Source of the DNA: Sarea resinae
Taxonomy: Eukaryota
Reading direction: 5' to 3'
Length of the DNA stretch: 64,000 nucleotides
NCBI GenBank assembly: GCA_026026165.1
Contig: JAPEUD010000001.1
Span: forward strand, 124,001-188,000
In this document: positions 1-64,000 of the stretch, piece by piece
Layout of the letters: the number at the start of each line of letters is the position of its first letter
Numbering within the stretch: position 1 is the stretch's first letter
Program-made: the position numbers and the translations under genes
The notes under the pieces: model-generated
The model's database searches: none
What the model was told of the DNA's origin: nothing
What the model saw: only the letters and a program-made list of their open reading frames with translations

Positions 1-189
1 CCTCCACGACTCCATATATCCTGTGTCACCTCGAAGCACATCCGAATCTAATTTACCAAAAAAAGTGCCATATAATCTTAATTATCTGCAGGAACCCGGT
101 GGCTACCCCTTGCTACACTTGTGGCTCACACATGCCGTGTTGAAACGCTGGTGGAGCTACCACCTGAGCGTGTGTTCAAGTACCCTATT

Positions 190-1700
190 ACTCAGTTACA
201 ACGACTCCAGATACGCAATATGACGCTTCTTAGATATCCAATCCGACCAAGGTACGTGAACCCTCTTCAACAACGCAAAGAAACCGCAGCCCAAGCTTCC
301 CGAAGATCTCGGCCGCATACCATCGGTGCTTTCGCGCAAATGGTCAACAGCGTCAAGTCCATGAGCGTGGAGAGGTCGTGCTGGTTCTCTCCGTCGTCAC
401 CCTCAACCAATTCTTCCATTCCCGTTATCTCGAAGAAGCCTCATCTGGAAGGAAGGAGTCTATTTCTTGCCGAGCTCTGCCCTCAAGCCAAAGTCGAGCT
501 GGTTCTACAAGTGTGAGCCCAGTATCCAGTAGCCCTCATCTTACTACGTACCAGTAGCTTGGGCTTCTGATACAGGAGGCTTTTCGACACAGTCCATCTG
601 AAGGGATTCGGACCGTCATTTCTCGCACGGTCTGTCCCGGTAGAATGAGTGCTTTGACAAGAATATCTCCACGCTGAATAAGGTCAAGGGAGTGGTCGAG
701 GTGTAGAAAAGGGTGGCCCAGGACAGCTTGAGTCAGGCGATAAACCCAGTCTCTTTCCAAGGCGTCGGCAACTTATTTGGGGACCTGGATAGTGAAGCAC
801 GCCAGTAAGCTGCTGGAGACTTAGCAGATGAAAATATATAGGTGTGTATGTGGATAAAGCTTGTCTCGAACATGATCACGCATAGCGACATGGTCACCCT
901 AGAGACGCCAGCCAAGAATACCGCTGCCCAAACCATTGAAAGGATCCCAGGATTTCAGAGGAGATGCATTTCCTAACTCGTCTTTTGATGAGACTCCATG
1001 TGCCAAGGGCTAGGATGATGATGATGTCTGGACTTTTTGCATCAAAAGATGACAATAGCCACAACAACTTGACCGAAATACCGTAAGCTGGCCACCCGAC
1101 GTCACCCAATATTTTTACTCATGCTCCGACTTTGCATACCCACGGGTTGGTTGTATGGCCGCAGTCCATGAGGAGGTTCTTTGATGATGGCATCCATGGA
1201 TTCTCTTGTGAGGGAATTCCAATACCATGGCAATGTGGTCACCTGTACAACCGGAAAGATCTCGTAGATAGTTAATCCTTGATAATGGAGCACTTTCGAA
1301 AGCTCTTCGACCAGACAAGATTGTTGTCAAGAAAGTGGGAATGATGAAGCCCGACGAGATTGTATTTATCTCTGAGATTCCTGGTTGAGTGGCCCTGTAT
1401 ATCAACTTTCCGACGGGAGCCTTCTCTCCGGCATTTTCCTCGTCGATTCACGCCCCGCTCTGAAGTTGCTCTGGTAGGGTCGCCTCCATTAACGAGATGA
1501 TGCTGCAACTAGAAAGTCCAAAAAGGAGTGAAAGGACAACATGGATGGCGATTTTCGCCCATCAATTTTCAGCGGCCGGTCATTATACACATGCAGTCTT
1601 CTCCTACTACGTTCTCAACCCTCAGAGGCGCTCGTTTGGTAGAGCAGATTTTCGACTTTCACGAAAAGATTCACGATTGCGGTAACGATGATCTTTCCGT
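190..1700 (-). pseudogene. Decayed CLC-family (GEF1-like) chloride channel/antiporter
   Basis: Collinear fragments in different frames, broken by stops and frameshifts: GISEINTISSGFIIP (cf. CLC GSGIPEIKTILSGF), AAVFLAGVSRVTMSLCVIMFET (cf. AAxLxGxxRxTxSLxVIMFE), VLGHPFLHLDH, and a CBS-region remnant LTICAKAPM..IFGKLGLRFLCVVEEG. Boundaries approximate. Confidence 0.8.
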
Positions 1701-3204
1701 GGCAGGATCGAAGGCGGACTGGACTTGAGGTGATGATTCAGACTTGATGAGGAGAAAGAGGAGTATAATGATGAGGAAGATGAAGGAAGGAGGGGAAAGG
1801 GAAAGGGTGATGAGAGAATTGGGGAAGAGACTGCGTAGCAGCAGAAGGCATGGTAGGCATGGTGAGAGAAGAAGGCCTACACAAGACCAAGGTAGGTAGG
1901 CGTGATACCCTCTACGAAATGTATAAACAGAGAACTGACTAGAGATAAGCCTCCAGCTACTTCGTGCACAGCACGAAGTACACGAAGTACATGGAAAGTA
2001 CCTCATCTCCAGGTAGCTAAGAGGATCCCTGCGCCAATCATGTTGGGACGGCGCCTGGACTGAGGGTTTCCACGTCCGGATCAACACAATCCCATGGATA
2101 CTCTCCATCCATACCATCAAGGAGAGAGATCTGGCCACAAAAGAGATCGGGCTTCCTATGGATGGCCACCAGCTTGTGCGATAGCAACGATCAACCGAGC
2201 GATTCATGATCAGCAGGTGGATAGAACCTAGCCCTAGAGTCTAGGGCATGGATCCATGCTACGAGAACTGATGACTGCAGCTTGCAGGACGCAGGAGATC
2301 ACGTGTAAGTCCTCAGGGCCGAGGGCCAGCGCTGCTGGCTCCGAGGCGGGGCAATAGAGTACTAGGTACGTACGACTACATAGTAGTAATCCAATTTCAC
2401 TGAGTAAGGTACCTTACCCTAGGTACTATTTCGTACTCTAACTCCTCCAATTCAATTCAACTCAACTCCCAACACTTGCCGAAAGGAAAGGGCACACGAC
2501 CACAAATGCAAAAGCAACAGCAAAAGCAAAAGCAAAACTCAACAGAGTCCTCTCAGCGCTGTGTATACTTACGGCTCGGTACACGACATCTACCTATACA
2601 TCAACTCAAGACGTTCTCATTTCTCGTGAATTGATCATCTTGGAGATGCCATGAATAATAAATACCAATAGTGCAAGGTATGCATGTGTTTGTACTCGTC
2701 GTAACCTGAACATTCTGGACCCTGAACGCCCACGAGTGTCATGCTTGCTTGTTGCTGCTGCTGCTGCTGCTGTGGCCGGGCTGCTTCGTCTTTCCCGTCC
2801 CTTGCACTAAGTGACGTCGCGTGGCTTTCGTTCGTTCCACACTAGAATCAAATGAATTGTCTGCTCCGTTTGGCCTCTGAAATGGAACCCACCGTCGAAT
2901 CTCCACCGACACCGCCTTGTTGACCTCTTAGTCTACCATTGGACATTACGAGTACAGTGACAACCCAGTATCTCTGTATTTCCATTTTCGACGTTGCACT
3001 ATCAACCCCACGTCTGCCTCTTACCGCCCTTATAGTCCTCGCTTTACCCCTCCACGATCATAGCCCAAGACATCCTAATTGACCAAGTATTCAATTAATC
3101 CTGGCGCCACACTCCACTGTATTGACGAGAACGAGCCTCACCAAACATAGCGCCTCTCAGTACTGCGTGTTGTGTGCGGGTGCCCTACGTCTACCTCCCC
3201 CACG

Positions 3205-4704
3205 ATGGCTACAGCATCTGCCGATGATGTCCGCTTCATCCCTCTCTCCTACAACAATGCCGAGTCGCAATCTTCTGCCCTTCGTCTGGTCTTGGCACTG
3301 TACCCCGAATGGAAGCAATCCGAGGGCCCAATAGAGTTCGTCAGATTCACCGATGGCATCACCAACACCGTACGCACCTCCTTTGGCCATCGACGTCGGA
3401 AAGCTGACAGAACCTAGCTCTTAAAAGCCATCAAGAAACGGCCTGGCCTCACAGAAACTCAGATCGATGATGATGCGGTACTCCTTCGTGCGTACGGCAA
3501 CAATACAGATGTCTTGATTGACCGAGAAAGTAAGGCCAAAGCCATGATCTCCTTTGGACGCAGCTCACTGACCGATTCTAGGAGAAACTACCTCGCACTC
3601 CCTGCTGTCTCGGCACAATCTCGCACCAACGCTCCTCGCCCGTTTCCAGAATGGCCTACTATACAAGTTCATCCAGGGTAAAGTCTGCACACCGGCGGAT
3701 CTCACTCGAGAATCTGTCTGGAGAGGTGTTGCCCGAAGACTTGGCGAGTGGCATTCTATCTTGCCCATTACCACCGTGCATGAGATTGCTGCTGTTGAGG
3801 AAGACAAAGGTGATATTCCATTGCCGTTGTCAAGGCCTGCATCCTCACGCAGAGAGTCAGCCAAGCTGGAAGCTATCAGGAAGATCACACCGGGCAAGGC
3901 TGTGCCGAATACGTGGACCGTTATGCAGAAGTGGATATTCGCGTTACCGGCAGAGACTGAAACCGAGAGGAAAAGACGGGATCTCTTACAACAAGAGCTG
4001 TACAAGCTAGTGAAGGAGCTAGGAGACAAGCCAGGACTGGGAAAGAATGGCGTAAGTCTAACATTGCAATGTATAAACGATCTACTGACATGACAAGCTC
4101 GTCTTTGGACATTGCGATCTTCTGAGCGGTAATGTCATCATGGAGCCTGGTCACGGCGCCGCTGTTGGCGAAGATGTCGAGACTGTCAGCTTCATCGACT
4201 ACGAGTAAGCAGTCAACTCTTAATCTATAGCGTCGCTGACATCTCAGATACGCGACACCTTCTCCTGCTGCCTTTGATATCGCCAACCACTTCGCGGAAT
4301 GGGGTGGCTTTGACTGTGATTATAACAAATTACCAACGCGTTCAGTACGAAGGCATTTTCTCCAAGACTACCTTCAAAGCTATCATTCCCATCAAGGCCA
4401 GACCAGTGTAGATGAGAAGGAAGTTCAACGGCTTTTTGACGAAGTTGAGGATTTCCGCGGCGTGCCAGGGTTTTACTGGTAGGCTTTATCTATCTTTGTT
4501 TACGTTCTCTGACTAACCTTTTCGAAAAGGGGCATCTGGGCGCTAATCCAAGCGACAATCTCGCAAATCGACTTCGACTATGCCGACTATGCGGAAGTCC
4601 GACTAGGAGAATACTGGGCCTGGAGAGCAGAAAATGATGGTTCGAGAGAAAAAGAGGGCAAGGAGATGCCGCTGCGAGAAAGACGATGGGCCCAGGAGGT
4701 CTAA
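3205..4704 (+). CDS. EKI1: Ethanolamine/choline kinase (multi-exon)
   Basis: FVRFTDGITNT|LLK, VLLRAYGNNTDVLIDRE, LLARFQNGLLY, Brenner-like HCDLLSGNVI, FIDYEYA, FDIANHFAEWGG. Canonical introns (e.g. 3370-3417, 3530-3581). TAA at 4702-4704. Confidence 0.9.
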
Positions 4705-6526
4705 ATCCAGAACTTACATTGAACGTAGTAGCTTGCAAATGAGGGCTGCGCTAAGCTTTGGCTTTGTAGGTCTACCCCTCCAGCTTCAGATGGGAGGAGG
4801 AGCAAGCGACTTGAAAGACGGATTTCAACAACCGTTAAAGTGGCTTGCCTAGGTACCTTCTGTTCCCTACTGATTGAGGTTGAAGCATCAAAGGGCGATG
4901 TGATGACAACGATCCGTCAATAACCGTGTTTTATTTTTAAGGAGGCGGTGTCTCACCTTCATTCTTGATTTGTTGTTGTCTTCAACGACGCGACTATACC
5001 CGGCTGGTGGCGTGCGTGCTTTCCAAAGTGTTCATCGGAAAAAGCGAGCGTGCGGAGCAGCATCAGAAGAGATGGACAGGGCAGTTTTATATGGCGTTGT
5101 CTTTCTTAAGTCCGATGCATGCATGCATAGCTCTGGCTTATCCTTATTCTTCACTGTTCTTTTCTTGGGGGTACGACTTCTCTTGAGCCGATGCTCGACC
5201 TCTGGGCTGTAGAAAGGGGTGGTTTGTCGGTTTCTCTTCTGCTTCGACGCCTACGATGATAAGGACGACGAGGTTTAAATGATAGACCCTTATGTTTACT
5301 TTCCCTCTCTCTCGCTATAGCATTAGCTAGTGAGGGAGGTCTAATACATGTTAATACCTTTTAGAGTTGATAAGTGATGGGGTCCAGCTTATGAGACGTG
5401 AGATAGTCCAGGCATCTTCTTCGTTGGACGTACTCGTCTACGTAGTGGCAGATGAAGCAAACAGGCAAGTTGTTGATATCGTCGATTATCAGATATGACG
5501 GGCACTTCCATGGAATCCTCGGAACCAAAGTTGGTAGTAGTAAAACCTGATAAGCTAGTAAGCCTACCTCGGTTTACATACCTACCTAAATGAGGTGCCA
5601 AGTTACATTCAGAGCAAAGGTCTGGATAGTCGCGCTCGTAGAGAGGAGCCGTCCAGTGTCACGGATGTTACATTATTTACGGGAGTTTGCGTCCGTAAAT
5701 CAGAGACGTTCGACGATTTTTAGTCGAGAACTCGGGATAATCGCAGATACCGGAATCTAGACGAATCCAACCTAATGGATCTCGGGTTCGCTACAGAGAG
5801 TCGGGCGGCTCTCTACGTACGACGTACGAATACTTTGGCCAAACCCAAATGGGACCGCTATCAGTACCTAACGATTGAAGAGTCTTGCAAGTATGTGGTC
5901 GGAATATTGCTCCTACTTATTGTGCGAGCCTTCAAGATATTTACTTCGTAGGAGACGTCGAAATTGCTAACTTGGGCACCTAGTCTGGTGTGTATGCCTA
6001 CCTAAGGTATATGTTGACGGTACCTCGAAATATCGTAGTCAGATGGGCCTCTAAGAGGTGGCACAAGATTCTGATTCTAGGTATCGATGTTCAACGAGAC
6101 CTGGCATAGACGTTCGACGGTTTTTGTCCAAAACTTATCTTAGACGTTCGACGAATATTGCCAAAAACTCGATAGAGTTCAGGGTGCCCGTACTTCCATT
6201 GTATTCTAGAACATCCATGGACTCATCCATCCACCGATCGAATCAAGGATGCCTCGGATTCACGCAACCCAGCGGCACAGACCAGCTGAAGTCACTAATT
6301 GCGGGGCAAATCCCATCGCCCCAAGCGTTATTGATCCACCACCGACGTACTCTAATCGCGAAAGTGAGGTGACACGGCACCACTGCCGCGTTACTTGATA
6401 CACATCTGAAGCCAAATATTTATCTCCAGCTCGAACCTACCATTCTACTACGGGTCTGCAATTAATTTCCTGGAACAAATACTTCATCCTGTGTCGTGTT
6501 GGATATCTGTTGTAGCCTAAGCCACC

Positions 6527-7806
6527 ATGTCTGGATTCCCAAGCCTTCAGCCCGCCTTCACGGCTCTGGTGCGGATCACCCCTCCATGGCTATCATGGTG
6601 CTTCCTTAATTGACATTTCGATGCCAACAGGTCGAGATTGATGCCCCATTGGGCGTAGGTACGGACAGGTCCCCTCTGCCTCTTTCCCGTCGATATACTT
6701 GTCCTCCTGCGTATCATGTTTCCGTTCTAACAAATGCCTCAATATTACAGGCAGTCTCTCAAAGGGCGCTCCGCTCACCGTCGTCGTATGTCGTCATCTC
6801 CATGAGTCCCTGAACACCAAACAAAAGCACACAAATAATGACTAGGCTAATTGCCGCTATAGCCAATGACAGGGGGCACCTTGAAAGCCGAGCCCGGCTT
6901 CACGAGCCCGGCCCTAGACGCCAAATTCATTGGAACGGGATATGATTATATCCGCCACGATCCCTCCGGAGAACATATGCGCTTGGATGTGAGGTCGCAG
7001 CTGAAGTACGTCTACAGTCATATAAACGTCCTTTGTGCCGTTGAGGTAGCTAGCTTGCCCCAGGGACAAGGGGGTTTGGGACCATAGAGGGCGACCTTTA
7101 GGGACGTGATGAATTATGCCCAGCGTGGAGGAATCAGAAACACGAAATTTGCGGACAAAAGAAATAAGCGTTTGAAGGTTTCCGCAAAAGCTAACACATC
7201 GCTCTCACAACCAGAAACAAAGACGGCGCTGTAAGTCCCCCTTCCGGTTCCCCTTCTCGCCCTCCTCTAGACCATACGGAAACAGATCACATAGGCTAAC
7301 TTCTCGTTACGGCAAACAGCTCTTCAGTCTCTACTACACGGGCGTCATTGCCAAAGACCCCGCGCTGCTGAAAGTGCTCGAGGGAAGCCCCGACGCTCAG
7401 ACTACCGAGTTCGGAAATGCTTGTACGCACCATCCTCTAGGCCCTTTTTCCCCCGAACTCATCTCTCAATTCCCCTAACATCCACCTCTCGGCTGAGGAG
7501 ATTTCTTTTACTGTCGGCGCCGTTTGCAAATCATCCTTACTAACCGGTCATTGATACCTAGTCACGCATTTCACATTCGAGGTTCGTTATCATCCCCTCT
7601 ATTGATTAGCCCTCGATTGATGTTCATCTCATTACCACTTTCACCCAAACTAACGACGAGATTGCCTCGCGTCTCTTCAGACCGGTTCCCCCGCTCTCAA
7701 AGAGCTAGAGACCTCGGTATTTGTCGGCAGCGGCAGGTTCAGGATCGAAAAGGGCAAGCCAACCGTGGTTGAGTATAAGATCAGCAAGGTGGTTTATCGG
7801 CCTTGA
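6527..7806 (+). CDS. DUF3237/UPF0311 beta-barrel protein (many short exons)
   Basis: GCCACC-ATG start MSGFPSLQPAF; internal GTGYDYIRHDPSGEHMRLDVRSQLK; C-terminus ETGSPALKELETSVFVGSGRF..VEYKISKV; about 8 GT-AG introns with CTAAC/CTGAC-type branch sites. Confidence 0.8.
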
Positions 7807-8499
7807 AGTGAAAAAGGGAGGGTTCGAGTAAAAGTGCCGCCCCCTGGAAGATAGAATTGGCAGACTGCCACTCGGAAGCCCACTTGATACATGAATCAAG
7901 CCTCAGAAACCAGAAAATACAAATTTCATACTACAATCTCTTCCACAAATGATCGAGCAAGCATTTGTGCGATAGCATACCCATATCGAATGCAGTACCC
8001 TTTACTCCCCGCCCTCCTGGGCCGGTAAGGCTGTTGAGCGAGACCAATGGAGCAAGGCTCGCTTAATTTGCCAATGGCCTGCGAGATCTGAAGAAGCTTA
8101 GCATCAACGGTGTTCGTACCTCGCAGGCTAGGTACAAGGACTTTGTCTTTGTGGGCGAATCCCGTCGTTTACTGCCATCACGGGTGGTATCCATGGATCC
8201 AGGGATACTTGTCGACCTTGTTGGTCATCTACGCATCATCTTCGGGGGTACTACGTGATGGTCAGGTGCAGTTCAGCTGCCCTGGACGCCTACTTCAGCT
8301 TCATGTCTTCCTTATTCCCCTGCTGAGCGGTCGAGGCAAATCTGCAGCCCGCGGTATCGAAGCTCTCTAAAACCTTGCCAAATTCTATCTTCAAATCCAG
8401 TGGGACGTTCATCGTTGTTGTCTGCAAGTTTCGGCGACAGGATCCGCCATTTCTTACCGGTAATGAAGTCATTATAGGGTCCTGCCCACTTTGACCAAG

Positions 8500-10617
8500 A
8501 TGGTGGTTGCTTCTGTACTGCTCCTCGCAATAGCTAGCGCGCTTTGCGCTGCTAATGAGCCTCAGCATCCGCTCTTTCAGACTGAGCAGCCAGATGGGGG
8601 CTTTTCTAAGGCTGGGAGGAAACTGCACGGCAGGTTCCTCCATGTAACTGGTATGCAGCATTTGCAGGCGATGGCTACTTGTGTAGGCTAAGGTACTGAC
8701 CTCTCCAGACTTTCATCCCGATCCATATTATAAAGTCTATTCTTCGACAGAAAGGGCTTGCCATCACGGCTCTGGTGACGCTGGAGTGTACGGAGCTGAG
8801 AGCTCAAGCTGTGATACGCCCGTCTCTCTCGTCAACGAGACGTTTCAGTGGATTGATGAAAACGTGCGAGATTCGATCGACTTCATAATCTGGACTGGAG
8901 ATTCCGCACGCCATGATAATGACGAAAAGATTCCACGCACGCGGGATCAGGTTGTCGAACAGAATCAACTGTTGGTGAATTACTTCAAACGGGTCTTTAG
9001 CCGAGACTCTTCGGATGACAGGCGGCCTCGGGATTTCACGATACCAATCATCCCCAATTTCGGAAACAATGATATTCTCCCTCATAATATTTTCACAAAG
9101 GGGCCAAATCAGTGGACGAGCACTTATCTGAGCATCTGGAAGAAGTTTATTCCAGAAGAGCAGCGGCATGCGTTTGATCGAGGTGGATGGTTTTGGGTTG
9201 AAGTCATTCCCGAAAAGCTGGCAGTCTTTAGCTTGAATACTCTGTAAGTGAACCATGATGATAACGGAACACAGCGTCTGACCAGTTCGAAAGGTACTTT
9301 TTCGATTCAAATAATGCTGTAGATGGCTGCGCCGACAAATCCGAGCCAGGATACGAGCAGATGGAATGGCTTCGCGTACAGCTGCAGTTCTTGAGGCAGC
9401 GAGGCCTCAAAGCAATTCTCAGTGGTCATGTGCCACCTGCTCGAACTGAGAGCAAAATGAGCTGGGACGAGACTTGCTGGCAAAAATATACTCTATGGCT
9501 GCGGCAATACCGTGATGTTATAGTTGGGGCGGTCTATGGTCATATGAACATTGATCATTTCATGCTCCAGGATTTTGAAGAGATTGACTACCGTGTGGTG
9601 GCTGGTCTTACTGAGTCTCCAGTTGCACGAACGTCTATTGGCTCTGAGGTTTCAATCGCATCAGCGGCCGACTACTTGGTGGGCCTCAGGGACAATTGGT
9701 CAAAGCTCCCGGAACCCCCGCTTAGCGCGTTCGACTCGGAAATATTCAATCCTCAGCTCGAAGGCATTGATATCGATAATTTTGGGAGACACTCGAAAGA
9801 AAAATACCTCGAAAAGATTGGCGGGGAATGGGGCGAGCGTTACAGCGTAGCGCATGTAGGCCCGAGCGTGGTGCCCAATTATTTTCCTACACTGAGGATC
9901 GTCGAATACAATGTCACAGGGTTGGAGTCTGTCATGTCTTCCAAGGACGATCTCACCCTTGGAAACTCTGGTTCACCAAACCGTTTCGGCTGGGATGAGG
10001 ACGATCTCGAATCGTCAAAGAAAGGCAAAAAGCACAAGAAAAAGAAGGGCAAGAAAAGGAAGGGAAAACACCCAAAGAAACCGAAGTTCATCGTTCCAAA
10101 TCCTCCCTCAAAATCTGCTCCTCCTGGTCCAGCTTATTCTCCTCAGACTCTTTCATGGATCGGATATACTCAGTACTTTGCAAATCTTACGTACATCAAC
10201 AACGACATCAAAGAGCGAGCACTTGAAGGTCAGCCCATGGATGCAGCCAATGGTGCAAGAACGAGTCAAAGCGGTGATTACAGCATAGGTAGTCGGAAGA
10301 AACACCCAAAGCCAAATCCAGGGAAGTTCGAGTACGAAGTCGAATACAGCACTTTCGATGACAAAGTATACAAACTCAGGGATATGACGGTCAGAAATTA
10401 CTTAAACCTGGCTCAAAGAATAGGGGGCTTCAAGCCCAGTGAACGCATTGCAGACAATGAAGAATCCGAAAATGAAAGCGTTAATGGCATGAAGGGCGAG
10501 AAGCACAAGCAACATAAGAAAGGCAAGAAGCGAAAAGGAAACGAGGCTTGGTATACCTTTGTGAAAAGGGCTTTTGTGGGTACGAAAGATGAGGAGGAAA
10601 TACATGAGGAGTATTGA
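8500..10617 (+). CDS. PPN1: Endopolyphosphatase (calcineurin-like metallophosphoesterase)
   Basis: N-terminal hydrophobic segment; LHGRFLHVT|DFHPDP, DFIIWTGDSARHDND, GNNDILPHN, GHVPP, YGHMNIDHF, PSVVPNYFPTLR. Introns at 8650-8709 and 9244-9293. Confidence 0.92.
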
Positions 10618-11809
10618 TTTGGCGTTCTAGCAATATTCGAGGTTTTTTGGCAGCATAGAGGCGCGTTCTGCTCCATTTCGTATCATCATTTTCCTTCTTC
10701 GACCTATCTCCCTTAGCAGCAACATAGTACAAAACTGGATACACTCTCATCGGTGTCATCGGAAAATTTCTATTACCCTCCTAACATCACTTTGCTAACT
10801 GGCATCGTGCTTGACTTCTCTTCGATCAGCTTCGCTTCTGCAAATTCCTCACCTGAGATTTTCTCAAGTGATACTCACCTGCTGTTCTCTCATCTACAAG
10901 CTAACCACCTCCTGGTCGGCCGTTCAACAAGTTTTCGCCTCACTCCTGTCACCTCCCCATTGTGGACTTGCTCGACAGATGAGATTGTCCATCACGCTCA
11001 TGCCAACAGTCAGCTTCCTGAAGGAAAACATTTGCTGCCTCTAGACTTCCAAGACCACAACTTCCACTTGAGGCACTTTACCCCCAGTCACCAATCCTTT
11101 CCTTGAGGCTCACTGTCAACTTCACTTCTTCGGCAGTTCTCAGTCCATCTACTCTCTAATTATCATATCCAACAAACCTTGAGCCAGCCGTCAAATCAAA
11201 TCGAGTCATCACTTAGGAGGTCAAGACCTCAGCATCAGAGGAGGAAGTAGTCATTGCTGGTGGAAAGTAAACCGTATGCTTGTTCCTGATTTTACTTGGC
11301 ATCTTCTCTCGTTTCTATCAACTCAACAGATCCGATCTTCCTGCTTGATCTGGCTAACGTTCAGTCAATGGTACCTCAAGCAACTCTTGACCAATATTCA
11401 CAGGATCGTGACTTGGCGTCCCCGTTTCAACCGTTAATTCGCTTGATTCACACAATTACGATCTATCAGGTATCCTTCGATCAGCAGTAGACGGCTGTTT
11501 TTGGCATCACTCTTCGATACCGAGATTTGTGGACTTTATCAGCCCAGGCATCAAACACCCTTCGATCTCTATCACATTTCATCACTTTCTTGTCGTTTTG
11601 GCGCCGAGATAGTTCTCTCTCTCGATGGGCCTTTGCGAAATCGTCTCTTTCATCGACAAAGGCGTGCTTGCATAGTACGCAACTGATCTGAAGATTCTCT
11701 CTGGTTCTCATCTACTGATAATTGCACTGATACCTTCAGAAGGTAAGGTCCATTCCATTTTCTTACCTTGGTGCGTAGATGCTGATATGCTGTCAGCCAA
11801 TTCACCAGC

Positions 11810-13690
11810 ATGGACTCTGCCCCTCATTCATCTAGCCCCCATGTAGCGAAAAAATCAATGCTGACTGATTGGGCGGATTGGCCTCTTTGGGAAGAAGAGA
11901 TCGCAATCTCAAAATCGCACCCCCCTCCTCCTAACGTTCGTCTGAGTGACTACAACGTTGCTCGCGTCATTGAATCAGACATAACGGTCAAATATCGCAG
12001 TCATTGCTGGTCGGCCGATTTCACCAAGAGTGGCAATATTCGTGCTACCCGTATTTCTCAAGGGAAGCCGGCAAAGGTCTGGGTGCCTTCTAAAAACGTC
12101 TCTACCGGTGGGAAGTGGCACTATAAAGTGTTCAAGCATTACTACGTACTTCACGGGAACGAAGGAGAAGGCCGTCCTTGTCTAGGAGACCCCATCGCCG
12201 GAGGAACGACACCGTTCATCTCTTACTCTTCCAACATTGCTGTTGTTCAAGAGCCACCGCCAGCGAATCTGCCACCCACGACTCCGACGCACAATAAACG
12301 AGCCAGGGCACCATCCGAAAAAAGCTTCAAAGCACCGGTTGTCCCGAACATGGAACGCAGCCTTTTTCTGGAGGACGAGCACGCCGGACTAGATATAGGC
12401 CGCCGACAGGTGGACACCTTTCCAAATCAGCCGGTCAATCCCTCGGGACATCAGAGCTACGAAACACAGAGCAATAAACGCTCCTTTCCATCTGACCAGG
12501 TCGAAGGTAATAGGCAAGTGATGCGCCGAAAGGTCGATGCCTCGGCAAACAGACAGATCCCAAATTTTGGTGTCCAGAATCGTACAACTATCGACGATTC
12601 TATGGGCGCTCCGTCTGGTTTCGGACAAAATACTCCTCACATTGACAAAGATTCTTCCCAAGGCATTAGACCAGCGGAATCGGTAGCTCCGAAGCAGGGT
12701 GGCGAGGGAATACGTCCTGCTCAACCCTTTCTCTCCGATTGGGCAGCTCGCCGCCTCGCTGGATATGGTACTCATTACGCTCTCCCTCCTCAACGTCCAA
12801 GAGAGCCGTCTGATTCCGCGCGCGCCAACAAGATTCGAGATGCTGCTTTGGAATCGTTCAAGGACGTTTTTGAAGCGGAGGGGGATCTAGCAAGTCGTCT
12901 GGAGCAGTTGGAAAATGGTATCGAGGGCGTTAGCAGCGCGCTCGGTCAGATCGGCGCTCACTTGGATGAGATGAAGAAGTATGCGAGAGAGACCAGAGCG
13001 GTCATTGGTCAGAGGATGTTGCTGGTGCCGGATGGATTTATCAATGGCCTATACGATAGCGGATTGCGGGGTGATGCTGGTCAAGCCAAGGAGACGCTGC
13101 AGCGCTGGGAGCCCGCGAGTGAGAAGACCATGGTAAACGAGGTGACTGCGGATGGTGATAGGGATGGTGGTGTTAGGAAAAGCTTGTCAGCAGGCAATCC
13201 AGGAAATGCTTTGAACAAAGGCTCGGGGTCTGTGCCTTATAACCGGAACTGGGATCTTAGTAACGGTGGGCACTCGGTCAATCAAATGAACTTCGCCACG
13301 GAAGACTGGGACCCTGCGCATGGGAACGGCAACTTGAATATGGCACCTGGCGGGCGAATGGACTATCCGGGGACTCCTCTTTTCAGCAGCCTTCAACCGG
13401 CGCCTGACAACCAAACCTCGGATGTGCAGCATGGCCAGCGCTTAGGGAACCACGAGAATCCAGCGATAGACTACGAGGCCCTTGCAGGTACGCACGAGGT
13501 CCGGAGCAACGAAGACTGGCATCCCATCAGCGAAGGTGGCAAGGACCCTACAAGTATGCATCAGGGCCACAGCAATGGAGAGGGGCATCCTATCAGCGAA
13601 GACGACGAGGTGTTAGGTATGAGCGCCGAGGAATTGCGGCATCTGCTGTTGGGCGAAGAGGTTGAGGGGACGCAGGTGAATGGTGACTAG
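11810..13690 (+). CDS. Hypothetical 626-aa protein, mostly disordered with a short coiled coil
   Basis: Long uninterrupted ATG-initiated ORF; likely 5'UTR intron at 11743-11796; no recognisable domain. Confidence 0.65.
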   Translation: MDSAPHSSSPHVAKKSMLTDWADWPLWEEEIAISKSHPPPPNVRLSDYNVARVIESDITVKYRSHCWSADFTKSGNIRATRISQGKPAKVWVPSKNVSTGGKWHYKVFKHYYVLHGNEGEGRPCLGDPIAGGTTPFISYSSNIAVVQEPPPANLPPTTPTHNKRARAPSEKSFKAPVVPNMERSLFLEDEHAGLDIGRRQVDTFPNQPVNPSGHQSYETQSNKRSFPSDQVEGNRQVMRRKVDASANRQIPNFGVQNRTTIDDSMGAPSGFGQNTPHIDKDSSQGIRPAESVAPKQGGEGIRPAQPFLSDWAARRLAGYGTHYALPPQRPREPSDSARANKIRDAALESFKDVFEAEGDLASRLEQLENGIEGVSSALGQIGAHLDEMKKYARETRAVIGQRMLLVPDGFINGLYDSGLRGDAGQAKETLQRWEPASEKTMVNEVTADGDRDGGVRKSLSAGNPGNALNKGSGSVPYNRNWDLSNGGHSVNQMNFATEDWDPAHGNGNLNMAPGGRMDYPGTPLFSSLQPAPDNQTSDVQHGQRLGNHENPAIDYEALAGTHEVRSNEDWHPISEGGKDPTSMHQGHSNGEGHPISEDDEVLGMSAEELRHLLLGEEVEGTQVNGD

Positions 13691-15453
13691 GAAGAGGCTA
13701 GGTTGGGAAGAAGATCGAAATTGGGATCATGATTTGAGGATTATCTACTATTCTCTTCCTAAGTGGTTGCGAGTTCATCATGGATTGGGGATGGTTCTCT
13801 TCTCGGGGAGCATCGCGCAAGAGGTGCTGAGTCGTCGTTGATTTGTCATTTCTTTTCACTTTTAGATACTCTTTCCATCGATGATTACCTTGGAAGAATA
13901 AAACAAAACCTTGAGATGATGTTGTGGAGAAGCGGAAAGTTGATTCAACATACTGACATCACTGCTCTTCCTATGATCTCGTATCGGATGATATTCCTGT
14001 TACAACTATCTCGCACACACCTGTCGCATTCAGAACAAGATGATGAGATTCAGAGATTTTGGGGATCTGATAAGCTACTGCTGATACAGAGACACAGCAG
14101 GCAGAACAAGGCCGGATGTGGAAAGAATGGCAGATGCATGGATTGCGGACCCGAGGTTTGATTTGGACTCTCGCTGACCAATCAGCAACGAGCCCGTCCG
14201 AGCGCCGGACATCTCATCTCGCCTAATATGCAATTGTGCCAGACGAGGCCACCATGCGACGACGCGACAAGAATGATCAATGTCCTCCTGGTCGCTGCAG
14301 ATTGCGAGAAGATGTTGGTGAGCATCTGAGAGTCAGACGGGTGAGGAGGATGCCGTCGGCGTCGTTGTCGGTCGTTGGATGGGTGTACCATGTGTGATGC
14401 ACGAGGTCATGATTATTGTTTTGATTCGGTCTGATAGAGTAGTCTATTTGTTTGCCGGGTGGGAAAGTCGCGTCGCTTTTTTCTCTTGTCGCCCCCTTTG
14501 CCTTTGGCGTGTCCCTGACACTACGACGAGGTACTCTACAGTAGTACGCTGTACTCTCAAAGACAGCGACGGACCGAGAGACCGTCGGACCCTAGGGGTC
14601 AAGCGTCCACTGCGCAGTCCGACCTCATGATATTGTTCAGTCTTCTTCAGTCTTCGCCTCACCAGAGCGACCATGGACGCGTCGAATCGAATCGGATCGA
14701 ATGTTGCATGCCTCATTACATAATCCCCCCGTGTATCTGTTTGATTGGCAAATCCACGATGGCCGTGGTTGTTGATATTGCCATTGGCCCTGGGTCCCTG
14801 ACTTACAGAGTAGTAGTACTCTACGTTGTACTCTTTCCTGCTACAGAGCACTGACGCTGACACTGACACTGACACACCGACACACCGACTGCACCCACAC
14901 ACCCACACACACCTCTTTGTCTCTGGAGCTCCCTTTTTTCCCTCCCGCAGCTTGAAGAGGTCAGCGGTACGGCCAGTGTACATTGACGACCACCTAATCT
15001 GCCGCCATAGACACGTCCCTCGTCTCTCCTGGGTCGTTCCACGTTCCACACCCTGACTCTGCCGGTACTTGCTACTTTCGCCCTCGACTCCGTAACATCC
15101 AGACCGTGTGCAACGCTCATCCATCGACGTCGATTCTCTTCCGACTGAGCCATCGATCCCAACACTGCGGATTCGGTCGTGGTGCTGCTTGGACACATCC
15201 TCGTTCGTCCATCGTCCATCCATCTCAGCATCGTCGGCTCCTTTGTACAGTATCAATAGCCCTGCCATGTCCTTCATTGACATTCCATGAGACCTTCCTT
15301 TTGTCATTATTCTTTTCGTCGTACGTGTCGTGTCCGGATCTCGACAGTGACGCAGATGGTCGATCCTCTGGAGCAGCCATTGACTTTTGCTCCAATTCAT
15401 CATTGGCAATCATAGAGCAAGCGGTTACTTGATCGCTTGCCAGGATCAACGAA

Positions 15454-18400
15454 GTGGAAGGTACGCTGCCTGCCCCCAACTGGCCGTGGCCCCAAGCTGA
15501 TCTTCATGTGACGATAGCCCAAAGCAACGTCGCGCCGTCGTGGTCTCAGTCTGCATCTCCTCCTTCGACTCCATTGCGCGAGGAAGAGCTTGGAGGCTTA
15601 AGCCGAAAGCCAGGAAAGGCCCGGGAGGTCGACGACTCCCCGACTGCCACCTTTCGAACCTCTCCACTCACAAAAGAAAGCTCCGGACGTATTTCACCTG
15701 GGCTGCCGCCGCTCCCGACGCTTCCAACCTTTGGTCACGGTGTTGAAATACCTTCGTCGCCACCAGACGACCAGCAGACCGATAGTACACATTATTACAC
15801 AGCCAGTTGGGGATCACCTTATCAGCGTCCGGCCCCTGGAACATCTACAGGCGCAAGTTTCCACCGCCATCGGACACTCGACGGTGAGTCTGGGGACGAA
15901 TCTCCATTCCTCAGTGTCCGGACCGATAATTCTCGCCATTCGGGATTGTCTTCTATTGACGCTCCAACGCCAACGAGGAGAGAGCGTCATCCTTCATCAG
16001 GTTTACCGCCATCCCTAGCAGCGGCTCTTTCGGGAAGCCTCGGTAAAGACTCCATTCGCGGTTTCACCGAAGATTGGATCCGACAATATCTTTCAGGCGA
16101 CCTCGATTCGGAGCGGAGGAATTGGTGGAGCGACGACTCAAGCAGCGAGACGATTTCATTGGGGGAAGGATCCGGCGGATCTGCCGACGAGACAGGAAAC
16201 GGGTGGCTGACAATAGACGGAGAAGACGGCAAGGAAGGATCTTCGCCATCGAGCCTGACGGATTTTGTAAAACGACGGGAAAGTGGACGGAAGAGGGCTA
16301 CCAAGGAAGGCGAGAGCACGAGGAGACACAGATCGAGGACGAGCAACGCGACTTTGAAGCCGGAAGATTTTCTGGATATCTTAGACCCATCGCGAAACAG
16401 CTCGACATTGACAGACAACATGTTAGCATCAAAGTACGCCGACCCTCCTTCCCTGCCCAAGGAGCAAGTAGAGGGTCCCCAGCGGCCAGCGCCGGCAGTT
16501 CAGCCAGCTACAAAGTCGCCGAATCCTACACCGGTTGCGGACAAGCCTCTACCGCCTCCTCCGCCGTCTGAGAGCCCGATTCCCATCATACGCGTGCCGG
16601 AGTCTACTTCGCCTGGAACAGAGACCCCCTCGTCCACCCCTAAGCCAAGCTCATCGCCAGTCTCAGCAGGGCATCTAGCGAGGAAGAAACTCACCTGGCG
16701 AGGAAGGGCCTGCGTCGTTGCTCTACCCATCGACATCCCGCGGGGACCGGGAACCTCCAGACCGCTGCCATTGACTCGATCCGAGGTTGATGCCCGATTG
16801 AAACAGTGGATGGCGGATGGCTATGATGTCGAAGGGTTTGGCCTCTCGAGAAAGTCCAAGAGCACAGAAGATGTAGCGAATGATGGGCAAAGCCGGCAGC
16901 TGTATCCCGACCCATCGGAAAGCAGAGCAGAGTGGGAAAGGGGTAGCTACCGGGTCAGCATTCCCGATCGAAGAGGTAAGAAGACTTTCGTACATGAGAT
17001 GCATTTTTCCGTTTCTGTGCTCACCACAAACTAGACTGGGAGGCCTATGTGAATCATCTGCAAGAAGAGAAACTCCGAGCCTTAGGGGTCAGCTTCGGTG
17101 ACGAAGAGGTTGCACCAACAGTCTCTCCGGCGCCTTCTTCGATGGGCCGTCAAGCTTCTTCACAATACCAGCCGCTGCCCTTTGCTTCTCCTCCACCTAC
17201 TTCATCCGCTGCAAGTAACCACAATATGCAGCTTGCGAATCCTTTCTCGCCTCCGTTTGTACCTGGAGCCTCTACGAATCCGAGCTCTCAGGTGGCCTCT
17301 ATCGCATCCCCAGCATCTTCACATGCGCAACCGCAAGGAGGCTTTCATGCGCCCAAGCAGTCCATCTCGTTTCCTAACGGCGAGCAGGCTTTTGCTTCAC
17401 CGTTCCAGTTTCCTCAGTCACAGCCGACTCCGCCAGTACAGGGTATGTGGTCACCACCTGGATACTTCAATCAGCATGTCGGCGCAAGAGGAGGATCACC
17501 AGCAATCTTGGGGAGTCTTGGAGCTGCCTTGTCGCCTGGTTCTCCGTTCAATCAGGACATGTCACAGCCCGACCTGCTCACTCACATGCGCCAACAACAG
17601 CAGCAGCTGCAGAACCAACTGCTCCTGCAGCAACAGCAACAGCAACAGATACTCAACGCTCAGCATTCTCCACACCTAGAAGAGCTCCAGGAGACCGAGG
17701 AGGAAGAAGCAAGTCCTAGTCCCGTTGAGGATCCGGCGCCCGACCAGCAACCAGAGTCTCAAGCCCAAGGTTCGACCGAGAAGTTTCAGCGCCACATTAG
17801 CGACGCTGAATATCATTTGGAAGAATCTATCGAGCGACAAATGGATGAGGACGATGAGAGGCTTGACACCAACCAGACCTCAACTTTCGATGCGTCCAAA
17901 TTTGGCCAATACGACGATGGCCCAGGAAATGATTCCTCCAAAGAACATCGAGGCCATCCAAGCATCGGCAGAAATGCAGAGCGACCGACGTACGAGGGCC
18001 TAGGCGACGAGTGGCCGAAAGACGAAGCACCAGCGTTTGCTCAAGAAGCTCCGGATAGATCAACAGAGCCGACACTGCATCATCCGCAACCCCACAATCG
18101 AGCCCATTCTCTGTCCAAGCAACGATACGACGGAGATACCATGTCAACTTCCGCCATGGCCATGCTCAATGCAGAGACGCCTTATGGCAACGGCTCAAGG
18201 CACATGCATGACGACCTCAGCGAAGGGGCCCGGACAAACCTTTCGGACACTGACACAAATCCTAGTGTGTCCGGAACTCCTGCTCGAATGTTCGAGAATG
18301 CCCACGGGCAAAATATGTCCATATCGGCAAATCCATGGCTAGATTCCAAGTCCACGCCCATAGATGGCAAGGCAAGGCCGTCTTTTCACCAGACTCCATC

Positions 18401-21400
18401 TGGTCACGGCTCAAGCGGCTCGGTGCCAAAGTTCAACGTTGAGGCCAAGGAATTCAAGTTCAATCCGGCGAGCTCGTTCACTCCAGGAAACTTTTCGTTT
18501 TCTGGAAACAACTTCCAACCAGCACAACCGGCCCACCCTGCTTTCACACCGCCTCATCACTCTACCACGGGCAGCCGTATCAGTAATGGTTCATTTGGGG
18601 GGATGAGCAGCTTCAATGTGGGCGCTCCTGCCTTCAAACCCGGTGCTGCCTTTCCGACTGGCGATTTCAGCTTCTCTTCATCCGGTCCAGCGTTCAAGCC
18701 AACTGCTCCTGGATTCTCGCCTTTGATAGGTGCGGCTACAGACCTGGGCAGTAGTATCGGTAGTCGCGCCGTAGACGCTCCGACTCCAGCAAGGAGAGAT
18801 CGTATATTCAGCCCTATGAACCTGGTCGATATTGTCAAGCCAACGAAAAAGTCCAAAGCCATTCCAATTGTCAGGCCTGACGAGATTCCTGGCGACGGTG
18901 GCTCAGGTGATGGTGAACTGGATGCCGATGGCCGTCTCACTCAGACTGACGCCCGGCTGAAGAGAGTTCGACATCAAGGTGGCGATGGGGATGAAGTTCC
19001 GCAATTTGCTGACGACTTTACGACGCAATTTGCCATTCCTACTCATCCACTCACCGAGACTGGACAATCTCAATCAGGCAACAAGGAGCCGCAAAGGTTT
19101 TCAAATTCATCTCTCGGCAAGGAAAATGCTGTCCCTCATGACCAAAGCGAGGGCATCGCTTCAGAGAGTGATGCAGTGCAACCTAAAGGGCAAGAAAGGT
19201 TCGCCATCAATGAGGCATCCGACAACGTCATCAAGGCAATAGAGGTGAAACCCTCTGCCCAAGCTTCGCCAAAAGCTCAATCGGAAGCAGAAGCGAGCCG
19301 CGATACCGATTCTGCGGCCTCTGTTCATGAGAATGATACCACCGCTAACAAGAAGCATCGTATGGCGGATTCACATTCGGAGACTCACAAGCAGAGCAAG
19401 AACAGTTCTTTGTCCGCCATGGCAAAACCGTTCGAGTTCAAGCACTCGGAACCAGCTTTCGACCCCACTTTCTCCAAGAAACCTTCTCCAGTTCCCAAAA
19501 CAAAGGGCTTGGACGGATCTCGGTTTGCTCATAGTCCTTCTCCTCCACCGCTACCCGGACAGACCTCATCGACCACTCTTCGGCCAAGCGAAGTCGGCTC
19601 CTTCCGAGACGATGTCTTTGAGCCGACCAAGGATGCGCCGCCTCTCGACAGCGAAGGGATCGACTATAGTTCCTTGATTCAGCCCTCTTATGATGAGATT
19701 GATGCGGTCATGAGACATCTCAATCAGGATGATTCTGACCTTGGCGTCGAGCGAAATGGTAGTCCATGGAGACGGTCAAGCCCCGTTCAAGCGCAGCTCC
19801 CGACCCTTGAGCGGCCCACATCAGCTCAGCAGCTTCCACTCGATCTCCACCCTCGCAGCGATGCTCCCAGCCCAAGCCCCGGTCGCTTCCAGCAGCAGTA
19901 TCAGTATCTTCCTAAGGAGTCTCGCGCTCTGGGCTCTCCCGCACCCGTCATCCGTCCACCAGGCTTCAAGCGTACCGGTATAGCCTATGATTCACCCATC
20001 CATAGACTGAACAGCCCCGGCGATGTTCCTGCGAGCGACTGGGATGACATGATTTCATCCGGCGAAGAAGCAAAATTACCGACGCGCAGCAAATTCTTCG
20101 ACAATCGTGTCGACAACATTGTTGACGGTCTTCTGCGACAACGTCTAGGTCCTTTGGAAGAGACTCTGAACGTCATCCAGAATTCTTTGACGAATCTGTC
20201 CGCGCGTCCCTTTAGTAGAAGGGATAGGAGAAGCGTATCTGCCGAGGTCGCCAACAGCGATGCTGATGATGAAGATGATATGGAAGAAGGCATCCCGCCC
20301 CGGTCTATATCTCCCAGGAAAGACCGGAAGATGGAGAAGATCAAAGCCGCCGTATACGAGGCGATGTCAGTCGTTCAGGCTGATAGGAATAATGTGGCCT
20401 CCCCAGTCGTGTGGTCCGACGTTCAACAAACTCTCCTGGAGATCAAATCATCTTTCGTTCAAGCAGCTCGCCCGGAGACTCAGATTGACGACATCAAGAC
20501 GGTCGTACAGGAAGCGATATCTCAGCAGATGCTTGCTCTTGAAAAGCCAAAGAAGAACATGACCCCAGAGGTCGAGCTCCGGCTTGCGGCTTTGGAGAGC
20601 ATGCTGAAAGAAGCGGACCTTCGTGCCGGAGAAGAGCTCATGGCCCGCAGAGCAGCCGAGGACAGGGCTGCTGAGACTCAGCGAAGACTTCAGATTGCCG
20701 AAGAGGAGGCATTTCGGCAGCGTGATCTTGCCGAAGAAAGTCAGCGAAAGCTTCGCGTCCTCGACGACAAGCGCCACCAAAGCCTCATGCAGACTCAGAT
20801 GCGGACGGCGTTGCTCGAAGGTGCTCAAGAGAGTCTACAGAAGTCAGTCTCGGATTTGAATGCCAAGAATGACGCTCTCGAGGAGACCATTGATGAGTAT
20901 CGGCTTTCAAGCGACAGGTGGCGGAGAGAGGTTGATGAAAAGAAGGAGGAGAATGGCTCTCTCAAGAGAACTATCGGTGCATTGAAAAGTCAGATGGAGG
21001 AAAGTATCAGAGTCCGGGAAAATATGCGCGGGAAATTTGACAGGTTACAGGAGGACATGGCTACGGCCACGCGCGATATTGCACGAGAGCAAGCCACCTG
21101 GCGCAAAAAGGACGAAGAGCACAAGGCAAAGCTGGAAATGACGCTTGCGAGACTTGAAGCCGAGGCCAGGACCCGAGAACGACTCGAGAGGGAACTCGAG
21201 AGACTCGAGAACCAAGAGCGGGAGGCCATGAAGATGAGAGTCGTCGTCGAGCAAACTCAGAACGCGAATTCCCGGCTGGAAGAAATGGTCAACAAGTTGC
21301 GAATGGAAAGTCTGGAGCATCAGAAGACCGCGGCGAGGTTCGAACGTGAGTTTGGCGAGGCTAGGGAAGCGGGACGAATGGAAATCCGGCGCACCAGGGT

Positions 21401-22832
21401 CCTCATGGAAGCCGATATCGAAGCGGCAAACAATCAAGTCAATATAGTTCGTGCCGATCTGGAGAGTGAGCTTGCACGGACGAGAAATGAGCTGGAGAAT
21501 GTGAAGCTGGATGCAGACACGGCCAAGGAAAAGAGCGAGCTCGAACTCGAGGAGGCAGCGGAGTCGAAGAAGGCTGCTTTGCGAGAGGCTTCCGAGTCGA
21601 AGAGGGTTGCTTTGCGAGAGGCATCCGAAGCTCGAGATGCAGCGGTGAAGGAGCAACACCGGAAGTATGAGCGTTATCTCGAAGAAATGAGGGCACAGCA
21701 TGATCGGGCTTTGCGCAATGCATTAGAAGACAAGCAGCGGGCAGAGACGCATCTTCTTGAACGGCTCAGTCTATCCGACGCCAAAGCCGAACATCTTCAA
21801 GATCGTGTTGCCCACTTGGCAGAAAAGCTCGAGATTGCAAAGTCTGCTGCACATGCTGCAGCGCAAGCTGCTCAGTCCGCACGGGTTGTATCCACGGCTT
21901 CGCCGTCCGTAGGGAGCTTGACTGCAGAGAGACGCTCTGACGAACCCGAGAGAATCTCGCCGCAAGCGCTTCGCGAGTCAATCATGGTGTTGCAAGAACA
22001 GTTGCAAGAGCGTGAAGGACGAATCGAGAAGCTCGAACAAGAGCTGTCAAACGCTGATACGGAGGCGCCGTCAAAGATCAAAGAGCGAGACAGCGAGATT
22101 GGCTGGCTTCGCGAGTTGCTCGGCGTGAGAATCGGTGATCTCGAAGATATCATCAAGACCCTATCTCAACCTAAATACGACCGAGATGCTGTCAAGGACG
22201 CTGCCATTAGGCTCAAAGCGAACTTGCAAATGGAGCAGCAGGAGAGAGAACGAGCAATGTCGGGATCGCAAGGATTCCCGTCACTCGGCAATCTAGCTAA
22301 TCTTGCCTCGCCCAAAGCGGTCTTGCCTCTGGCAGCAGCTTGGGGAAATTGGCGAAGAGGAAGGGACCGGTCTTTTGGCAACACATCTGACGCTGCTGCG
22401 AACAGCCCGACACCTTCCAAGCCCTCTCCATCAGCTCAGAGTTTCCTATCTGGTCTGATGACCCCGCCAAGCACCCATGTCCGGCAAACACCACAGGCTC
22501 CTAATACTGAGACTTTTACGGCGCGTCGGTCCGCGCCGGCTCCATTGGAGCTGACCAAGTCGAATTCGCAACCGTCACTATCGTCCCGGCAGAAGGAGAA
22601 GCAGCGCGCCCCATCTCCTCCTGCGCCTTCGACGCCTCCATTGCTCCGCAAGGGGTCTTATGACCAGGACGCCGAAGACAACTTCAGCACGAGTGGGTTC
22701 TACGACGATGATGACAGCACCGCCGACGGGCACGGCCACGGTATCGGAGAGGGCAATGAATTCAGTACCGAGAGCGACAGCCACGATCTTCATGCCGAAG
22801 CCGGCGACGAACTCTTCGCCCCGCTCGTCTAG
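15454..22832 (+). CDS. Large (~2,400 aa) conserved fungal coiled-coil protein (often auto-annotated 'myosin class II heavy chain-like'); start codon uncertain
   Basis: ORFs 15454-17034 and 17049-22832 are joined in frame by a phase-1 intron at 16976-17034 (G|GTAAG...CTAG|AC). PAM2-like FNVEAKEFKF/LSAMAKPFEF motifs; long heptad region from ~20.5 to 22.2 kb. First in-frame ATG only at 16420. Confidence 0.85.
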
Positions 22833-24090
22833 ACATACAGACGTATAACCTTTCTTTTGTCCTTTCATTTGTCACAAAAAATAGTGTCGGTCTTGGTCTT
22901 TTATCGTTTATTTCCCAACAAATTGCTTAGACAACTTTCTTTTGAAACGTTAAGTCTCGCGAGATACCCGGATGAAATCATCAACATATACCCGATACAT
23001 CCTCATACGCGCTTTCAAATTGATCGATAGACCGATTCTCTAATAGTGAGCGAGCGAGCGAGTCCGTGAAGCGCATACATGACATCTCAAATTGATCAGA
23101 CCATCTATCTTGGGGGAGGGAGCGCGAGCATTTTCTCTTCTCCTCTCATCTTCTCTTGTCTTTTTCTGTGACCTGTGAAAGTTTCTATCTTTGTCCGTCG
23201 AATCAAGATGTAATTAATTATGTAACTTGGTAGTTACAATGATGATATCCACGTTATTGATTTGTTGGTCGTATATTATGCAAAGGAGAACATGTGCATG
23301 AGAAGACAGTATAGTTGAGGTTTAGACTAGAGCTGAGATCTCCAACCGCTAGTAGCTACAACTGCCAGCCTGTCTTTGGGATATTGTTATGGTAATGCGT
23401 GCTGTGAAGCCAACTCCTAATTCTAAAACTAGCGCTAGCTAACAACCCTGTCTTTGGCCTCTTTGTTCCCTTCTTCTCCTTTTCCTGTTTTATCTGCGGA
23501 TTAGACTGCTTCTGCTGTATTTATGATTATAGTGCCAACAGTTGACATATATTTTTACTATCAATTTAAGATGTGAAAAGTTGAGATATCTTGTACTAGC
23601 TTCTAGCTATTATAAGCGTTTGCCCTATTTCATACTGTAGGATCGCTCTGTCAACGCAGATATACCGTAGTATAATAACAGCTTTGTAACCTGTGACAGC
23701 ATAATCCATGTAGTACACAGACGAGCAGACCTCGGCTCGACTCGGCTCGGCCCCCCCCTCACCCCGGGAAGTCGGGCACAGAGCCAGACTAGACCGAGGC
23801 CCCTACGTGGTAGAATATGAACGATAGGTCCAGATTAGATTGATTACCTTGGGCCGCTTATCTGTACTCTATCTCGCGATCCGACGACAGACGGGACAGT
23901 GCTGATTGATTGACCACAGTAGTCGGTGTGAATGAATCGTATTGCACGACCTGCTCCTCCTCCTCATAATCGTTCTCTTTGCAATATATAGCAATCTATA
24001 TACCGCTCAATCGGAGGAAGAGACACAGAGAAGCGGGATCTAGGGGAAGGAATTGAGGTGATTACAACCTAGACAAGACAAAACAAGACA

Positions 24091-25020
24091 ATGACGCCGT
24101 TTACGCCTCTCGCGCGGCTCTTGCCCTCATCGCTCACCTCCTCCTCCTCCGCCGCCGCATCCTCAAGCTCAAGCTCAAATCCACTCACCTCTCCACCATC
24201 TCCCCACGAAGCCAAAGCCTACACGCACCCGGCCTTGCACCTGGCTCCGTTCGCGCCCTACGCCTGGACGCACGCCGTGATCAACGACGACTCCCTCACC
24301 CCGCTAGCGACCTCGTCGCGGGAGCCGAAACCCCGGGATCAGGGCGGCGAGGACAGTTTGATTGCCGAGACGCTGGCGGGGGAGAGGGGCATCAGGGGAT
24401 GTCTGACGTTTGTGCGGGAAGAAAAGAAAGAGGAGGGGGGAGAAAGGGAACCCAAGGAGACAAAAGGGGAAGAAACGGCGCAGGCCCGGGATTCTGATAT
24501 TGAGTCGGAGTCGGAGTCGGAGTCTGCTTATCCCGAGGCACTGACGCTGCTGGCGCTGGGCGACGGACTGAATGGGCATGCGCGCACGCTGCACGGGGGC
24601 ATGATCGCGACGATCATGGACGAGGTGCTCGCGGTCGCGCTGATGGTGGTGCAGGCGAGGCGGTATGCGGTTACGGCGTCGGTGCTTGGTGGCTCCTCGT
24701 CCGCGTCGCCGTCGGCTGAGGCGTCTGCTGCGTCGGCTCAGACTCAGCCGGGGCCGTCACATCGCTCATCGGCCTCAACCTCTTCTCCACAGCCCCAACC
24801 CCAACCACAAACCCAACAATCGCCCCCGCCGATTCTGACAGCCTCGCTCCACCTCACCTACCTGAAACCCGTGCGGACCCCCGGGGCCATCCTGGCGCGC
24901 GCGCGCCTCGTCCACGTCCAGGGACGGAAATATACCGTGCGTGGTTCGTTGGAGGACGGGCAGGGGGTGGTACTCGCGAGGGCCGAGGGCGTCTTTGTTG
25001 CACTGAGGGCGAGGTTGTGA
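24091..25020 (+). CDS. PaaI/hot-dog-fold thioesterase family protein
   Basis: LGDGLNGHARTLHGGMIATIMDE, TASLHLTYLKPVRTPG, LARAEGVFV; low-complexity insertions. Confidence 0.88.
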   Translation: MTPFTPLARLLPSSLTSSSSAAASSSSSSNPLTSPPSPHEAKAYTHPALHLAPFAPYAWTHAVINDDSLTPLATSSREPKPRDQGGEDSLIAETLAGERGIRGCLTFVREEKKEEGGEREPKETKGEETAQARDSDIESESESESAYPEALTLLALGDGLNGHARTLHGGMIATIMDEVLAVALMVVQARRYAVTASVLGGSSSASPSAEASAASAQTQPGPSHRSSASTSSPQPQPQPQTQQSPPPILTASLHLTYLKPVRTPGAILARARLVHVQGRKYTVRGSLEDGQGVVLARAEGVFVALRARL

Positions 25021-25343
25021 GGGGTTTGTTCTGGGGGTTTCAAGGGCGGGGGGAGAGGAGAGAGCGGGATGTGGATGGCGGGGGGGGATGGCTCGTGGGG
25101 AGGGTGGGAGGGTGGGAGACGAGGGGGGAGATTGGGGATAGGGGGGATATGGGTAAAATGGTTTTTAGAAGACGGCGGGGGTGGAAGGGGGAGGGATCCA
25201 CAGGACCAGCAGCTTCATTCATCTATCCGGGCTCGCTCGCTCACTCATGAGAGATGACCCTCTTGTCCTAGATAAACAGATTAACCTATAAACAAATAAA
25301 TAGAATAGAAGCTCTTCTAATGTTTTAGAAACAGTAGTAGAGT

Positions 25344-25444
<101 letters not shown>

Positions 25445-26355
25445 ACACTCAGTCTTATCCAGTCTAGTCTAGAACAATAGATAGAAATCATAACTCTTAA
25501 CTTTTGCTCAAGTATCTAGGAGAGAAAGAAAGCAAGAAAGGAAGAAAGGAAGAAAAGACGGCCGGAAGAGAGTTACAAGCGTATTACACTTTCTACTCAT
25601 TGACTTACCGTATTTACTCTTACTCCTACTCTTACTCTGACTCTTACTCTGACTCTCTGTTAGTCTCTCTCTCTCTCTCTCTCTCTCTAAATTATCTACC
25701 TCCTTAAAAGACTCTAGAGAGAAATCTCTTCAAGGAGATAGGAAACCCAAAAAAAAAAAAGAAAAGAAAAGAAGAGAGATAGCTCAGGCTATGTCCAAGT
25801 CTGTCTTTGATAGATGAGATCTAAACAACCTCTCTCCTGTTCTCTACTCTACTTGTTATTACTACTCTAACTCGCCAGAGATCGAGAGTAACATTCTTGT
25901 TGTTTAGCAGAGTAGAGGGGTAGAGGGTTAGCCCACGTATAAAGAGAATAGAGAATCTAGAGAGAAAAGAGTTTCTTTTCTTTTTTTACTTTCTTTCTTT
26001 TTGGCTTCACTGATTACTTTCATAGATATTAACTAGATAATGTTACTTGTAGATGTATCTAGGCATAAACATACAAGAGCAGTAAGCAGGGTTAGGGAAC
26101 TTAATGTGGTAGGAAGAGAAAGAAGAGAAGGGGAGGACAAGGGAGGACATGTGAGATAACAAAGGATGAATTTGTGTGGGACCGAAAAGGGGAGGTAGAG
26201 AAGAAGAGAGGAAATGGCGGAGATGATTTCTCAAGTAAGTAGGTATGTAAGTAAGTATTACTTTGTATTATCTCATCTCATCTCATTTTAGCTCATCACA
26301 CGATGAAATCGCGCTCTGGGCGAGCACCTCCACTCCACATCTACTCCTCTCTCAC

Positions 26356-27772
26356 CTACTCCTCGGGCGCCGAGCCACCACGAGGGTCCCTGAACCTCGC
26401 TTTCAGCGGCTGCCAGCTCTCGGCATTATAATCCGCCTGGACCTTGTGACACCTGCTCAGACCCCAGTCCGACACGCCGAGCATCAAGCAGCTCTCGAAC
26501 ATGAACGCCATGCTGCCGTCGCCGACCTTGACCGGCTTCAGTTCGGCCGTCTCGGCCCGCTCCACCGTCACGCTGTCCGGCCCATGCGCGCTCATGACGT
26601 TGTGCAGCGAGGCGCCCGCGGGCTGGAAGCCGCCGCCGGTCTTGGCGTCGTATTGGCCGTGGATGAGCCCCATGAATTCGGACATGGTGTTGCGGTGGTA
26701 CCAGGGCGGCCGGAAGGTGTCGTCCTGAACCAGCCAGCGCGGCGGGAAGATGACAAAGTCGGCGACCGCCGTGCCCGCGTGGTCTGACGGCGCGGTGAGC
26801 ACGGTGAAGATGCTGGGGTCCGGGTGGTCGTACGATATACTCCCGATCGTGTTGAAGCGGCCGAGGTCGTACTTGTAGGGGTGGTAGCGACCGTGCCAGG
26901 CCACGACGTCAAAGGGAGTATGGCCCTGTCTGGCGGCGAAGAGATGGCCGTTGAATTTCGACAGCACGTGCCAGGTCGTGTCGGTGTCCTCGGCGAATGC
27001 TGCCACGGGGGCCTGGAAATCCCGCGCATTGGCGAGACCATTGGAGCCGATTGGTCCAAGCTCGGGGAGCTGAAAGTGCCCTTGATATAGTTCCAGGATG
27101 TATCCTCTTACGGGGCCGTGTGGTAGAGAGACACGATAGCGGATCCCACGAGGGATCACTGCAATCTCGTTTGGTCGGACGAGGAGGTGGCCTAGTTCCG
27201 TCTGAATGTCGAGCACGCCGTGCTGCAAGACGATCAAAAAGTCGCCGTCAGCCGAGTAAAAGGCCTCGTGCTCGTGCATTGACTTTCCCGCAGCAAATAT
27301 GTAAATCCCCAGGCCGGATTTCATCGTCGGGTCTCCGGCCCCCGCGACGAGACGCAACGAGTGGACCCAGTCGGCAGACTCATCGAGGTCAAAGGGATCC
27401 CACCGGAGCTGGTTAGGAATCTGGTGTAGTTTCTCATGGGGCTTGCTCTCGGGGTTGGTATTATAAGTAGAAGATTCCCGGGCTTCAAAAGGCTCATGGG
27501 CGGCAGCGGGAAGAATGCGATAGAGCCACGATTGCTGGTTCTCATGCCTGGGCGCAGTAAAAGCGGTTCCCGAGAGCTTCTCCGCATAGAGCCCATACGC
27601 CGGCTTTTGAGGAGAGTTGGCACCTACCGGAAGAGCTCCCTCGATGGCTTCGGACCTGGCAGGAAAGTAAGCCACAAGTAGACAGATAAACACTGAAAAC
27701 ATACTCATGGTAAGCGCCGAAGCCATTCTGATACCTGTACTTCTCCGGAACGGCGAACTTCGTCACTGGCAT
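26356..27772 (-). CDS. hmgA: Homogentisate 1,2-dioxygenase
   Basis: Exon 1 [16 protein letters not shown], then a short intron; [86 protein letters not shown]. Confidence 0.96.
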
Positions 27773-28357
27773 CTTGATCCTGCTCGTCGTTGAAGAACTC
27801 CTCGAGATTTCGTTGTGTTAATGGAATCGGGCTTGGCCGGACCTTGCGATTGCGACCGATCTTGGGCTTGATGTACTTGACAAAGGAAAAGTCTGAAGGT
27901 GCCAGCTTTAGGCTCCGTTTCAGACTGTTGCCATCGAGGGTGTCACCCTTTTGTTGCTGACTGCTCGAAACCATGACCGACAGGCGCTGGAATGAACTCC
28001 TTGCTCCCTACATGGATTACTTGTCCACAAGTCCCAAGGCTACGGGCTTCCACCGCGGGGTTGCTTTCACAGTGACGGGTGGTCGACTGGCGGTTGACTG
28101 CTGGTCGGCTGGTGGCGTCCTACCTTTGTTGGCCTTTGGAGTTCGTCGGTGCGGGTGATGCGATTGATCGTCACTAGGATGCCATGGGGGTGGGGTAGAC
28201 CCAATGCCGTCGCTAGCCGATGTGCCTCCACCCGATGCGGCGATATTGCTAACCTGATATTGTTGGTGCACCACGTATATACGATCGCACAAGGTCATTG
28301 TCAAGTATGATCAGCTCTAACATTCTTCGTATCGTCTACTCCTATCTTTGCAGCGCC

Positions 28358-30316
<1,959 letters not shown>

Positions 30317-31410
30317 GACGTCTAGGGTAACTTTCAAGCACAGAAATATGGTGTTCAAGACGAGATGTTTCTACTGAAGGGCAATGAAGGGTGATCTGGA
30401 GGTGGATGGTCACAGTGGTTTCATACGTTGGAATTGTGGGGTCCATGCCGAAGTTACCGTTTGTTTCTTTGCATGGTGCATCGTGACGCCATTCTGGCCG
30501 TGAGGTGGACGTCGAATTGGGCCACTAGTAGATACATAGACCGGTACTGCCGCCATCATCCATGGATCGCTGGAGGGCACCGGCCGTGGTTGAATGGGTG
30601 TTTTCCCGTGGAGCAAGCACCTGTAGGATATTCGCATTTGATGCACGCGCTGCCCCACGTTCGCTTCGCGATCCCGTTCTCGTCTCTTGATGCGGGGTCC
30701 AGGTGCATGCAACGGACCTCTAGGTACGAATACCTGGCACGTCTAAGGGTAAGGGAACACGGCCTTATTTCGGGCCTTTTTCCTACCTTCTGCTTTGGTC
30801 GTACATGTCTGTCTCACGATAGTGCGCAGGGAGCAGCTTCAATGGTCATAGTAGCATGTCGCCACCCAAGATGGCTTGCCTCTGCCGTAACGACTTGTCC
30901 GTCGGCCCAGTCGGATGAAGTGATGATGAACAGTCACGATCAACGCACGTGAAATCCACCATGATGCCACCTTGAGCTTGACCTTTGCCTGATACCGCAG
31001 ACGGACATGGAGCAACTTGTCGGAGAATATAGGTACCTCTATGTACTTGCCAATGAAACGTATAGCAGTATCTGCCGCAGAAGACAAGTGAACGCACCGC
31101 ACCTGCATGTATTCCGAGATGAGCGTAATGGTTTGTCTTCAAGAAAAGAATCTTGGAAGAATAAAAGTATTCCCTCTGGAAATGAAAAGATTACAGCCGG
31201 CGCAGTATAGTGAAGAGCTTCGGGTCAGGCGGGGCTAGACTCCTTTGGGTAATGAGCTACCATCTAGGGATTTGCCTGAGTGTATCATCCATCTCAAATC
31301 CATCAAATCCATCGTTTATTGTCTTGATCAATCTTGACCGACGCCTCTCCGTAATATCCAGATTCTGGTTCTCGGTGTTCGACGACTTGGCATCGTTGGA
31401 CCCTGAGGCA

Positions 31411-32324
31411 ATGCTGGTCGAGCGGCATGCTTTGCGCTGCTTCACCGGGCAACTTCGACGATATGCCACGGCCACTGCAACAGCTCCCAGATTCCAGCCC
31501 GTCGAGGAGCTGGCAGATAGCAGCCTCGAGAGCTTTCGCCAGCGTGCCTTTTCTCCCGCCCTGCCCGTCGTGCTGGCCAGAGGGCACTTTTCCCAATTTC
31601 CGGCTTTGAAACGGTGGTTTCTGCCACAGGGAAACGCATACTGCCTCAATGACGATTATCTCAATGCGCATGGGACGACCATGGTGCCGCTTGAATTGAC
31701 CCGTCCGGGTTCAAGCGAGGATACCTTTGCCCGCCTAGACGCCCCCTTGAGTCTCTTCCTCGACTGGACGAGGCAAGCCGGCCCCGAGACCGTTGATCGT
31801 CTCTATCTCGCCCAAGCACAGGTGACAAGCCTGCCGAAGCAGTTGCGCGACGATCTACCCGTTCCTAGCTTGGTGGCTTCGGCGGGCAAAGGGGACATCT
31901 ACGACACAAATTTGTGGATCGGCCTTGCTCCGACTTATACCTCGCTCCATCGAGACCCTAATCCGAATCTATTCGTGCAGCTCGCAGGCAAGAAAACTGT
32001 TCGACTGTATACGCCCGAAGACGGGGCGCGCATCTTTCAGAGGATACAAGCTAAGCTAGGAAGAGGTGGTTCCGCCGCTTTCCGTGGAGAGGAGATGATG
32101 CATGGCGAGGAAAAGGTCTTTTTGGAAAAAGAGGTGTGGGGCGACGGAGCAGGAGAGGAAGTGGGACAAGAAGCACAATTGGAACGCGGAGACTCTTTAT
32201 TCATTCCGAAAGGATGGTGGCATAGTATCAAAGGTGTTGGCAATGGCGTGATTGGCTCGGTATGTATCGTCTCACATCTCATCACTTGGCTAACATGTGG
32301 CAGGTAAACTGGTGGTTTCGATAA
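31411..32324 (+). CDS. JmjC/cupin-8 domain protein (JMJD5/KDM8-like), possibly mitochondria-targeted
   Basis: LYLAQAQ, NLWIG..TSLHRDPNPNLFVQLAGKK (HxD), GDSLFIPKGWWHSIK; intron 32260-32303, then VNWWFR*. Confidence 0.88.
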
Positions 32325-32346
32325 TTCAAGCACCTATCTCTAAATC

Positions 32347-34757
32347 TCAGCTGAATAGCCTGTCAAAGCACTTTTCGACTACGTTTCTGGTATCATCAGC
32401 ATTGAGCCTGTATGGATGAAGAAATAACTTACCGAGGTGGCCTCGGAACATAATCCCTCGTATAATCGTCAATCTCGTCGACGCCGCTGTACAGATCCAC
32501 CTCGTGTGGCTTCCGCCATTTGGTCTTCTTGATGAACTTCCAACCAAAGAATAGAATGGGAAAGACGCCGATCATTGTGTATCTGGCCATCGATCAGTTT
32601 TGGAAAGTGTAGCAATCAAGGAGCATACGAGAAGAAGAAGGTCGGAATGTCCCATTGGCCCGGAAGGAACACCGTATAACCGCCCATGAATGTCATGATG
32701 AAGCAAAACACAAGCGCATAGTACGCCGAGAACGGTTGCCAAAATGCTTTGTGTGGCAGCAAGTCTCGGGAAAAGCCCTGGACATCGCACGCCTTTTTCC
32801 AGCAGATGAAAGTAAACGACATGACGCTAAAGTTGATGAGCTGCGAAGCCGTCACCTGAAGTCATAAGTCTGCAACCATGTTGGAAGAGGGATTCACTTA
32901 CTAGATTGACAAACCACTGCAAGACTACCGCGGCGCCGTTGGAGACCTGAAGGAATGAGATTAATGAGAGCAGAAGCACGGCCAAAACGCAATACACGGG
33001 TACGCCATTCTTGGTGCATTTCGTCAAGAAACGCGGTGCCTTTCTCTCCAACGCCAATCCGTAGAGGCTTCGACTCGCGCAGTAGACGTAGCTGTTGCCG
33101 GCCGAGAATGCCGCCGTCAAGATCATCGCGTTGACAATGTCCGGCAGCACGTGGATCCTCAGTCGGACCATGGCGAGCACATATGGCGATGCTGCCGCCC
33201 CCTGCACTCCCGAGTTCAACGCCGCCGCCATCTCGGGGTCGTTGTACGGCACATTGATCCCCACCGCCAGAGATCCCAGCACGAAAAATGCCGTCAATCG
33301 GAAGAAGACGCCGTTGTACGCTCGGGGCATCACGACTCTTGGGTTTTCCGCTTCGCCCGCCGCCATTGACACCTGCAAAGATTAGTTTTGGTCATTCCAT
33401 GCCACTCTCTCTTACATAGTCTGGCCCGGCCAACGTAAACGAGGCCTATACACGTCAGTCAGGAAGCTTTTTGGCTCAGAGACATGCCTGGATCAAAGCT
33501 TGCAGGAAGCCCATGAAGCGCCCCAGGCTTCCCGTCTTGTAGTATTCCGCAAACGCTCCCGGGGCGTGCCAGTACCGGAAGCCGAATCGGTCGTGCAGCG
33601 GGTTGCCCCCGAGCATCGTGACGATCGTGTAGAAGATCATGCCGACAATCAGGATGACCTTGCCCAGCGCCAGCCAGAATTCCGACTCGCCGTACCACTT
33701 GACGGCGAAGATGTTGAGCACCCTGAAACCGTTAGCCATGGTCGTCCGGGTTTGCGTCTGCATCTTCACTCACCCATACAGCACAATCACAATCGCGATG
33801 ATGGCGCCCGTCGGCACGACGTCGCTCCAGAAGTTGATGATGAGATTACACGCCACAATCTCAAACGGCACCAGCATGGCCTCGAACACGAAGAAGTTGT
33901 AGCCGGCCGCGACCCCGAAAGCGTCGTCGACGTAGCGGCCCGCGAACCGCACAAACGGCGACGAGATCGGCAGGTACGTCACCATCTCCGCCATGCCTAC
34001 ATTCCGAATCAACGATTCCCACCTCCGGTCAGCGTGCTGTCATCAGTTTTTGGGGGGAGGTCGCGTTGGGGCGGTGGTGCTTTGGTGCTTTGGGCGTCTT
34101 CTTTCACGCGCGCATTCAGGACGAAAGAGGGAGATGGACTTTACAATTCGTGAGCGCCAGAATGATTGTACTCCTAGACATAGCAGCACATTTTGAATAA
34201 GAGCCCGATCTTTTCAAATAATAATTTCTTGCTTACGATCGCACTCGTGAGAGCGTCGACCATCCAGGTCTCTCCTTGGGGTGATTCTCCAACAGACACA
34301 CAACCCCTCTGCCGTGTTTTCCCCTCCGCCACAAGCCCTCAATCATACCTCTGGCAAGAAACCCCAGGAAACAAAGACGATGATTCTCTCAATCACAACG
34401 CAAGCTCACTTACCAGAATGAAAACGCGATAAACAGACTCCCCGGCCCCGATTCGATCAGCGCATGGCCGATCTGCACGAAGAGCACGGTGCCAATGGTG
34501 CCGCCGATGCCGATGAGTTGGATATGCCGCGGTTTCAGCCGGCGGTGCGTATGGTCGTATTCGGGTTTGAGCGAAGGCGAGGACGGGGTGGACGCGTAGG
34601 GCGGCAGGGTGGTTTCTTCGTCTTTTGTGTATGCGGTGGGTTTGTTATCAGCGGTGCTGGAGGCCGGGACGGGCCCCTTTTCGTTTTGGTCCGGCAGGGA
34701 GGAGGGGCGGCCATGTGGAGGGGAGATGCCCGTTGATGTCGCCGTCGTGCTGGCCAT
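32347..34757 (-). CDS. Amino-acid permease (APC/YAT family, AGP2/DIP5-like), multi-exon
   Basis: HRRLKPRHIQLIGIGGTIGT, MAEMVTYLPISSPF, WYGESEFW, AGEAENPR, ASPYV, SAGNSYVYCASRSLYGLA; reading frame restored by micro-exons and introns. Confidence 0.92.
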
Positions 34758-36102
34758 GGTTTCCCTTTTTCTTCTCCGTTGAGAGAAATGCAAATTGGCC
34801 AGTGAGGGGCAGATCCTCTGTCGAGCAAGAGGGTTGGCAAAGGAGGGGCAGCACCCTCAGCTTTTGTTTCCGGGGGAGCGCAAGACCCGGCGTTTTGTGG
34901 GTGCGGGCCGCGGCCAGGCCCTCGGACAGCCCTCGGACCCTGGTTTCGCTTGTCTGTTGGGCGCGGTAGCACAGGGGCTGGCCTGCTCTGCCGGAGAAAT
35001 GGACGCCAGTGACTGGCTTCGAATCGGCGTGGAATTTTCTTTGCGCGCAAGTGTGGGGAATCAATCACGCATCTGGTCGATGGTGGGGTTTCGCAATACA
35101 TAATCGGTATTTCTTATCCTTGATTCGATTTGGCCGTGAGGTCGCCTGGGGGGAGATCTCGTCTGCCTGCGTTTGTGCCCGATCTCTCTTCTCCTCCTCA
35201 ACAGGCCACCTAGTTATCGGTCCTTTCCCCGCGCGCTGTGTCACTAGATTATTTCGTACACCAGGTGATTGTGACGCGGAAAAAGAGCAATTGCTGGTCG
35301 CACAGATAGATGCAGCTGTAGAACGTGAAGGACTAGCCTCATCAAAGCTGGGAGACAGACCTCCTTCCTAACGTATCACATATCCTTCACGTAACGCCTT
35401 GGTGTCCCACAAGCTGTAGTATTCCGTGTAGGATGATTCGATCCGCTCTTGCGACTCCAGAGAAACCCATCTGACCTAGAAGTACAGCCCTTTCGGGACT
35501 CGAACGGTCGGGACATAGATGCACGTCATGGCAGCATGATGCAGGTCATTGACTGCCACTGTACTTCAGCTTTCCCTTGTTCATTTGTTCCATCGAAAGT
35601 CTGATTGATTGGCTGTGGGGACTACACGTCCGAGAGCGGAGATGTTCTGGAATCCGGTGGTGAAGCGAATCGTGTGTGCCGAGACCGAGGTTGCAATCGT
35701 GTGGGGACTGGAGGTTCTGTTTACAATTTAGGCAGTGTCATTAATCCAACTTGTTTAATCGCCCTCCAATCTGTCTGAATGAGCTGCCACAGCCTACCTT
35801 ACGAGTGGAAATTGTCCAAATTCAGAGTATAAGCTTGGATACCTCTGATAATTCTTGTAAAATGATTGAAGCCGCAAACACAACGCACTACTCCGGAGTA
35901 TGCTTGAGAACATAATATACAATAATAACAACTCGATGTCCAAAACAATACGCTATCAATTTCTTCCCCAAATGCTCGCATAAAGCGCACACATGATGAA
36001 AAATATCATAACGATACTTTTAAGGATAAAGTAATGCAGAATAAATAGACTGCTACCATGGAGGTGAATAGGATAGCGAAGCCAAATTATCTCTCCGAAA
36101 GA

Positions 36103-38178
36103 CTAGCTTGTATAGCTATCCTTCGTAATGCCTATCTGGAGATTCGTGTGGAGGTACCTCCGAGGCGTGACCTTGGTCAGCCTGGGGTCCACACCCTCCA
36201 ACAAGTCCACGAGGCTGTTTGCCTTCATGGCGAACTTATCCCCTTTGGAAGAAGGGAAAAGAACTTCGGCATGACCGTCCTTGTTCAAGACTCGCACTTG
36301 AACGGACAGCTTTAGTGCAGGATCACCCGGAAGTGCTTCTGCTGCGAGTCTCTCTTCGGGCGGGGTGTCATCACGAAGAAGACACGTCGCCCAGACTTTG
36401 TCGGCCGCAGTGAGACCGAGACGCTTCACGTCTGCGCTGCGGATGCTAACGTCCAGCTTGTTCAGTGAGAACATGAGACGGAATAGCCCGGCCTTACACA
36501 GCTTGAATTCCCCCCCATTAAGGAATTTGTGTTTTGCCGTCTTTCGCTTCGACTCGTGCGACTTCTGCATCGCATTTCGCCTCTTCCCGATGTAGTATGC
36601 ATATACCACGGGATCCTCAGAGGCAGCCAAGAGATTGAATGATCTCTGCGCCGTGGCGTTACCCCCCTGAACGTATTGGATCAGAGGCGGCGCAATATTC
36701 AGGTGCGCGCCTGGGTAAGGTACTGCCGTATTTTCCGGCAGGTGCGGTTGCAGCAGAGACTCCGGGAGAGTCTGAAAAAGCAAACAACCCCACATCTCCA
36801 TCAGATTGAGAAACATCTGATAGCCCTGGATGCCCTTTGTCTTGGCCGGAGTTGCGGCAGGCAAGAATGGTTCGGGGTAGGTATCCTCATCATCCGAGGA
36901 TACCAGAATGGCATCATCTGGGCCGAATCCAGTAGCATTACTGCCACTGGCTGAACCCGGTTCTGCCAGCACCTCGCGAGAGTCCGAAGACTCAGGTTTA
37001 GCACTGATATCGTCCACGGCTCCCCGAAGGGAAACCGGTGGGTTTTCCAAGGGTCCCCAAAGGGGGACCGCTGGATCGTTCAAGGATCCCCGAAGGGAAT
37101 CCTCAAACGCCGAGTCGTCTTTCATGGCATTGCTGCCTTTGGACGAGTCGGTGGCCGCATCACGGGAACCCGAAGATTCCCCTTCAGCAGTAGATTCATT
37201 CAAGGATCCCCGAAGGGAATCCTCAAACGCCGAGTCGTCTTTCATGGCATTGCTGCCTTTGGACGAGTCGGTGGCCGCATCACGGGAACCCGAAGATTCC
37301 CCTTCAGCACGGTCCGTATTTGAGAAGACGAAAGATTCGTCTCCTGTGAGGGTGCAAAGCATTGCGTATGTGCTTTGCTTACCCATTCGCTCATAAGCGA
37401 AGTAGTGGAGGCTACTCTTGTTGCGGCGGAATTCTGCATCCATATGGTTACCCATACGAGCAGCGATGTCCGAAGCCTGGCCAACGTAGAGGTAGTAGGC
37501 TCCGACTTTATCCTTGTTAGGGATAACGTCCATGTACACACCGGGACCAGTGTGCGTGAAGTCACCTCCAAGGGCCTGGAGGTCCTGGAGGTTGAGGTAT
37601 CGTCCGTCCAAGAACAAGTCGTTGACGGAGGGCGAGAGGGCGTTCAGCATACATCCGCGGACGTAGCTGGGGTCATTCTGTCTCAAGAATGATTCGTAGA
37701 CATCTGGGACGGAGCCCAGAAGGGAATCGAGACAGGTTTGGGGATCGACCGATCGAGCGGACGACGTATCGAACACGCCTGCTTGTGCAGGAGTCTCGGG
37801 TTGTTTCGCAGTCTGCTTCTTTGAGTCAGCCTGCTGGATCACCTCTACTTGTTTGCCTTTGGAGACACTCAATGTATTTGGGCTAAGTTCCGGTTTGCCT
37901 GAGGACGGAGCCTCTTCTTCTTCTTCTTCTTCGTCGGCGGCTTCGTCCGAGGACTCTGCCTTTGCTGCCGGTCGCCTGGTCCGCTTGCGCGGTGGCTGTT
38001 CATTGTCTTCGCTGTCCTCGGCGACGGTGGCTGGGCCAGAGGACATTACCGCTTTTGCCGGCTGCTTCCTAGTGGAAGGAGAATTAGCATCTTTTTTAAC
38101 GACCTTCTTTTTGGTCGGCTTGGCTGTGTTCGGGTTCCCCGAAAACATCTCCCAACCGGCACCAAGTCTGCCGCTCAT
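36103..38178 (-). CDS. 691-aa protein with a GIY-YIG-like endonuclease domain
   Basis: Intronless ORF; GVYMD-x11-YLYVGQASDIAARMGNH matches the GIY-YIG two-strand motif plus catalytic Arg; later LNLMEMW (Glu) and HLNIA (Asn); basic NLS-like PPRKRTRR at the N-terminus. Confidence 0.7.
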   Translation of the reverse strand: MSGRLGAGWEMFSGNPNTAKPTKKKVVKKDANSPSTRKQPAKAVMSSGPATVAEDSEDNEQPPRKRTRRPAAKAESSDEAADEEEEEEEAPSSGKPELSPNTLSVSKGKQVEVIQQADSKKQTAKQPETPAQAGVFDTSSARSVDPQTCLDSLLGSVPDVYESFLRQNDPSYVRGCMLNALSPSVNDLFLDGRYLNLQDLQALGGDFTHTGPGVYMDVIPNKDKVGAYYLYVGQASDIAARMGNHMDAEFRRNKSSLHYFAYERMGKQSTYAMLCTLTGDESFVFSNTDRAEGESSGSRDAATDSSKGSNAMKDDSAFEDSLRGSLNESTAEGESSGSRDAATDSSKGSNAMKDDSAFEDSLRGSLNDPAVPLWGPLENPPVSLRGAVDDISAKPESSDSREVLAEPGSASGSNATGFGPDDAILVSSDDEDTYPEPFLPAATPAKTKGIQGYQMFLNLMEMWGCLLFQTLPESLLQPHLPENTAVPYPGAHLNIAPPLIQYVQGGNATAQRSFNLLAASEDPVVYAYYIGKRRNAMQKSHESKRKTAKHKFLNGGEFKLCKAGLFRLMFSLNKLDVSIRSADVKRLGLTAADKVWATCLLRDDTPPEERLAAEALPGDPALKLSVQVRVLNKDGHAEVLFPSSKGDKFAMKANSLVDLLEGVDPRLTKVTPRRYLHTNLQIGITKDSYTS
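37079..37309. repeat. Identical 111-bp direct duplication (period 120 bp), in frame inside the GIY-YIG ORF
   Basis: 37079-37189 equals 37199-37309; gives the repeated peptide AEGESSGSRDAATDSSKGSNAMKDDSAFEDSLRGSLN. Confidence 0.97.
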
Positions 38179-39327
38179 CTTGGACGATGAGTTGGGGGGA
38201 TGTGCTTTGTAAAACGAAAAAACAATTCGATCGTCAACTGTTCGAAAAAAAAAGTTGGTGGTGGAGCTGTGATGAAGACAGATGACGAGAAGAAAAAGAA
38301 GAAGAGTCGAAAAGGTGGGCGGGAAATGGCATTATATAGATGTCTCTTCCTCCTCGGCGCCTTCCTGGCATGAGGCCCCTCCCCTGGTTGAAGATGGGAG
38401 ATCTTTCCAAAGGCACCTGCATCCATTGAACGAATCCATGTCCCACCGCGTACACTGTCTCTCCACGCCTGCCCGGAGTCCAATATTCCCCTAACGTAGG
38501 CAATGTTGGCCGGCTCAGATGTGCCTGCATCCCACCGTAAGAGCAACATCGTTCGACTCCAATGACTCGAATTGATGACGTGACAATGAAACAAATGACG
38601 ACAAGGCAAATCAAAGCTTGTAACGAAATGGAGACGCCTTCTCTTGATCCGTTTTTGATGCAACGGAAACTGGAGATAGGTCAAGAGCACCTGGCTTGTA
38701 GGAAGCACCGACTGCACTGGTTGACACTCTGAAATTTTCTCAGCCGGACTGAGCGATTGCGGCTACCTTATAGGAGGTAGCAATTCACAAGAAGGAGCAA
38801 TATCGTGTGAGGCACGCTGTTCTATGTTTAGTTGGCAAACAAGCAAAGAACGATAGTCGTTTGGCTCACATGGGAACTGCTTTGCCTCTTATCAGGACCT
38901 TACATATCGTCAACCTGTATTTCGCTCGGGTCAGGAGCAAAGCATGAGTGTCTATTCGTCCAGGCGATCACTCCTTCCTTTATACTAGAAGAATGTGGGC
39001 AATGAATCCACACGAAATGCAGACTCGGCGGTACACGCCCGGACGGGTGTCACGAACTGTTTTAGGATCAATGACTGCAGACTCGACATCTGATAACGGA
39101 TATAAGATCGAGCCAAGCCTGGCACGTGATCGGTGTCCCATCGCTGACTCGTTTTGATCTAGATGTTGAGAACTAGGTTGAATGCCATAGTCTGCCATAC
39201 CTTACATGATTGTCAAGACGCTGCGTAAGGAAAGAAGAACGTAAAGCCAGAGAGAAAGAGAGTCGAGAGTTGCGCCGAAACTAACAATAAGCAGCTGCAC
39301 AATTTTCATGTCGCACCCGGCCTTGAG

Positions 39328-39707
39328 AACAGCTGGTCTTATAAGCGACGTCACGCTCGCAAAGTCGACACTATCGAGTGATAAGAGATCTTCAACTGTG
39401 TCTGCCCTACTCTCCTGAATAGCATTTTGCAGCCCCTCTAATATCACACCACTAGCTGTTGTGTTTCAGTGCTGCCAACCGTCCAAACGGTCCAGTCCAA
39501 GGGTCTGGACTGGACCGACTCGCGTAGGTAAGCAGGGCGGTGTGAGGTACGTACCACCTACTTAGGTACTCCGTGGTTTGTTGCGCCAGAAAGTAAGGTA
39601 GTATCCATGGATGCTAGAATCAGAACCCCCACCCTCCTCCCCTTTTTACCCCTTTTTCGCTAAGATCCCGTCGGTCCGTACAATTATCCAGTCCACCCAC
39701 AACCTCT
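39328..39707. repeat. Inverted copy of ~49950-50372 (truncated MITE plus its flank)
   Basis: Reverse-complement alignment is evident by eye; both copies give the peptide ILEGLQxAIQESRADTVxDLLxLDSVDFASVTSL on opposite strands. Confidence 0.9.
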
Positions 39708-39849
39708 GTAGAGATTGCTTCGTTCTGTTACAGCTGTGGCTGGAGCTGGCATGTCTGCTTCTGTCCCGGCGTTGTTGGGCGTCTGGTTGTCTTTGGATTC
39801 CAGCTTCGGCGTTGGAAGTTCATTAAATTGAATCTTTCTCGAGCCCGCC

Positions 39850-40085
39850 TTGAGACTCGAAGAATGTCCGTTTGCCCTTTGTGTTTGGCCTCTGCCGCTT
39901 TCTGTCTCTGCAGATCGTCGCTCATTTTCGTCTTCGTGTCCACTGGCCTGGAAATGGAATGAATTGTGGAAGCATTTTGCGCCTTGGCTAGGTTCTTTAG
40001 TCGCACATTCCGCGTGCTGGAGGTGCTGCGTGAATGGTTTTGCGACGCTGAGAAACTCATCCTCGACCGTCACCAGCTGGAGTCC
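39850..40085 (-). pseudogene. Frameshifted fragment of a conserved fungal hypothetical protein
   Basis: VEDEFLSVAKPFTQHLQHAE / VRLKNLAKAQNASTIHSISRPVD across two frames; resembles a conserved Pezizomycotina protein (from memory). No start codon or flanking exons. Confidence 0.55.
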
Positions 40086-40134
40086 CGTTGACGAAAATCT
40101 GAACCCAAAAAGGAAGCGCCCCCTAAGGGAATCA

Positions 40135-42830
40135 TTTCGTTCGGCTGCATATTGTAGCCATCACCAGAAGGGAAGGGGGGATGTGTGCGGCGTGAGGAAG
40201 AGAGGGGGGCTTCCGTTGCCAGCTGCCCTCCTGGCAACGTCCTCCGTGCCACTTGTGACAATTTTCACACTTAACACGATGCCAGAATCCCCCAAAAGTT
40301 CTTCATCTCGTCGTCGTCATCGTCACAGACGTTGCAGTCCTAGCCAAGGTCTCGTGGAGAGACAGTTGGAGATGGGAGAGGCAGCTTGTGAACTCGTCGA
40401 TTGCCAGCACTTCCCCCGCATGCCATTCCTTGCAAATCTCGCACTTCACACGCTTCTGTAGTAAGTGTTAGCAAGCGTCCATCTAGAGCTAAAGCCAAAG
40501 TTCTGTCCCAGGGTCATTGAGACAAGGATGATGCCCAAGGCTTGCAATCAGGAAAGCTGACAGCGAGGAATTCAGGCTAGTGTGCATTCTATTACTTACA
40601 TTTGTGAAATTGTACGTTTTTGTCGTGACTGACGTTGCGGTTGCCAGTAATGAAGGGCGCAGGTGAGGGTTATGAGATAACGCTTGGTTTGCCGGCGGCC
40701 CCGGCAACTTCCCGCATGCCACTTGTGACAGTTTTCACACTTAACCCGATGCCGGAATCCACCAAAAGTTTTTCCATCTCGTCGTGGCGGTGGTGAGTAC
40801 AGAACAGGAGTCTTTATCTAACCTTCCATGGTACCGTCTTTTGCCGGAGATCCCCTCGGAGTCTTCTCAGGCTTCTCTCTAATACTGCACCCAGTGTCTT
40901 TCTCGCCGGACTCACTGGAGTCCCTTTGTTGTCGGACTCTCCCGAGTTGGTTTTGTTTTCAGCCGATGCCGGTTCTTTGCCTGCTGCCCTCTTATTGGTT
41001 TTCTTCCCAACCTCGACTGGCTGCGCCTCGTCATTGCTAGTACCTTCCCCGTCCGCCTCCTCTTCCCTCTCGGGCTCTCTCTTTTCCTTTCCCCTTCTTC
41101 TTGTTCTTTTAGAGCCAGCCATCAGGAAACATGATGACAAGGAATTCAGACTAGAGTGAATTCTACTATTCACATCCCCAAAGACGTAGGTTGTAGCCGA
41201 TGTGGCTCTTGCGAGCAAGGACGGAGGGATTTGGCCGGCTGCCGTTGCCGGTTGTAGTCTCCTGCACTCGCCTTTCCCGTGCCATTTGTGACACCTCCCA
41301 CATTTGCTACGTTCCTGTATTAAGTGTTAGCAAGCGTTCATCTAAAGCTAAAGCGAAAGGACCGTCAGACGGTCATTAAGAAATATCGTTCGATGCCCGG
41401 GGCTTGCAATAAGGAAAGCTGACAACGAACGATTCAGGCTAAATGCTATTACTCACAATTTCTAAATGATATGTGCTGGTAGTGGTCATGGTCGCAACGG
41501 ACGTTGCGGCCGCCATGAGGGAGGTGGAGAAGTGTGGGTGGTTGGAGAGCGCTCGGTTTGCGGGCGCCGGGGAGGGGGAGGAAGACGCCGGCAACATCCT
41601 CCATGCCACTTGTGGCAGTTTTCAGATGCCGGAATCCCCCAAAAGTTCTTCATCTCTACACTGCCACCATCGCGGAGGACTCTTTCCCCATGGCCTTGAG
41701 CTCTTGATCACGAGCATCGTCGCTGGAATCCCAATGACTATAGCCGCTATGGCCTCGATCATGGCTGCCATGCCCTTCAGCTTTTGATCACGAGCATCGT
41801 TGCTGGAATCCCCCAACAGTTTCTAGTCTCTATACGGCCACCACCGCCAAGGACTTTTGCCGCGCTGCTGGAATCCCTGTCGCTAATCCGAACCCGAAAA
41901 GGTAGTAAACAGAAAGCACTGTGATAGAGGTCAGTGCAATTATCGACTGAGCCGGCAGTCCATGGAGCCAGCAATCTTGAGAGCCGATAACAAGGGATCC
42001 CAAGCTAGAGTGAAATCTACTACTCACATTCTTGAAGACATGGGGCTAGTGGTAGTTTTAGTTGTGACCGAAGTTGGCCTGGCCGCGAAGTGGTGCTGGA
42101 GAGCGAGGTGAGCTCTGGGGGGAGGTGTGTCCGGTGGTGGGGAAGAGCAAGCATGGCTTGTGCTGTGTGTGGGAGTGCGGCGAAGAGACATGGGAGGGTG
42201 TTGCGTTGAAGAGAGTGAGAAAGGGCTGAGGTGGTCGTGCCTCACGACTTCGAAGACGTCGCGCGGAGAGATAGGTTCGCGGCAGTTGAAGCAGCGAGGG
42301 GCGGCGTCTGGATGTTTTTTCTGCTGATGTTCGATATACTCCAACAGACATTTCTTGCAAGCGCTATGCCAACATCCTGTGACGGTCTGCTCGATCATGG
42401 GCTCTTCGGCACATATGGAGATCGTTGGAGCCGGGTTATAGTAGTCTTTTTGGATGGCTCACGTAGGAACAGGTTTGCCTATTTACTGGTCCTTACATCT
42501 ATTGCTAGCCTAAAATTCTTGGTCAGTCTTCAATCTATGATAATTGCAGAACGGTATGCCAGACAAAACACAATGAATTACACGAACGAGTTTTCAGGCT
42601 GGAGTGGATTCTATTACTCACAATTTGAAAGGAGTATGTGCTGGTGATAGTCGTGAGTGAGGTGCGGGCACTGTGAGTGGTGGTGGTGGTGGTGGTGAAT
42701 GGAGAGATCAGAGTGGTGGTGAAGGAAGTGGAGGTGGGAGAGAATGGGACACGGCTTGCGTTCCCGGTCCCCCACGGCATCTGCCCTCATCGTTCCATTT
42801 GCGGCAGCCCTTCTATCTGGACGGAGTCAA
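40135..42830 (-). pseudogene. Array of about 7 degenerate copies of the zinc-knuckle exon and its introns (paralogues of the gene at 45016-46390)
   Basis: Minus-strand KCENCHKWHGGRC (~40270), KCEICKEWHAG (~40445), KCENCHKWHAGSC (~40740), KCGRCHKWHGKGEC (41314-41174), ENCHKWHGGC (~41620), GCRKWNDEGRC (~42810). Most are followed by SLLA-ATS-T-rich tails, and several by a GTRAGT-AATAGAAT donor. Confidence 0.8.
42234..42416 (-). pseudogene. RAD5: Captured RAD5 RING-finger fragment
   Basis: ICAEEPMIEQTVTGCWHSACKKCLLEYIEHQ..PRCFNCREPISPRDVFEVVRHD matches the recalled filamentous-fungal Rad5 C3HC4 RING. The first Cys and both helicase halves are absent. Confidence 0.75.
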
Positions 42831-43538
42831 CAGACGACATTTTCATGCTTGGGGAAGCTGAACCTTCCGAATCGAGAAAATCTCACCTGACCGAGACCTG
42901 TTACGGGACTCTGGCGGGATAAATCCGTGATGAGAAAAGAATTTTGCACCTTCGCGGATGATGTGATTGTCAAAATCCCGCTGGGCTAAACCTCGGAATT
43001 TGAGAAGTAAGTTGGACTTGTTACCATATATGATAAACAAGAGGTTGCGTGAGGAAAAGAAGAAGCAAGAAAAAGGTTCGTTCTAGTAGATATTTATATC
43101 CACATGACCTCGCTAGAAGATCACGCACCAGGAAGTCATAGAACCTATGAGTAGCACATGCTTCAATGCAAAGCGAATCTGTTGCCGTAGCAAGAAGGTA
43201 TCAAGTGCTTACCACGGGGAAACAGCGAAGTCGCTCAACACCGAGGGAGGGCTATTGCCACAACCGTATAGTCTATATGCCTATCGATGACTGCATTTCC
43301 ACCTATTGAGCCGTGAAAAAAGTAGACCTAACTTTGCAATGGTAAATGTCCTGTTGAGGTTAGCAAGTGGCCAATCTCCAGGAGACCCCTCGAGTAGCTC
43401 TGTAAGCTCAATGTAATGTGTATACACATCCTGTAAAAAGATATCAAGAGGGAAGTTCTGGATGTCGCCACAACTGGCCAACAAAATTAAGCAGCAGAAA
43501 AACTAAATGAGGATGGCAAGAGAGATTGGCAAAAGAGA

Positions 43539-43657
43539 TAGTCATGCTGGGGATCGAACCCAGGCCTCTGTGATGCCCAATCACCGCAACCGTTCGGGGA
43601 ACTGTTGGGGGATTCCGGCAATTAAGGCACAGCGCTCTACCACTGAGCTACATGACC
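43539..43657 (-). tRNA. Intron-containing tRNA gene, apparent anticodon TTA (ochre-suppressor-like/undetermined), copy 1
   Basis: GGTCATG-TA-GCTC-AGTGGTA-GAGC-G-CTGTG-CC-TTA-A-[48-nt intron 43621-43574]-T-CACAG-AGGC-CTGGG-TTCGATC-CCCAG-CATGACT-A. All four stems pair, A and B boxes are intact, and a T-run follows. Confidence 0.8.
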
Positions 43658-43748
43658 GAGTTGATATACACATCTCTCGACAGACAGAATTATGAGCATT
43701 CTCCGTGAGGGCTGGGTGCAAAATATCAATGAAAATGGCAAAAAGTAA

Positions 43749-43867
43749 TAGTCATGCTGGGGATCGAACCCAGGCCTCTGTGATGCCCAATCACCGCAAC
43801 CGTTCGGGGAACTGTTGGGGGATTCCGGCAATTAAGGCACAGCGCTCTACCACTGAGCTACACGACC
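43749..43867 (-). tRNA. Intron-containing tRNA gene, apparent anticodon TTA, copy 2 (210-bp tandem duplication)
   Basis: Identical to copy 1, intron included, except A5 to G (gives a G-U pair). The flanks are more diverged than the gene. TTTTT terminator downstream. Confidence 0.8.
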
Positions 43868-44613
43868 GATTTGATATACACACCTCTCGACGAAAAGTAT
43901 CATGACCATTTCGGTGAGGGTTGGAATCCAGTCTCTAAGTTTGTTATCTCGATAAAGCGGCGACATTTGTAAAAGGGAGCAACAGTAGACGGCCTCAGCA
44001 GCTGGCGGAATCTGGATGCCTGGCCTTACTATCTGTCTACAAGGCAAATTCGGCACTTCAAAGATAATTCGATCTTCGATCACCAAGAAGAGAGTATGCT
44101 AGGTATAAGAAGATTCAAAACGCATATAATGATCAGCTCGACCAATTGAGAACGAAGGATTGTAAGCTCCTAGCACCTGGGAGCATGTATAGCAAGGTAA
44201 TCCATATGGTGGCGGCGCTCGAGGAGGGAGGAAAAGAATCGCAGACCTTAGGAGGTAGTTTGTGAGATTACACGCTAAAAAGTGGACGGAAGAACTTCAA
44301 CATCTTGGTGATTTTTAGCTGTTACCCTATGTTGACAATCGGCCATGTTGCTATCCTACTAAGCAGCTAGCATGGGATGGAAATAAGGCAATAGAAAACG
44401 CATATTCATCTAGCGAGACTATGAAGACGGGACCCAGTAATCCATTTTCTCCAATCAAGGCTTCAAGAGATTCAAATCCCCAAATTATTCACATTGCTGA
44501 AGTTGGCGTAGTCACGTGGTCGGACCGGATCGACCCGTTCGACGTAGCATTGGAAATGCGCTCGAGACCGCAATATCGTATTGCTCACTTCACCTCATGA
44601 AAATCGATCTCTC

Positions 44614-44790
44614 ACGCAGACGAATCAGATTGCGCCAGTCGCAGGTCTTTTGTATATGGTCAGAGTAGAGAGGAAGGGAAGGATCGGATGAAGATGTATG
44701 GTTGACCCGTTCAAGTCAGTCGTTTCTAACACCGCCGAACGTTTCCGGGTCAGTACATTGAGCATTGAAAACAGGCGCAATTGTGACGGC
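44614..44790. repeat. Imperfect inverted repeat, partner at ~47215-47398 (plus a partial extra copy at ~47060-47155)
   Basis: gcaggtcttttgtatatggtcagag...tttccgggtcagtacattgagcattgaaaacaggcgc aligns with the reverse complement gcaggccttccgtatatagtcagag...tttcgggtcagtccgttgagcgttgaaagcaagcgc. Confidence 0.75.
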
Positions 44791-45015
44791 CTACATGACA
44801 ACACGGGACGATATCTTCAGATACTGAATAACACGTTTCAATTAACCCGATTGGCTGACTCAGCATTCAAGCTGTCCGAGTGGCCGTTCGGCAAGCGATT
44901 TGATTAGGTAAAGAACGCGTGTCTACAATTTGACTAGTCACTCTGATATAGGGCTGAATATTGAGAGGATAGAAATCAAGAATTCATCATGCCTATGGTA
45001 TCAATAACAGGTTGA

Positions 45016-46390
45016 CTAATCCTCCATCGCGATGTCCTTTGCCGGGGAAACGCCCCTCTCGGCCCCCTTCTCGGAGGCTTTGCCGTCCTCGCCGGCATTG
45101 CCGGTGTTCCCATTCTTCTCTCGGAGTACCACTTCTTTGCCGGTCACCCCCATTTTCTCTACTGCCTTCTGGGCAGACTTCCCTCCTTCATTGGCCGGAG
45201 TCCTTTTCTTATTGGACTTCCCCGCCCCACTGCCTGACGTCCTTTTCTTGCCGGGGACGCCCCTTTCAATAGCTGGAGTCGTTTTCTTGCCGGACCCCAA
45301 CGGAATTGCCACTTTTTCGGCCGATGAGGCCTCCTTACCGGCGTCCCCCTCCTGACCCTCCTTCTCAATCTCTGCCTCGTCGTTGCCGGAACCCCCCTCC
45401 GCGTCATCTTCCCCTTCAGTTTCGCGCTCTTTCTTTCCCCCCCCCCTCTTGCCGGCTCCCCCCTTTTTGCCGGCTCCCCCCTTTTTGCCGGCTCCCCCAC
45501 TTTTCTGGTAAGGGTGGAACCTGTTGCCGGGCTACATTTATCTGTCAGTCTTCATTTCTAAGCAAAGCTGAACGGCCTTCCAAAAAAAGATGGAAAATCA
45601 ATGAAGAACGGCCGAGAAAACAGAGCGACGTGGGAGAGGTCACAATCAATTGAGCCGGTAGTGCATAGAGCCAGCAATAGGGAAAGCTGAACGGCATGCC
45701 AAAAAAAAGATGGAAAATCAATGAAGAACGAGCGAGAAAACAGAGCAACGTGGTAGAGGCAATGATCAACCGAGCCGGCAGTGCCAAGAGCCAGCAATCG
45801 GGAAAGCTGAACGGCGTGCCAAAAAAAAAACAAGATGGAAAATCCATGAAGAACGAGCGAAAAACAGAGCAACGTGGTAGAGGCAATGATCAACTGAGCC
45901 GGCAGTACATAGAGCCAGCAATCGGGAAAGCTGAACGGCATGCCAAACAAGAACGAAAAGCCAATGTAGAACGAGCGAGGAACAGAGAGCAATGTGGTGG
46001 AGGCAATCATCAACCCAGCCGGCAGTCCACGGGGCCAGCAATCAGGAAAGCTGACAACGAGGAATTCAGACTAGTAATTCTATTACTCACATTGGAGAAA
46101 GTGTAGTGTATGGCGGACGTTGCTCTGGCCATGAGAGAGGCAGGGATGCTTCCGGCGTGAGCGGCTCCCGTTGCCGGTGGTCCCCCACACTCGCCCTTGC
46201 CGTGCCAACGGTGGCATCGTCCACATTTGGCACGTCTCTAATAGTAAGTATCAGCAAGCGATCATCTAGAGCTAAAGCCGAAGGAATGGTTCGGGGTCGT
46301 TGAGATGTAAGACAACTTGTAACGGCAACGAGTGATGGCTTTGGAAAGCCAGGCCTTGGGTCATGAATCACTTACCTTTTGTCTTGGCAT
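45016..46390 (-). CDS. Intact 3-exon, 225-aa CCHC zinc-knuckle protein with PY-NLS and a Lys/Gly/Glu-rich tail
   Basis: Exons 46390-46376 (MPRQK), 46237-46091 (RRAKCGRCHRWHGKGEC...HYTFSN) and 45531-45016 (PGNRFHPYQKSGGAGKK...SPAKDIAMED*). All junctions phase 0; donors GTAAGT/GTGAGT; branch sites GCTGAT/ACTGAC; TAG acceptors. A further intron at 46462-46391 ends directly before the ATG. Confidence 0.75.
45565..46052. repeat. About 4 tandem copies of a ~120-bp unit inside intron 2 of the zinc-knuckle gene
   Basis: aagctgaacggc...gagccggcagt...gagccagcaatcggga recurs at ~45565, 45684, 45805 and 45928. Confidence 0.93.
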
Positions 46391-46466
46391 CTAAAGACGA
46401 TGAGCAAGGTCAGTTGACTCTACTGATATAGAGTGCTTTGCGATGGATGGGCAGCCACTTACTCTC

Positions 46467-46635
46467 GATGATGATGATGACGGTGATGATGGTGGTGGTG
46501 ATGATGGTGGTGGTGATGATGGTGGTGGTGATGATGGTGGTGGTGATGATGGTGGTGGTGATGATGGTGGTGGTGATGATGGTGGTGGTGATGATGGTGG
46601 TGGTGATGATGGTGATGGTGATGGTGGTGATGGTG
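46467..46635. repeat. (GGTGGTGGTGATGAT)n minisatellite in the presumed 5' leader of the zinc-knuckle gene
   Basis: Seen directly; 15-bp period. Confidence 0.95.
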
Positions 46636-47800
46636 TGTACGAAAGAGGTTGAAAGGAAAAGAAGGAAAACAAACGGACGACGCAGTATTTAAGGTGGCCT
46701 CACAAGCCTCGGTCCTACCAGTTCAGATGTCTTACGTTCCTCTCCCTCATGGCTGACTTCCTACAGTATATTGGAAGCGCTTGTCCTCCACATCGCCCCG
46801 TACCTGCCTCCTATATTGCGTCCGAACCTGAAATGGGCAGAGGAGCATACATATCTTACCATTCTCGAAGGAGCCACCTAGGGGTCTAGATCGTTACATA
46901 CGAGGAGATCGAGTACCCCCGTCCATCTGCTCATAGACCTACCTGCCTCCTGTTCGTCTTCCTGCCTTGAGCTTCTTCCTTACTTGCCCCTGTTTGTCTT
47001 CCTACTATAAGCTCCTTCTTACATACCGCCTCTCCCTTCTAGACTCGACACCGACGTCGTCATATTGACCGTCAACGCGCCTGCTTGCAATGCTCAACCT
47101 ACTGACCCGAATACGCTCAAGCTGTCAGAAGACACTGACTTCGAGCATGAGTCGTTATAGAGCCTCCTCTTGTATCCTCTCCCCCCCCCCTCCCTCCCCT
47201 CCCTCCCCGTACCATCATATAGACCGTCAATGCGCTTGCTTTCAACGCTCAACGGACTGACCCGAAAGCGCTTGAAGGTGTCAGGATAGCCTGATTTCAA
47301 TGAGTCAATCACACACACACCTCCCCCCTCTGACTATATACGGAAGGCCTGCTTACAGGCGCCTGCGTTTTATACTCCGTTTATTGCCGACAGCGTGTTG
47401 ATTCATCAATACCTACCCTTCGATATTCAGCCCGACGCCTCAAGGAATTCAGTATATCAGGACTACTCTAGTAGAATTCTAGACAGGCGTTCTATTGCTA
47501 CATTGCTTGCTAGATTGTTTCTAGCTAAGTTGGTTGCTAAGTCTGTCGTTCGAGTAAGCGGCGTAGGAGCCTGTTAGGACGCTGTCCAGTATACTACCAT
47601 CGAGCTATGAAAACATGCGCCTACTGCGTACAATTTGATCAGATAACGATTTGCGTACAACTCTTGTCGACAGAATACAAAAATACTGCCTCTGATAATC
47701 AAAATGATTTCTAATCACTAGGTGACTTAATTGGATGGGAAAAGTAAGAGAAAAAAATTAAGCGACAAAAAAATCGAAAAAAAGTTAAAAATAATAATTT

Positions 47801-47881
47801 CGATGTTGACAAGATTCGAACTTGCGTGACCTAAGTCATATGATTTCTAGTCATACGCGATAACCACTCCGCCACAACATC
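47801..47881 (-). tRNA. tRNA-Ser(AGA)
   Basis: GATGTTG-TG-GCG-GAGTGGTTAT-CGC-G-TATGA-CT-AGA-AA-TCATA-TGACTTAGGTCA-C-GCAAG-TTCGAAT-CTTGT-CAACATC-G; long variable arm, G73, downstream T-runs. Confidence 0.9.
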
Positions 47882-48776
47882 TAGTGTTTTCTTGTTGAAG
47901 AATAGTTGTTTGACACAATCTATATACCTAAAGAACATGTCTTTCGATAGATAGCCTCCTGGTGAACTGGTAACGCTGCACAGCTTTGAGCCCTGGGTAA
48001 AAATGTCGCTTAGCGATCTCGCTTTGAGATCCATGTTTACATGTTATCGGCCAGATAAGCTACCGCAGTACTCCGAGTAGAGTACTGCCAAATACCTCAG
48101 CTTGAGCTTACAATTTGTCGGGATAAGCCAATCCAGCATGATCATGTGACTATGCCGAGTTCGGCAGTCGGTGTAAACGGAGAATTCAACCTCTCAATGG
48201 CTACATTGGGGGGGGGGAAGATAAATATCTCCTATTATTTAGGCCGTTCTCGATGGATTAAGGCTTCAACTGTTCTGTCTCTATGTAGGTAGCTTTACAA
48301 ACACACTCCCTTTCAGCCGTCTAGTAGGGTATCTAGAATCAATAGCGATATAGCCTGTAGCCGAATATCCCAACACAATTCACCCTTATAATTACCAAGT
48401 GCCCCGCATTTCAAATTTTCCGCAATTTACTTCGCCTCCTGACAGCGCCATAGAATCACATTCACCAGCGTGTATGCCTAACACAAGCAATTGATAGAAT
48501 TGGTTTCGTCTACTACATGGCTGCCCGATGGCTTTCTGCATTTTGCAATGATTACGACGTGGCTCTGATATCATGTTCGGCTCTCGGTGCCTTGAGGATC
48601 GAGCAACTAGCTATTGAGCAATCTCGTTCTGTCGGTTCCGAGGTCCTTCAAGTCTTGGAGGCTTGCTGACCTCAGGGTCTCGTCAACCCGCATTCGCTCT
48701 CATTAGCCCCGTTCTAGCGCGCATAATCCTGCTCTTCAACTGTCCACACTATCCGACGCAGAAAATTCCAAAAATT

Positions 48777-48857
48777 CGACAACTGAAGGACTCGAACCTT
48801 CGACCCAAAAGGGATATGATTTCTAGTCATACGCAATGACCACTCTGCCAAATTGTC
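48777..48857 (-). tRNA. tRNA-Ser(AGA), divergent second copy
   Basis: GACAATT-TG-GCA-GAGTGGTCAT-TGC-G-TATGA-CT-AGA-AA-TCATA-TCCCTTTTGGGT-C-GAAGG-TTCGAGT-CCTTC-AGTTGTC-G. Confidence 0.88.
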
Positions 48858-49269
48858 AAATCAATGGTTGATTGATGAGTTAGAGCCTGATAGATATCAT
48901 ATATATCCCCACGCGGCAGGGGAAAGTCCCCTGAAGATTAGAGCACGATTTGCGAATTATTCATGCTTCGCAGGGCTCTGAAACTCTAGATCTGGACGGT
49001 TGAGAGCACCGAAGGAGGAGACATCTTCTTATCGGCATGACTGTCAACACTATTGAGGAAATCACCGCGTTCTCCTCTATCTCTTACAGTTGCTTTCACC
49101 TTCAGCGCGCCCGGGGTAAGTTGAACGTGTTTACCTTGCATTCAATGACCACTTCAATTCAAATTGACGTTCACTGACCCCTTGGATTCAGTCCATTTGA
49201 TACTTAAGCGTGAATTGATGAAGCCGATTCACATTCACCTTGGGCGTGTGCTCTTTGTAGCGGGATCCA

Positions 49270-49499
49270 GCAGGTATAGATATCTGCCAGATATCAATAG
49301 CTTCTTCCACGCCCTCAATCTCGACCTCCTGCTCGTGTCCCCTTATCTCGCTTCAAGACTGTCGAGTGAACATCTTTATGTTAAGCTCTTGCTGTTGATA
49401 TACCCTCGGAGGCTAGAAGGTATTGACTACGACCTAGACAAGATCTGTCTTAGGACAGATTTACAGACTAGAATTCTCCAAGGTAAATGGATGACCTGA
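49270..49499 (+). pseudogene. Possible decayed fragment of a fungal F-box-like hypothetical protein
   Basis: FFHALNLDLLLVSPYLASRLSSEHLY...LQTRILQGKWMT resembles a recalled fungal family (IFxxxLNxxLPxASPxLxxxLSSEHxY...LQxxILxCRW); stops follow and there is no ATG. Confidence 0.35.
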
Positions 49500-49903
49500 G
49501 GCTATCTCCTAACGCGGCGTTGCCGACCGGTGGGCGTAAGCTAGAACACTTATGAGCTACCTAATCAGAACACAGTACCTGAGCGAGCTTAGCCAGGCTG
49601 CCGAAGCTGTACAAGGAAAGAATAGACAGAGTTCAAGGAAGAAAAACGCTAGGATGTTATTATAAACTAGGATGTTCCAATAATCCACGATATCATTCTT
49701 ATCAAGGATATTATTATAGTCCTAGAGAGGAGTTGCCTTCCTAGCCTTTATGCTATGCTCCTGTTAACAATGAGGAGCATTACATTGAATGCTGTGTTCT
49801 AGAGAAACTACTTCACAGTCCTTAGACAGACAAGAAAGTGTCAGCTTGTTGTCCGACAGAAAGTCGCATCGCTTTTCTGATGAGGTACTTATGCAAGGAG
49901 GAG

Positions 49904-50209
49904 CAGTGCTGCTAACGGTCCATCGGTCTATCAGTCCATCGGTCCAGTCCAGAGGTTGTGTGTGGGTGGACCGGATAACTGCATGGACCAACGGGATTTT
50001 AGCGAAAAAGGGGTAAAAAGGGGAGGAGGGGCGAGGGCGGGGTGTAATCTACTCCGGAGTAACAACCCTGATTCTAGCATACGCTGTACTTCCTGGCGCA
50101 ACAAACTACGAGCACCTACCTTAGTAGGTGGTACGTACTGGACACGTACCTCACACCGCCCTGCTTTTCTACGCGAGTCGGTCTAAACGGTCCAAGGTTG
50201 CCAGCACTG
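49904..50209. mobile_element. ~306-bp non-autonomous TIR element (hAT-like MITE)
   Basis: Termini CAGTGCTGCTAACG ... GGTTGCCAGCACTG (reverse complement CAGTGCTGGCAACC); many subterminal GGTCC/GGACC repeats; second truncated copy starts at 39467 (CAGTGCTGCCAACC). No clean target-site duplication. Confidence 0.65.
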
Positions 50210-50365
50210 ACTGGAGAAGCCACAGTATATCTTAAAAACACAACAGCTAATGACGTTATATTAGAGGGGCTGCAAGATGCTATTCAGGAGAGTAGGGCAG
50301 ACACAGTTAAAGATCTCTTATTACTCGATAGTGTCGACTTTGCGAGCGTGACGTCGCTTGTCGAT

Positions 50366-50940
50366 CAGCTTTTCTTATAGATTAAAGACTGATAGATATA
50401 TGTAGTCCAGCAATAAGTTCCACCTATACACGAAGACGGGAGAATCCAGCAGGAAGAAAAAGGGGAAGAAGGGGGATGCCAGCAAAGGCAATGGGAAGGA
50501 CAAAGAAAAGACCGATGAAGAGAAGGATGAGGGAGAGTCGAGCGAGGTGGACGTAGAAGGGGGGGAAGATCTAGCAAGGAAGTAGACGTCAAAAAACCCT
50601 CCAGCAAAGATGAGGCAGATAGGGGTGCAGCCACAATGAGGCAGCAATTCCGGAGACCCAACTAGGGTCGCTGAACAAGAAGCAGGCCCAAAGGGAGGGG
50701 CATCCAGCCAAAAGGACCAGATTATCGGCGGAGGGGCTCCTGAAACGAAGAACATGAAGGGGGTTTCCAGCAAAGAAGAGCTGAAGAAAAAAGAAAGACC
50801 CAGCAAGAAAGGAACAGATGGAGTTTGAGGGGAATCCAGCAAGAAACCGGACGAAGAAGAAAAGGCTGCGGCCAAATTCGAAGCAGTGAGGTTGGAAAGG
50901 GGGGTATCTCCAGCAAAAGATGTTGCGATGGAGGGTTGAT
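50366..50940 (+). pseudogene. Inverted, decayed copy of the intron-2 3' end and exon 3 of the zinc-knuckle gene
   Basis: aagactgatagatatatgtag|TCC AGC AAT AAG TTC CAC CTA TAC versus intact aagactgacagataaatgtag|CCC GGC AAC AGG TTC CAC CCT TAC; ends ERGVSPAKDVAMEG* versus ERGVSPAKDIAMED*; internal stops and frameshifts. Confidence 0.8.
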
Positions 50941-51149
50941 CACATAATATCCATCGTTAATTAATATATGTTGTCCCCCAGAGGGCGCTCCCCTTTTTGG
51001 TTCGAGATTTTGACAAATGCCTTCCTCGACAACATTTTGACAATCTCATCGTCAATGCCCTCTTACCTTGGTCACTAAGATGTTTGAGCCTTCAAGTACT
51101 CCGACTCAATCTCAAGAGTATACTGAAACAATTTCACAAACATGCTAAG

Positions 51150-51208
51150 AGACTCCGTCACGGATGAATATGATTTCTAGTCCTATGCAATAACCACTTA
51201 CAATTGTC
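51150..51208 (-). pseudogene. tRNA-Ser(AGA) relic
   Basis: GACAATTG..AGTGGTTATTGCATAGGACTAGAAATCATAT keeps the 5' half and anticodon arm of the 48777-48857 type; T-arm and 3' acceptor strand are lost. Confidence 0.65.
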
Positions 51209-52068
51209 AATTAGTCGAAAGTAGCGAAATGATGTCTGGGACAGACTTGATTAATTTGCTCTACGATATCTGTGCTTTCTCGTGCTAGTCAACTAATCGT
51301 CTTATCTGCCATCATACGCTACCCTAATCGAATCAAATTCTTGACAGCTGGGACAAGATATAGCACGGGCACTACTAGAATGCAGACGTGTGTAGGAAGG
51401 ACATGCATGGCTCAAGAGTAGTCTCTGGAATTTTCTTTGCGACGAGATTAGCATTGAAATGCAGGACTTTGTACTCTAGCTTGAAGATCTATGGATGACG
51501 AGGATACCTACCTTTAACGATGACGATTGACGAGGCCGGCGTCGTCCGAATCGCAAAGCTTGGCTTTCCTTCCAAGACCTTGGCGAGACGTTCGACGATA
51601 AATGGGCCTTAGCACTTACAATCATGCATCATGTTCCACGTGCTGGTATTTGGCTCACTGCCTTACGAGTCTCTTATAATAACGACACCTTGGCTGCTAA
51701 GAGACGATGATCCTGTTACATTGTATTTCGAAACCTGCGTGTTGGTGGTCGGTTGGGGGCCGCAACACCAGAAAGTCAAAGCATCGATAGCGCGGGGACT
51801 TTCTGCTAGGCTGCAGGTCCACCACGAGTCAGCCGGGCTGAAAGGACCCCGCTACCCAATGGCAGCATGAACGGCATCTGACACCGACGCAGATCATCAT
51901 CTCTGTGGCCAGCTATACGAGAATTTTAATCTGGTGGAGACGAAGACGATAGCAGCGCCTCGTTTGTCCAGCTAGCAGGCCGTGTTATATCCTACTCGTA
52001 GCTGTTATATTTACGCGTGCTGTTCCCGTGGTGGTTGGCGCCATGATGAGTGTATTCCTGTCGTCTTC

Positions 52069-52956
52069 ATGGCTGTCTTTTCGTTTCTGTTCGTGTTCGT
52101 CGCGGCGATAGCGACGGTCTGCGCGCAGACGCCGCCGGGCTTCTCGCCGAGCTGCTCGACGAATCTAGATGTCGAGTTCGGGACCACGCTCGTGGGATAT
52201 CCGGGCCAGCTCTGGCCGCAGAACGGTGAGTGCGGCATACAAGCCATCAATCAAGCAGTCTATCAATCTACACAGCAAGCAATGGCAGCAAACTGACGAC
52301 CTCAAGCCGTGGCGAGCTCTCCCCGTCTCGGCACCGCGCAGCCGCTGGCCGGGCCCCACGTCGCCGTAATGGTCGACCCCGACATCACGCTGCAGGGCCA
52401 GAAGATCGAGGCGCTGCACTGGATCGCGTCGAACCTGGCCTCCGCCAACGGCACAGCGGAAAAAGGCACCTTCAGCCAGCTCGCGGGCGGCACGACCGTG
52501 TCGCCCTACCTGAGCCCCGTGCCCATGGCCGCGTACCCACCGCACCCGCACCGCTACACGGTCGTGCTCTTCGCGCAGCCCGCCAACTTCTCGGTCCCGC
52601 CGCAGTACGCCTCGTTCGTGCCGACGAACGCGAGCGCGCCGACCAACAAGTTCCCGTTCGACATCACCGCCTTTGCCAGCGCGGCGGGTCTGGGTGCGCC
52701 GGTCGCGGCCAACTATTTTGACGTTCAGAATACGTCGGTGGCGGCGGCGTCGACGGGCGCGGTTGGTACGGGTACGGCTGCTTCGACGGGGGTGGGGTCC
52801 ACTACGGCGTCGTCGAGTGGGTGGATTGGAACGGGCACGCCGAAGCCGACGTCGAGCCCGATCGGCCCGTTTACGGGCGATGCTGGCGAGACGATGCGGG
52901 CTTGGACGGTATCCGGATTACTGACATTCATGATGGCTGCGGTGGCATTAGTATAG
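52069..52956 (+). CDS. Secreted/GPI-anchored-type PEBP (phosphatidylethanolamine-binding) family protein
   Basis: Signal peptide MAVFSFLFVFVAAIATVCA-QTPPGF; MVDPD, LHWI, YLSPVP..PHRYTVVLFAQP, PVAANYF; S/T-rich linker and hydrophobic tail; intron 52226-52306. Confidence 0.88.
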
Positions 52957-53121
52957 GAACTTCTGGGCGGCGGTTCATCTATGCTCAACATCCAGTCTGC
53001 AGACGTAAAAGGAGTCGTGTAGCTCTACATCTTTGATTCTCTTCACATTTGTAGAAAATAGAGCCGCACTGTGCAATTGCGCATATGCAGCGAGAGATAC
53101 AGTATACATATCAACATAAGC

Positions 53122-54381
53122 CTACTCCATGCCCTCCATCAATTCGGTGCGATCGAGAATCATGCCGCCGCGTCCAATCCACTCGCGGAGCTCCTCCCAC
53201 TCCTGGCCCTCCTCCTCGCCCTTGCGCCAGGGCTGGGTGAAGCCCCAAGCCTGGGCGACGCGGTCGGCGGCGGCGCGTTCGTCCTCTCTGAGCCAGCGCT
53301 GGCGCAGGGGCATGCCGGTGGCCCAGGTGACGCGATCCATCTGGTCGTTGGCGGTGGTGACGGCGACGATGCCGATGGTAGCGGTAAAGCCGACGTAGGC
53401 GAGGATGCCGGCAAAGGCGATGTTGGTGGCGGTGGCGGGCTCCATGGTGTTCTGGTAGTGGCTGAGCTGCGAGGCGACGGTGTAGGCGGCGAGGGGGGCG
53501 AGGGCGAGGCCGGTGAGCGGGGGGAGGGCTTTGCGGAGGAATTTGGCGCGGTGGTAGGCCGGGGTGCAAAAGGTGGACTCGATGATGGCGAGGGCGAGCG
53601 GGAGGGCCTTCTTGTCGATGGCGACTTGGAGGGCGGCATTGGCGAGGTCGGCGGGGATGGCGAATTGGGCGCGTTTGGGGTTCGGGGTGGTGTAGGTGAT
53701 GGGGTTGCTCGAGGGGTTCGGGATCGGCTTGACGGCGTAGAGGGTGAAGATTTCGGGAAAGGTTTCGGGGCGGCGCAGCAGCGTCTGCGTCGTCGTGTAG
53801 GTTTTGAGGAGAGCGGGGGTGATGAAGACGTTGGGGTGGACGAGGACGCGGTAGATGAGCGTCGAGATGGTGTCCATGGCTCGGAGAGCAGAGGGAGAGG
53901 CGGATTGCGTGTCCGAGTCCAAGGATAACAGGGCTGATGCGGGGGTGGAGGTGCTGGTTGCCGTCGTTGTATTGTCCGCGGGCGAGCGGGCAGGAGCGCC
54001 GACAAAGTTGCGAGCGAGGGATTCGCAGGCTGTGAGAGCTTCGAGGACGGCTTCTTCAGAGGGGATAGAAGAGTCGTTGTGGAGAATGTCGGTACATTTG
54101 GTCATGGCGACTTGGAGGTCGGGTTCGAAGACGGGGACAGCATCTGCTGGTACGGCGGGAGCGTGGAATGCTTTTGGGGGTGGTTTTGATGATTTCTTGG
54201 ATGCTTTTCGCCTCACACAAGGACTGGAGATGAAGTTGCGTCGGGTCGTCCATGGTGTCTGAATCCGAGGCGCAACCGTCGTGAGAGATATTGCACGGAG
54301 ATGCGGAATGGGGTTTCGAGAGATGGAGGCGCATAGTTGGCAGATTTTTGGCTGCGGATGCCGCAGAAGCGAAGAATTCAT
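53122..54381 (-). CDS. Conserved fungal hypothetical membrane protein, probably mitochondrial
   Basis: Long GC3-rich ORF; Arg/Ser-rich presequence-like N-terminus; two TM segments; C-terminal TANDQMDRVTWATGMPLRQRWLREDERAAADRVAQAWGF. Confidence 0.8.
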   Translation of the reverse strand: MNSSLLRHPQPKICQLCASISRNPIPHLRAISLTTVAPRIQTPWTTRRNFISSPCVRRKASKKSSKPPPKAFHAPAVPADAVPVFEPDLQVAMTKCTDILHNDSSIPSEEAVLEALTACESLARNFVGAPARSPADNTTTATSTSTPASALLSLDSDTQSASPSALRAMDTISTLIYRVLVHPNVFITPALLKTYTTTQTLLRRPETFPEIFTLYAVKPIPNPSSNPITYTTPNPKRAQFAIPADLANAALQVAIDKKALPLALAIIESTFCTPAYHRAKFLRKALPPLTGLALAPLAAYTVASQLSHYQNTMEPATATNIAFAGILAYVGFTATIGIVAVTTANDQMDRVTWATGMPLRQRWLREDERAAADRVAQAWGFTQPWRKGEEEGQEWEELREWIGRGGMILDRTELMEGME

Positions 54382-54806
54382 CTTCGAGTTGAGCGAGAGC
54401 TGTGGTGGATTGAGATCAACAGCACAGGCGCGCTGCATTAGTTGAAGCTGCAATAGTTGAAGCTATTCGCATCTTCCGAATATTTGGTTACCCGGCGTGG
54501 CACTACGTACCTCGTACCTGCCTGATATCGTTACGTGCAGTGACGAAGGTGCAAGGAGAGTTGGTGCCGTTTGTCGTTTCCACATTCGACGCTCACTCGA
54601 CTCGACTCGACTCGACCCAAACGACAGTCTCCACTCAATCGTATCCCTTATCATCAATCAGACTGTACTCACGACATCACCAGCACGCTTGCTAATCCAT
54701 CGATCTGCTCGACGAAAGACTACTTGCCCAAGCTGGCTTCTACAGCGTCCACGACTTCCACGCGAGCTCATCAGGCCAAGTCGACTTTTGTTTCCTAGGC
54801 ATCAAC

Positions 54807-56271
54807 ATGGCCGGTCCACCACCCCCTCCCCCGATGCCTAGCTTTGGGGGAGGACCACCTCCAGCGCCGCCGCCGCCACCAGGAGGACCTCCAGGTAAAA
54901 ACAACTTGCCGGCTCGACCTCCGCCTGCTGCGAGTAAAGACCGAGTAAGAGCCTCTTCTCATGGTGCACCCTCGCATACTGACAAACCGCTAGAGCGCGC
55001 TTTTAGGAGACATCACGAAAGGAGCGAGATTGAAAAAGGCCGTGACCAATGATCGCTCTGCGCCGATAATAGGAAAAGAATCAAGCAGCTCGGCGGGCCC
55101 GCCGATAGGATCTGCACCACCGATACCTATTGGGAAACCACCGGGAGGACTGGCGCCACCGGTACCATCCAACGCGAATAGAGTACGAAGTAATAGCGAT
55201 ATTGGAGGAGGGTCAGGAGGCGACAGTAATGTAGCTCCGCCTCAGCTAGGGGGCATCTTCGCAGGAGGAATTCCGAAGCTCAAGAAGAGAGGCGGCATTG
55301 ATACAGGGGCTAGTCGTGACTCGTCATATCTGTCGGATCCGGAAACATCGCGAACCTCTGCTCCTAAACCCCCGGCGATGTCGGCGCCAAAGCCGCCCAC
55401 TGCCCCAAAGACGCCTGCGCTTCGATCTGCATCGCATAAAGTCGAGCCGACCCATCGAGCAGAGCCATCTCCGGCCCTTGCTCAAGTGGTGGCAAATCTT
55501 CGAAAGGCCCCTGGGAGACCGGACCATGCGCCCCCTCCACCGGGCCAAGCTCCTCGGCCATCGACATTCTCAGTAGCATCCGCGCCGGATGTCACCCCTC
55601 GAGCCCCTCCTCCACCACCCAGCGGCAAGAAGCCAGCTCCTCCGCCCGTCTCCTCCCGAAAGCCTGCCACTCCCCCTCCGCCTCCACCTCCAGTGTCAGC
55701 TCCAGCTCCACCAGCACCGCCTCCACCGCCCCCTGCGTCTGCACCACGACCACCTCCATCGCCTGTTTCAGTACCGAGACCACCTCCATCTCGCTCCACT
55801 CCCCCGCCTCCACCAACGTCTCCTCCTAGCGCCAATGGGGTTGGTATGTCTTCTTTGGCCATGCAAGCTGCCAGAAATGCTTTTGGATTCAACGGCAATT
55901 CGTCACCTGCTGCGCCCCCGCCGCCGCCTCCATCAGCCCCATCTCCCCCGCCTCCAGCTGCATCCGCTCCTTTGCCTCCACCGCCACCTCCACCATCTGC
56001 ACCCCCGTCCAGACCAGCTGCACAGCAACCCGTTCGCTCCATGCTGGATGTAGCTTCTTACACTCTTTCCAACGGGACGGGTAGCTCTCAGAATAGTCCT
56101 GCCAGGGGGGGTAGTCCTACTACTTCCGGCAGAACCAGGATTCATGATCCGCGGTGGAAGTTTCAGGATCCAAGTGTACTCCCGAAGCCGAGAGATTTCG
56201 TCGGTGGACCGAGGAGATATCGTGCCGGCAGAGGGAGCAGTGTGCCACTGGACCTTGGCTCTCTGGAATGA
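54807..56271 (+). CDS. VRP1: Verprolin/WIP (WH2-domain, proline-rich actin regulator)
   Basis: PPPPPPP N-terminus; WH2 R|SALLGDITKGARLKKAVTNDRSAP; LGGIFAGGIPKLKKRG; C-terminal DPRWKFQD..LPKPR..YRAGRGSSVPL; intron 54945-54993. Confidence 0.9.
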
Positions 56272-56471
56272 TATATGAAGATTTACTGAGGGACGGTGCA
56301 TAGACGGTCTTACGGTATGGCCGGCGTTTGAGGGGTAATGAACGAATGCTATGCTTTTCGTTGCAGCGTGTATTCACTTCTAGCCTCAACAGTAAATAGA
56401 CCCAAGACCTTTGTCCTCGAACACCATGATATGCCATCAGACGCCTTATTGAATCGATAGCATTGAAACCC

Positions 56472-56957
56472 TTACAGATGCACACCATCCTCGCCGTCTT
56501 CGTCCATCTGTTCGCGTAGTCGTCTTGCAAGCTCTTCGTCCGTCAAACTACCACCTGGCCGCCGTTCTGGTCCGCCTTCACGAGGCTGCTGTGTCTGTGA
56601 TGCCCTCCCCTCTCCGCTCTCATCTGCCACGCCGTTGGCCATTTCGATATCCCCATTCCTCGATTCCTTTTCCTCAACCTCGGCGTCGTCCCACCTGAAG
56701 CCTCGTTTTTCGACCTCCCGTCTCAATAAGGCTATCCGGCCCACCATCCTCTGGATGACTTCTTCATTCTCTCGCACCGCGTCCAGACAATCCTGGTCCC
56801 CTTCGTCGGCATAGGGTCGTAGCTGTAGATTTGATGAGTGTAAATGTGCTATGGAGTTGCGTAGCTCGGAGGCCTTGTTGTGCAGGTTCGAAAGTGGGAG
56901 ATCTTGGATTGCGGTCGCGAAGGCGGCAGGGCTGATGGGCGCTGCGTTCGAGGACAT
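56472..56957 (-). CDS. TMA17/Adc17-like small coiled-coil protein
   Basis: PISPAAFATAIQDLPLSNLHNKASELRNSIAHLHSSNLQL...DAVRENEEVI; acidic tail ending DGVHL. Confidence 0.7.
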   Translation of the reverse strand: MSSNAAPISPAAFATAIQDLPLSNLHNKASELRNSIAHLHSSNLQLRPYADEGDQDCLDAVRENEEVIQRMVGRIALLRREVEKRGFRWDDAEVEEKESRNGDIEMANGVADESGEGRASQTQQPREGGPERRPGGSLTDEELARRLREQMDEDGEDGVHL

Positions 56958-57228
56958 GGCGAGTTGTAAGCTGAGGGATGGATTTTGCTGCGATCTTCTT
57001 CTAGAATAGAACGAAAACAGCTTCGATGCATTGATCTCAAAGGATGTTTCTTCTGGGAGTGTGAATCAATTCCTTTAAGTCTTGTCTCATTGATATGTCG
57101 CTTGGCCTCGGCCCGTGCTCAGATGACGCTTCGGACTCGCAACACCCAAAAACCTTTAAGAATTCACGTTGCAATGCCACCATCCCACATTGCATAGCAA
57201 TCCTGCTTCACCTGGCGGGCGACCGGAA

Positions 57229-59291
57229 ATGAACAATGCGTGGTCGCTAGCATTGCGCGCTCCATGCGCCGGTCTTCGAGCTTCATCATGCTCTTTCCGT
57301 GCAGTGACTCCCAGTGTCACGTCCAAGGCCGTTGATGGTTTACTGTGGAGCTTAGGAAGGCAGCGTCAATGTTTCAGGCCGTTTTCGTTATTTGCGAAAA
57401 GACCTTTGTCGTGGGGCACAAATGCAGGAAACGGATTGCCGTTCGGAGCTCAACCCAGGACGCCCGCCCTCGCGGCACGTTTTTCGAGCAAGAAGCGCCA
57501 GGGCAAACAGCCGGACTACACCACGCAGCTCCCGGAAGACTACAATCCTGAAGAAGGCGTTCGGTTTCGGTCCAAAGACCTGTCTCCCAAAGAAATCAAG
57601 GCCATCTTCGGACCCCAGGTCGACACCGCGCTTGCCAACCACGTTCTGCGTCTGCTGCAAGGACGCCGATTGAGCGGGACGTTGGACGAGACGTTCCACG
57701 TGCCCGAAAATTCAGGTCTCACGGAGGAAAACGTCCTGAACGCTCTAGGATGGCTGCGGGTAAATTACCCCGTCGACGAAGAGGCGGCCTTGCTGGCCAG
57801 AGTGGAGAGGGAAACTCTGGAGGCCGAGCAAAAATACCAGGCCGATGCTCAGCGGCTGGGAATCTACAAGCCACTCGAGGAGCAAACAAAGAAAAAGGAG
57901 AGCGTTTACGGAGAGAGCGGGTTGGATGCCATTCGAGAACACTACCAGAGTTTGCCGGTAAAGGAATACAAATGGCTCCAGCCACGGCCGGGAGAGGAGA
58001 AGACGGGCACGCTGGAAAACGTAGGCGGAACGGGGCAATTAGGTGGGTAACTGGAATCGCTGGTTAACAAAGTGCTAATGTCTGCCCGCGTCATCAGCTA
58101 AAAGAGAACCCTCGGAACGGATGAAATACTACATGGAACGCGCCGCCGTTACGGCCAACAAGGCTCCTCCACAAATGACCAAGGTTAGAATCTCATCTCC
58201 TTATCTTCCGTTCAAACGCCCGCTGACCGCATATCCCAGCTCCAACGGCTCTACCCGTCCATTCTTGTCTCTGTAGTAGTCGTATCGCTCTGCCTCGTCC
58301 TGTCCACCTCCTACACGCCGCCTCCGCGGTCTGCACGGCTGTGGCCCGACCTGCCCCCAGCGGCAGCCACCGTGCTCGGCCTCATCCTCGCCAACACTTT
58401 CATCTTCGTGCTCTGGCGCGTCCCACCCGCCTGGCATTTCCTCAACAAGTACTTTATGAGCGTGCCGGGGTGGCCGGTGGCGTTGAGTAATATCGGAAAC
58501 GTCTTCAGCCATCAGCAGATCGGGCATCTGGCGATGAACATGGCCATGTTGTGGTATATCGGGACGAAGCGTATGTTTCTGCCTCTTTGTTTCAGCAGAC
58601 CGGTCAAGCTAACGCTGAAAGTCCACGACGACACCAACCGCGCGACCTTTCTGTCCATCTACCTGTCGTCAGGCGTGCTCGCATCGCTGTTCTCGCTCTC
58701 GTCGCACGTCCTGCGCAACAATTTCGTGACGTCGTCGCTGGGGGCTAGCGGCGCCATCGCGGGCATCGTAGCGGCGTGGTGTTTGTTGAATTCCGAGTAA
58801 GCCCTTTTCTCCTTTTCGTCTTTTTCTTCTACCCGCTCATCAATCTTTCTTCCCCTCCCTCCTCTCCTTTTCCTCCTCTCTTTCCCCTCCCCCTTTTTTT
58901 TCTTCCCCCTCAACTACCCCTCCCCTCCCCCGCCCTCTCCACACCACACTCCACACTCCACCACCCCAACTAACGTTTCCGCCCCAGCAAACAATTCTCC
59001 CTCCTCTTCCTCCCCGACGGCACCCTCCCGCCCATGAGCAGCAACACCATCCTCGCGTTCCTGATCGGCACCGAGATCTTCTGCATCGCGCGCGGCTGGC
59101 GCCGCGTCGACCACTGGGCGCATCTGGGCGGCTACATGGCCGGGCTAGGCGGGGCGCTGGTGGTCAAGAGGCGGGGGGGCCGTGGGGCCGGCGGCGGCGG
59201 CGGGACGAGGCATAGAGAGGGCGAGAGAAAGGGAGAAGGAGAGAGGGAGAGGGGGTGGGTGGAGAGGTATTTTGGCGGCGGCGGTAGTGGT

Positions 59292-59357
<66 letters not shown>

Positions 59358-59372
59358 CGGGGAGGTAGGTGA
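57229..59372 (+). CDS. PCP1: Mitochondrial rhomboid protease (PCP1/PARL-like), multi-exon
   Basis: Presequence-like N-terminus; NVFSHQQIGHLAMNM, catalytic SLGASGAI, DHWAHLGG; several introns; last exon runs through a G66 tract. Confidence 0.82.
59292..59357. repeat. G66 homopolymer
   Basis: Seen directly. Confidence 0.97.
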
Positions 59373-59521
59373 GAGGAGATAGTGGGCGCGGGGGGATGGA
59401 GAGGACGTTTGGGGTTGGGGTTGGGGCTGGGGCTGGGTCGGGGTCGGGCACGAGGCTTCGTGCGTGTATGGGGCGGGTGGACGTGATGTTGATAGAGCGA
59501 TCGGTTCGCAAACCATCTTCC

Positions 59522-59522
<1 letters not shown>

Positions 59523-59613
<91 letters not shown>

Positions 59614-59614
59614 T
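59523..59614. repeat. (CTTT)23 microsatellite
   Basis: Seen directly. Confidence 0.97.
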
Positions 59615-60155
59615 GTTTCCCATTTTCTTTACGACCTTTTCCTTTCCCCTATCCGCCGCACCGTGGAAGGTCACAGGAATTAGGGAATCGGATATCCAAT
59701 ACCGAATATCCAATACCTAATATCCAATTCCTCAACTGCCATTTCTTCTACTCTGTAGACAGACTACTGGGTACGGGATCGTTGGTTTGTTTTGTGTTGT
59801 ATTATATGCTACTGCATTGTATTGTATTGTATTGTATTGTATTGTATTGGTTTGTGTTGTATTTTACGTGAGTACGTACGTATGTAAGTATTGATTTGAG
59901 TGAGTTATCGAGTGAGTTATCGAAGTGAGTGAGTGAGTGGGTAGGAGAAAGTTTTCGCTATCTACAACCATGGATGCGATGCGTGCCCATCTATGCCATC
60001 TACATGTCCCTCTCTCTGTCTCTCTTCTGACGCTCAACACTTTCACCAGGCTTCTGCGTCTGCGTCCCGCTTTGGCTCTGGCTGTGTCTGCTTCTGTCTC
60101 TGCTGCTGTCTCTACACCAACCACCCAACCATGCACCAACTACTCAACCACTCAA

Positions 60156-61330
60156 TCAATCCACCGGCCTCGCAGTCCTAAAACACGCATACAAGCGGTC
60201 CTCGATCGGCGCCAACCGGCACAAGATCTCATTCGCCGAGTAGCCGAGGGCGACGACGGCGGCGCCGGCCACGCAATCCAGGACCCAGTGATTCGCGGTG
60301 GCCAAGACGGTGAGCAGCATGGCGGCGGGCCAGAGAAGACCAAAAAGGCGGGCTGGCCGGTGCGGCGCGTACGTGTAGAGGGTGGCGCCGAGCAGGAGGG
60401 CGGTGCCGAAGTGCAGCGAGGGCATGGCCGCGATGGTCAGTTGGAATTTGTTGTTGGACCAGGTTTGCGGCTGGGTTGTGGCGGGGTTGGGGGGCGAGGA
60501 GGAAGAGGAAAGGGCGGAGAGGGCGTGGGCGATGGCTTTGTGGGCGGTCGAGGAGGTGGAGGTCGAGTCCCCGGGGGACTGGGCGGCGGGGGCTTGTTGG
60601 CCCGGCTTGGGCGGGTGCATGATGTCGACGAAGCCGTACTCGGTCGGCATCAGGCGCGGCGGCATGCAGCGGTAGACGGAGATGACAACAAAGGAGATCC
60701 AGTTGTCGAGGAAGAGGGTGCGGCGGACGCGCTTGTAGGCCTTGAGCGGGAAGAAGGTGTAGCCGTACACGAGAAAGGTGATGCCGACTAGGATGTGCGA
60801 GAGGTACACGGTCGACAGCAGCTTCATGAACCACGGGCAGCGGCGCAGGATAAAGGACTGCAGGGGCGCTTCGACGGCGATGTGCAGGGCCGACTCGATG
60901 GCGAGGATGGTGCGGGCGTGCGCGAGCGCCATGGCATTGTAGGGCGCCGGGTCGCGCAGGATGTGCAGTGCGGACCGCGCGCGGCACATTTGGTAGGGGA
61001 AGTAGGTCAGGAGCCAGTAGACGATTTCGAGAAGAAAGGGAAAGGTCGAGAGGATGACGGACGGGAGCGTGTTTCGGTATCGCTGGGATCCTTTGTTGAG
61101 GTCGGCAGTGGAATTGATGGTCTGGCCCGCTTTAGAGGCCGCTTCGAGGTCGATGGATTTCGAGTATCTTTTCGGTCGGCGGCCTCGTCGGTTGACCAGC
61201 GTGCCGATTGTGAAGAGCAGGGCGATGGCTGAAATTTGGAAGAGTCAGCTGGATGCCTTCTGGCGGACATGGCATTAGTCTGGAATTCCCACTCACTGGC
61301 CGGCTCCACGACATTTTTAACCTTGCCCAT
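60156..61330 (-). CDS. PAP2-superfamily (AUR1/IPT1-like) integral membrane protein
   Basis: Exon 1 MGKVKNVVEP, then an intron; FPFLLEIVYWLLTY, CMPPRLMP.EYGFVD, AAMPSLHFG, TANHWVLDC. Confidence 0.85.
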
Positions 61331-62599
61331 GATTGAAGACGATAATGATGATGACGATGATGAGAAGAATGAGAATGATGGCTCGAGTAGGTCTTCTATC
61401 TCTAGCTCTCCAGATATGGGGATCCGCGAGCAGAAAAAGGAGAGATGGTTGTAGGCCGAGGAATGAAGGTGACGCAACCCACACCGGAAATGCAGACGCT
61501 GAGATGGAGTAAGCAGACAGACTCAGACGACAGAGGTCCGAAACGAACAAAAGGTATGATTAGCGGGTGTTGGAGAATAAGTAGGAATCAAAGTGTCGTG
61601 CCCTGCCTTTGCTCGTCCAATCTAAGCATGCATGGCTGACAGACTGGCTGACTACTCTACTCTACTGTCGTCCGACGGACCAAGGCTCGGACATGGTTGT
61701 GCATCCATGTGCCGCGTCAGCACTGACTGCTGCGCACACGATATGATGCCGATTCCAGACAAGGCCCGGCCAGAGAAAAAGGCAAGCCGAGGCCTGCAGT
61801 CGATGCTCGTCCACCGCACAGTCAGTGGTGTATTGGCCGGTGGCCAGGCGGGGGTCAGGGGTTAGGGGGGTCAAATAGTCCGTAAAGTAGAGTGCTCGTA
61901 CGCAGTACACATCGAGCAAGCCACGATCCGCCGCCCAGCCAGCCAGAGCAAGCTAATCTCGACGACGCGCTCATCTTGAACCAGCCAGGCCACGCCATAC
62001 CAGAAAGGCGCCTTGATCTCCTCGGGCGGTTGCCCACGGCATCGATCAGAGGGTGAGACAGGCAAGGGATCGGCCGGCTGTCCGAGGTTTCCGGACGCCA
62101 AGGACAACGGCGCCGTCATCCATCAACGCCTGTCCTGCCCTGCTCTGCCCCCTTTAATACGCCCAAGCCCCAACGACAACAATGATGCGAAGAGGACGAA
62201 TACAGGGCCAAAAGCGATGAAGAGATGGATTGTGACTGCTGACTTCCTGCGAGAGCTGCTTGTCCTGCGACGGGCCGGGATGCTGTTCTCCATGGATGCT
62301 CGGCTGGCTTCTCCTTGACGGTACCACCCGTGGACCTCACCTATCAGAGCACGCCCTCCCCTCCATCTTCGAGTCAATGACAGAGACAGCACCAGCACGA
62401 CCTCATCATGACGACATCCCATCAACACGGAAATCAGCACGTCCACCAGCCCAACTGGCAGCGCATAAAGCCCACGATGAATCCCAATCACCTCCCCTCA
62501 CTAACCGCAATCAATCCGCAGCTACCTGATGAACCTCACCATCTGCACCGACTACCTTTCAACATCATCTCCCCGACAAGAACAGAGAATCACCTGAAA

Positions 62600-63052
62600 A
62601 TGGCCCCCACCGACCCGCACGAAGGCGGTTCCCTAACCTCCATGGCCGAAAGCGGCACCACGATGCCCAACGACGCCGGCAAGCAAAACCTGATCCCATC
62701 GGTGCCGAACCCCGCGCAGGCATCCGCCCCGACGAGCGGCGGCCTCGGCGCCACCTCCCCCGCAACCGCCGCCGACAACGCGACCGACATGCCGCGCGGG
62801 CCCGCCGACACGGGCGCCTCGGCCGATCTGGTTACCGGCACGGGCGACGCGCTGCCGGCGTCGGTCACGAGCAAGAACCTGCACATGACGGCCGACAACG
62901 ACCTGGCCAAGGGCTCGGCGCGCGCGGACAAGCATGCCAGGAGCAATCGGAGCGAGTTCGAGACGCTGGCTGGCGAGGGGGCTGGCGTCGAGCCGGCGCC
63001 GGGGGAGGAAGGGGATGCGCAGGATGCGGTCAGGGATCGAAAGGGGCTTTGA
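62600..63052 (+). CDS. Small hydrophilic fungal hypothetical protein
   Basis: AAA-ATG start MAPTDPHEGGSLTSMAESGT; strong GC3 bias. Confidence 0.65.
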   Translation: MAPTDPHEGGSLTSMAESGTTMPNDAGKQNLIPSVPNPAQASAPTSGGLGATSPATAADNATDMPRGPADTGASADLVTGTGDALPASVTSKNLHMTADNDLAKGSARADKHARSNRSEFETLAGEGAGVEPAPGEEGDAQDAVRDRKGL

Positions 63053-63656
63053 GTGCGGTTGCTGAGAGTGGCTGCGTGATCGTGCATTCTTTTGTTTCGA
63101 GTCCGTCGTTACACTGCTATTTTACACCTTTAACAATTCAAGACGATACGACTGATGAACAATCAAGACCATTTATGATTAGCCAATGTCCATCATGGTC
63201 TGAGACGAATTCGGTGATCCGTCTATAACAGAAAGTATATATGCCAAGGACGAGAGGATAGCCATCTTGGAGAAGGCGCAGCTTTTGTTCATCTGAACAT
63301 CCCATCGCCAACCGTCCATTGAGCACAGGTATTCTTCTCCCAATCGGATTCAACATGTAATTGTTTTCCTTTATCCGTATGTACGAGGTAGTCTCTGTCT
63401 GCTTAGCCCGCCACAAAAGTAATCACCGCACAACAATTATTGACTTCAGTCGCCGGCAGCGACACCCGATACGCCTCATCAAAATCAGACCGCCACCGCC
63501 CCAGAAACAATAGAAAAGGGCAAGAAAAAGGACAATGCCATCTACGTGGAATGGAAGCCGGAAAGAAAAGCCCAAGAAGAATGAGACAAACCCAAGCTGT
63601 CTTTTGCCGTCTGAGACATCAAGAGACCGAATACAGGCAGCATTGCGCCATCCCAA

Positions 63657-64000
63657 TCAGCCGCTCAACAGATCCCTCACGCTCATCCCCCTCCCAGTAC
63701 TACTCTCATATCTCCGATCCGCATTGAGCATCAGCAGTGCCCTCGTGGCTTCATGGTCAATCAGCGAGGCTTCTTCGGCCTGCGGTTTCAGCGCTGGGGA
63801 TGTGAGCGCGGAATTTGTGCCTGCTGAAAATGCATAGCTATATCTACGGCCGTCGACAACCGGCGAGGCCATCGTGGACGTTGTCGATGATGAGTATGAA
63901 TGGTGATGCGCCTGATGCTGGGCTTCGAGAGCAGGAGTTGGCTCTTTGGAATGGCTAGAGTATACCGGGGATGTGGCATCGGATTGATAGTGGGAGCGCT
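63657..64000 (-). CDS. 3' end of a gene entering from beyond the window; probable transcription regulator (bHLH-type C-terminus)
   Basis: TSPALKPQ..DHEATRALLMLNADRR..GRGMSVRDLLSG*; C-terminal motif recalled from fungal HLH factors. The DNA-binding domain is not in the window. Confidence 0.55.
   Translation of the reverse strand, partial: RSHYQSDATSPVYSSHSKEPTPALEAQHQAHHHSYSSSTTSTMASPVVDGRRYSYAFSAGTNSALTSPALKPQAEEASLIDHEATRALLMLNADRRYESSTGRGMSVRDLLSG

Follow-up and report, generated by a model that had tools for sequence, protein, structure and literature searches.

A PxdA ortholog and its features

The window analyzed here, a 64-kb stretch of DNA, carries on its plus strand a long multi-exon gene (Table 1) that is, judged by sequence similarity, the ortholog of Aspergillus nidulans PxdA (AN1156; PMC4748578), an early-endosome hitchhiking adaptor. 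The window open reading frame matches a relative, P0055, which in turn is 75% identical to AN1156.2 (2,236 aa) over 99% of its length; the direct comparison of the window with AN1156 covers the N-terminal part of the protein, with the rest linked through P0055. A deposited Sarea resinae protein (P0003) is identical to the window ORF across all exon-encoded aligned residues, and the source of this PxdA ortholog is either S. resinae itself or a species very close to it.

PxdA enables peroxisomes and mRNA particles to travel on endosomes in fungi and has been described as an endosome-peroxisome linker (PMC4748578, PMC8101442, preprint 10.64898/2026.04.14.718127), characterized by its localization to early endosomes and by its requirement for peroxisome or mRNP hitchhiking (PMC4748578; preprint 10.64898/2026.04.14.718127). 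Its reported layout is a C-terminal tandem coiled-coil of ~600 aa between large N-terminal and small C-terminal uncharacterized regions. The window protein belongs to the same family by sequence, is of similar length, and likewise appears to have a big uncharacterized N-terminal region followed by C-terminal coiled coils, with a long charged, heptad-like stretch close to the C-terminus on reading of the translation. Neither the window ORFs nor P0003 matched a family in local Pfam searches, and an ESM Atlas feature search with the N-terminal 485 aa returned only unnamed clusters with scores below 0.9. PF26916, and PF07145 in a few relatives, are present as precomputed labels only. Two ORFs upstream of the gene, at 11786-13690 and 13763-14161, have no Pfam match, and the fusion to a GH17 gene seen in the models of some relatives is thus not confirmed as synteny at the window.

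Table 1. Features of the PxdA locus (positions within the window).
Feature	Position	Strand	Description
Deposited model first exon	14759..14793	+	ATG 14759, 12 codons, from P0003 start peptide; doubtful
Two overlapping candidate uORFs	15267..15415	+	Presence in mRNA putative
Conserved hairpin	15417..15440	+	Arms 15417-15426 and 15431-15440; in 5' leader
Exon 1 end	15454..15460	+	GTG (15454-15456), GAA, G; proposed non-AUG start, G at -3 and +4
Intron 1	15461..15517	+	57 nt, GTACGC...GCTGAT...TAG; holds ATG-TGA 15506-15511
ATG-free extension	15518..16419	+	2 bases of junction codon + 300 codons; homologous to PxdA residues 93-304
Internal ATG	16420..16422	+	Context gacaacATGt, A at -3; proposed start of 2,117-aa short form
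Exon 2 remainder	16423..16975	+	
Intron 2	16976..17034	+	59 nt, GTAAGA...CTCAC...TAG; deposited protein joins ...IPDRR to DWEAY...
Exon 3 to stop	17035..22832	+	Stop 22830-22832; disordered region with PAM2-like motifs, C-terminal coiled-coil part

A coding region depleted of ATG codons

The 5' part of the gene is distinguished by a complete lack of ATG codons on the plus strand, in any frame, from 15509 to 16419. Plus-strand ATGs around the site are found at 15267, 15287, 15356, 15506 and 16420, with the next at 16790, and the gap of 914 nt between 15506 and 16420 exceeds every other one of the 1,066 gaps between plus-strand ATGs in the window, which average 59.9 nt. The second longest (508 nt, from 14759 to 15267) lies immediately upstream of the desert region, and the longest gap between CAT triplets, which reports on the opposite strand, is 623 nt. 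The original prediction had set the expected number of ATGs at about 14, and the ATG density of the window gives a similar value of ~15 in 911 nt. When fitted to the segment alone, which contains only 19% T, a first-order Markov model lowers the expectation to 7.6 (Poisson P(0)=4.8e-4), and reshuffling of synonymous codons with the protein held fixed predicts 4.9-7.0 out-of-frame ATGs (P(0)=2e-4 to 8e-4). The desert lies within an open frame (15433..17034) preceded by an in-frame TGA at 15430-15432, and reading of the ORF bore out the earlier claim that 329 codons are open before the first in-frame ATG at 16420. There are no Met residues in the 300 codons of the extension, as compared to 44 in the 2,117 codons of the downstream coding sequence, every 900-nt segment of which holds at least 7 ATGs (median 18).

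The protein sequence of the extension is conserved. When compared on its own with A. nidulans PxdA it matches residues 93-304 with 34% identity (E=8e-28), and it has 113 protein relatives at E<=1e-3. The peptides HYYTASWGSPY, FTEDWIRQYL and RNWWSD, previously picked out as protein-like, are all present in the translation, and the motifs YYTASWGSPY, GFTEDWIRQYL and NWWSDDS are kept. The suggestion that the extension is coding has therefore survived a search for conservation, and by this measure it is a real, conserved coding sequence.

Alignment of orthologous loci places the desert in a broader context. The locus set comprises 46 distinct loci, corresponding to 13 clusters at 60% identity, with 27 of 77 loci removed as duplicates by a 120-residue key; taxon labels of the metagenome loci rest solely on resemblance to named proteins. 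Four loci (L026, L057, L060, L073) were excluded from the desert count because no Met follows the motif within the ORF, and L006 because its first Met is fewer than 100 codons past the motif; the motif is absent from L038. Across the extension region of the 46 loci there is no in-frame Met in 11,031 codons, and 15 out-of-frame ATGs are observed against 142.5 expected from synonymous shuffling. The control region directly downstream, examined in 33 loci, contains 161 Met residues in 7,906 codons and shows no depletion of out-of-frame ATGs (221 observed, 196.9 expected). The proposed conservation of ATG absence thus holds in all three frames in the 46 loci, and on these counts the desert is a trait of the family and not a peculiarity of the window.

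The desert is not absolute. ATGs are missing from all frames in 35 of the 46 loci, seven of the 13 clusters retain one to three out-of-frame ATGs within the extension, and an in-frame Met is present 36-99 residues past the motif in 32 of 172 motif-bearing orthologs, mostly from Aspergillus. A. nidulans PxdA has M1 and is then free of Met up to residue 318. In 28 of 50 distinct loci no in-frame ATG separates the upstream stop from the YYTASWGSPY motif, and the window is likewise without one.

The first exon, the leader hairpin and the contexts of the two proposed starts

The intron proposed at 15461-15517, enclosing the single nearby ATG-TGA, is also used by the deposited model, whose protein skips the same 57 nt, and phase-1 homologs of 48-70 nt are present in five other lineages. 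Removal of this intron restores the frame in all six lineages tested, in four of which its length is not a multiple of 3, and an ATG is located in the 3' part of the intron in five of six lineages inspected.

Immediately before the donor, exon 1 ends with the sequence R-nn-[G/C]TG-GAAG^GT (the caret marks the exon end), which is common to seven lineages: the window, L001, L003, L018/19/21, L002/L024 and L066, with a CTG version in L077. All seven combine a purine at -3 with G at +4 and lack an in-frame ATG between the motif and the upstream stop, which in the window is a TGA 7 codons upstream of GTG 15454. Since any first-base change of NTG yields a near-cognate codon, the CTG of L077 proves little. 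The GTG at 15454, given in the original prediction as an example of a candidate start with G at -3 and +4, is located within this 9-nt motif of seven divergent lineages and continues to look like a plausible candidate; it lies 7 nt 5' of the exon 1 donor and 13 nt 3' of the hairpin. ATC 15445 and AGG 15442, likewise in frame in exon 1 of the window, are alternative candidates. The [G/C]TGGAAG^GT motif was not found in Eurotiales-type loci or in most Dothideomycete-type loci. In Helotiales-type loci an in-frame CTG inside the hairpin arm of exon 1 was considered as a start and dropped, as it is present in only eight of 13 loci; the five exceptions are L023, which has one extra base, L030, and L034, L036 and L047, in which there is an in-frame TGA just before the donor. 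With no consistently in-frame near-cognate codon in exon 1 of the Helotiales-type loci, initiation may lie elsewhere in this group.

The 5' leader contains a conserved hairpin, and the in-frame TGA at 15430-15432 spans its loop and the start of its 3' arm. The 62 nt before the donor fold with a predicted free energy of -15.6 kcal/mol. Across 20 aligned loci, pairing holds for 85.5% of cells as compared to 74.0% in shuffles (none of 500 reach the observed value) and at most 47.2% when the partners are slid, and in each of the three core pairs both partners vary. A covariance model has a single match in the window, at 15395-15466 (49 bits, E=9e-11), and the covarying hairpin precedes the exon 1 motif in six of the seven lineages. 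Most of this covariation separates one clade from another, and so reflects few independent events.

Upstream of the hairpin, ATG 15267 opens a frame of 7 codons whose stop overlaps ATG 15287 as ATGA, and ATG 15287 opens 42 out-of-frame codons ending at TAG 15413-15415, with ATG 15356 inside the same frame; the expectation that ATGs 15267 and 15287 would give only short or out-of-frame products is thus correct. These uORFs end 39 nt before GTG 15454. A uORF ending at the hairpin was dropped as a conserved feature, being present only in the window and L001 among 21 element-bearing loci, and the closest ATG upstream lies at a distance of 125-163 nt in most Helotiales-type loci, and of up to 259 nt in others.

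At the other end of the desert, ATG 16420, noted earlier as the first in-frame ATG, aligns with a Met that is conserved across 113 relatives and is in a strong context. At this conserved second AUG the -3 base is A in 34 of 46 loci, as against 125 of 583 (21%) later in-frame Met codons. In the 17 loci whose first AUG comes directly after an in-frame stop or, in L069, after TGG, that AUG has U at -3 in all 17 and C at +4 in 15. The proposed first start is weak, as an AUG with U at -3 or as a non-AUG codon, and is followed by a second AUG in strong context.

Interpretation and relation to known systems

We favor, with moderate confidence, an explanation in which a single mRNA gives rise to a long form initiated at a non-AUG codon, most likely GUG 15454, and a short form initiated at AUG 16420, by leaky scanning. 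The PxdA mRNA would have two in-frame start sites ~0.9 kb apart, of which the first is deliberately weak; in the Sarea lineage this would be a non-AUG codon, with GUG 15454 the most likely choice. Removal of the 57-nt intron would join this codon to exon 2 and give a long form of ~2,420 aa. Most scanning ribosomes would pass the GUG and, as the ~900 nt that follow are AUG-free in every frame, would reach AUG 16420 and produce the short form lacking the conserved N-terminal ~300 residues. From the sequence features described above we infer that intron 1 is removed, that translation begins at the GUG and that ribosomes scan past it; the two isoforms, their ratio and any role of the hairpin are inferred as well. 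If transcription starts upstream of 15267-15356, three AUGs would come before the GUG, and leaky scanning in its simple form would not account for everything.

We regard it as unlikely that the long form begins instead at a normal AUG on a spliced-in upstream exon, with the desert merely marking leaky scanning from that AUG. One such exon would start at ATG 14759 and be joined by a 650-nt intron to 15443, as in the public gene model, and another would start at ATG 15287, with the good donor GTACGT at 15321 joined to the acceptor at 15517 (a 197-nt intron, in frame by eye); some relatives do carry an AUG a few codons before the conserved N-terminal peptide. However, the deposited donor at 14794 is GTCCCT, the intron is ~10 times the length of the homologous 48-70 nt introns, and its acceptor falls inside the conserved hairpin arm. 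Moreover, both options discard or cut the hairpin together with the [G/C]TGGAAG^GT donor, and in seven lineages there is no in-frame ATG before the motif up to the stop. The P0003 start peptide was not found at the N-termini of the relatives inspected, and gene predictors give the relatives N-termini that bear no relation to one another or are fusions with the upstream gene, the pattern expected where software must invent a start. The deposited ATG 14759 model looks like a predictor's rescue, and the upstream ATG-bearing exon that would have counted against the original prediction exists solely as a computational model with a poor donor.

It also seems rather improbable that the two forms arise by another route, whether reinitiation after the uORFs at 15267 and 15287, an alternative promoter, or retention of intron 1, with the hairpin acting there. 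Retention could possibly expose the AUG-UGA at 15506, and the intronic ATG of five of the six lineages inspected is consistent with such a role, as are, for reinitiation, the 39-nt spacing between the uORFs and GTG and their AUGA stop/start overlap. But a uORF ending at the hairpin recurs in just two of 21 loci, the upstream ATGs of Helotiales-type loci are mostly 125-163 nt distant, and an alternative promoter leaves the absence of ATGs in all three frames unexplained.

The possibility that AUG 16420 alone is used, the upstream frame being a relic of a lost start or an AUG-free untranslated leader, appears very unlikely. The strong context at 16420 and the lack of an in-frame upstream AUG are in its favor, and a long scanned 5' UTR would look AUG-free; yet the frame and motifs of an untranslated leader would decay, whereas 329 codons are open here, similarity to A. 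nidulans PxdA persists at 34% identity (E=8e-28) with the motifs retained, and many independent lineages without a first AUG retain both frame and motifs. An origin of the desert as a by-product of composition in a Ser/Pro/Gly-rich, T-poor disordered region, with no function in start choice, is already disfavored and highly improbable: the low T content, the scarcity of Met in disordered regions and the reduced Markov expectation point that way, but P(0) stays at 2e-4 to 8e-4 with protein and codon usage fixed, the equally disordered region past the internal Met is undepleted in 33 loci, and the depletion recurs across extension clusters that are less than 60% identical.

A broader version of the two-start explanation, which we put forward tentatively and as more doubtful than the leaky scanning itself, is that the arrangement is an ancient Pezizomycotina switch, in which the hairpin and the weak start by the first splice junction would set the ratio of long to short forms. 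Whether near-cognate or an AUG preceded by U at -3, the first start would have stayed weak while the codon itself was repeatedly swapped, and the extension, with its invariant YYTASWGSPY and NWWSDD motifs, might give the long form a different cargo or mode of regulation, such as mRNP as opposed to peroxisome hitchhiking.

PxdA is a central adaptor for organelle and mRNP hitchhiking in filamentous fungi, and in the accessible parts of the PxdA papers it has been studied as a single protein. The word 'isoform' does not occur in the available text of PMC4748578 and PMC8101442, where PxdA is treated as a single 2,236-aa product, and a two-start architecture is absent from the accessible portions of the PxdA papers (PMC4748578, PMC8101442, preprint 10.64898/2026.04.14.718127). 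Literature searches on isoforms of PxdA and on its alternative or non-AUG initiation brought up no paper dealing with its start sites. A single band of ~250 kD is reported in the text of PMC4748578 and fits the larger predicted ORF, and residues 1-816 are dispensable for peroxisome motility (PMC8101442). An A. nidulans phosphoproteome paper gives 12 PxdA phosphosites as 'not shown', and one of its supplementary files has no AN1156 or PxdA entry. If there are two forms, PxdA tagging and deletion experiments would need to be re-read: N-terminal tags would mark only the long form, deletion of residues 1-816 would remove both starts, and the extension would become a candidate cargo-selection or regulatory module. 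For annotation, the case would explain the unrelated N-termini, truncated starts and upstream-gene fusions among PxdA family predictions. For translation biology, an AUG in weak context and a near-cognate codon in strong context seem able to replace each other before a ~0.9-kb AUG-free scanning track, and PxdA would provide a naturally replicated case of such start swapping, with a conserved leader hairpin.

A close parallel is Neurospora crassa cpc-1, described by Ivanov et al. (2017; PMC5487733), in which an extension of ~180 aa overlaps regulatory uORFs in a leader of more than 700 nt. As reported there, the reading frame of the main ORF continues open 5' of its first AUG, the amino-acid sequence of the extension is maintained among Pezizomycotina homologs, near-cognate codons with A or G at -3 and G at +4 are conserved, and automated annotations disagree on the start (PMC5487733), all of which resemble the PxdA locus. 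The PxdA extension differs in being longer, at ~300 aa, and AUG-free in all frames, and in having a candidate start that is 7 nt removed from a splice junction and sits behind a conserved hairpin; in addition, one large PxdA clade has a weak-context AUG in place of the near-cognate codon.

PTEN-L, FGF2, c-Myc and C/EBP are leaky-scanning isoform pairs with a near-cognate upstream start, and yeast Pif1 is a further possible pair. The arrangement proposed for PxdA would share with them one transcript on which a weak start is followed by a strong in-frame AUG, with products differing by an N-terminal segment. A scanned distance of ~0.9 kb would be toward the long end for such leaky-scanning pairs, and what sets PxdA apart is AUG-free conservation over several fungal classes, as known from sequence counts. 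C/EBP is mentioned as such a pair in PMC5487733.

The association of a near-cognate candidate start with a stable RNA hairpin is also reminiscent of structure-assisted non-AUG initiation (START), where initiation at a near-cognate codon is enhanced by a hairpin 3' of it (PMC11165317), with the difference that the PxdA hairpin is upstream of the candidate start. START, for which a stable structure ~14 nt downstream of the start codon would be expected, is not supported for PxdA. In spliced sequence, the 60 nt after NTG are less stable than shuffles in the window, L001 and L003 and about equal to them in L066, and are slightly more stable in L077 and clearly so in L018 alone.

Identity of the gene and of its N-terminal extension

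The upstream open frame is joined by intron 2 to a 1,944-codon frame that encodes most of the protein. In a protein search the 533-residue upstream frame matched 113 long fungal proteins, the best being the deposited Sarea resinae protein P0003 (2,435 aa), which is identical to the window at all exon-encoded aligned residues. A second search, with the Aspergillus undulatus relative P0055 as query, identified 'AN1156.2 [Aspergillus nidulans FGSC A4]' (2,236 aa) at 75% identity. AN1156 is pxdA, whose product is a 2,236-aa coiled-coil linker for the hitchhiking of peroxisomes on early endosomes (PMC4748578), and SsdA-mRNP hitchhiking is reported to need PxdA as well (2026 preprint, 10.64898/2026.04.14.718127). 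The window extension alone (300 aa) aligns with PxdA residues 93-304 (34% identity, E=8e-28); it is therefore real, conserved coding sequence, and the original prediction that it is protein-coding is borne out by this alignment.

No Pfam family was called for the window gene with a local Pfam copy. Several PAM2-like motifs are present in the disordered middle of the protein (window 17035-22832), for example in the FNVEAKEFKFNP stretch; the relatives P0036, P0048, P0085, P0091, P0116 and P0133 bear precomputed PF07145 (PAM2) labels, and the local Pfam scan did not call this family in the window protein.

Features of the window locus around the two candidate starts (window positions)
Feature	Position	Strand	Remarks
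ATG	15267	+	7-codon ORF
ATG	15287	+	42-codon out-of-frame ORF, end 15415
ATG	15356	+	
Hairpin	15417-15440		
In-frame stop	15430-15432		TGA
Open reading frame	15433-17034		first in-frame ATG 329 codons in
GTG	15454		candidate first start
Intron 1 donor	15461		57-nt intron
ATG	15506	+	TGA directly after
Extension	15518-16419		ATG-free, 300 codons
Conserved ATG	16420	+	context gacaacATGt
ATG	16790	+	
Intron 2	16976-17034	+	59 nt, GTAAGA...TAG
Downstream open frame	16998-22832		1,944 codons

The ATG desert in the window and in orthologous loci

The 914 nt between ATGs 15506 and 16420 form the longest of the 1,066 successive plus-strand ATG gaps of the window, for which the mean is 59.9 nt. An ATG map and frame check confirm the original prediction of an ATG gap from 15509 to 16419 in a frame open for 329 codons, and the ORF check agrees with it that 15506 reads ATG-TGA and that 15267 and 15287 give only short or out-of-frame uORFs. 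The 300 extension codons include no Met, compared to 44 in the downstream coding sequence, every 900-nt window of which contains at least seven ATGs. With synonymous codons reshuffled and the protein held fixed, 4.9-7.0 out-of-frame ATGs are expected in the window extension (P(0) = 2e-4 to 8e-4), and a first-order Markov model trained on the ATG-free segment itself predicts 7.6 ATGs; composition does not fully account for the absence of ATGs from this segment. The second-longest gap (508 nt, from 14759 to 15267) is immediately upstream of this site. Its ATG-free segment, 14762-15266, adjoins the gene leader on the upstream side. Within it are CT-rich sequence and a CACTGACA/CACACCGA repeat around 14850-14900, and it may represent promoter sequence or a lengthy leader.

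Alignment of the 113 relatives places the Met encoded at 16420 opposite a Met that is retained almost everywhere, in sequence of the type 'NM-LASKY' or 'GKM-MASRY', and the 250-320 residues preceding it are mostly without other Met. A. nidulans PxdA follows this pattern, with M1, the next Met at residue 318, and frequent Mets afterwards. Scanning metagenome contigs with the N-terminal alignment yielded 77 orthologous loci, 50 of them distinct; 45 distinct loci and the window make up the analysed set of 46, which fall into 13 clusters when grouped at 60% identity. Counting covered the stretch from the YYTASWGSPY motif to the conserved Met, together with no more than 60 codons preceding the motif, and the control is an equal length directly after that Met in 33 loci.

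Methionine codons and out-of-frame ATGs in the extension and in the control region
Measure	Extension (46 loci)	Control (33 loci)
In-frame Met	0/11,031 codons	161/7,906 codons
Out-of-frame ATG, observed	15	221
Out-of-frame ATG, expected by synonymous shuffling	142.5	196.9

No ATG occurs in any frame across the extension in 35 of the 46 loci, and judged from these sequences the desert is a trait of the PxdA family. One to three out-of-frame ATGs remain inside the extension in 7 of the 13 clusters; several arise from the conserved motif's own codons, and in most cases the base at -3 is a pyrimidine. An in-frame Met is found 36-99 residues past the motif in 32 of the 172 motif-bearing proteins, mainly from some Aspergillus groups. 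These Aspergillus-type exceptions, among them P0144-P0167 and locus L006, have the Met about 39 residues past YYTASWGSPY; it may serve as a third start or reflect a change confined to that lineage.

Start contexts, the GTG motif and the leader hairpin

At the conserved second AUG, 34 of the 46 loci have A at -3, 8 have G and 4 have T; of the 583 in-frame Met codons further along these genes, 125 have A at -3. An upstream in-frame AUG (AUG1) directly follows an in-frame stop (TGG in L069) in 17 distinct Dothideomycete-type loci, taxon labels here denoting resemblance to named proteins only. The in-frame TGA is immediately 5' of AUG1 in 16 of these 17 loci, within nearly invariant TTGAATGCAAGCTCGACG, and AUG1 has U at -3 in all 17 and C at +4 in 15. 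A weak start separated from a strong downstream one by a track free of AUG is the textbook pattern for leaky scanning between two in-frame starts. The TTGAATGCAAGCTCGACG string, about 20 nt around AUG1, is nearly invariant as nucleotides in L002, L024 and L042-L074. We note that L002 and L024 have both AUG1 and, 55 nt upstream, a GTGGAAG/GT motif with a hairpin, and they may be intermediate between two start types. Of the 50 distinct loci, 28 were scored as carrying no in-frame ATG from the upstream stop to the conserved motif, and in L066 and L077 the only one is within the apparent intron 1.

The motif purine(-3)-nn-(G/C)TG-G(+4)AAG/GT, which ends in a splice donor, is present in the window and in L001, L003, L018/19/21, L002/L024, L066 and L077 (where it has CTG), seven lineages that belong to separate clusters with less than 60% identity in the extension. 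None of the seven has an in-frame ATG upstream of the motif before the stop. In all six lineages tested the motif is followed by a canonical 48-70-nt intron whose removal preserves the frame between the NTG and exon 2, and the intron length is not divisible by three in four of the six. The 57-nt intron 1 of the original prediction matches this motif-donor intron, which is also used by the deposited gene model. The two codons preceding the NTG are not conserved across the motif lineages, which fits a coding start at the NTG. In five of six lineages inspected (window, L001, L003, L066 and L077) the 3' part of intron 1 contains an ATG, which reads AUG-UGA in the window (15506-15511) and is in frame in L077 given intron retention; retention would therefore alter start-site choice.

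Six of the seven motif lineages share a hairpin 13-16 nt upstream of the NTG, and a homologous hairpin in Helotiales-type loci is extended to ~17 bp and ends 5-7 nt ahead of the donor. In a 20-locus alignment 85.5% of the cells are paired, compared to 74.0% in shuffles (0 of 500 reach the observed value) and at most 47.2% with slid partners. The three core pairs alternate between A-U and G-C on both sides, mostly between two clades, so that few independent events are represented. A covariance model built from the alignment has its sole match in the 64-kb window at 15395-15466 (49 bits) and also matches loci outside the training set (L053, L026, L014 and two duplicates); it detected no hairpin in the L018 group, in Eurotiales-type loci or in most Dothideomycete-type loci.

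A candidate two-start arrangement and its alternatives

A two-start arrangement of this type is probably conserved across the PxdA family, and within the window we lean towards GUG 15454 as the predicted first start. The mRNA would begin a short distance 5' of the hairpin and would have intron 1 spliced out. A minority of scanning 43S complexes would initiate at the GUG to give a long PxdA of ~2,420 aa (three junction codons, 300 extension codons and the 2,117-aa core), and the remaining complexes would scan the AUG-free ~0.9 kb and initiate at AUG 16420. During evolution the first start would have switched between a near-cognate codon in optimal context and an AUG in the poorest one, remaining inefficient throughout.

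Several observations weigh against this arrangement or against the choice of GUG. Three upstream AUGs would lie ahead of the GUG in any transcript that begins 5' of 15267-15356, and an upstream ORF ends at the hairpin in only 2 of 21 loci. Exon 1 of Helotiales-type loci has an in-frame near-cognate codon in 8 of 13, the exceptions being L023 (one extra base), L030, and L034, L036 and L047 (an in-frame TGA ahead of the donor). ACG and ATT are near-cognate start codons, and comparison of these loci suggests that the Helotiales-type start may instead be in exon 2, at a codon that is always ACG or ATT. This codon, the second of exon 2, has A at -3. Exon 2 of Helotiales-type L009-L055 opens with ACA ACG TCT TCA TTG, codons whose conservation extends to synonymous sites; a nucleotide string resembling it (CAAAGCAACGTC) occurs in the window, read in another frame. 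PxdA is reported as one band of about 250 kD, in agreement with the larger predicted ORF (PMC4748578). Peroxisome motility is still supported by PxdA without residues 1-816 (PMC8101442), and the function of the extension is therefore elsewhere or regulatory.

The length of the AUG-free track and the depth of its conservation, a start codon abutting a splice junction, and a covarying leader hairpin are unusual here. Other leaky-scanning isoform pairs are those of PTEN-L, FGF2 and c-Myc. The closest precedent described is cpc-1, whose non-AUG N-terminal extension is conserved in Pezizomycotina (PMC5487733). A literature search on PxdA with isoform or leaky scanning found no account of PxdA start sites in the text available, and 'isoform' occurs 0 times in the available text of the two main PxdA papers (PMC4748578, PMC8101442).

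Structure-assisted initiation, as with downstream hairpins, is not supported, since the hairpin here precedes the start codon and the spliced mRNA shows no stable structure beyond that codon. Gene predictors handle the lack of an AUG1 poorly: models of the relatives have unrelated first peptides or truncated starts, and some run together with a glycoside-hydrolase gene on the upstream side, with PF00332 on 4 of the 113 first-search matches and on 11 of the 120 second-search matches listed. The models fusing PxdA to a GH17 glucanase (PF00332) are ~2,500 aa long; the window's two upstream ORFs have no Pfam match, and a GH17 neighbour is not evident at this locus. The deposited model of the window locus extends back to ATG 14759, for which it needs a GTCCCT donor, a 650-nt intron and an acceptor at 15443 inside the conserved hairpin arm, and by its donor, intron length and acceptor position we regard this start as a software rescue.

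Follow-up and report, generated by a model that had tools for sequence, protein, structure and literature searches.

The bacteriophage T4 SegB gene encodes a free-standing homing endonuclease and adjoins tRNA genes, and Penelope-like retroelements combine a reverse transcriptase (RT) with a GIY-YIG endonuclease. With respect to fungi, Ty elements lie near yeast tRNA genes, and the wtf genes of fission yeast lie near Pol III genes and LTRs; in a wtf driver, a single gene for a multi-pass membrane protein yields two transcripts that overlap, and drive is seen in crosses. Yeast SUP4-o is an ochre suppressor tRNA; U33 is nearly universal in tRNAs. Furthermore, free tRNA introns in S. cerevisiae are reported to lower those mRNAs that contain long stretches complementary to them (bioRxiv 10.1101/2025.11.19.689297).

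Here we analyze a 15-kb interval within a window (the whole stretch of DNA under study) of 64,000 nucleotides from Sarea resinae (contig JAPEUD010000001.1, positions 124,001 to 188,000); all positions below are those of the window. We consider it fairly probable that this interval is a gene-poor Pol III neighborhood with local duplications and scraps, next to an ordinary uncharacterized nuclease gene, and not a single element.

Layout of the interval and the search for mobile-element enzymes

The interval lies in a gene-poor stretch of fungal chromosome, where an intact nuclease gene is accompanied by small-gene copies in decay and by several tRNA genes (Table 1). Nearly all the features listed in a first-pass annotation of this DNA are present in the sequence. 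The permease and PEBP matches identify ordinary flanking genes, as it had stated; the intact minus-strand GIY-YIG-like coding sequence is upheld by family, fold and residues; and motif scan, frames and repeats recover about eight decayed pieces of what it called a knuckle gene. Its five tRNA or tRNA-like loci correspond to four matches that pass the gathering score of Rfam RF00005 (29 bits) and one tRNA-Ser fragment, its TTA-tRNA to an anticodon loop CCUUAAU with anticodon UUA, its inverted duplications to the arms at 39326-39708 and 49950-50375, and its host-gene scraps to a Rad5-type RING piece.

Table 1. Features of the interval and its flanks, in window positions
Feature	Position	Strand	Evidence or remark
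Amino-acid permease flank			PF00324 on three ORFs, E 1.7e-42, 5.1e-18, 1e-05
GIY-YIG nuclease family member; intact single-exon ORF, 691 aa, stop TAG	36103..38178	-	
Two tandem 120-nt copies, 99% identical, within 691-aa ORF	37076..37309	-	
Inverted repeat, left arm	39326..39708		copy of dispersed repeat
Decayed small-gene cluster	40150..42650	-	motif scan, frames, repeats
A-type exons of small gene	~40174-40311 and 40647-40781	-	
B2 exon of small gene	41174-41314	-	K/E-rich tail ORF at 40814-41122
Intron-like repeats of small gene	~41908-42030 and 42593-42650		
Partial C3HC4 RING, 144-aa stop-to-stop ORF	42027..42458	-	PF00097 22.5 bits
70-nt fragment of high-copy dispersed repeat	42427..42496		depth
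tRNA-like gene, copy 1	43539..43657	-	Rfam 55.2 bits
tRNA-like gene, copy 2	43749..43867	-	Rfam 52.6 bits
B1, best small-gene copy	45016..46390	-	inferred model; exons 46390-46376, 46237-46091, 45531-45016
Four tandem ~120-nt units, 74-95% alike	45564..46054		fill intron 2 of B1 model
15-nt microsatellite (GATGATGGTGGTGGT)n	46469..46650		just upstream of B1 start codon
tRNA-Ser(AGA)	47801..47881	-	ARAGORN; Rfam 59.6 bits
Second tRNA-Ser(AGA)	48776..48858	-	Rfam 57.6 bits
Inverted repeat, right arm	49950..50375		
tRNA-Ser gene fragment	51168..51210	-	repeat comparison
PEBP flank			PF01161, E 3.3e-07

The first-pass annotation had also seen no mobile-element enzyme, and this agrees with a Pfam scan of 38180-51900, where 101 stop-to-stop ORFs reach 60 aa or more; a scan of this kind may miss genes broken into short exons. 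Only one of these ORFs, the RING piece, had a match at E<=0.01. Neither they nor the 691-aa ORF yielded a transposase, RT or recombinase; specifically, tyrosine recombinase, DDE transposase, Rep/helicase and RT/integrase were absent. A Starship or any other recombinase- or transposase-borne element is ruled against by the failure of Pfam to find the required enzyme genes, and a Penelope-like element by the lack of an RT in the 691-aa ORF and the 15-kb island. LTR or retrotransposon remnants were likewise not recognized by Pfam in the island. This DNA was found in one sequencing run only. Contigs of ~19-21x depth (vs ~340x) in that run align, with indels, to parts of the segment between 36.9 and 48.6 kb; these resemble much of the stretch and therefore represent a diverged version in a second genome, so that the stretch is not private to one genome.

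An uncharacterized GIY-YIG nuclease family

The 691-aa ORF belongs to an uncharacterized GIY-YIG family that is widespread in Pezizomycotina. It has 246 relatives at E<=1e-3. Family members from Aspergillus section Nigri, Penicillium, Talaromyces, Penicilliopsis and lichen-fungus MAGs carry no annotation beyond hypothetical or GIY-YIG domain-containing protein; the presence of four Aspergillus species within one 90%-identity cluster looks like vertical descent. Neither PF01541 nor any other Pfam family matched the protein at E<=0.1. PF01541 matches 6 of 17 relatives at E<=0.01, and one of the 17 reaches its 22.6-bit cut-off; the L001 ORF, a relative, scores 25.2 bits. The miss is probably explained by the split of the catalytic domain by a disordered insert of ~165 aa; the tandem 120-nt copies fall in this insert, and their product is a repeat of 40 aa (aa 291-327 and 331-367). 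The N-terminus is long and disordered, and the C-terminal domain (aa ~500-691) consists of helices plus a beta-barrel that weakly resembles TOBE/Mop or transposase C-terminal barrels (Z<=3.6, TM<=0.37).

An AF2 model built on a 100-sequence alignment has pLDDT>90 over aa 140-285 and 450-691 and is predicted to contain the three-stranded sheet flanked by helices of the GIY-YIG fold. I-TevI superposes on it with Z 7.3 and rmsd 2.1 A (88 of 92 residues aligned), and the top four among 48,161 chains are all GIY-YIG nucleases, namely I-TevI, EndoII (Z 5.1), UvrC (Z 4.4) and Eco29kI (Z 4.2). The protein carries GVY215, Y231-V-G-Q, R241, H245, H258, E461 and N494, and these positions are conserved among the non-gap rows of the family: Y215 in 66/67, Y231 in 80/80, R241 in 86/87, H245 in 84/87, H258 in 85/89, E461 in 100/100 and N494 in 100/100. 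The catalytic roles of this Tyr, Tyr, Arg, His, Glu, Asn set we take to be those in the I-TevI and UvrC literature. Given that the modeled fold and all the catalytic residues are kept, the 691-aa protein is most likely an active DNA endonuclease.

Small-gene copies, tRNA genes and repeats

KCxxCHxWH motifs were located by a motif scan at 40246, 40716, 41279 and 46202 on the minus strand, with a variant knuckle near 40449 and partial small-gene pieces near 41600 and 41801. The B1 model gives an uninterrupted 225-aa ORF with introns of 138 and 559 nt bounded by GT..AG, and its predicted product is rich in G, K, A and E. A fifth copy, related to the four tandem units in intron 2, lies at 41908-42030, and the upstream microsatellite reads as a His run in one minus-strand frame, without an in-frame ATG. 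The pN/pS between small-gene exons, 0.39 and 0.48 over 46 and 43 codons only, suggests past coding constraint. The first-pass annotation had called this a CCHC-knuckle gene: an intact-looking three-exon copy and a knuckle motif are indeed present, but the spacing in all four full motifs is CX2CX3HX4C, whereas zf-CCHC requires CX2CX4HX4C, and five small-gene exon translations gave no zf-CCHC Pfam match even at E<=10, so that we reject the assignment to the zf-CCHC zinc knuckles. Word-index searches found no relatives of the small gene.

The two tRNA-Ser(AGA) genes are only 79% identical over 62 nt and share the anticodon loop CU-AGA-AA; the tRNA-Ser fragment is 85-90% identical to these two full copies over 31-46 nt and has no Rfam tRNA match. 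Copy 1 of the tandem tRNA-like pair forms a class I cloverleaf with intact A and B boxes, and copy 2 is its tandem duplicate, 93% identical over 190 nt with flanks. In both, a T-run follows the 3' end (boxes and runs were read by eye). A functional elongator tRNA has U33 and a sense anticodon; the pair instead has C33 and UUA, an anticodon for a stop codon, and is therefore unlikely to take part in decoding.

The 48-nt intron of this pair contains a 17-nt exact match (22 of 23 positions overall), antisense to the coding strand of the small-gene family, at four small-gene pieces. None of 1000 dinucleotide shuffles reached even 16 nt; a gapped local-alignment test of the intron against the small gene gave a weaker result, since the observed score was attained in 3 of 200 shuffles. 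The 17-nt match is not due to chance and thus links two of the interval's components, an observation on the side of a one-module link.

Repeats are confined to 39.3-51.2 kb, with copies 76-93% identical. Transitions about equal transversions in the duplicated pieces and RIP indices are normal; these pieces are old and not RIP-mutated. The inverted arms share 75% identity over 430 columns (86% without gaps), with homology confined to the ~400-nt arms; within the left arm, a short segment near 39481-39520 is present at very high copy number. A contig with the depth of a single copy connects 39466 with 49496, the two lying on opposite strands, and shows many differences. By eye, the bases beyond 39326 and 50375 do not repeat as a target-site duplication would, and a composite element bounded by the arms is therefore rejected, the homology stopping at the arms. 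The RING ORF, whose best solved relative is RAD5 (6l8n residues 703-755, E 1.9e-05), is a scrap of a Rad5-type SNF2/RING gene. The segment at 42427-42496 has a bin depth of 5050 vs ~340. A low-depth related contig skips it, passing directly from 42426 to 42497, and loose ends at either side of the segment imply that it is part of a longer repeat. Of the MITE that had been reported here, the high-copy 70-nt repeat piece stands, but neither terminal inverted repeats nor a duplication is seen by eye.

Competing readings and comparison with known systems

We read the interval as mostly an ordinary tRNA-linked duplication hotspot, with two real curiosities. The analysis shows what the interval consists of, how its pieces are related, how old they are and that mobile-element enzymes are lacking. 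From this we infer that the patchwork arose by recombination and repair near Pol III genes; a lineage-restricted small gene would have been copied several times, in tandem and nearby, leaving one copy readable as intact and others decaying. The tandem tRNA-like pair would be a chimera of a sound tRNA body with an anticodon loop and intron that share a stretch with the antisense of the small-gene family, and the two dispersed-repeat copies, inverted around the cluster, may allow it to flip. The first-pass annotation had proposed a single selfish module made up of nuclease, knuckle partner and Pol III RNAs; this proposal found no support at the locus. None of the 13 related GIY-YIG loci contains the small gene, for which the word-index searches gave no relatives. 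The nuclease gene and the tRNA-like pair are separated by 5.4 kb, and no tRNA adjoins the nuclease gene. The duplicates are old and non-RIP, and a similar stretch exists in a second genome. Furthermore, the GIY-YIG gene is present only once in the window, and no piece of it lies elsewhere there: 305 of 306 tblastn matches fall in 36000-38300, and the remaining one falls on an unrelated domain in P0005. A toxin-antidote or meiotic-drive module, in which the nuclease would act as the poison and the small protein, binding nucleic acid, as its antidote, draws circumstantial support from the intact nuclease gene beside a fast-changing small-gene family, but 6.8 kb separate the two genes, the small gene accompanies the nuclease family at 0/13 loci, its copies are old and no features of known fungal drivers were found; we regard such a module as highly improbable.

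The related loci, 13 in metagenomic fungal contigs, bear on another origin. At 10 of them, in four genomic contexts, a GIY-YIG relative lies ~0.6 kb upstream of a tRNA-like gene, forming with it and a conserved 3' terminal stretch a unit of ~3.0-3.2 kb; the tRNA-Ile(AAU)-like gene has an intron of 42-65 nt and an Rfam score of 36.5-40.8 bits at 10/10 loci. Since the unit occurs in four contexts, the nuclease-Pol III link recurs in the family. Co-occurrence elsewhere, on which the selfish-module proposal had been staked, thus holds for nuclease and tRNA-like gene and fails for the small gene, so that the components cannot be said never to co-occur. Each context has different housekeeping neighbors; in three of the four the unit ends at the same base (..TATCCGCGT), after which the sequence diverges, and at the 5' end two contexts share a sharp boundary and two are ~220 nt shorter. 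Moreover, two of four copies are frameshifted, with pN/pS of 0.27-0.60, as expected of decaying element copies. These features favor the view that the GIY-YIG and Pol III genes are the remnant of an undescribed nuclease-driven mobile unit, of which the window holds an old rearranged copy: the nuclease would cut a target, and the unit, including the tRNA-like gene, would be copied into new sites. However, the window's gene matches the unit subfamily over the catalytic core only (35-37% over ~80 aa), its C-terminal region being different; there is no tRNA within 1.4 kb downstream of it, nor near its three closest full-length relatives (L001-L003), and the window shows no match to the unit termini beyond chance and no second copy. 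Besides, all four contexts come from metagenome assemblies, so that their copies may belong to different genomes, and no empty site was seen. We consider this origin unlikely. The tRNA-like pair could also be retained for its intron: the 48-nt intron once spliced free, or the precursor before splicing, would pair with small-gene transcripts and lower their level. This would be in keeping with the antisense match at four small-gene pieces, with an intron core that is the same in both tandem copies while the flanks differ at 13 of 188 aligned positions, with the well-scoring tRNA body (55.2 and 52.6 bits) and the T-runs after both copies, and with the precedent reported for free tRNA introns in S. 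cerevisiae (bioRxiv 10.1101/2025.11.19.689297). All four target sites, however, lie in decayed A-type pieces (40.2-41.9 kb) and none in the intact-looking copy (45.0-46.4 kb), the gapped-alignment test is moderately significant only (3/200), and the tRNA-like genes of the related 3.2-kb units lack such complementarity (longest matches 9-11 nt), all of which makes this regulation doubtful at best. We give equally little credence to a broader proposal, in which the Pezizomycotina GIY-YIG family would be the nuclease of undescribed low-copy mobile units with their own tRNA-like Pol III gene, the window holding an old rearranged instance in which the nuclease gene survives and the tRNA-like genes have acquired an antisense piece of the neighboring small gene, which they may now regulate.

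Compared with known systems, the 691-aa protein shares its predicted fold and Tyr, Tyr, Arg, His, Glu, Asn set with I-TevI, T4 EndoII, the UvrC N-terminal domain and R.Eco29kI, but differs in being a putatively nuclear fungal protein and PF01541-negative, with a long disordered N-terminus, the ~165-aa disordered insert in its catalytic domain and a C-terminal beta-barrel. Shared with T4 SegB are a GIY-YIG gene beside tRNA genes and related 3.2-kb units that would move or duplicate nuclease and tRNA-like gene together; the setting here, in contrast, is eukaryotic and nuclear, and the distance to the nearest tRNA-like gene is 5.4 kb. As in the Penelope-like elements, a GIY-YIG domain occurs here among repeats of a eukaryotic genome, and the related units have a fixed 3' end, with shorter 5' ends in two contexts, but neither the island nor these units contain an RT (the one in L002 belongs to a separate Ty3-type element), and no hammerhead ribozyme match was found.

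The Pol III cluster with its repeats, gene fragments and duplicated small genes resembles the tRNA-associated hotspots of fungi, although Pfam detects no LTR or retrotransposon remnants and the duplicated gene is an orphan; in contrast to the wtf proteins, the predicted B1 product is unlike a membrane protein. Like SUP4-o, the tandem pair has the anticodon UUA in an intron-bearing nuclear tRNA gene, but it has C33, its loop and intron look like an imported fragment, and a suppressor role is putative. With the reported fitRNAs (bioRxiv 10.1101/2025.11.19.689297), the window shares a tRNA intron with a long stretch complementary to a protein-coding family; the difference is that its putative targets are decayed pieces of a neighboring gene.

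A repeat-rich interval around Pol III genes

The DNA of the window is fungal. The interval of ~35.8–51.3 kb is flanked on one side by an amino-acid permease, represented by three minus-strand ORFs that match PF00324 (E 1.7e-42, 5.1e-18 and 1e-05), and on the other side by a PEBP gene (PF01161); the G+C content is 0.45–0.50 over 42–52 kb vs. ~0.53–0.56 in the flanks. Between 38180 and 51900 there are 101 stop-to-stop ORFs with a length of 60 aa or more; a single one has a Pfam match at E<=0.01, namely a partial RING, for which Rad5 is the best relative of solved structure (E 1.9e-05). The Pfam search of these ORFs agrees with the first-pass annotation in that no transposase, reverse transcriptase, integrase, recombinase or Rep protein was seen, and the rest of the inventory drawn up there, such as the intact GIY-YIG ORF, the Pol III genes, the repeats and the host-gene scraps, largely stands.

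The repeats of the interval match solely within 39.3–51.2 kb of the window, and neither homology beyond the arms of the inverted repeat nor a target duplication was found. The differences between copies comprise 7 transitions and 6 transversions in the tRNA pair, 30 and 23 in the repeat arms, and 31 and 27 in the B-type copies of the small gene; with transitions about as frequent as transversions and normal RIP indices, there is no sign of RIP. Given that the copies are 76–93% identical, the duplications are not recent, the exception being the 99% repeat inside the nuclease ORF.

The stretch is present in only one public sequencing run (X1, share 0.96), possibly the source sample; two runs on other organisms from the same study (X2 and X3) yielded only short matches to the conserved tRNA-Ser, RING and permease sequences, which carry no information on presence or absence. 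The X1 contigs were compared with the window at 80% likeness, and their depths are not copy numbers. One 70-nt segment has a summed depth of 5050 vs. ~340 and loose ends at either side, which marks it as a piece of a high-copy repeat, and a very high-copy bit lies near 39481–39520. A contig of single-copy depth connects 39466 on one strand to 49496 on the other and differs at many positions, so that the inverted repeat arms are part of a dispersed repeat. Furthermore, contigs at ~19–21x, vs. ~340x for the main genome, match pieces of 36.9–48.6 kb at 80–95% with skips of 13–1470 nt, and a junction among them connects 38714 to 49100 on the other strand. These contigs point to a second related genome among the X1 reads, in which a diverged form of the stretch exists and the DNA between the inverted repeat arms may have the opposite orientation; if so, the stretch occurs in more than one strain.

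Rfam detects four minus-strand tRNA matches in the interval. Both tRNA-Ser(AGA) genes have the scores of good tRNAs; their identity is only 79% over 62 nt, an unusual divergence for genes of the same isoacceptor within a genome. The tRNA-like tandem pair has a perfect 5-bp anticodon stem with 55 nt between its strands, starting CCUUAAU; inspection by eye suggests intact A and B boxes, and each copy is followed by a T-run. If the intron sits, as is usual, after position 37, the mature loop reads C32 C33 U34 U35 A36 A37 U38, and thus the anticodon is UUA, which would decode the stop codon UAA, and position 33 is a C where nearly all elongator tRNAs have a U. The alternative ARAGORN intron-mode reading, Gly-CCC with an intron at position 31, is non-canonical, and the Rfam alignment was preferred.

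Positions of the features discussed (window coordinates, except for the metagenomic contigs, which are given in their own)
Feature	Position	Strand	Detail
Segment matching P0005	11870-12232		
GIY-YIG nuclease ORF	36103-38178	minus	691 aa
Two 120-nt copies within nuclease ORF	37076-37309		99% identical
Inverted repeat arms	39326-39708 and 49950-50375		86% identical outside gaps
KCxxCHxWH motifs	40246, 40716, 41279, 46202	minus	
Variant motif	near 40449		VKCEICKEWHAG
Truncated small-gene pieces	near 41600 and 41801		
Sites of the intron word	40280, 40750, 41627, 41801	plus	mismatches 3, 4, 2, 2
Second small-gene copy	41174-41314 (exon), 40814-41122 (tail ORF)		
High-copy repeat fragment	42427-42496		70 nt
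tRNA-like tandem pair	43539-43657 and 43749-43867	minus	Rfam 55.2 and 52.6 bits
Small-gene copy B1, inferred exons	46390-46376, 46237-46091, 45531-45016	minus	introns 138 and 559 nt, GT..AG
Microsatellite	46469-46650		15-nt (GATGATGGTGGTGGT)n, ~12 units
tRNA-Ser(AGA)	47801-47881	minus	Rfam 59.6 bits
tRNA-Ser(AGA), second	48776-48858	minus	Rfam 57.6 bits
tRNA-Ser gene fragment	51168-51210		
Block in related contig, L005	8675-11871		
Block in related contig, L008	8687-12627		
Block in related contig, L010	7638-10856		
Block in related contig, L012	8911-11968		

The small gene family and the tRNA-like intron

With respect to the small gene, the motif recurs four times, along with a variant and truncated pieces. 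Its spacing, CX2CX3HX4C, is that of the classical knuckle minus one residue, and zf-CCHC has no match at E<=10 in five exon translations; therefore, the initial label of zinc knuckle was a guess from the motif. In the inferred model of the intact-looking copy B1, a CTGAC branch site precedes the last acceptor, the product is an uninterrupted frame of 225 aa with a high content of G, K, A and E, and the longer intron is filled by four tandem ~120-nt units. The microsatellite lies directly upstream of the start codon; in one frame of the minus strand it would translate into ~50 consecutive His, and that frame has no ATG. The second copy and the A-type pieces are interrupted or have no start. The pN/pS values for paired exons, 0.39 (46 codons) and 0.48 (43 codons), carry little power and hint that the gene may have been under coding constraint in the past. 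No relative scored in a collection of 5.8 billion clusters (word-index search, longer and near lengths, four candidates each), and the searches returned not even a protein from the window's own genome. These searches depend on shared 5-residue words, such that distant relatives could escape; within the reach of word-based searches, the predicted small gene is an unannotated orphan.

The tRNA-like intron includes TGCCGGAATCCCCCAACAGTTCC, and the same word is found at four plus-strand sites that are antisense to the small gene, with a longest exact run of 17 nt. When the 55-nt loop plus intron was shuffled 1000 times with its dinucleotides preserved and compared with both strands of the remaining window, no shuffle gave an exact match longer than 15; the gapped local alignment against the two small-gene regions is weaker, its score being reached by 3 of 200 shuffles. 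The shared word codes for ..TFGGFWH.. immediately before the A-type knuckle. We read the tRNA-like genes as chimeric, with a small-gene fragment copied into the intron by local repair or recombination. A minority reading, to which we attach little credence, holds that the intron acts as an antisense regulator of the small-gene family. Free tRNA introns are reported to lower complementary mRNAs in budding yeast (bioRxiv 10.1101/2025.11.19.689297). All four antisense sites lie in decayed pieces of the small gene and none in the intact-looking B1 copy, and the tRNA-like introns of four related units match their own loci by 9–11 nt only. A well-formed Pol III tRNA-like gene that combines a stop anticodon with an intron antisense to a neighboring family offers a natural system in which to test whether tRNA introns regulate genes.

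A nuclear family of predicted GIY-YIG nucleases

The nuclease ORF is uninterrupted and ends in TAG. A Pfam search with the 691-aa protein found no family, and a word-index search gave no match except the protein itself. An exhaustive HMMER search of 1.84 billion representatives detected 246 relatives at E<=1e-3, 90 at 1e-10 and 6 at 1e-30, from Aspergillus, Penicillium, Talaromyces, Penicilliopsis and lichen-forming fungi, and delineated two conserved blocks (aa ~140–280 and ~450–690). Because many of the best relatives among the matches listed are ~300–340 aa long, with the two blocks adjoining each other, the window's protein has an extra N-terminal tail and a ~165-aa insert, which holds a tandem repeat of 40 aa. 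The two 120-nt copies that encode this repeat are far younger than all other duplications in the interval, and a low-depth related contig from run X1 omits 319 nt at this repeat.

PF01541 (GIY-YIG) is matched at E<=0.01 by 6 of 17 relatives, one of which reaches the curated cut-off. The AlphaFold model based on a 100-sequence alignment has pLDDT >90 in both conserved blocks and <50 in the tail and insert; a single-sequence AF2 model (mean pLDDT 34.7) was discarded. In a search independent of Foldseek, the top four of 48,161 solved chains are GIY-YIG nucleases, namely I-TevI (Z 7.3, rmsd 2.1 Å, 88 aligned), T4 EndoII (Z 5.1), UvrC (Z 4.4) and R.Eco29kI (Z 4.2), and all four alignments span across the insert. 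Foldseek with the whole model against the PDB returned nothing at E<=0.001, the best rows being ModE/ModG and UvrC (E 0.08–0.2), and the sole match of the profile to PDB sequences was T4 EndoII (E 0.28). The residue set of the superfamily is present in the window's protein and nearly invariant in the family: Y215 (66/67), Y231 (80/80), R241 (86/87), H245 (84/87), H258 (85/89), E461 (100/100) and N494 (100/100). The matches of the relatives to PF01541, the ranking of solved structures and this residue set substantiate the original description of the protein as GIY-YIG-like, and the predicted enzyme is probably active.

The C-terminal part (aa ~500–691) is modeled as a helix bundle and a small beta-barrel that weakly resembles TOBE/Mop and transposase C-terminal barrels; in the ESM Atlas, the TOBE/Mop-like barrels reach TM 0.24–0.37, below the bar for a match. 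In P0026, a family member of 703 aa, the GIY-YIG block is fused to an AAA_11 helicase domain (E 8.1e-20), a domain architecture which hints that the family may work with a helicase in some lineages. Another protein with domains of this family, P0005 (1405 aa, from a lichen fungus), matches the window through residues 1084–1209 (tblastn, 35% over 127 aa, E 8e-12); thus, the window holds, 24 kb away from the nuclease gene, a relative of another domain of P0005. Literature searches on GIY-YIG in fungi turned up only mitochondrial homing endonucleases and unrelated genome papers.

A recurring nuclease and tRNA-like unit, and the nature of the locus

Metagenome contigs scanned for the pattern of a 5-sequence alignment gave 13 loci with GIY-YIG relatives. 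The first-pass annotation proposed to look for co-occurrence of the components in other genomes; among these loci, the GIY-YIG gene co-occurs with a tRNA-like gene in 10 of 13, and the knuckle motif is found in none of the 13 in any frame, nor does any of them share DNA with the island. Three loci encode full-length relatives (27–33% identity) without a tRNA nearby, one of them adjoining a Ty3-type retroelement. The other ten match the catalytic core only (33–37% over 60–84 aa), and all have, on the same strand and ~0.6 kb downstream, a tRNA-Ile(AAU)-like gene (Rfam 36.5–40.8 bits) with a 42–65-nt intron. These ten are not independent and form four groups with wholly different housekeeping neighbors: PROPPIN, RRM and DLIC genes in group A, isopropylmalate or isocitrate dehydrogenase and pyruvate kinase in B, an oxysterol-binding protein in C and alcohol dehydrogenase in D.

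Common to the four groups is a ~3.0–3.2 kb block (81–91% identity) that contains the GIY-YIG gene, the tRNA-Ile(AAU)-like gene and a conserved 3' terminal stretch. Three groups end at an identical 3' base (..ACAAARTATCCGCGT) and diverge beyond it; groups A and B start at the same 5' base (CGCGTAGTC..), and groups C and D ~220 nt further in, at the start codon. CGCGT is found at both block ends in two contexts. The gene copies are frameshifted in two of four cases, and pN/pS is 0.27–0.60. In the tRNA-like genes (L005:11546-11684; L008, L010, L012), the long 'introns' contain an invariant ..ACGCCAGTAAG.., always end in AG before AGGTC and include a branch-site-like word between (TTGAC, CTAAC or GATAAC), i.e., spliceosome-like signals; in two of the four groups, the anticodon stem is not perfectly paired. 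Judging from these contigs, all of metagenomic origin, the block resembles a dispersed low-copy unit, mobile or duplicative and so far undescribed, with a tRNA-like gene inside it, and no empty site was seen among the metagenomic loci.

The original reading of the interval as one selfish module is not supported for this locus, given a small gene that is an orphan of local occurrence, a nuclease gene with the look of an ordinary family member, old duplications and no mobility signal in the searches; a drive module is highly improbable. That the interval itself represents a mobile unit of nuclease and tRNA-like gene is kept alive by the recurrence of this unit in relatives, but we consider it unlikely because the window matches the unit's termini at chance level only and has no tRNA-like gene downstream of its GIY-YIG gene at E<=10. 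Fungal tRNA genes are hotspots for insertion and rearrangement. On balance, the probable explanation is a neighborhood of Pol III genes, around which duplications in tandem and in inverted orientation, pieces of repeats and a scrap of a gene would have accumulated. We therefore regard the locus as a tRNA-linked duplication patch beside an uncharacterized nuclease gene, which should not be counted as a new selfish element.

The uncharacterized nuclear fungal GIY-YIG family, with its intact active site, deserves follow-up. Furthermore, if the unit in the metagenomic relatives is mobile, it would be a eukaryotic mobile element based on a GIY-YIG nuclease without a reverse transcriptase, a class that, to our knowledge, would be new among eukaryotic elements.

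Follow-up and report, generated by a model that had tools for sequence, protein, structure and literature searches.

A tandem pair of intron-containing tRNA genes with a predicted UUA anticodon in a Pezizomycotina fungus

In organisms that use the standard genetic code, tRNAs cognate to stop codons are often predicted, but their function is rarely demonstrated. In the 64,000-nucleotide stretch of DNA analyzed here (the window), two tandem tRNA genes with an apparent UUA anticodon raised the question of whether such genes can be structurally sound, whether UUA is the correct reading of their anticodon, and what a tRNA of this kind might do in a cell in which TAA serves as a stop codon. The pair had come to attention through a sequence-only reading of the window, and some of the claims of that reading were re-examined along with the structure of the genes, their conservation and their surroundings.

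Both genes lie on the minus strand, 210 bp apart from each other (Table 1), and the coordinates and the strand previously assigned to them were right, as judged by the matches to the Rfam tRNA model RF00005. In a 10-kb search, this model matched both genes from end to end, with E-values of 5.9e-10 (copy A) and 3.1e-09 (copy B) and the bit scores given in Table 1, which have to be compared with the Rfam gathering score of 29 for tRNAs. When the whole window was searched with Rfam, four matches were obtained, all of them tRNAs, namely copies A and B, which both exceeded the gathering score, and two tRNA-Ser(AGA) genes. Each gene of the pair is made up of a 71-nt cloverleaf and a 48-nt intron. 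Read on the minus strand, the acceptor stem is GGTCATG/CATGACT with a G1.U72 pair and the discriminator A73, the D arm is GCTC-AGTGGTA-GAGC with a 7-nt D loop followed by G26, the anticodon stem is CTGTG/CACAG, the variable loop comprises four nucleotides (AGGC), and the T arm is CTGGG-TTCGATC-CCCAG. CCA is encoded by neither gene. According to the sequence and a constrained fold, all stem pairs (21/21) are standard or G.U pairs, and the conserved positions on which the tertiary structure of tRNAs depends (U8, A14, G15:C48, G18G19, G26.A44, U54-U55-C56 and A58) are in place. Because the model scores are far above the threshold, every stem pair is formed and the tertiary positions are intact, the tRNA can be regarded as well formed. 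The two genes are thus a real, structurally sound tRNA gene pair and the original observation is confirmed.

Table 1. Coordinates of the two tRNA genes, of their parts and of adjacent sequence signals in the window
Feature	Position	Strand	Basis
tRNA gene copy A, 119 nt	43539-43657	minus	Rfam RF00005 (55.2 bits), sequence, constrained fold
Copy A, 5' exon	43622-43657	minus	
Copy A, intron (48 nt)	43574-43621	minus	
Copy A, 3' exon	43539-43573	minus	
Copy A, anticodon T34-T35-A36	43623-43625	minus	frame set by the 5-bp stem CTGTG/CACAG
Copy A, loop position C32	43627	minus	
Copy A, loop position C33	43626	minus	
Copy A, loop position A37	43622	minus	
Copy A, A-box-like TAGCTCAGTGG	43640-43650	minus	sequence
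Copy A, B-box-like GGTTCGATCCC, T arm	43550-43560	minus	sequence
Conserved block TGTGTATATCAA, -15 to -4 of copy A	43661-43672	minus	alignment counts
TTTT run, likely Pol III terminator, 5 nt past copy A	43531-43534	minus	sequence
tRNA gene copy B, 119 nt	43749-43867	minus	Rfam RF00005 (52.6 bits), alignment
Copy B, 5' exon	43832-43867	minus	
Copy B, intron	43784-43831	minus	
Copy B, 3' exon	43749-43783	minus	
Copy B, anticodon T34-T35-A36	43833-43835	minus	same as copy A, offset 210
Copy B, A-box-like TAGCTCAGTGG	43850-43860	minus	sequence
Copy B, B-box-like GGTTCGATCCC, T arm	43760-43770	minus	sequence
Conserved block TGTGTATATCAA upstream of copy B	43871-43882	minus	alignment
TTTTT run, likely Pol III terminator, 5 nt past copy B	43740-43744	minus	sequence

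A tRNA-derived SINE or a decayed tRNA pseudogene was rejected as an identity for the two loci, as there are only two matches in the window and the stems are intact; a 20-nt probe covering the T arm and the acceptor stem, used with up to three mismatches, likewise found only the two genes within the window. ARAGORN run without intron search missed both genes, the two tRNA-Ser genes being its sole calls. In a DNA run, the contig piece covering the intron had a depth of 691 versus 301-407 for the flanking pieces, which hints weakly at about two copies in the genome. Aligned on positions 43300-44100, this run revealed no variants in the two genes, and two further runs from the study it belongs to yielded no alignment on this interval.

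The surroundings of the cloverleaves contain signals that may be relevant for transcription. Runs of T are established terminators of Pol III, and each gene is followed by such a run shortly behind its 3' end. Upstream of both genes, the block TGTGTATATCAA is conserved, and it may be a start-site or promoter element. Inside the genes, TAGCTCAGTGG resembles an A box and GGTTCGATCCC a B box.

The reading of the anticodon depends on the frame of the loop. That this frame is fixed by the stem CTGTG/CACAG had already been stated in the sequence-only reading, and this claim holds according to both the sequence and the Rfam alignment. If canonical splicing is assumed, the order of the loop is C32-C33-U34-U35-A36-A37, intron, U38, and the anticodon is UUA, which would be cognate to UAA and, via wobble, to UAG. 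It is highly improbable that the anticodon has been misread, be it that splicing takes place elsewhere, that U34 acts as the turn nucleotide of a shifted loop, which exposes U35-A36-A37 and thereby the sense anticodon UAA (Leu, codons UUA/UUG), or that the genes specify glycine. The last of these readings goes back to ARAGORN, which, when introns were allowed, modeled both as tRNA-Gly(CCC), placing a 26-nt intron at 30/31 and adding a long extra arm, while a shift of the register might be suspected from the fact that, given C33, the uridines available for a U-turn are limited to U34 and U35. However, the Rfam alignment sets CTGTG/CACAG as the anticodon stem and leaves a variable loop that is normal and short, and any 5' cut past position 36 keeps U34-U35-A36 in a 7-nt loop. 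Moreover, the tRNA body has no long variable arm and is hence not Leu-like. The Gly(CCC) model itself was rejected, as it requires a G.A mismatch in the anticodon stem and an intron outside the canonical site, results in a tRNA of 93 nt, and contradicts Rfam.

A UUA anticodon would be expected if UAA had been reassigned to an amino acid and the gene pair encoded the cognate tRNA, since the tRNA(UUA) of organisms with such a code (ciliates, Blastocrithidia) has the same anticodon; Tetrahymena is mentioned in this context in a survey (PMC9858662). Nothing more than the anticodon itself speaks for this possibility here. Among the proteins encoded in the window, Pfam identified a homogentisate 1,2-dioxygenase, an alpha-amylase and a Cupin_8 protein. 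A single ORF, uninterrupted under the standard code, contains both Pfam domains of the homogentisate dioxygenase in full, and the alpha-amylase and Cupin_8 domains are likewise contained in uninterrupted standard-code ORFs. While genomes with reassigned UAA carry this codon in frame throughout, none was found in the conserved genes of the window. The stop codons of 11 long ORFs are TAA in two, TAG in five and TGA in four cases, one of the TAA codons being situated 22 codons past the end of the Cupin_8 match. These counts are a weak check of the earlier statement that neighboring genes end in TAA; one of the two ORFs has Pfam coverage close to its end. On account of the uninterrupted domains and the TAA-terminated ORFs, we regard it as very unlikely that UAA has been reassigned, so much so that we give this reading almost no credence, and the earlier opinion that a code change is unlikely is upheld. 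The dioxygenase was also informative on the host. It is 86-87% identical to its best relatives; among the named hits, the proteins of Lignoscripta atroalba and Lasallia pustulata rank first with 85% identity, followed by those of Xylona heveae and Bogoriella with 83%. Judged by these sequence identities, the host belongs to the Pezizomycotina, with the lichen-forming Lecanoromycetes as its nearest group; the dioxygenase protein search gave no close sequenced relative in the database searched.

The intron is inserted between positions 37 and 38, the canonical place just one nucleotide behind the anticodon. It is 48 nt long and not as long as the '[52]' insert of the Rfam alignment, because four of those letters are loop positions. 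In the review by Phizicky and Hopper (PMC10275265), eukaryotic pre-tRNAs are described to possess an anticodon-intron pair between C32 or U32 and an antepenultimate intron A or G, an intron complementary to N33-N35 or N34-N36, and single-stranded cleavage sites. To describe the splice-site geometry, a fold was used in which the four cloverleaf stems were enforced. In this fold, C32 pairs with the antepenultimate G of the intron (...GGGCA/T, the slash marking the 3' splice site), as had been noticed beforehand, C32/C33 being opposite the GGG that ends at this base, and the 3' splice site is situated in an unpaired 3-nt bulge, C-A-U38, beside the anticodon stem. N33-N36 have complementary bases in the intron; C33-A37 together with the first six intron bases are paired with CGGUGAUUGGG in an 11-bp helix, and the inner hairpin GUUCCCCGAAC closes the intron. 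Thus, the extended helix and the inner hairpin proposed from the sequence are both recovered. The 5' splice site (A37/U) is predicted to be buried in the 11-bp helix instead of being exposed in a loop. Modeled in this way, the intron would fit the eukaryotic splice-site rules of the review, except for the position of the 5' site within the helix. As a suboptimal fold, the isolated anticodon-intron arm can adopt an alternative long hairpin, in which GUGCC is paired with GGCAU (-21.3 kcal/mol). The energy of the whole gene folded without constraints is unexceptional (z = -1.66; 13 of 200 shuffles fold equally well), so that it is the covariance model and the anatomy of the two genes, not their folding energy, that make the case for them. 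Compared to the Rfam families, the intron gave no match.

Against the ordinary body of the tRNA, the odd features are clustered in the anticodon loop and at the end of the acceptor stem, where G1.U72 is found. The modification i6A37 requires the sequence A36-A37-A38. Neither of the two loop features that support efficient decoding, U33 and A36-A37-A38, is present, as both copies have C33 instead of U33 and position 38 is U. In a tRNA that decodes, C33, the combination of C32 and U38, and G1.U72 would each be unusual. The C33 loop described in the sequence-only reading occurs in both copies, but C33 alone is no bar to decoding. According to a preprint, the tRNA-Leu(GAG) of S. cerevisiae naturally carries C33 with minor functional loss, while G33 in the tRNA-Ser(CAG) of Candida albicans reduces decoding efficiency (bioRxiv 10.64898/2026.02.20.707122). 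These fungal cytoplasmic tRNAs still decode and, like the pair, depart from the nearly universal U33; unlike the pair, they carry sense anticodons, and their identity is known.

Further evidence came from the comparison of the copies, which were aligned with MAFFT and whose differences were counted per region. Within the gene there is a single difference in 119 positions, A5 in copy A versus G5 in copy B, and since both nucleotides pair with U68, the pair 5-68 is kept. By contrast, 8 of 43 aligned columns differ upstream (2/18 from -18 to -1 and 6/25 beyond -18) and 17 of the first 35 columns downstream, so that near-identity begins at roughly -18 and ceases a few bases beyond the gene. The near-identity of the genes amid more divergent flanks, on which the sequence-only reading had relied, was therefore borne out. 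At the upstream rate, the probability of no more than one difference is 6.5e-10 for the whole gene (119 positions) and 7.7e-06 for the exons (71 positions), and that of no difference in the 48 positions of the intron alone is 5.1e-05. From the single difference in the gene as compared to the numbers in the flanks it follows that the duplication is not very recent and that the functional unit is still near-identical. The pattern points to purifying selection or gene conversion. Constraint, as it had been claimed, is supported by the conservation of the gene relative to its flanks but is unproven, because gene conversion gives the same pattern; across 210 bp, conversion could make the copies identical without selection on decoding.

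Predicted genes of this kind are not rare. In a tRNAscan-based survey, Sup(TTA) genes are reported for 21.65% of eukaryotic genomes (PMC9858662). For a planarian, 17 predicted SUP-TTA genes are described, with RNA visible on northern blots (PMC7962491), in zebrafish, Sup-TTA clusters with Lys-TTT (bioRxiv 10.1101/2024.01.30.575011), and for Metarhizium, another preprint mentions predicted UAG and UGA suppressors that vary between strains (bioRxiv 10.64898/2026.04.30.721964). The nuclear tRNA genes which tRNAscan-SE labels as 'possible suppressor' of the Sup-TTA type resemble the pair in their ordinary-looking body, their TTA anticodon and the use of TAA as a stop codon. What the pair adds is C33, a canonical 48-nt intron, the tandem duplication, and the signs of constraint or conversion. 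It is a fungal addition to the known but poorly understood group of predicted Sup-TTA genes.

On these grounds we tentatively prefer the reading that the pair encodes a maintained Sup-TTA-type variant of an ordinary class I tRNA, which is at most a weak reader of UAA, although our confidence in it stays below even. A nuclear tRNA gene of the Pol III type would have been duplicated in tandem in a Pezizomycotina fungus, and the tRNA splicing endonuclease should remove the 48-nt intron at 37/38. The spliced tRNA of 71 nt would then combine an intact elongator body with the loop C32-C33-U34-U35-A36-A37-U38. Its two gene copies would be kept alike by purifying selection, with or without gene conversion. 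If the tRNA is charged, for which Lys or Gln are the usual guesses in the case of an anticodon with U35, only weak reading of the stop codon would be expected, because C33 takes the place of the U-turn uridine and U38 leaves no site for i6A37. The model scores, the intact stems and tertiary positions, the splice-site features, the near-identity of the copies, and the T runs after and the conserved block before both genes count for this reading, as do the natural C33 decoder of yeast, the frequency of Sup-TTA genes and the planarian northern blots. The possible origin of the copies' identity in conversion, C33, the C32/U38 combination, G1.U72, the position of the 5' site in a helix and the unexceptional energy of the unconstrained fold count against it.

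Some of the same features might equally be found in a copy of an ordinary tRNA gene that is dead for decoding, i.e. one that suffered one or a few mutations in the loop, such as the loss or change of U33 together with a change of the anticodon, and was duplicated in tandem and homogenized by conversion without any selected role, although its RNA may still be made. This explanation is rather unlikely, and somewhat less likely than the preferred one. Three oddities, C33, U38 opposite C32, and a stop anticodon, come together in a single loop, and the intron, which is identical in the two copies (48/48), would fit conversion, of which such identity is typical, at least as well as selection. In addition, Sup-type predictions are common and usually taken as mutant standard tRNAs (PMC9858662, PMC7962491), and the clustering of the zebrafish genes with Lys-TTT points in the same direction. 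On the other hand, no decay is visible outside the loop, where all stem pairs and tertiary positions are intact. In a pseudogene, one would also not expect both copies to have retained the upstream block and clean terminators. The sharp limits of the near-identical block, with two differences in 18 nt upstream and one in the gene and an end just past it, would fit selection somewhat better than a random conversion tract.

A maintained variant need not act in translation. It is conceivable, but unlikely, that the pair yields a tRNA-shaped Pol III transcript with a non-decoding role, for example as a TFIIIC/Pol III chromatin element, as a source of a functional intron or of tRNA fragments, or as a decoy for enzymes that target anticodons. 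Freed tRNA introns of yeast have reportedly been found to regulate mRNAs. Such a role would agree with the fact that body, intron and promoter-like flank are conserved between the copies, with the alternative long hairpin of the anticodon-intron arm and with the gene-poor setting, which is shared with the two other tRNA genes. However, a chromatin or promoter function alone needs neither intact acceptor, anticodon and T stems nor a proper splice geometry, the intron has no Rfam counterpart, and neither a target nor a partner of the transcript is in view. At the opposite end of the range, the pair could represent a dedicated intron-bearing UUA tRNA which is under selection, charged, and deliberately weakened to act as a built-in read-through factor for UAA (and UAG). 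We attach little probability to this idea. C33, U38 and the absence of i6A37 would in that case be the weakening features. If it were true, TAA-terminated proteins would receive C-terminal extensions at a low level while the genetic code remains unchanged.

With its intact body, proper intron and signs of constraint, the fungal pair is a clean test case for programmed low-level read-through, and it is relevant to whether odd nucleotides in the loop, C33 for instance, serve to attenuate decoding. Should the genes prove silent or uncharged, they would be a further warning that the annotation 'Sup' is no evidence of suppression.

The ochre suppressor SUP4-o of S. cerevisiae is reportedly a tRNA-Tyr in which GUA was changed to UUA, with U33, A37-A38 and Tyr identity (C1-G72). 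It arose as a mutant allele in the laboratory and its family is known, whereas the pair is a wild-type sequence with C33, U38 and G1.U72. What the two have in common is an intron-containing nuclear gene that gives a UUA anticodon after splicing, as described for tRNA-Tyr SUP4oc in the review cited above (PMC10275265). A descent of the pair from tRNA-Ala was considered because of the likeness of the D arm and the intron-final GCAT before the stem. Positions 5-26, compared by eye, are equal, letter for letter, to the 5' fragment of human tRNA-Ala(CGC) as given in Table 1 of PMC6237853. This likeness is no evidence of descent, since the D arm is common to many families, and GGCAU at the end of the intron is no Ala signal either, as it is complementary to GUGCC, that is, to the 5' stem strand plus C32-C33. 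The defining G3:U70 pair of tRNA-Ala is absent, the pair having U3:A70, a 4-nt variable loop and another anticodon, and this ancestry was rejected.

In the literature searched, no report of a conserved fungal tRNA with a UUA anticodon was found, the one fungal report encountered being that on the UAG and UGA suppressors of Metarhizium, and supplementary tRNA tables may hold such cases. Metagenomes scanned with a pattern of the family (the 5' half, a gap of 30-60 nt and the start of the 3' half) gave 0 loci. A degenerate metagenome scan for C32-C33 tRNAs with this D arm returned at least 120 loci and at least 125 matches; CCTTAA is present in none among the matches listed (at least 125), a result that carries no inference on absence. 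Among these listed matches, 59 belong to one family resembling a tRNA-derived repeat, in which a T run comes after the loop letters CCGGTA and the tail is common to the members, many of those listed being on Ga01263xx and OMLO01 contigs. Other listed matches resemble bacterial tRNAs with C33 (loops CCGTTAA, CCGATAA and CCTGTAA). When prokaryote genomes were scanned for the D arm plus CCTTAA, two unrelated tRNA-like matches were obtained, one in an Isosphaeraceae MAG and one in Levilactobacillus spicheri, and no fungal DNA was among the results. Both genes have C32-C33 and a TTA anticodon and are called tRNA-Stop(tta) by ARAGORN.

The surroundings of the pair from 38.4 to 53 kb are gene-poor. 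A Pfam scan of this region, which covered 63 of 82 ORFs of at least 70 aa, the remainder overlapping others, revealed a PBP domain and, on the minus strand at 42027-42458, a RING finger; two further matches did not reach their cut-offs, and there were no transposon genes among the 63 ORFs. Between the pair and the tRNA-Ser genes, there is an 18-bp tandem repeat (45440-45504, 3.6 copies), followed by a 120-bp tandem repeat (45564-45998, 3.6 copies, 84% matches). A low-complexity ORF at 46391-46699 on the minus strand contains a long run of SPPPS repeats and has no Pfam match. Elsewhere in the window, three long ORFs are without a Pfam match at E <= 0.001, those at 16998-22832 (plus strand, 1944 aa), 11786-13690 (plus strand, 634 aa) and 36103-38331 (minus strand, 742 aa). 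The two tRNA-Ser(AGA) genes (47801-47881 and 48777-48857, minus strand) are about 1 kb apart. Their anticodon arms are identical, overall identity is about 72% (59 of 82 aligned columns), and the acceptor stems differ at several pairs, both being fully paired. With 44-45%, their G+C content is low for nuclear tRNAs, and it is unusual that adjacent copies of the same isoacceptor are as divergent as these.

Follow-up and report, generated by a model that had tools for sequence, protein, structure and literature searches.

A tRNA intron complementary to an adjoining gene family: a candidate antisense silencer in a filamentous ascomycete

Two almost identical tRNA-like genes in a 64-kb stretch of fungal DNA (the window, by which we mean the whole stretch analysed) share a 48-nt intron whose 5' arm is antisense to members of the gene family beside them. 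The intron could be a built-in silencer of that family. The potential for base-pairing, antisense to the minus-strand frames of the family, is real at the sequence level, and a family unit was very probably copied at the DNA level, or duplicated in inverted orientation, into the intron. As to its role, we lean towards a non-decoding tRNA scaffold that would release an antisense hairpin, itself the product of a family repeat duplicated in inverted orientation and comparable to the free introns (fitRNAs) of yeast, while judging this explanation to be somewhat short of probable. The coordinates of the relevant features are collected in Table 1.

Table 1. The tRNA-like genes, their introns and the complementary sites, in window coordinates.
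Feature	Position	Strand	Remarks
tRNA-like gene, copy 1	43539..43657	-	71-nt body and 48-nt intron; Rfam RF00005, 55.2 bits, model 1-71; T4 run directly downstream
tRNA-like gene, copy 2	43749..43867	-	Rfam RF00005, 52.6 bits; 118/119 identical to copy 1; T5 run downstream
Intron of copy 1	43574..43621	-	5' arm (nt 1-24) antisense to the family; 3' arm is its imperfect complement
Intron of copy 2	43784..43831	-	48/48 identical to the intron of copy 1
Array of decaying family copies	39990..42100	-	Order A3, B1, A2, B2, A1, plus a fragment at 41640-41900; from self-BLAST and reading frames
A1 site	40279..40301	+	19/22 counted from nt 1 and 20/22 over nt 2-23; codons TFGGFWH on the minus strand
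A2 site	40749..40771	+	19/22; minus-strand codons TFGGFRH
A3 site	41626..41648	+	20/22 from nt 1, 21/22 for nt 2-23; duplex -40.4 kcal/mol
Short core, 8-mer GGAATCCC	41725..41732	+	Decayed repeat
Best long site	41800..41821	+	21/22 to intron nt 1-22; in a degenerate repeat fragment, every minus frame of which has stops; duplex -37.8 kcal/mol
Short core, 8-mer GGAATCCC	41870..41877	+	Decayed repeat
Intact-looking family gene	45016..46390	-	Predicted model, from frame reading and GT..AG and branch signals
15-nt site	45383..45397	+	Tail exon, minus-strand codons E-G-G-S-G-N; 14 Watson-Crick pairs and one G-U with intron nt 1-15; -33.4 kcal/mol
18-bp tandem repeat, 3.6 copies	45440..45504	+	Each copy has a heptamer equal to intron nt 1-7, then a C run; -29.9 kcal/mol

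The tRNA-like genes and their intron

A search of the window with Rfam identified four tRNAs, all on the minus strand, of which two are ordinary and two contain an intron. Both intron-bearing genes form a cloverleaf over the whole RF00005 model (positions 1-71), with scores above the gathering score of 29. In the alignment 52 nt stand for four model positions (35-38), which places a 48-nt insert between positions 37 and 38. The initial annotation had described two minus-strand tRNAs with an identical intron and a non-sense anticodon, and both points are borne out: the Rfam inserts at 37/38 agree at all 48 positions, and the spliced anticodon loop reads C32 C33 U34 U35 A36 A37 U38, giving the ochre anticodon UUA together with a C in place of U33, a residue that is near-universal in tRNAs. 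No splice register that would give U33 was found when the alternatives were worked by hand, and the genes have neither U33 nor a sense anticodon, the two features expected of an elongator tRNA. The D and T arms fit, and the body is canonical apart from C33. Read from the sequence, the A-box and B-box regions fit the Pol III consensus, and no run of four T residues occurs inside the gene or the intron. ARAGORN proposed instead a tRNA-Gly(CCC) with a 26-nt intron at position 31; this model was rejected because its intron position is non-canonical and its arm implausible, and because the Rfam alignment backs an intron at 37/38.

The two copies are carried by a tandem duplication of ∼190 nt, 92.1% identical overall in self-BLAST. 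Within the tRNA and intron the sole change is A5 to G5 in copy 2, which still pairs with U68, whereas the rest of the duplicated unit has 14 differences in 71 flanking nucleotides. The wider flanks are identical at 52/77 and 18/27 positions and a 27-nt block directly upstream at 25/27; divergence begins within a few nucleotides of the mature 3' end. A transcribed unit identical at 118 of 119 positions between flanks of ∼80% identity is a sign that a working Pol III unit has been under selection or has been homogenised, and on this pattern we read the genes as something other than decaying pseudogenes. The combination of C33 and UUA in a conserved tRNA is odd and calls for explanation. RIP was considered as the cause of the odd loop or of the decay of the array and was rejected, because transitions and transversions are similar in number (26/17, 34/36 and 33/28) and because C-to-T mutation cannot yield C33 from T. 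For homogentisate dioxygenase, the one conserved gene checked, the standard code gives an uninterrupted frame that spans 91-98% of its homologues.

Two metagenome scans yielded no relative of the tRNA. The tRNA 5' half followed by the C-C-U-U-A-A loop gave 0 loci, and the 24-nt 5' half alone gave seven, of which ARAGORN assigned six to ordinary intron-less tRNA-Ile(GAT), tRNA-Thr(AGT) and tRNA-Val(CAC/GAC) and reported the seventh as an unassigned tRNA; the odd loop and the intron are absent from all seven.

Taken by itself, the intron forms a hairpin with a 3-nt loop and a stem of 18 pairs, all of them Watson-Crick and none G-U (-18.1 kcal/mol); 14 of 500 shuffled sequences fold as low (z = -2.1). 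Since every pair is Watson-Crick, the intron is a near-palindrome as DNA. Its 5' arm matches the family at 21 of 22 positions, and its 3' arm has drifted, with two small bulges and two mismatched positions. The 18-bp stem is shorter than usual Dicer substrates. A canonical tRNA intron lies between positions 37 and 38, has an unpaired 3' splice site and has a purine at -3 that pairs with a pyrimidine of the anticodon loop, and the present intron has all three properties. With the cloverleaf imposed as a folding constraint, the intron's 3' end pairs with C33-A37 and also with intron nt 1-6; the 3' splice site falls within a bulge of 3 nt, an arrangement seen in ordinary pre-tRNAs, and G(-3) has C33 as its partner, C32 being equally possible. 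A search of the tRNA-like genes against snoRNA families gave no match at E values up to 1, and no C/D boxes were seen by eye.

Antisense matches in the neighbouring family

When the 22-mer that begins at intron nt 1 is searched against the whole window with up to three mismatches, four plus-strand sites are found besides the two introns, at 41800 (one mismatch), 41626 (two), 40279 (three) and 40749 (three). The chance expectation is 0.01 matches per shuffle, and none of 100 shuffles reached the observed six. With blastn-short the matches take the register of intron nt 2-23, giving 21/22 at 41627-41648, 20/22 at 40280-40301 and 19/21 at 40750-40770; in this register the four plus-strand matches of the initial annotation, and their counts, are reproduced. 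Its shorter cores near 41722 and 41867 were recovered as 8-mers at 41725 and 41870, and the match does begin at the 5' splice site, as it had stated, this being one of ∼27 possible offsets. The match spans the whole intron 5' arm (nt 1 to ∼24) and stops at the splice junction; no extension into the tRNA exons on either side was found by self-BLAST, blastn-short or eye. Within the window the 22-mer is not a dispersed repeat, only the four array sites occurring besides the introns; the array bins also lie at neighbouring depth in one DNA sequencing run, a weak indication, depth not being copy number. In a duplex scan with intron nt 1-24 over 15,992 windows on both strands (mean -9.8, s.d. 4.3 kcal/mol), 12 of the 14 best non-self duplexes fall in the family, the intact gene included, and these 12 are all in the minus-strand sense (-40.4 to -26.6 kcal/mol).

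The four sites lie in tandem paralogues and so represent one independent event, not four; because these paralogues share one orientation, the antisense orientation is likewise a single 50:50 event. The sites show 1-3 differences in 22, as expected from neutral drift of the array, so that there is no sign of co-evolution.

The predicted model of the intact gene comprises a short exon 1, an exon with C-x2-C-H-x-W-H-x4-C and ...SLMARATS..., a long intron that contains a 120-bp tandem repeat, and a Gly/Lys/Glu-rich tail exon. In three copies the TFGGF(R/W)H codons, which had been placed ahead of the Cys/His motif, do precede C-x2-C-H-x-W-H. Substitution patterns support a coding behaviour of the minus-strand family frames: dN/dS is 0.20 between the intact gene and B1 (44 codons; differences by codon position 12/9/21) and 0.22 between A1 and A2 over site and motif (26 codons; 4/3/7), third positions are in excess, and the GT..AG introns lie in minus orientation. 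The earlier statement that the array is read from the minus strand therefore appears sound as regards coding sense. The copies differ in their state of decay. In A1 the frame runs uninterrupted past the Cys/His motif until a stop, in A2 that motif and the PSLLATATS motif are separated by a frameshift, A3 has lost the first Cys codon of the following motif through a 10-nt deletion, and B1 is frameshifted in the tail. The best-matching copies are thus either frameshifted (A2, A3) or a fragment with stops (41800), and the suggestion that the family is selfish or toxic is unsupported. The site-bearing segment occurs only in A-type copies; in B-type copies its place is the 3' end of a spliceosomal intron.

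The family had been described as carrying a zinc knuckle, a label that we do not retain. The Pfam knuckle model (zf-CCHC) matches none of eight family segments even at E values up to 10, and the family spacing is C-x2-C-x3-H-x3/4-C, as against C-x2-C-x4-H-x4-C in zf-CCHC knuckles. No convincing homologue of the family was found by word-indexed search, HMMER, Pfam or the ESM Atlas. The word-indexed search with a 170-aa family frame gave none at E values up to 0.01 among 154 candidates (93-298 aa), Pfam gave nothing meaningful and the Atlas no usable hit. HMMER with the 56-aa segment of site and motif against 1.84 billion representatives gave five hits at E values up to 0.001; P0003 and P0004 were rejected as unrelated repeat proteins, and the best stretches of P0001, P0002 and P0005 cover query residues 18-44 only, without the TFGGF part.

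The intact gene at 45016-46390 had been said to lack the site. This is wrong, as its tail exon holds the 15-nt site in frame and the gene has 11 heptamers equal to intron nt 1-7. The 15-nt site is 14/15 identical to intron nt 1-15, a score reached by 0 of 300 shuffles; past ∼18 nt, homology to the tail exon is marginal, 16/18 being a match that 4 of 300 shuffles also attain. The window's plus strand has 20 occurrences of the heptamer, and 14 fall in family regions, which make up 5.5% of the window; in the intact gene the heptamer encodes recurring x-Gly-Lys/Asn units. These repeats would give a guide many seed sites in the one live gene. The A-type copies read the site nucleotides as F-G-G-F-R-H and the tail exon reads them as E-G-G-S-G-N, in different frames. 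Since the 5' arm is the antisense of a native, often-repeated family unit, the family is the likely donor. Extended complementarity to reading frames, as described for fitRNAs, is present over 15 nt in the tail of the intact gene and at 19-20/22 in the predicted A1 and A2 frames.

A possible antisense role and its rivals

The sequence relations, the tRNA fold, the conservation pattern and the hairpin are observed, whereas transcription, splicing, a stable intron and any effect on its targets are inferred parts of the proposed mechanism. The tRNA splicing endonuclease would cut the pre-tRNA at 37/38, so that the RNA set free would start, with 5'-UU, where the match starts. Family transcripts read from the minus strand would pair with this intron, or with its first 22-24 nt, the candidate targets being the 15-nt site and 11 heptamer seeds of the intact gene and the 19-21/22 sites of the decayed copies. 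Pairing may then lower the family transcripts, in the manner of yeast fitRNAs or after loading of the short hairpin into Argonaute. A stricter version, in which both Pol III genes would have given up decoding (UUA, C33) and would exist to deliver, through tRNA splicing, a 48-nt hairpin with a 5'-U against the lineage-specific neighbour gene and its decaying paralogues, we regard as rather unlikely.

Several lines of evidence argue for an antisense role. The match is far beyond chance, the tRNA body and Pol III signals are canonical, and the genes are conserved though hardly able to decode; a scaffold role would explain at once the non-sense anticodon, C33 and an antisense intron placed next to what it would target. 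The match opens with 5'-UU at the splice site, the arms have drifted unequally, like a guide and a passenger strand, the duplex scan and the clustering of heptamers both single out the family, and the family frames behave as coding on the minus strand. There is also a published precedent, as the initial annotation had noted. In S. cerevisiae the free introns of tRNA-Ile(UAU) and those of tRNA-Trp(CCA) lower mRNAs with complementary reading-frame stretches, according to a preprint from the Hopper laboratory (10.1101/2025.11.19.689297).

The same structure could have arisen as a passenger, with complementarity that has no regulatory effect, and we hold this to be nearly as probable as a role in guiding. 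Repair or template switching would have copied a family unit into the anticodon-loop region of a tRNA, snap-back producing the palindrome, and the insert would survive because anything at 37/38 is spliced out. The tRNA genes would have been kept for another reason, as an attenuated ochre suppressor or in another tRNA-like role, or would have been homogenised by gene conversion. Stem pairs that are all Watson-Crick have the look of a DNA-level inverted repeat, not of a selected RNA fold, and the surrounding 6 kb is a patchwork of duplicated pieces (a RING-finger fragment, frameshifted copies and tandem repeats). The longest sites lie in dead copies, frameshifted or fragmentary, that need no silencing, and the intact gene offers only 15 nt; neutral drift fits the differences between sites, and the orientation is a single event. 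In the pre-tRNA fold the 3' arm of the intron is paired to the anticodon loop, which is also the case in ordinary pre-tRNAs, so the hairpin may be a splicing structure, and the stem is short for Dicer. Identity between the introns is a normal finding, identical copies being usual within yeast tRNA families without implying a guide role, according to the same preprint (10.1101/2025.11.19.689297), and one gene-conversion tract of ∼150 bp could yield the block of identity. This block, however, ends within a few nucleotides of the mature 3' end and includes the 27-nt upstream block, which fits a selected transcription unit better than a random tract. A passenger origin also needs two unrelated rarities in one gene, a conserved UUA/C33 tRNA and the capture of neighbouring sequence, and has to place the start of the match exactly at the splice site, one of the ∼27 offsets. 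A suppressor kept in this way would itself be unusual: for Podospora, 'no obvious suppressor tRNA' is reported in the genome article (PMC2441463), the only statement on suppressor tRNAs in Pezizomycotina that our literature search returned, which does not imply that others are absent from print.

Descent in the reverse direction, in which the 5' segment of the A-type copies came from the tRNA intron, or of both from a third, mobile sequence, is distinctly less likely. It would fit the restriction of the site-bearing segment to A-type copies, where it replaces the 3' end of the B-type spliceosomal intron, and the use of the same nucleotides in different frames in the tail exon and the A-type copies. 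Similarity nevertheless stops short of the tRNA exons on both sides, and the motif (a G run with the complement of intron nt 1-7) is native to the family tail and repeated there many times, so that the family is the likelier donor; nor is there a dispersed-repeat signal, the array bins being at neighbouring depth in the DNA run, where depth is not copy number. Still less probable, to the point of being remote, is a DNA or protein-binding motif shared in cis by the tRNA gene and the array without RNA-RNA pairing. Four sites do cluster within 250 bp at 41626-41880, and the core loosely resembles, by eye, the T-arm/B-box region of the tRNA itself, but the sites are without the 5' half of the B-box consensus, those of three copies lie in a frame that evolved as coding, and a cis-element needs neither a fixed strand relation nor a start at the splice site. 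Chance resemblance is refuted by the shuffles, with 0.01 matches expected and the observed count reached in none of 100.

A tRNA scaffold that releases an antisense intron would share elements with several known systems. With the yeast fitRNAs it would have in common a canonically placed intron, a Pol III tRNA gene, extended complementarity to mRNA frames and an expected action as a negative regulator; the yeast introns come from ordinary essential decoder tRNAs and have dispersed targets, whereas here the anticodon is ochre with C33, the intron is a near-palindrome, the candidate targets adjoin it and the action is proposed from sequence. Young plant MIR genes are modelled as hairpin RNA genes that arose when their targets were duplicated in inverted orientation, and microRNA-like hairpin loci of fungi are reportedly treated in an eLife re-analysis of 2022 (PMC9757828). 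As in such genes, both arms would come from the target, one staying near it (21/22) and the other drifting; unlike them, the stem here is 18 bp within 48 nt, release would be by tRNA splicing and not by Dicer or Drosha, and transcription would be by Pol III within a tRNA. Our literature search on Argonaute-bound small RNAs from tRNA introns in fungi found nothing specific among the articles listed, which does not imply absence from print.

The intron of archaeal pre-tRNA-Trp holds a box C/D guide RNA for 2'-O-methylation of its own tRNA and so likewise acts as an antisense guide within a tRNA, but no C/D family matches the present intron. In other tRNA-linked precursors (the tRNA-miRNA units of gammaherpesvirus 68, engineered tRNA scaffolds and tRNA intronic circular RNAs) the tRNA fold similarly provides a Pol III promoter and a processing handle for another small RNA; the virus places its hairpins downstream of the tRNA, the engineered scaffolds do not occur in nature, and the circular RNAs depend on a ligase pathway of the RtcB type. 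The UUA anticodon in an otherwise well-formed, intron-bearing tRNA is shared with ochre suppressor tRNAs, such as the tyrosine-inserting ones of yeast. The known suppressors keep U33, whereas here there is C33, in two conserved genomic copies, with no sign of TAA recoding in the homogentisate dioxygenase frame, the only one considered.

The function of excised tRNA introns has long been doubted, and to our knowledge free tRNA introns have so far been reported as regulators by one laboratory, in one yeast. Were the scaffold explanation true, it would take fitRNA-type systems beyond budding yeast for the first time, with a tRNA that serves, also for the first time, purely as a vehicle: a locally encoded silencer made from an inverted duplication of its own target, with a motif present up to 11 times in the neighbour's mRNA. 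A natural case of a host tRNA that can hardly decode, with a conserved intron and complementary genes 2 kb away, would make the free-intron idea directly testable, and would show how such a regulator can originate, by the inverted copying of a target motif into a cleanly excised position. If the intron is a passenger, it is still a rare documented source of eukaryotic tRNA intron sequence.

The surrounding window

The window contains genes for homogentisate dioxygenase, alpha-amylase and a cupin/JmjC protein, and its spliceosomal introns carry GTRAGT...CTRAC...AG signals; it is nuclear DNA of a filamentous ascomycete. The highest identities of the dioxygenase, 83-85%, are to proteins named from Lecanoromycetes, Xylona and Dothideomycetes, which indicates that a close relative is absent from the protein collection. 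The two ordinary tRNAs, at 47801-47881 and 48776-48858 (minus strand), are tRNA-Ser(AGA) genes without an intron, and their sharing of the strand makes the odd tRNAs part of a small tRNA cluster.

Contigs of a single DNA sequencing run, which probably derives from the source itself, match the window at 40177-42370, 42468-43454 and 43630-43776 with 0 differences, stretches of 22 nt being too short to place. Bins over the array have a depth of ∼343 and those over the two tRNA bodies ∼699, values that do not equal copy number. Within 40156-41972, contigs of low depth (15-20 against ∼343) rejoin array segments in another order, for example 40156 to 41627, 41103 to 41910, and 41972 back to 40157, and one such junction coincides with the start of the A3 site. 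These junctions could mean that a minority of molecules carry a structural variant of the array, or that the sample contains a second, related genome. A segment of ∼70 nt at 42428-42497, on the 5' border of the RING-finger fragment, stands out as very high-copy in this run: the bin 42366-42502 has a summed depth of 23025, compared with ∼343 nearby, and is flanked on either side by many loose ends that differ from one another. A short dispersed element is the probable explanation, or else a match to some abundant replicon.

The RING-finger fragment itself is an isolated C3HC4 exon at 42024-42458 on the minus strand (Pfam E values 4e-5 to 1e-4). Its end, the ...TSVTT... motif together with a GTGAGT intron, is shared with the family copies, so the family may derive from the tail of this gene. 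A run contig of 5616 nt matches 42160-42370 with 16 differences, indicating a paralogue elsewhere. The 120-bp tandem repeat in the modelled long intron of the intact gene (45564-46054, 4.1 copies, 84% matches) has units that resemble the intron downstream of the RING exon (41904-42030); open frames exist in both directions, among them one of 141 aa on the plus strand at 45681-46106. A 15-bp microsatellite (11.1 copies, 96% matches) lies immediately upstream of the intact gene, at 46469-46635, and reads as poly-His, poly-(SPPPS) or poly-(ITTT) according to frame.

Other duplicated segments occur further out. The entire tRNA and family region is bracketed by an inverted duplicate pair, 39513-39708 and 49950-50183, that is 73% identical, and 44695-44802 recurs inverted at 47056-47315, also at 73%. 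On the minus strand at 36103-38331 there is an open frame of 742 aa, without a Pfam match, in which the internal direct repeat SRDAATDSSKGSNAMKDDSAFEDSLRGSLN occurs twice.
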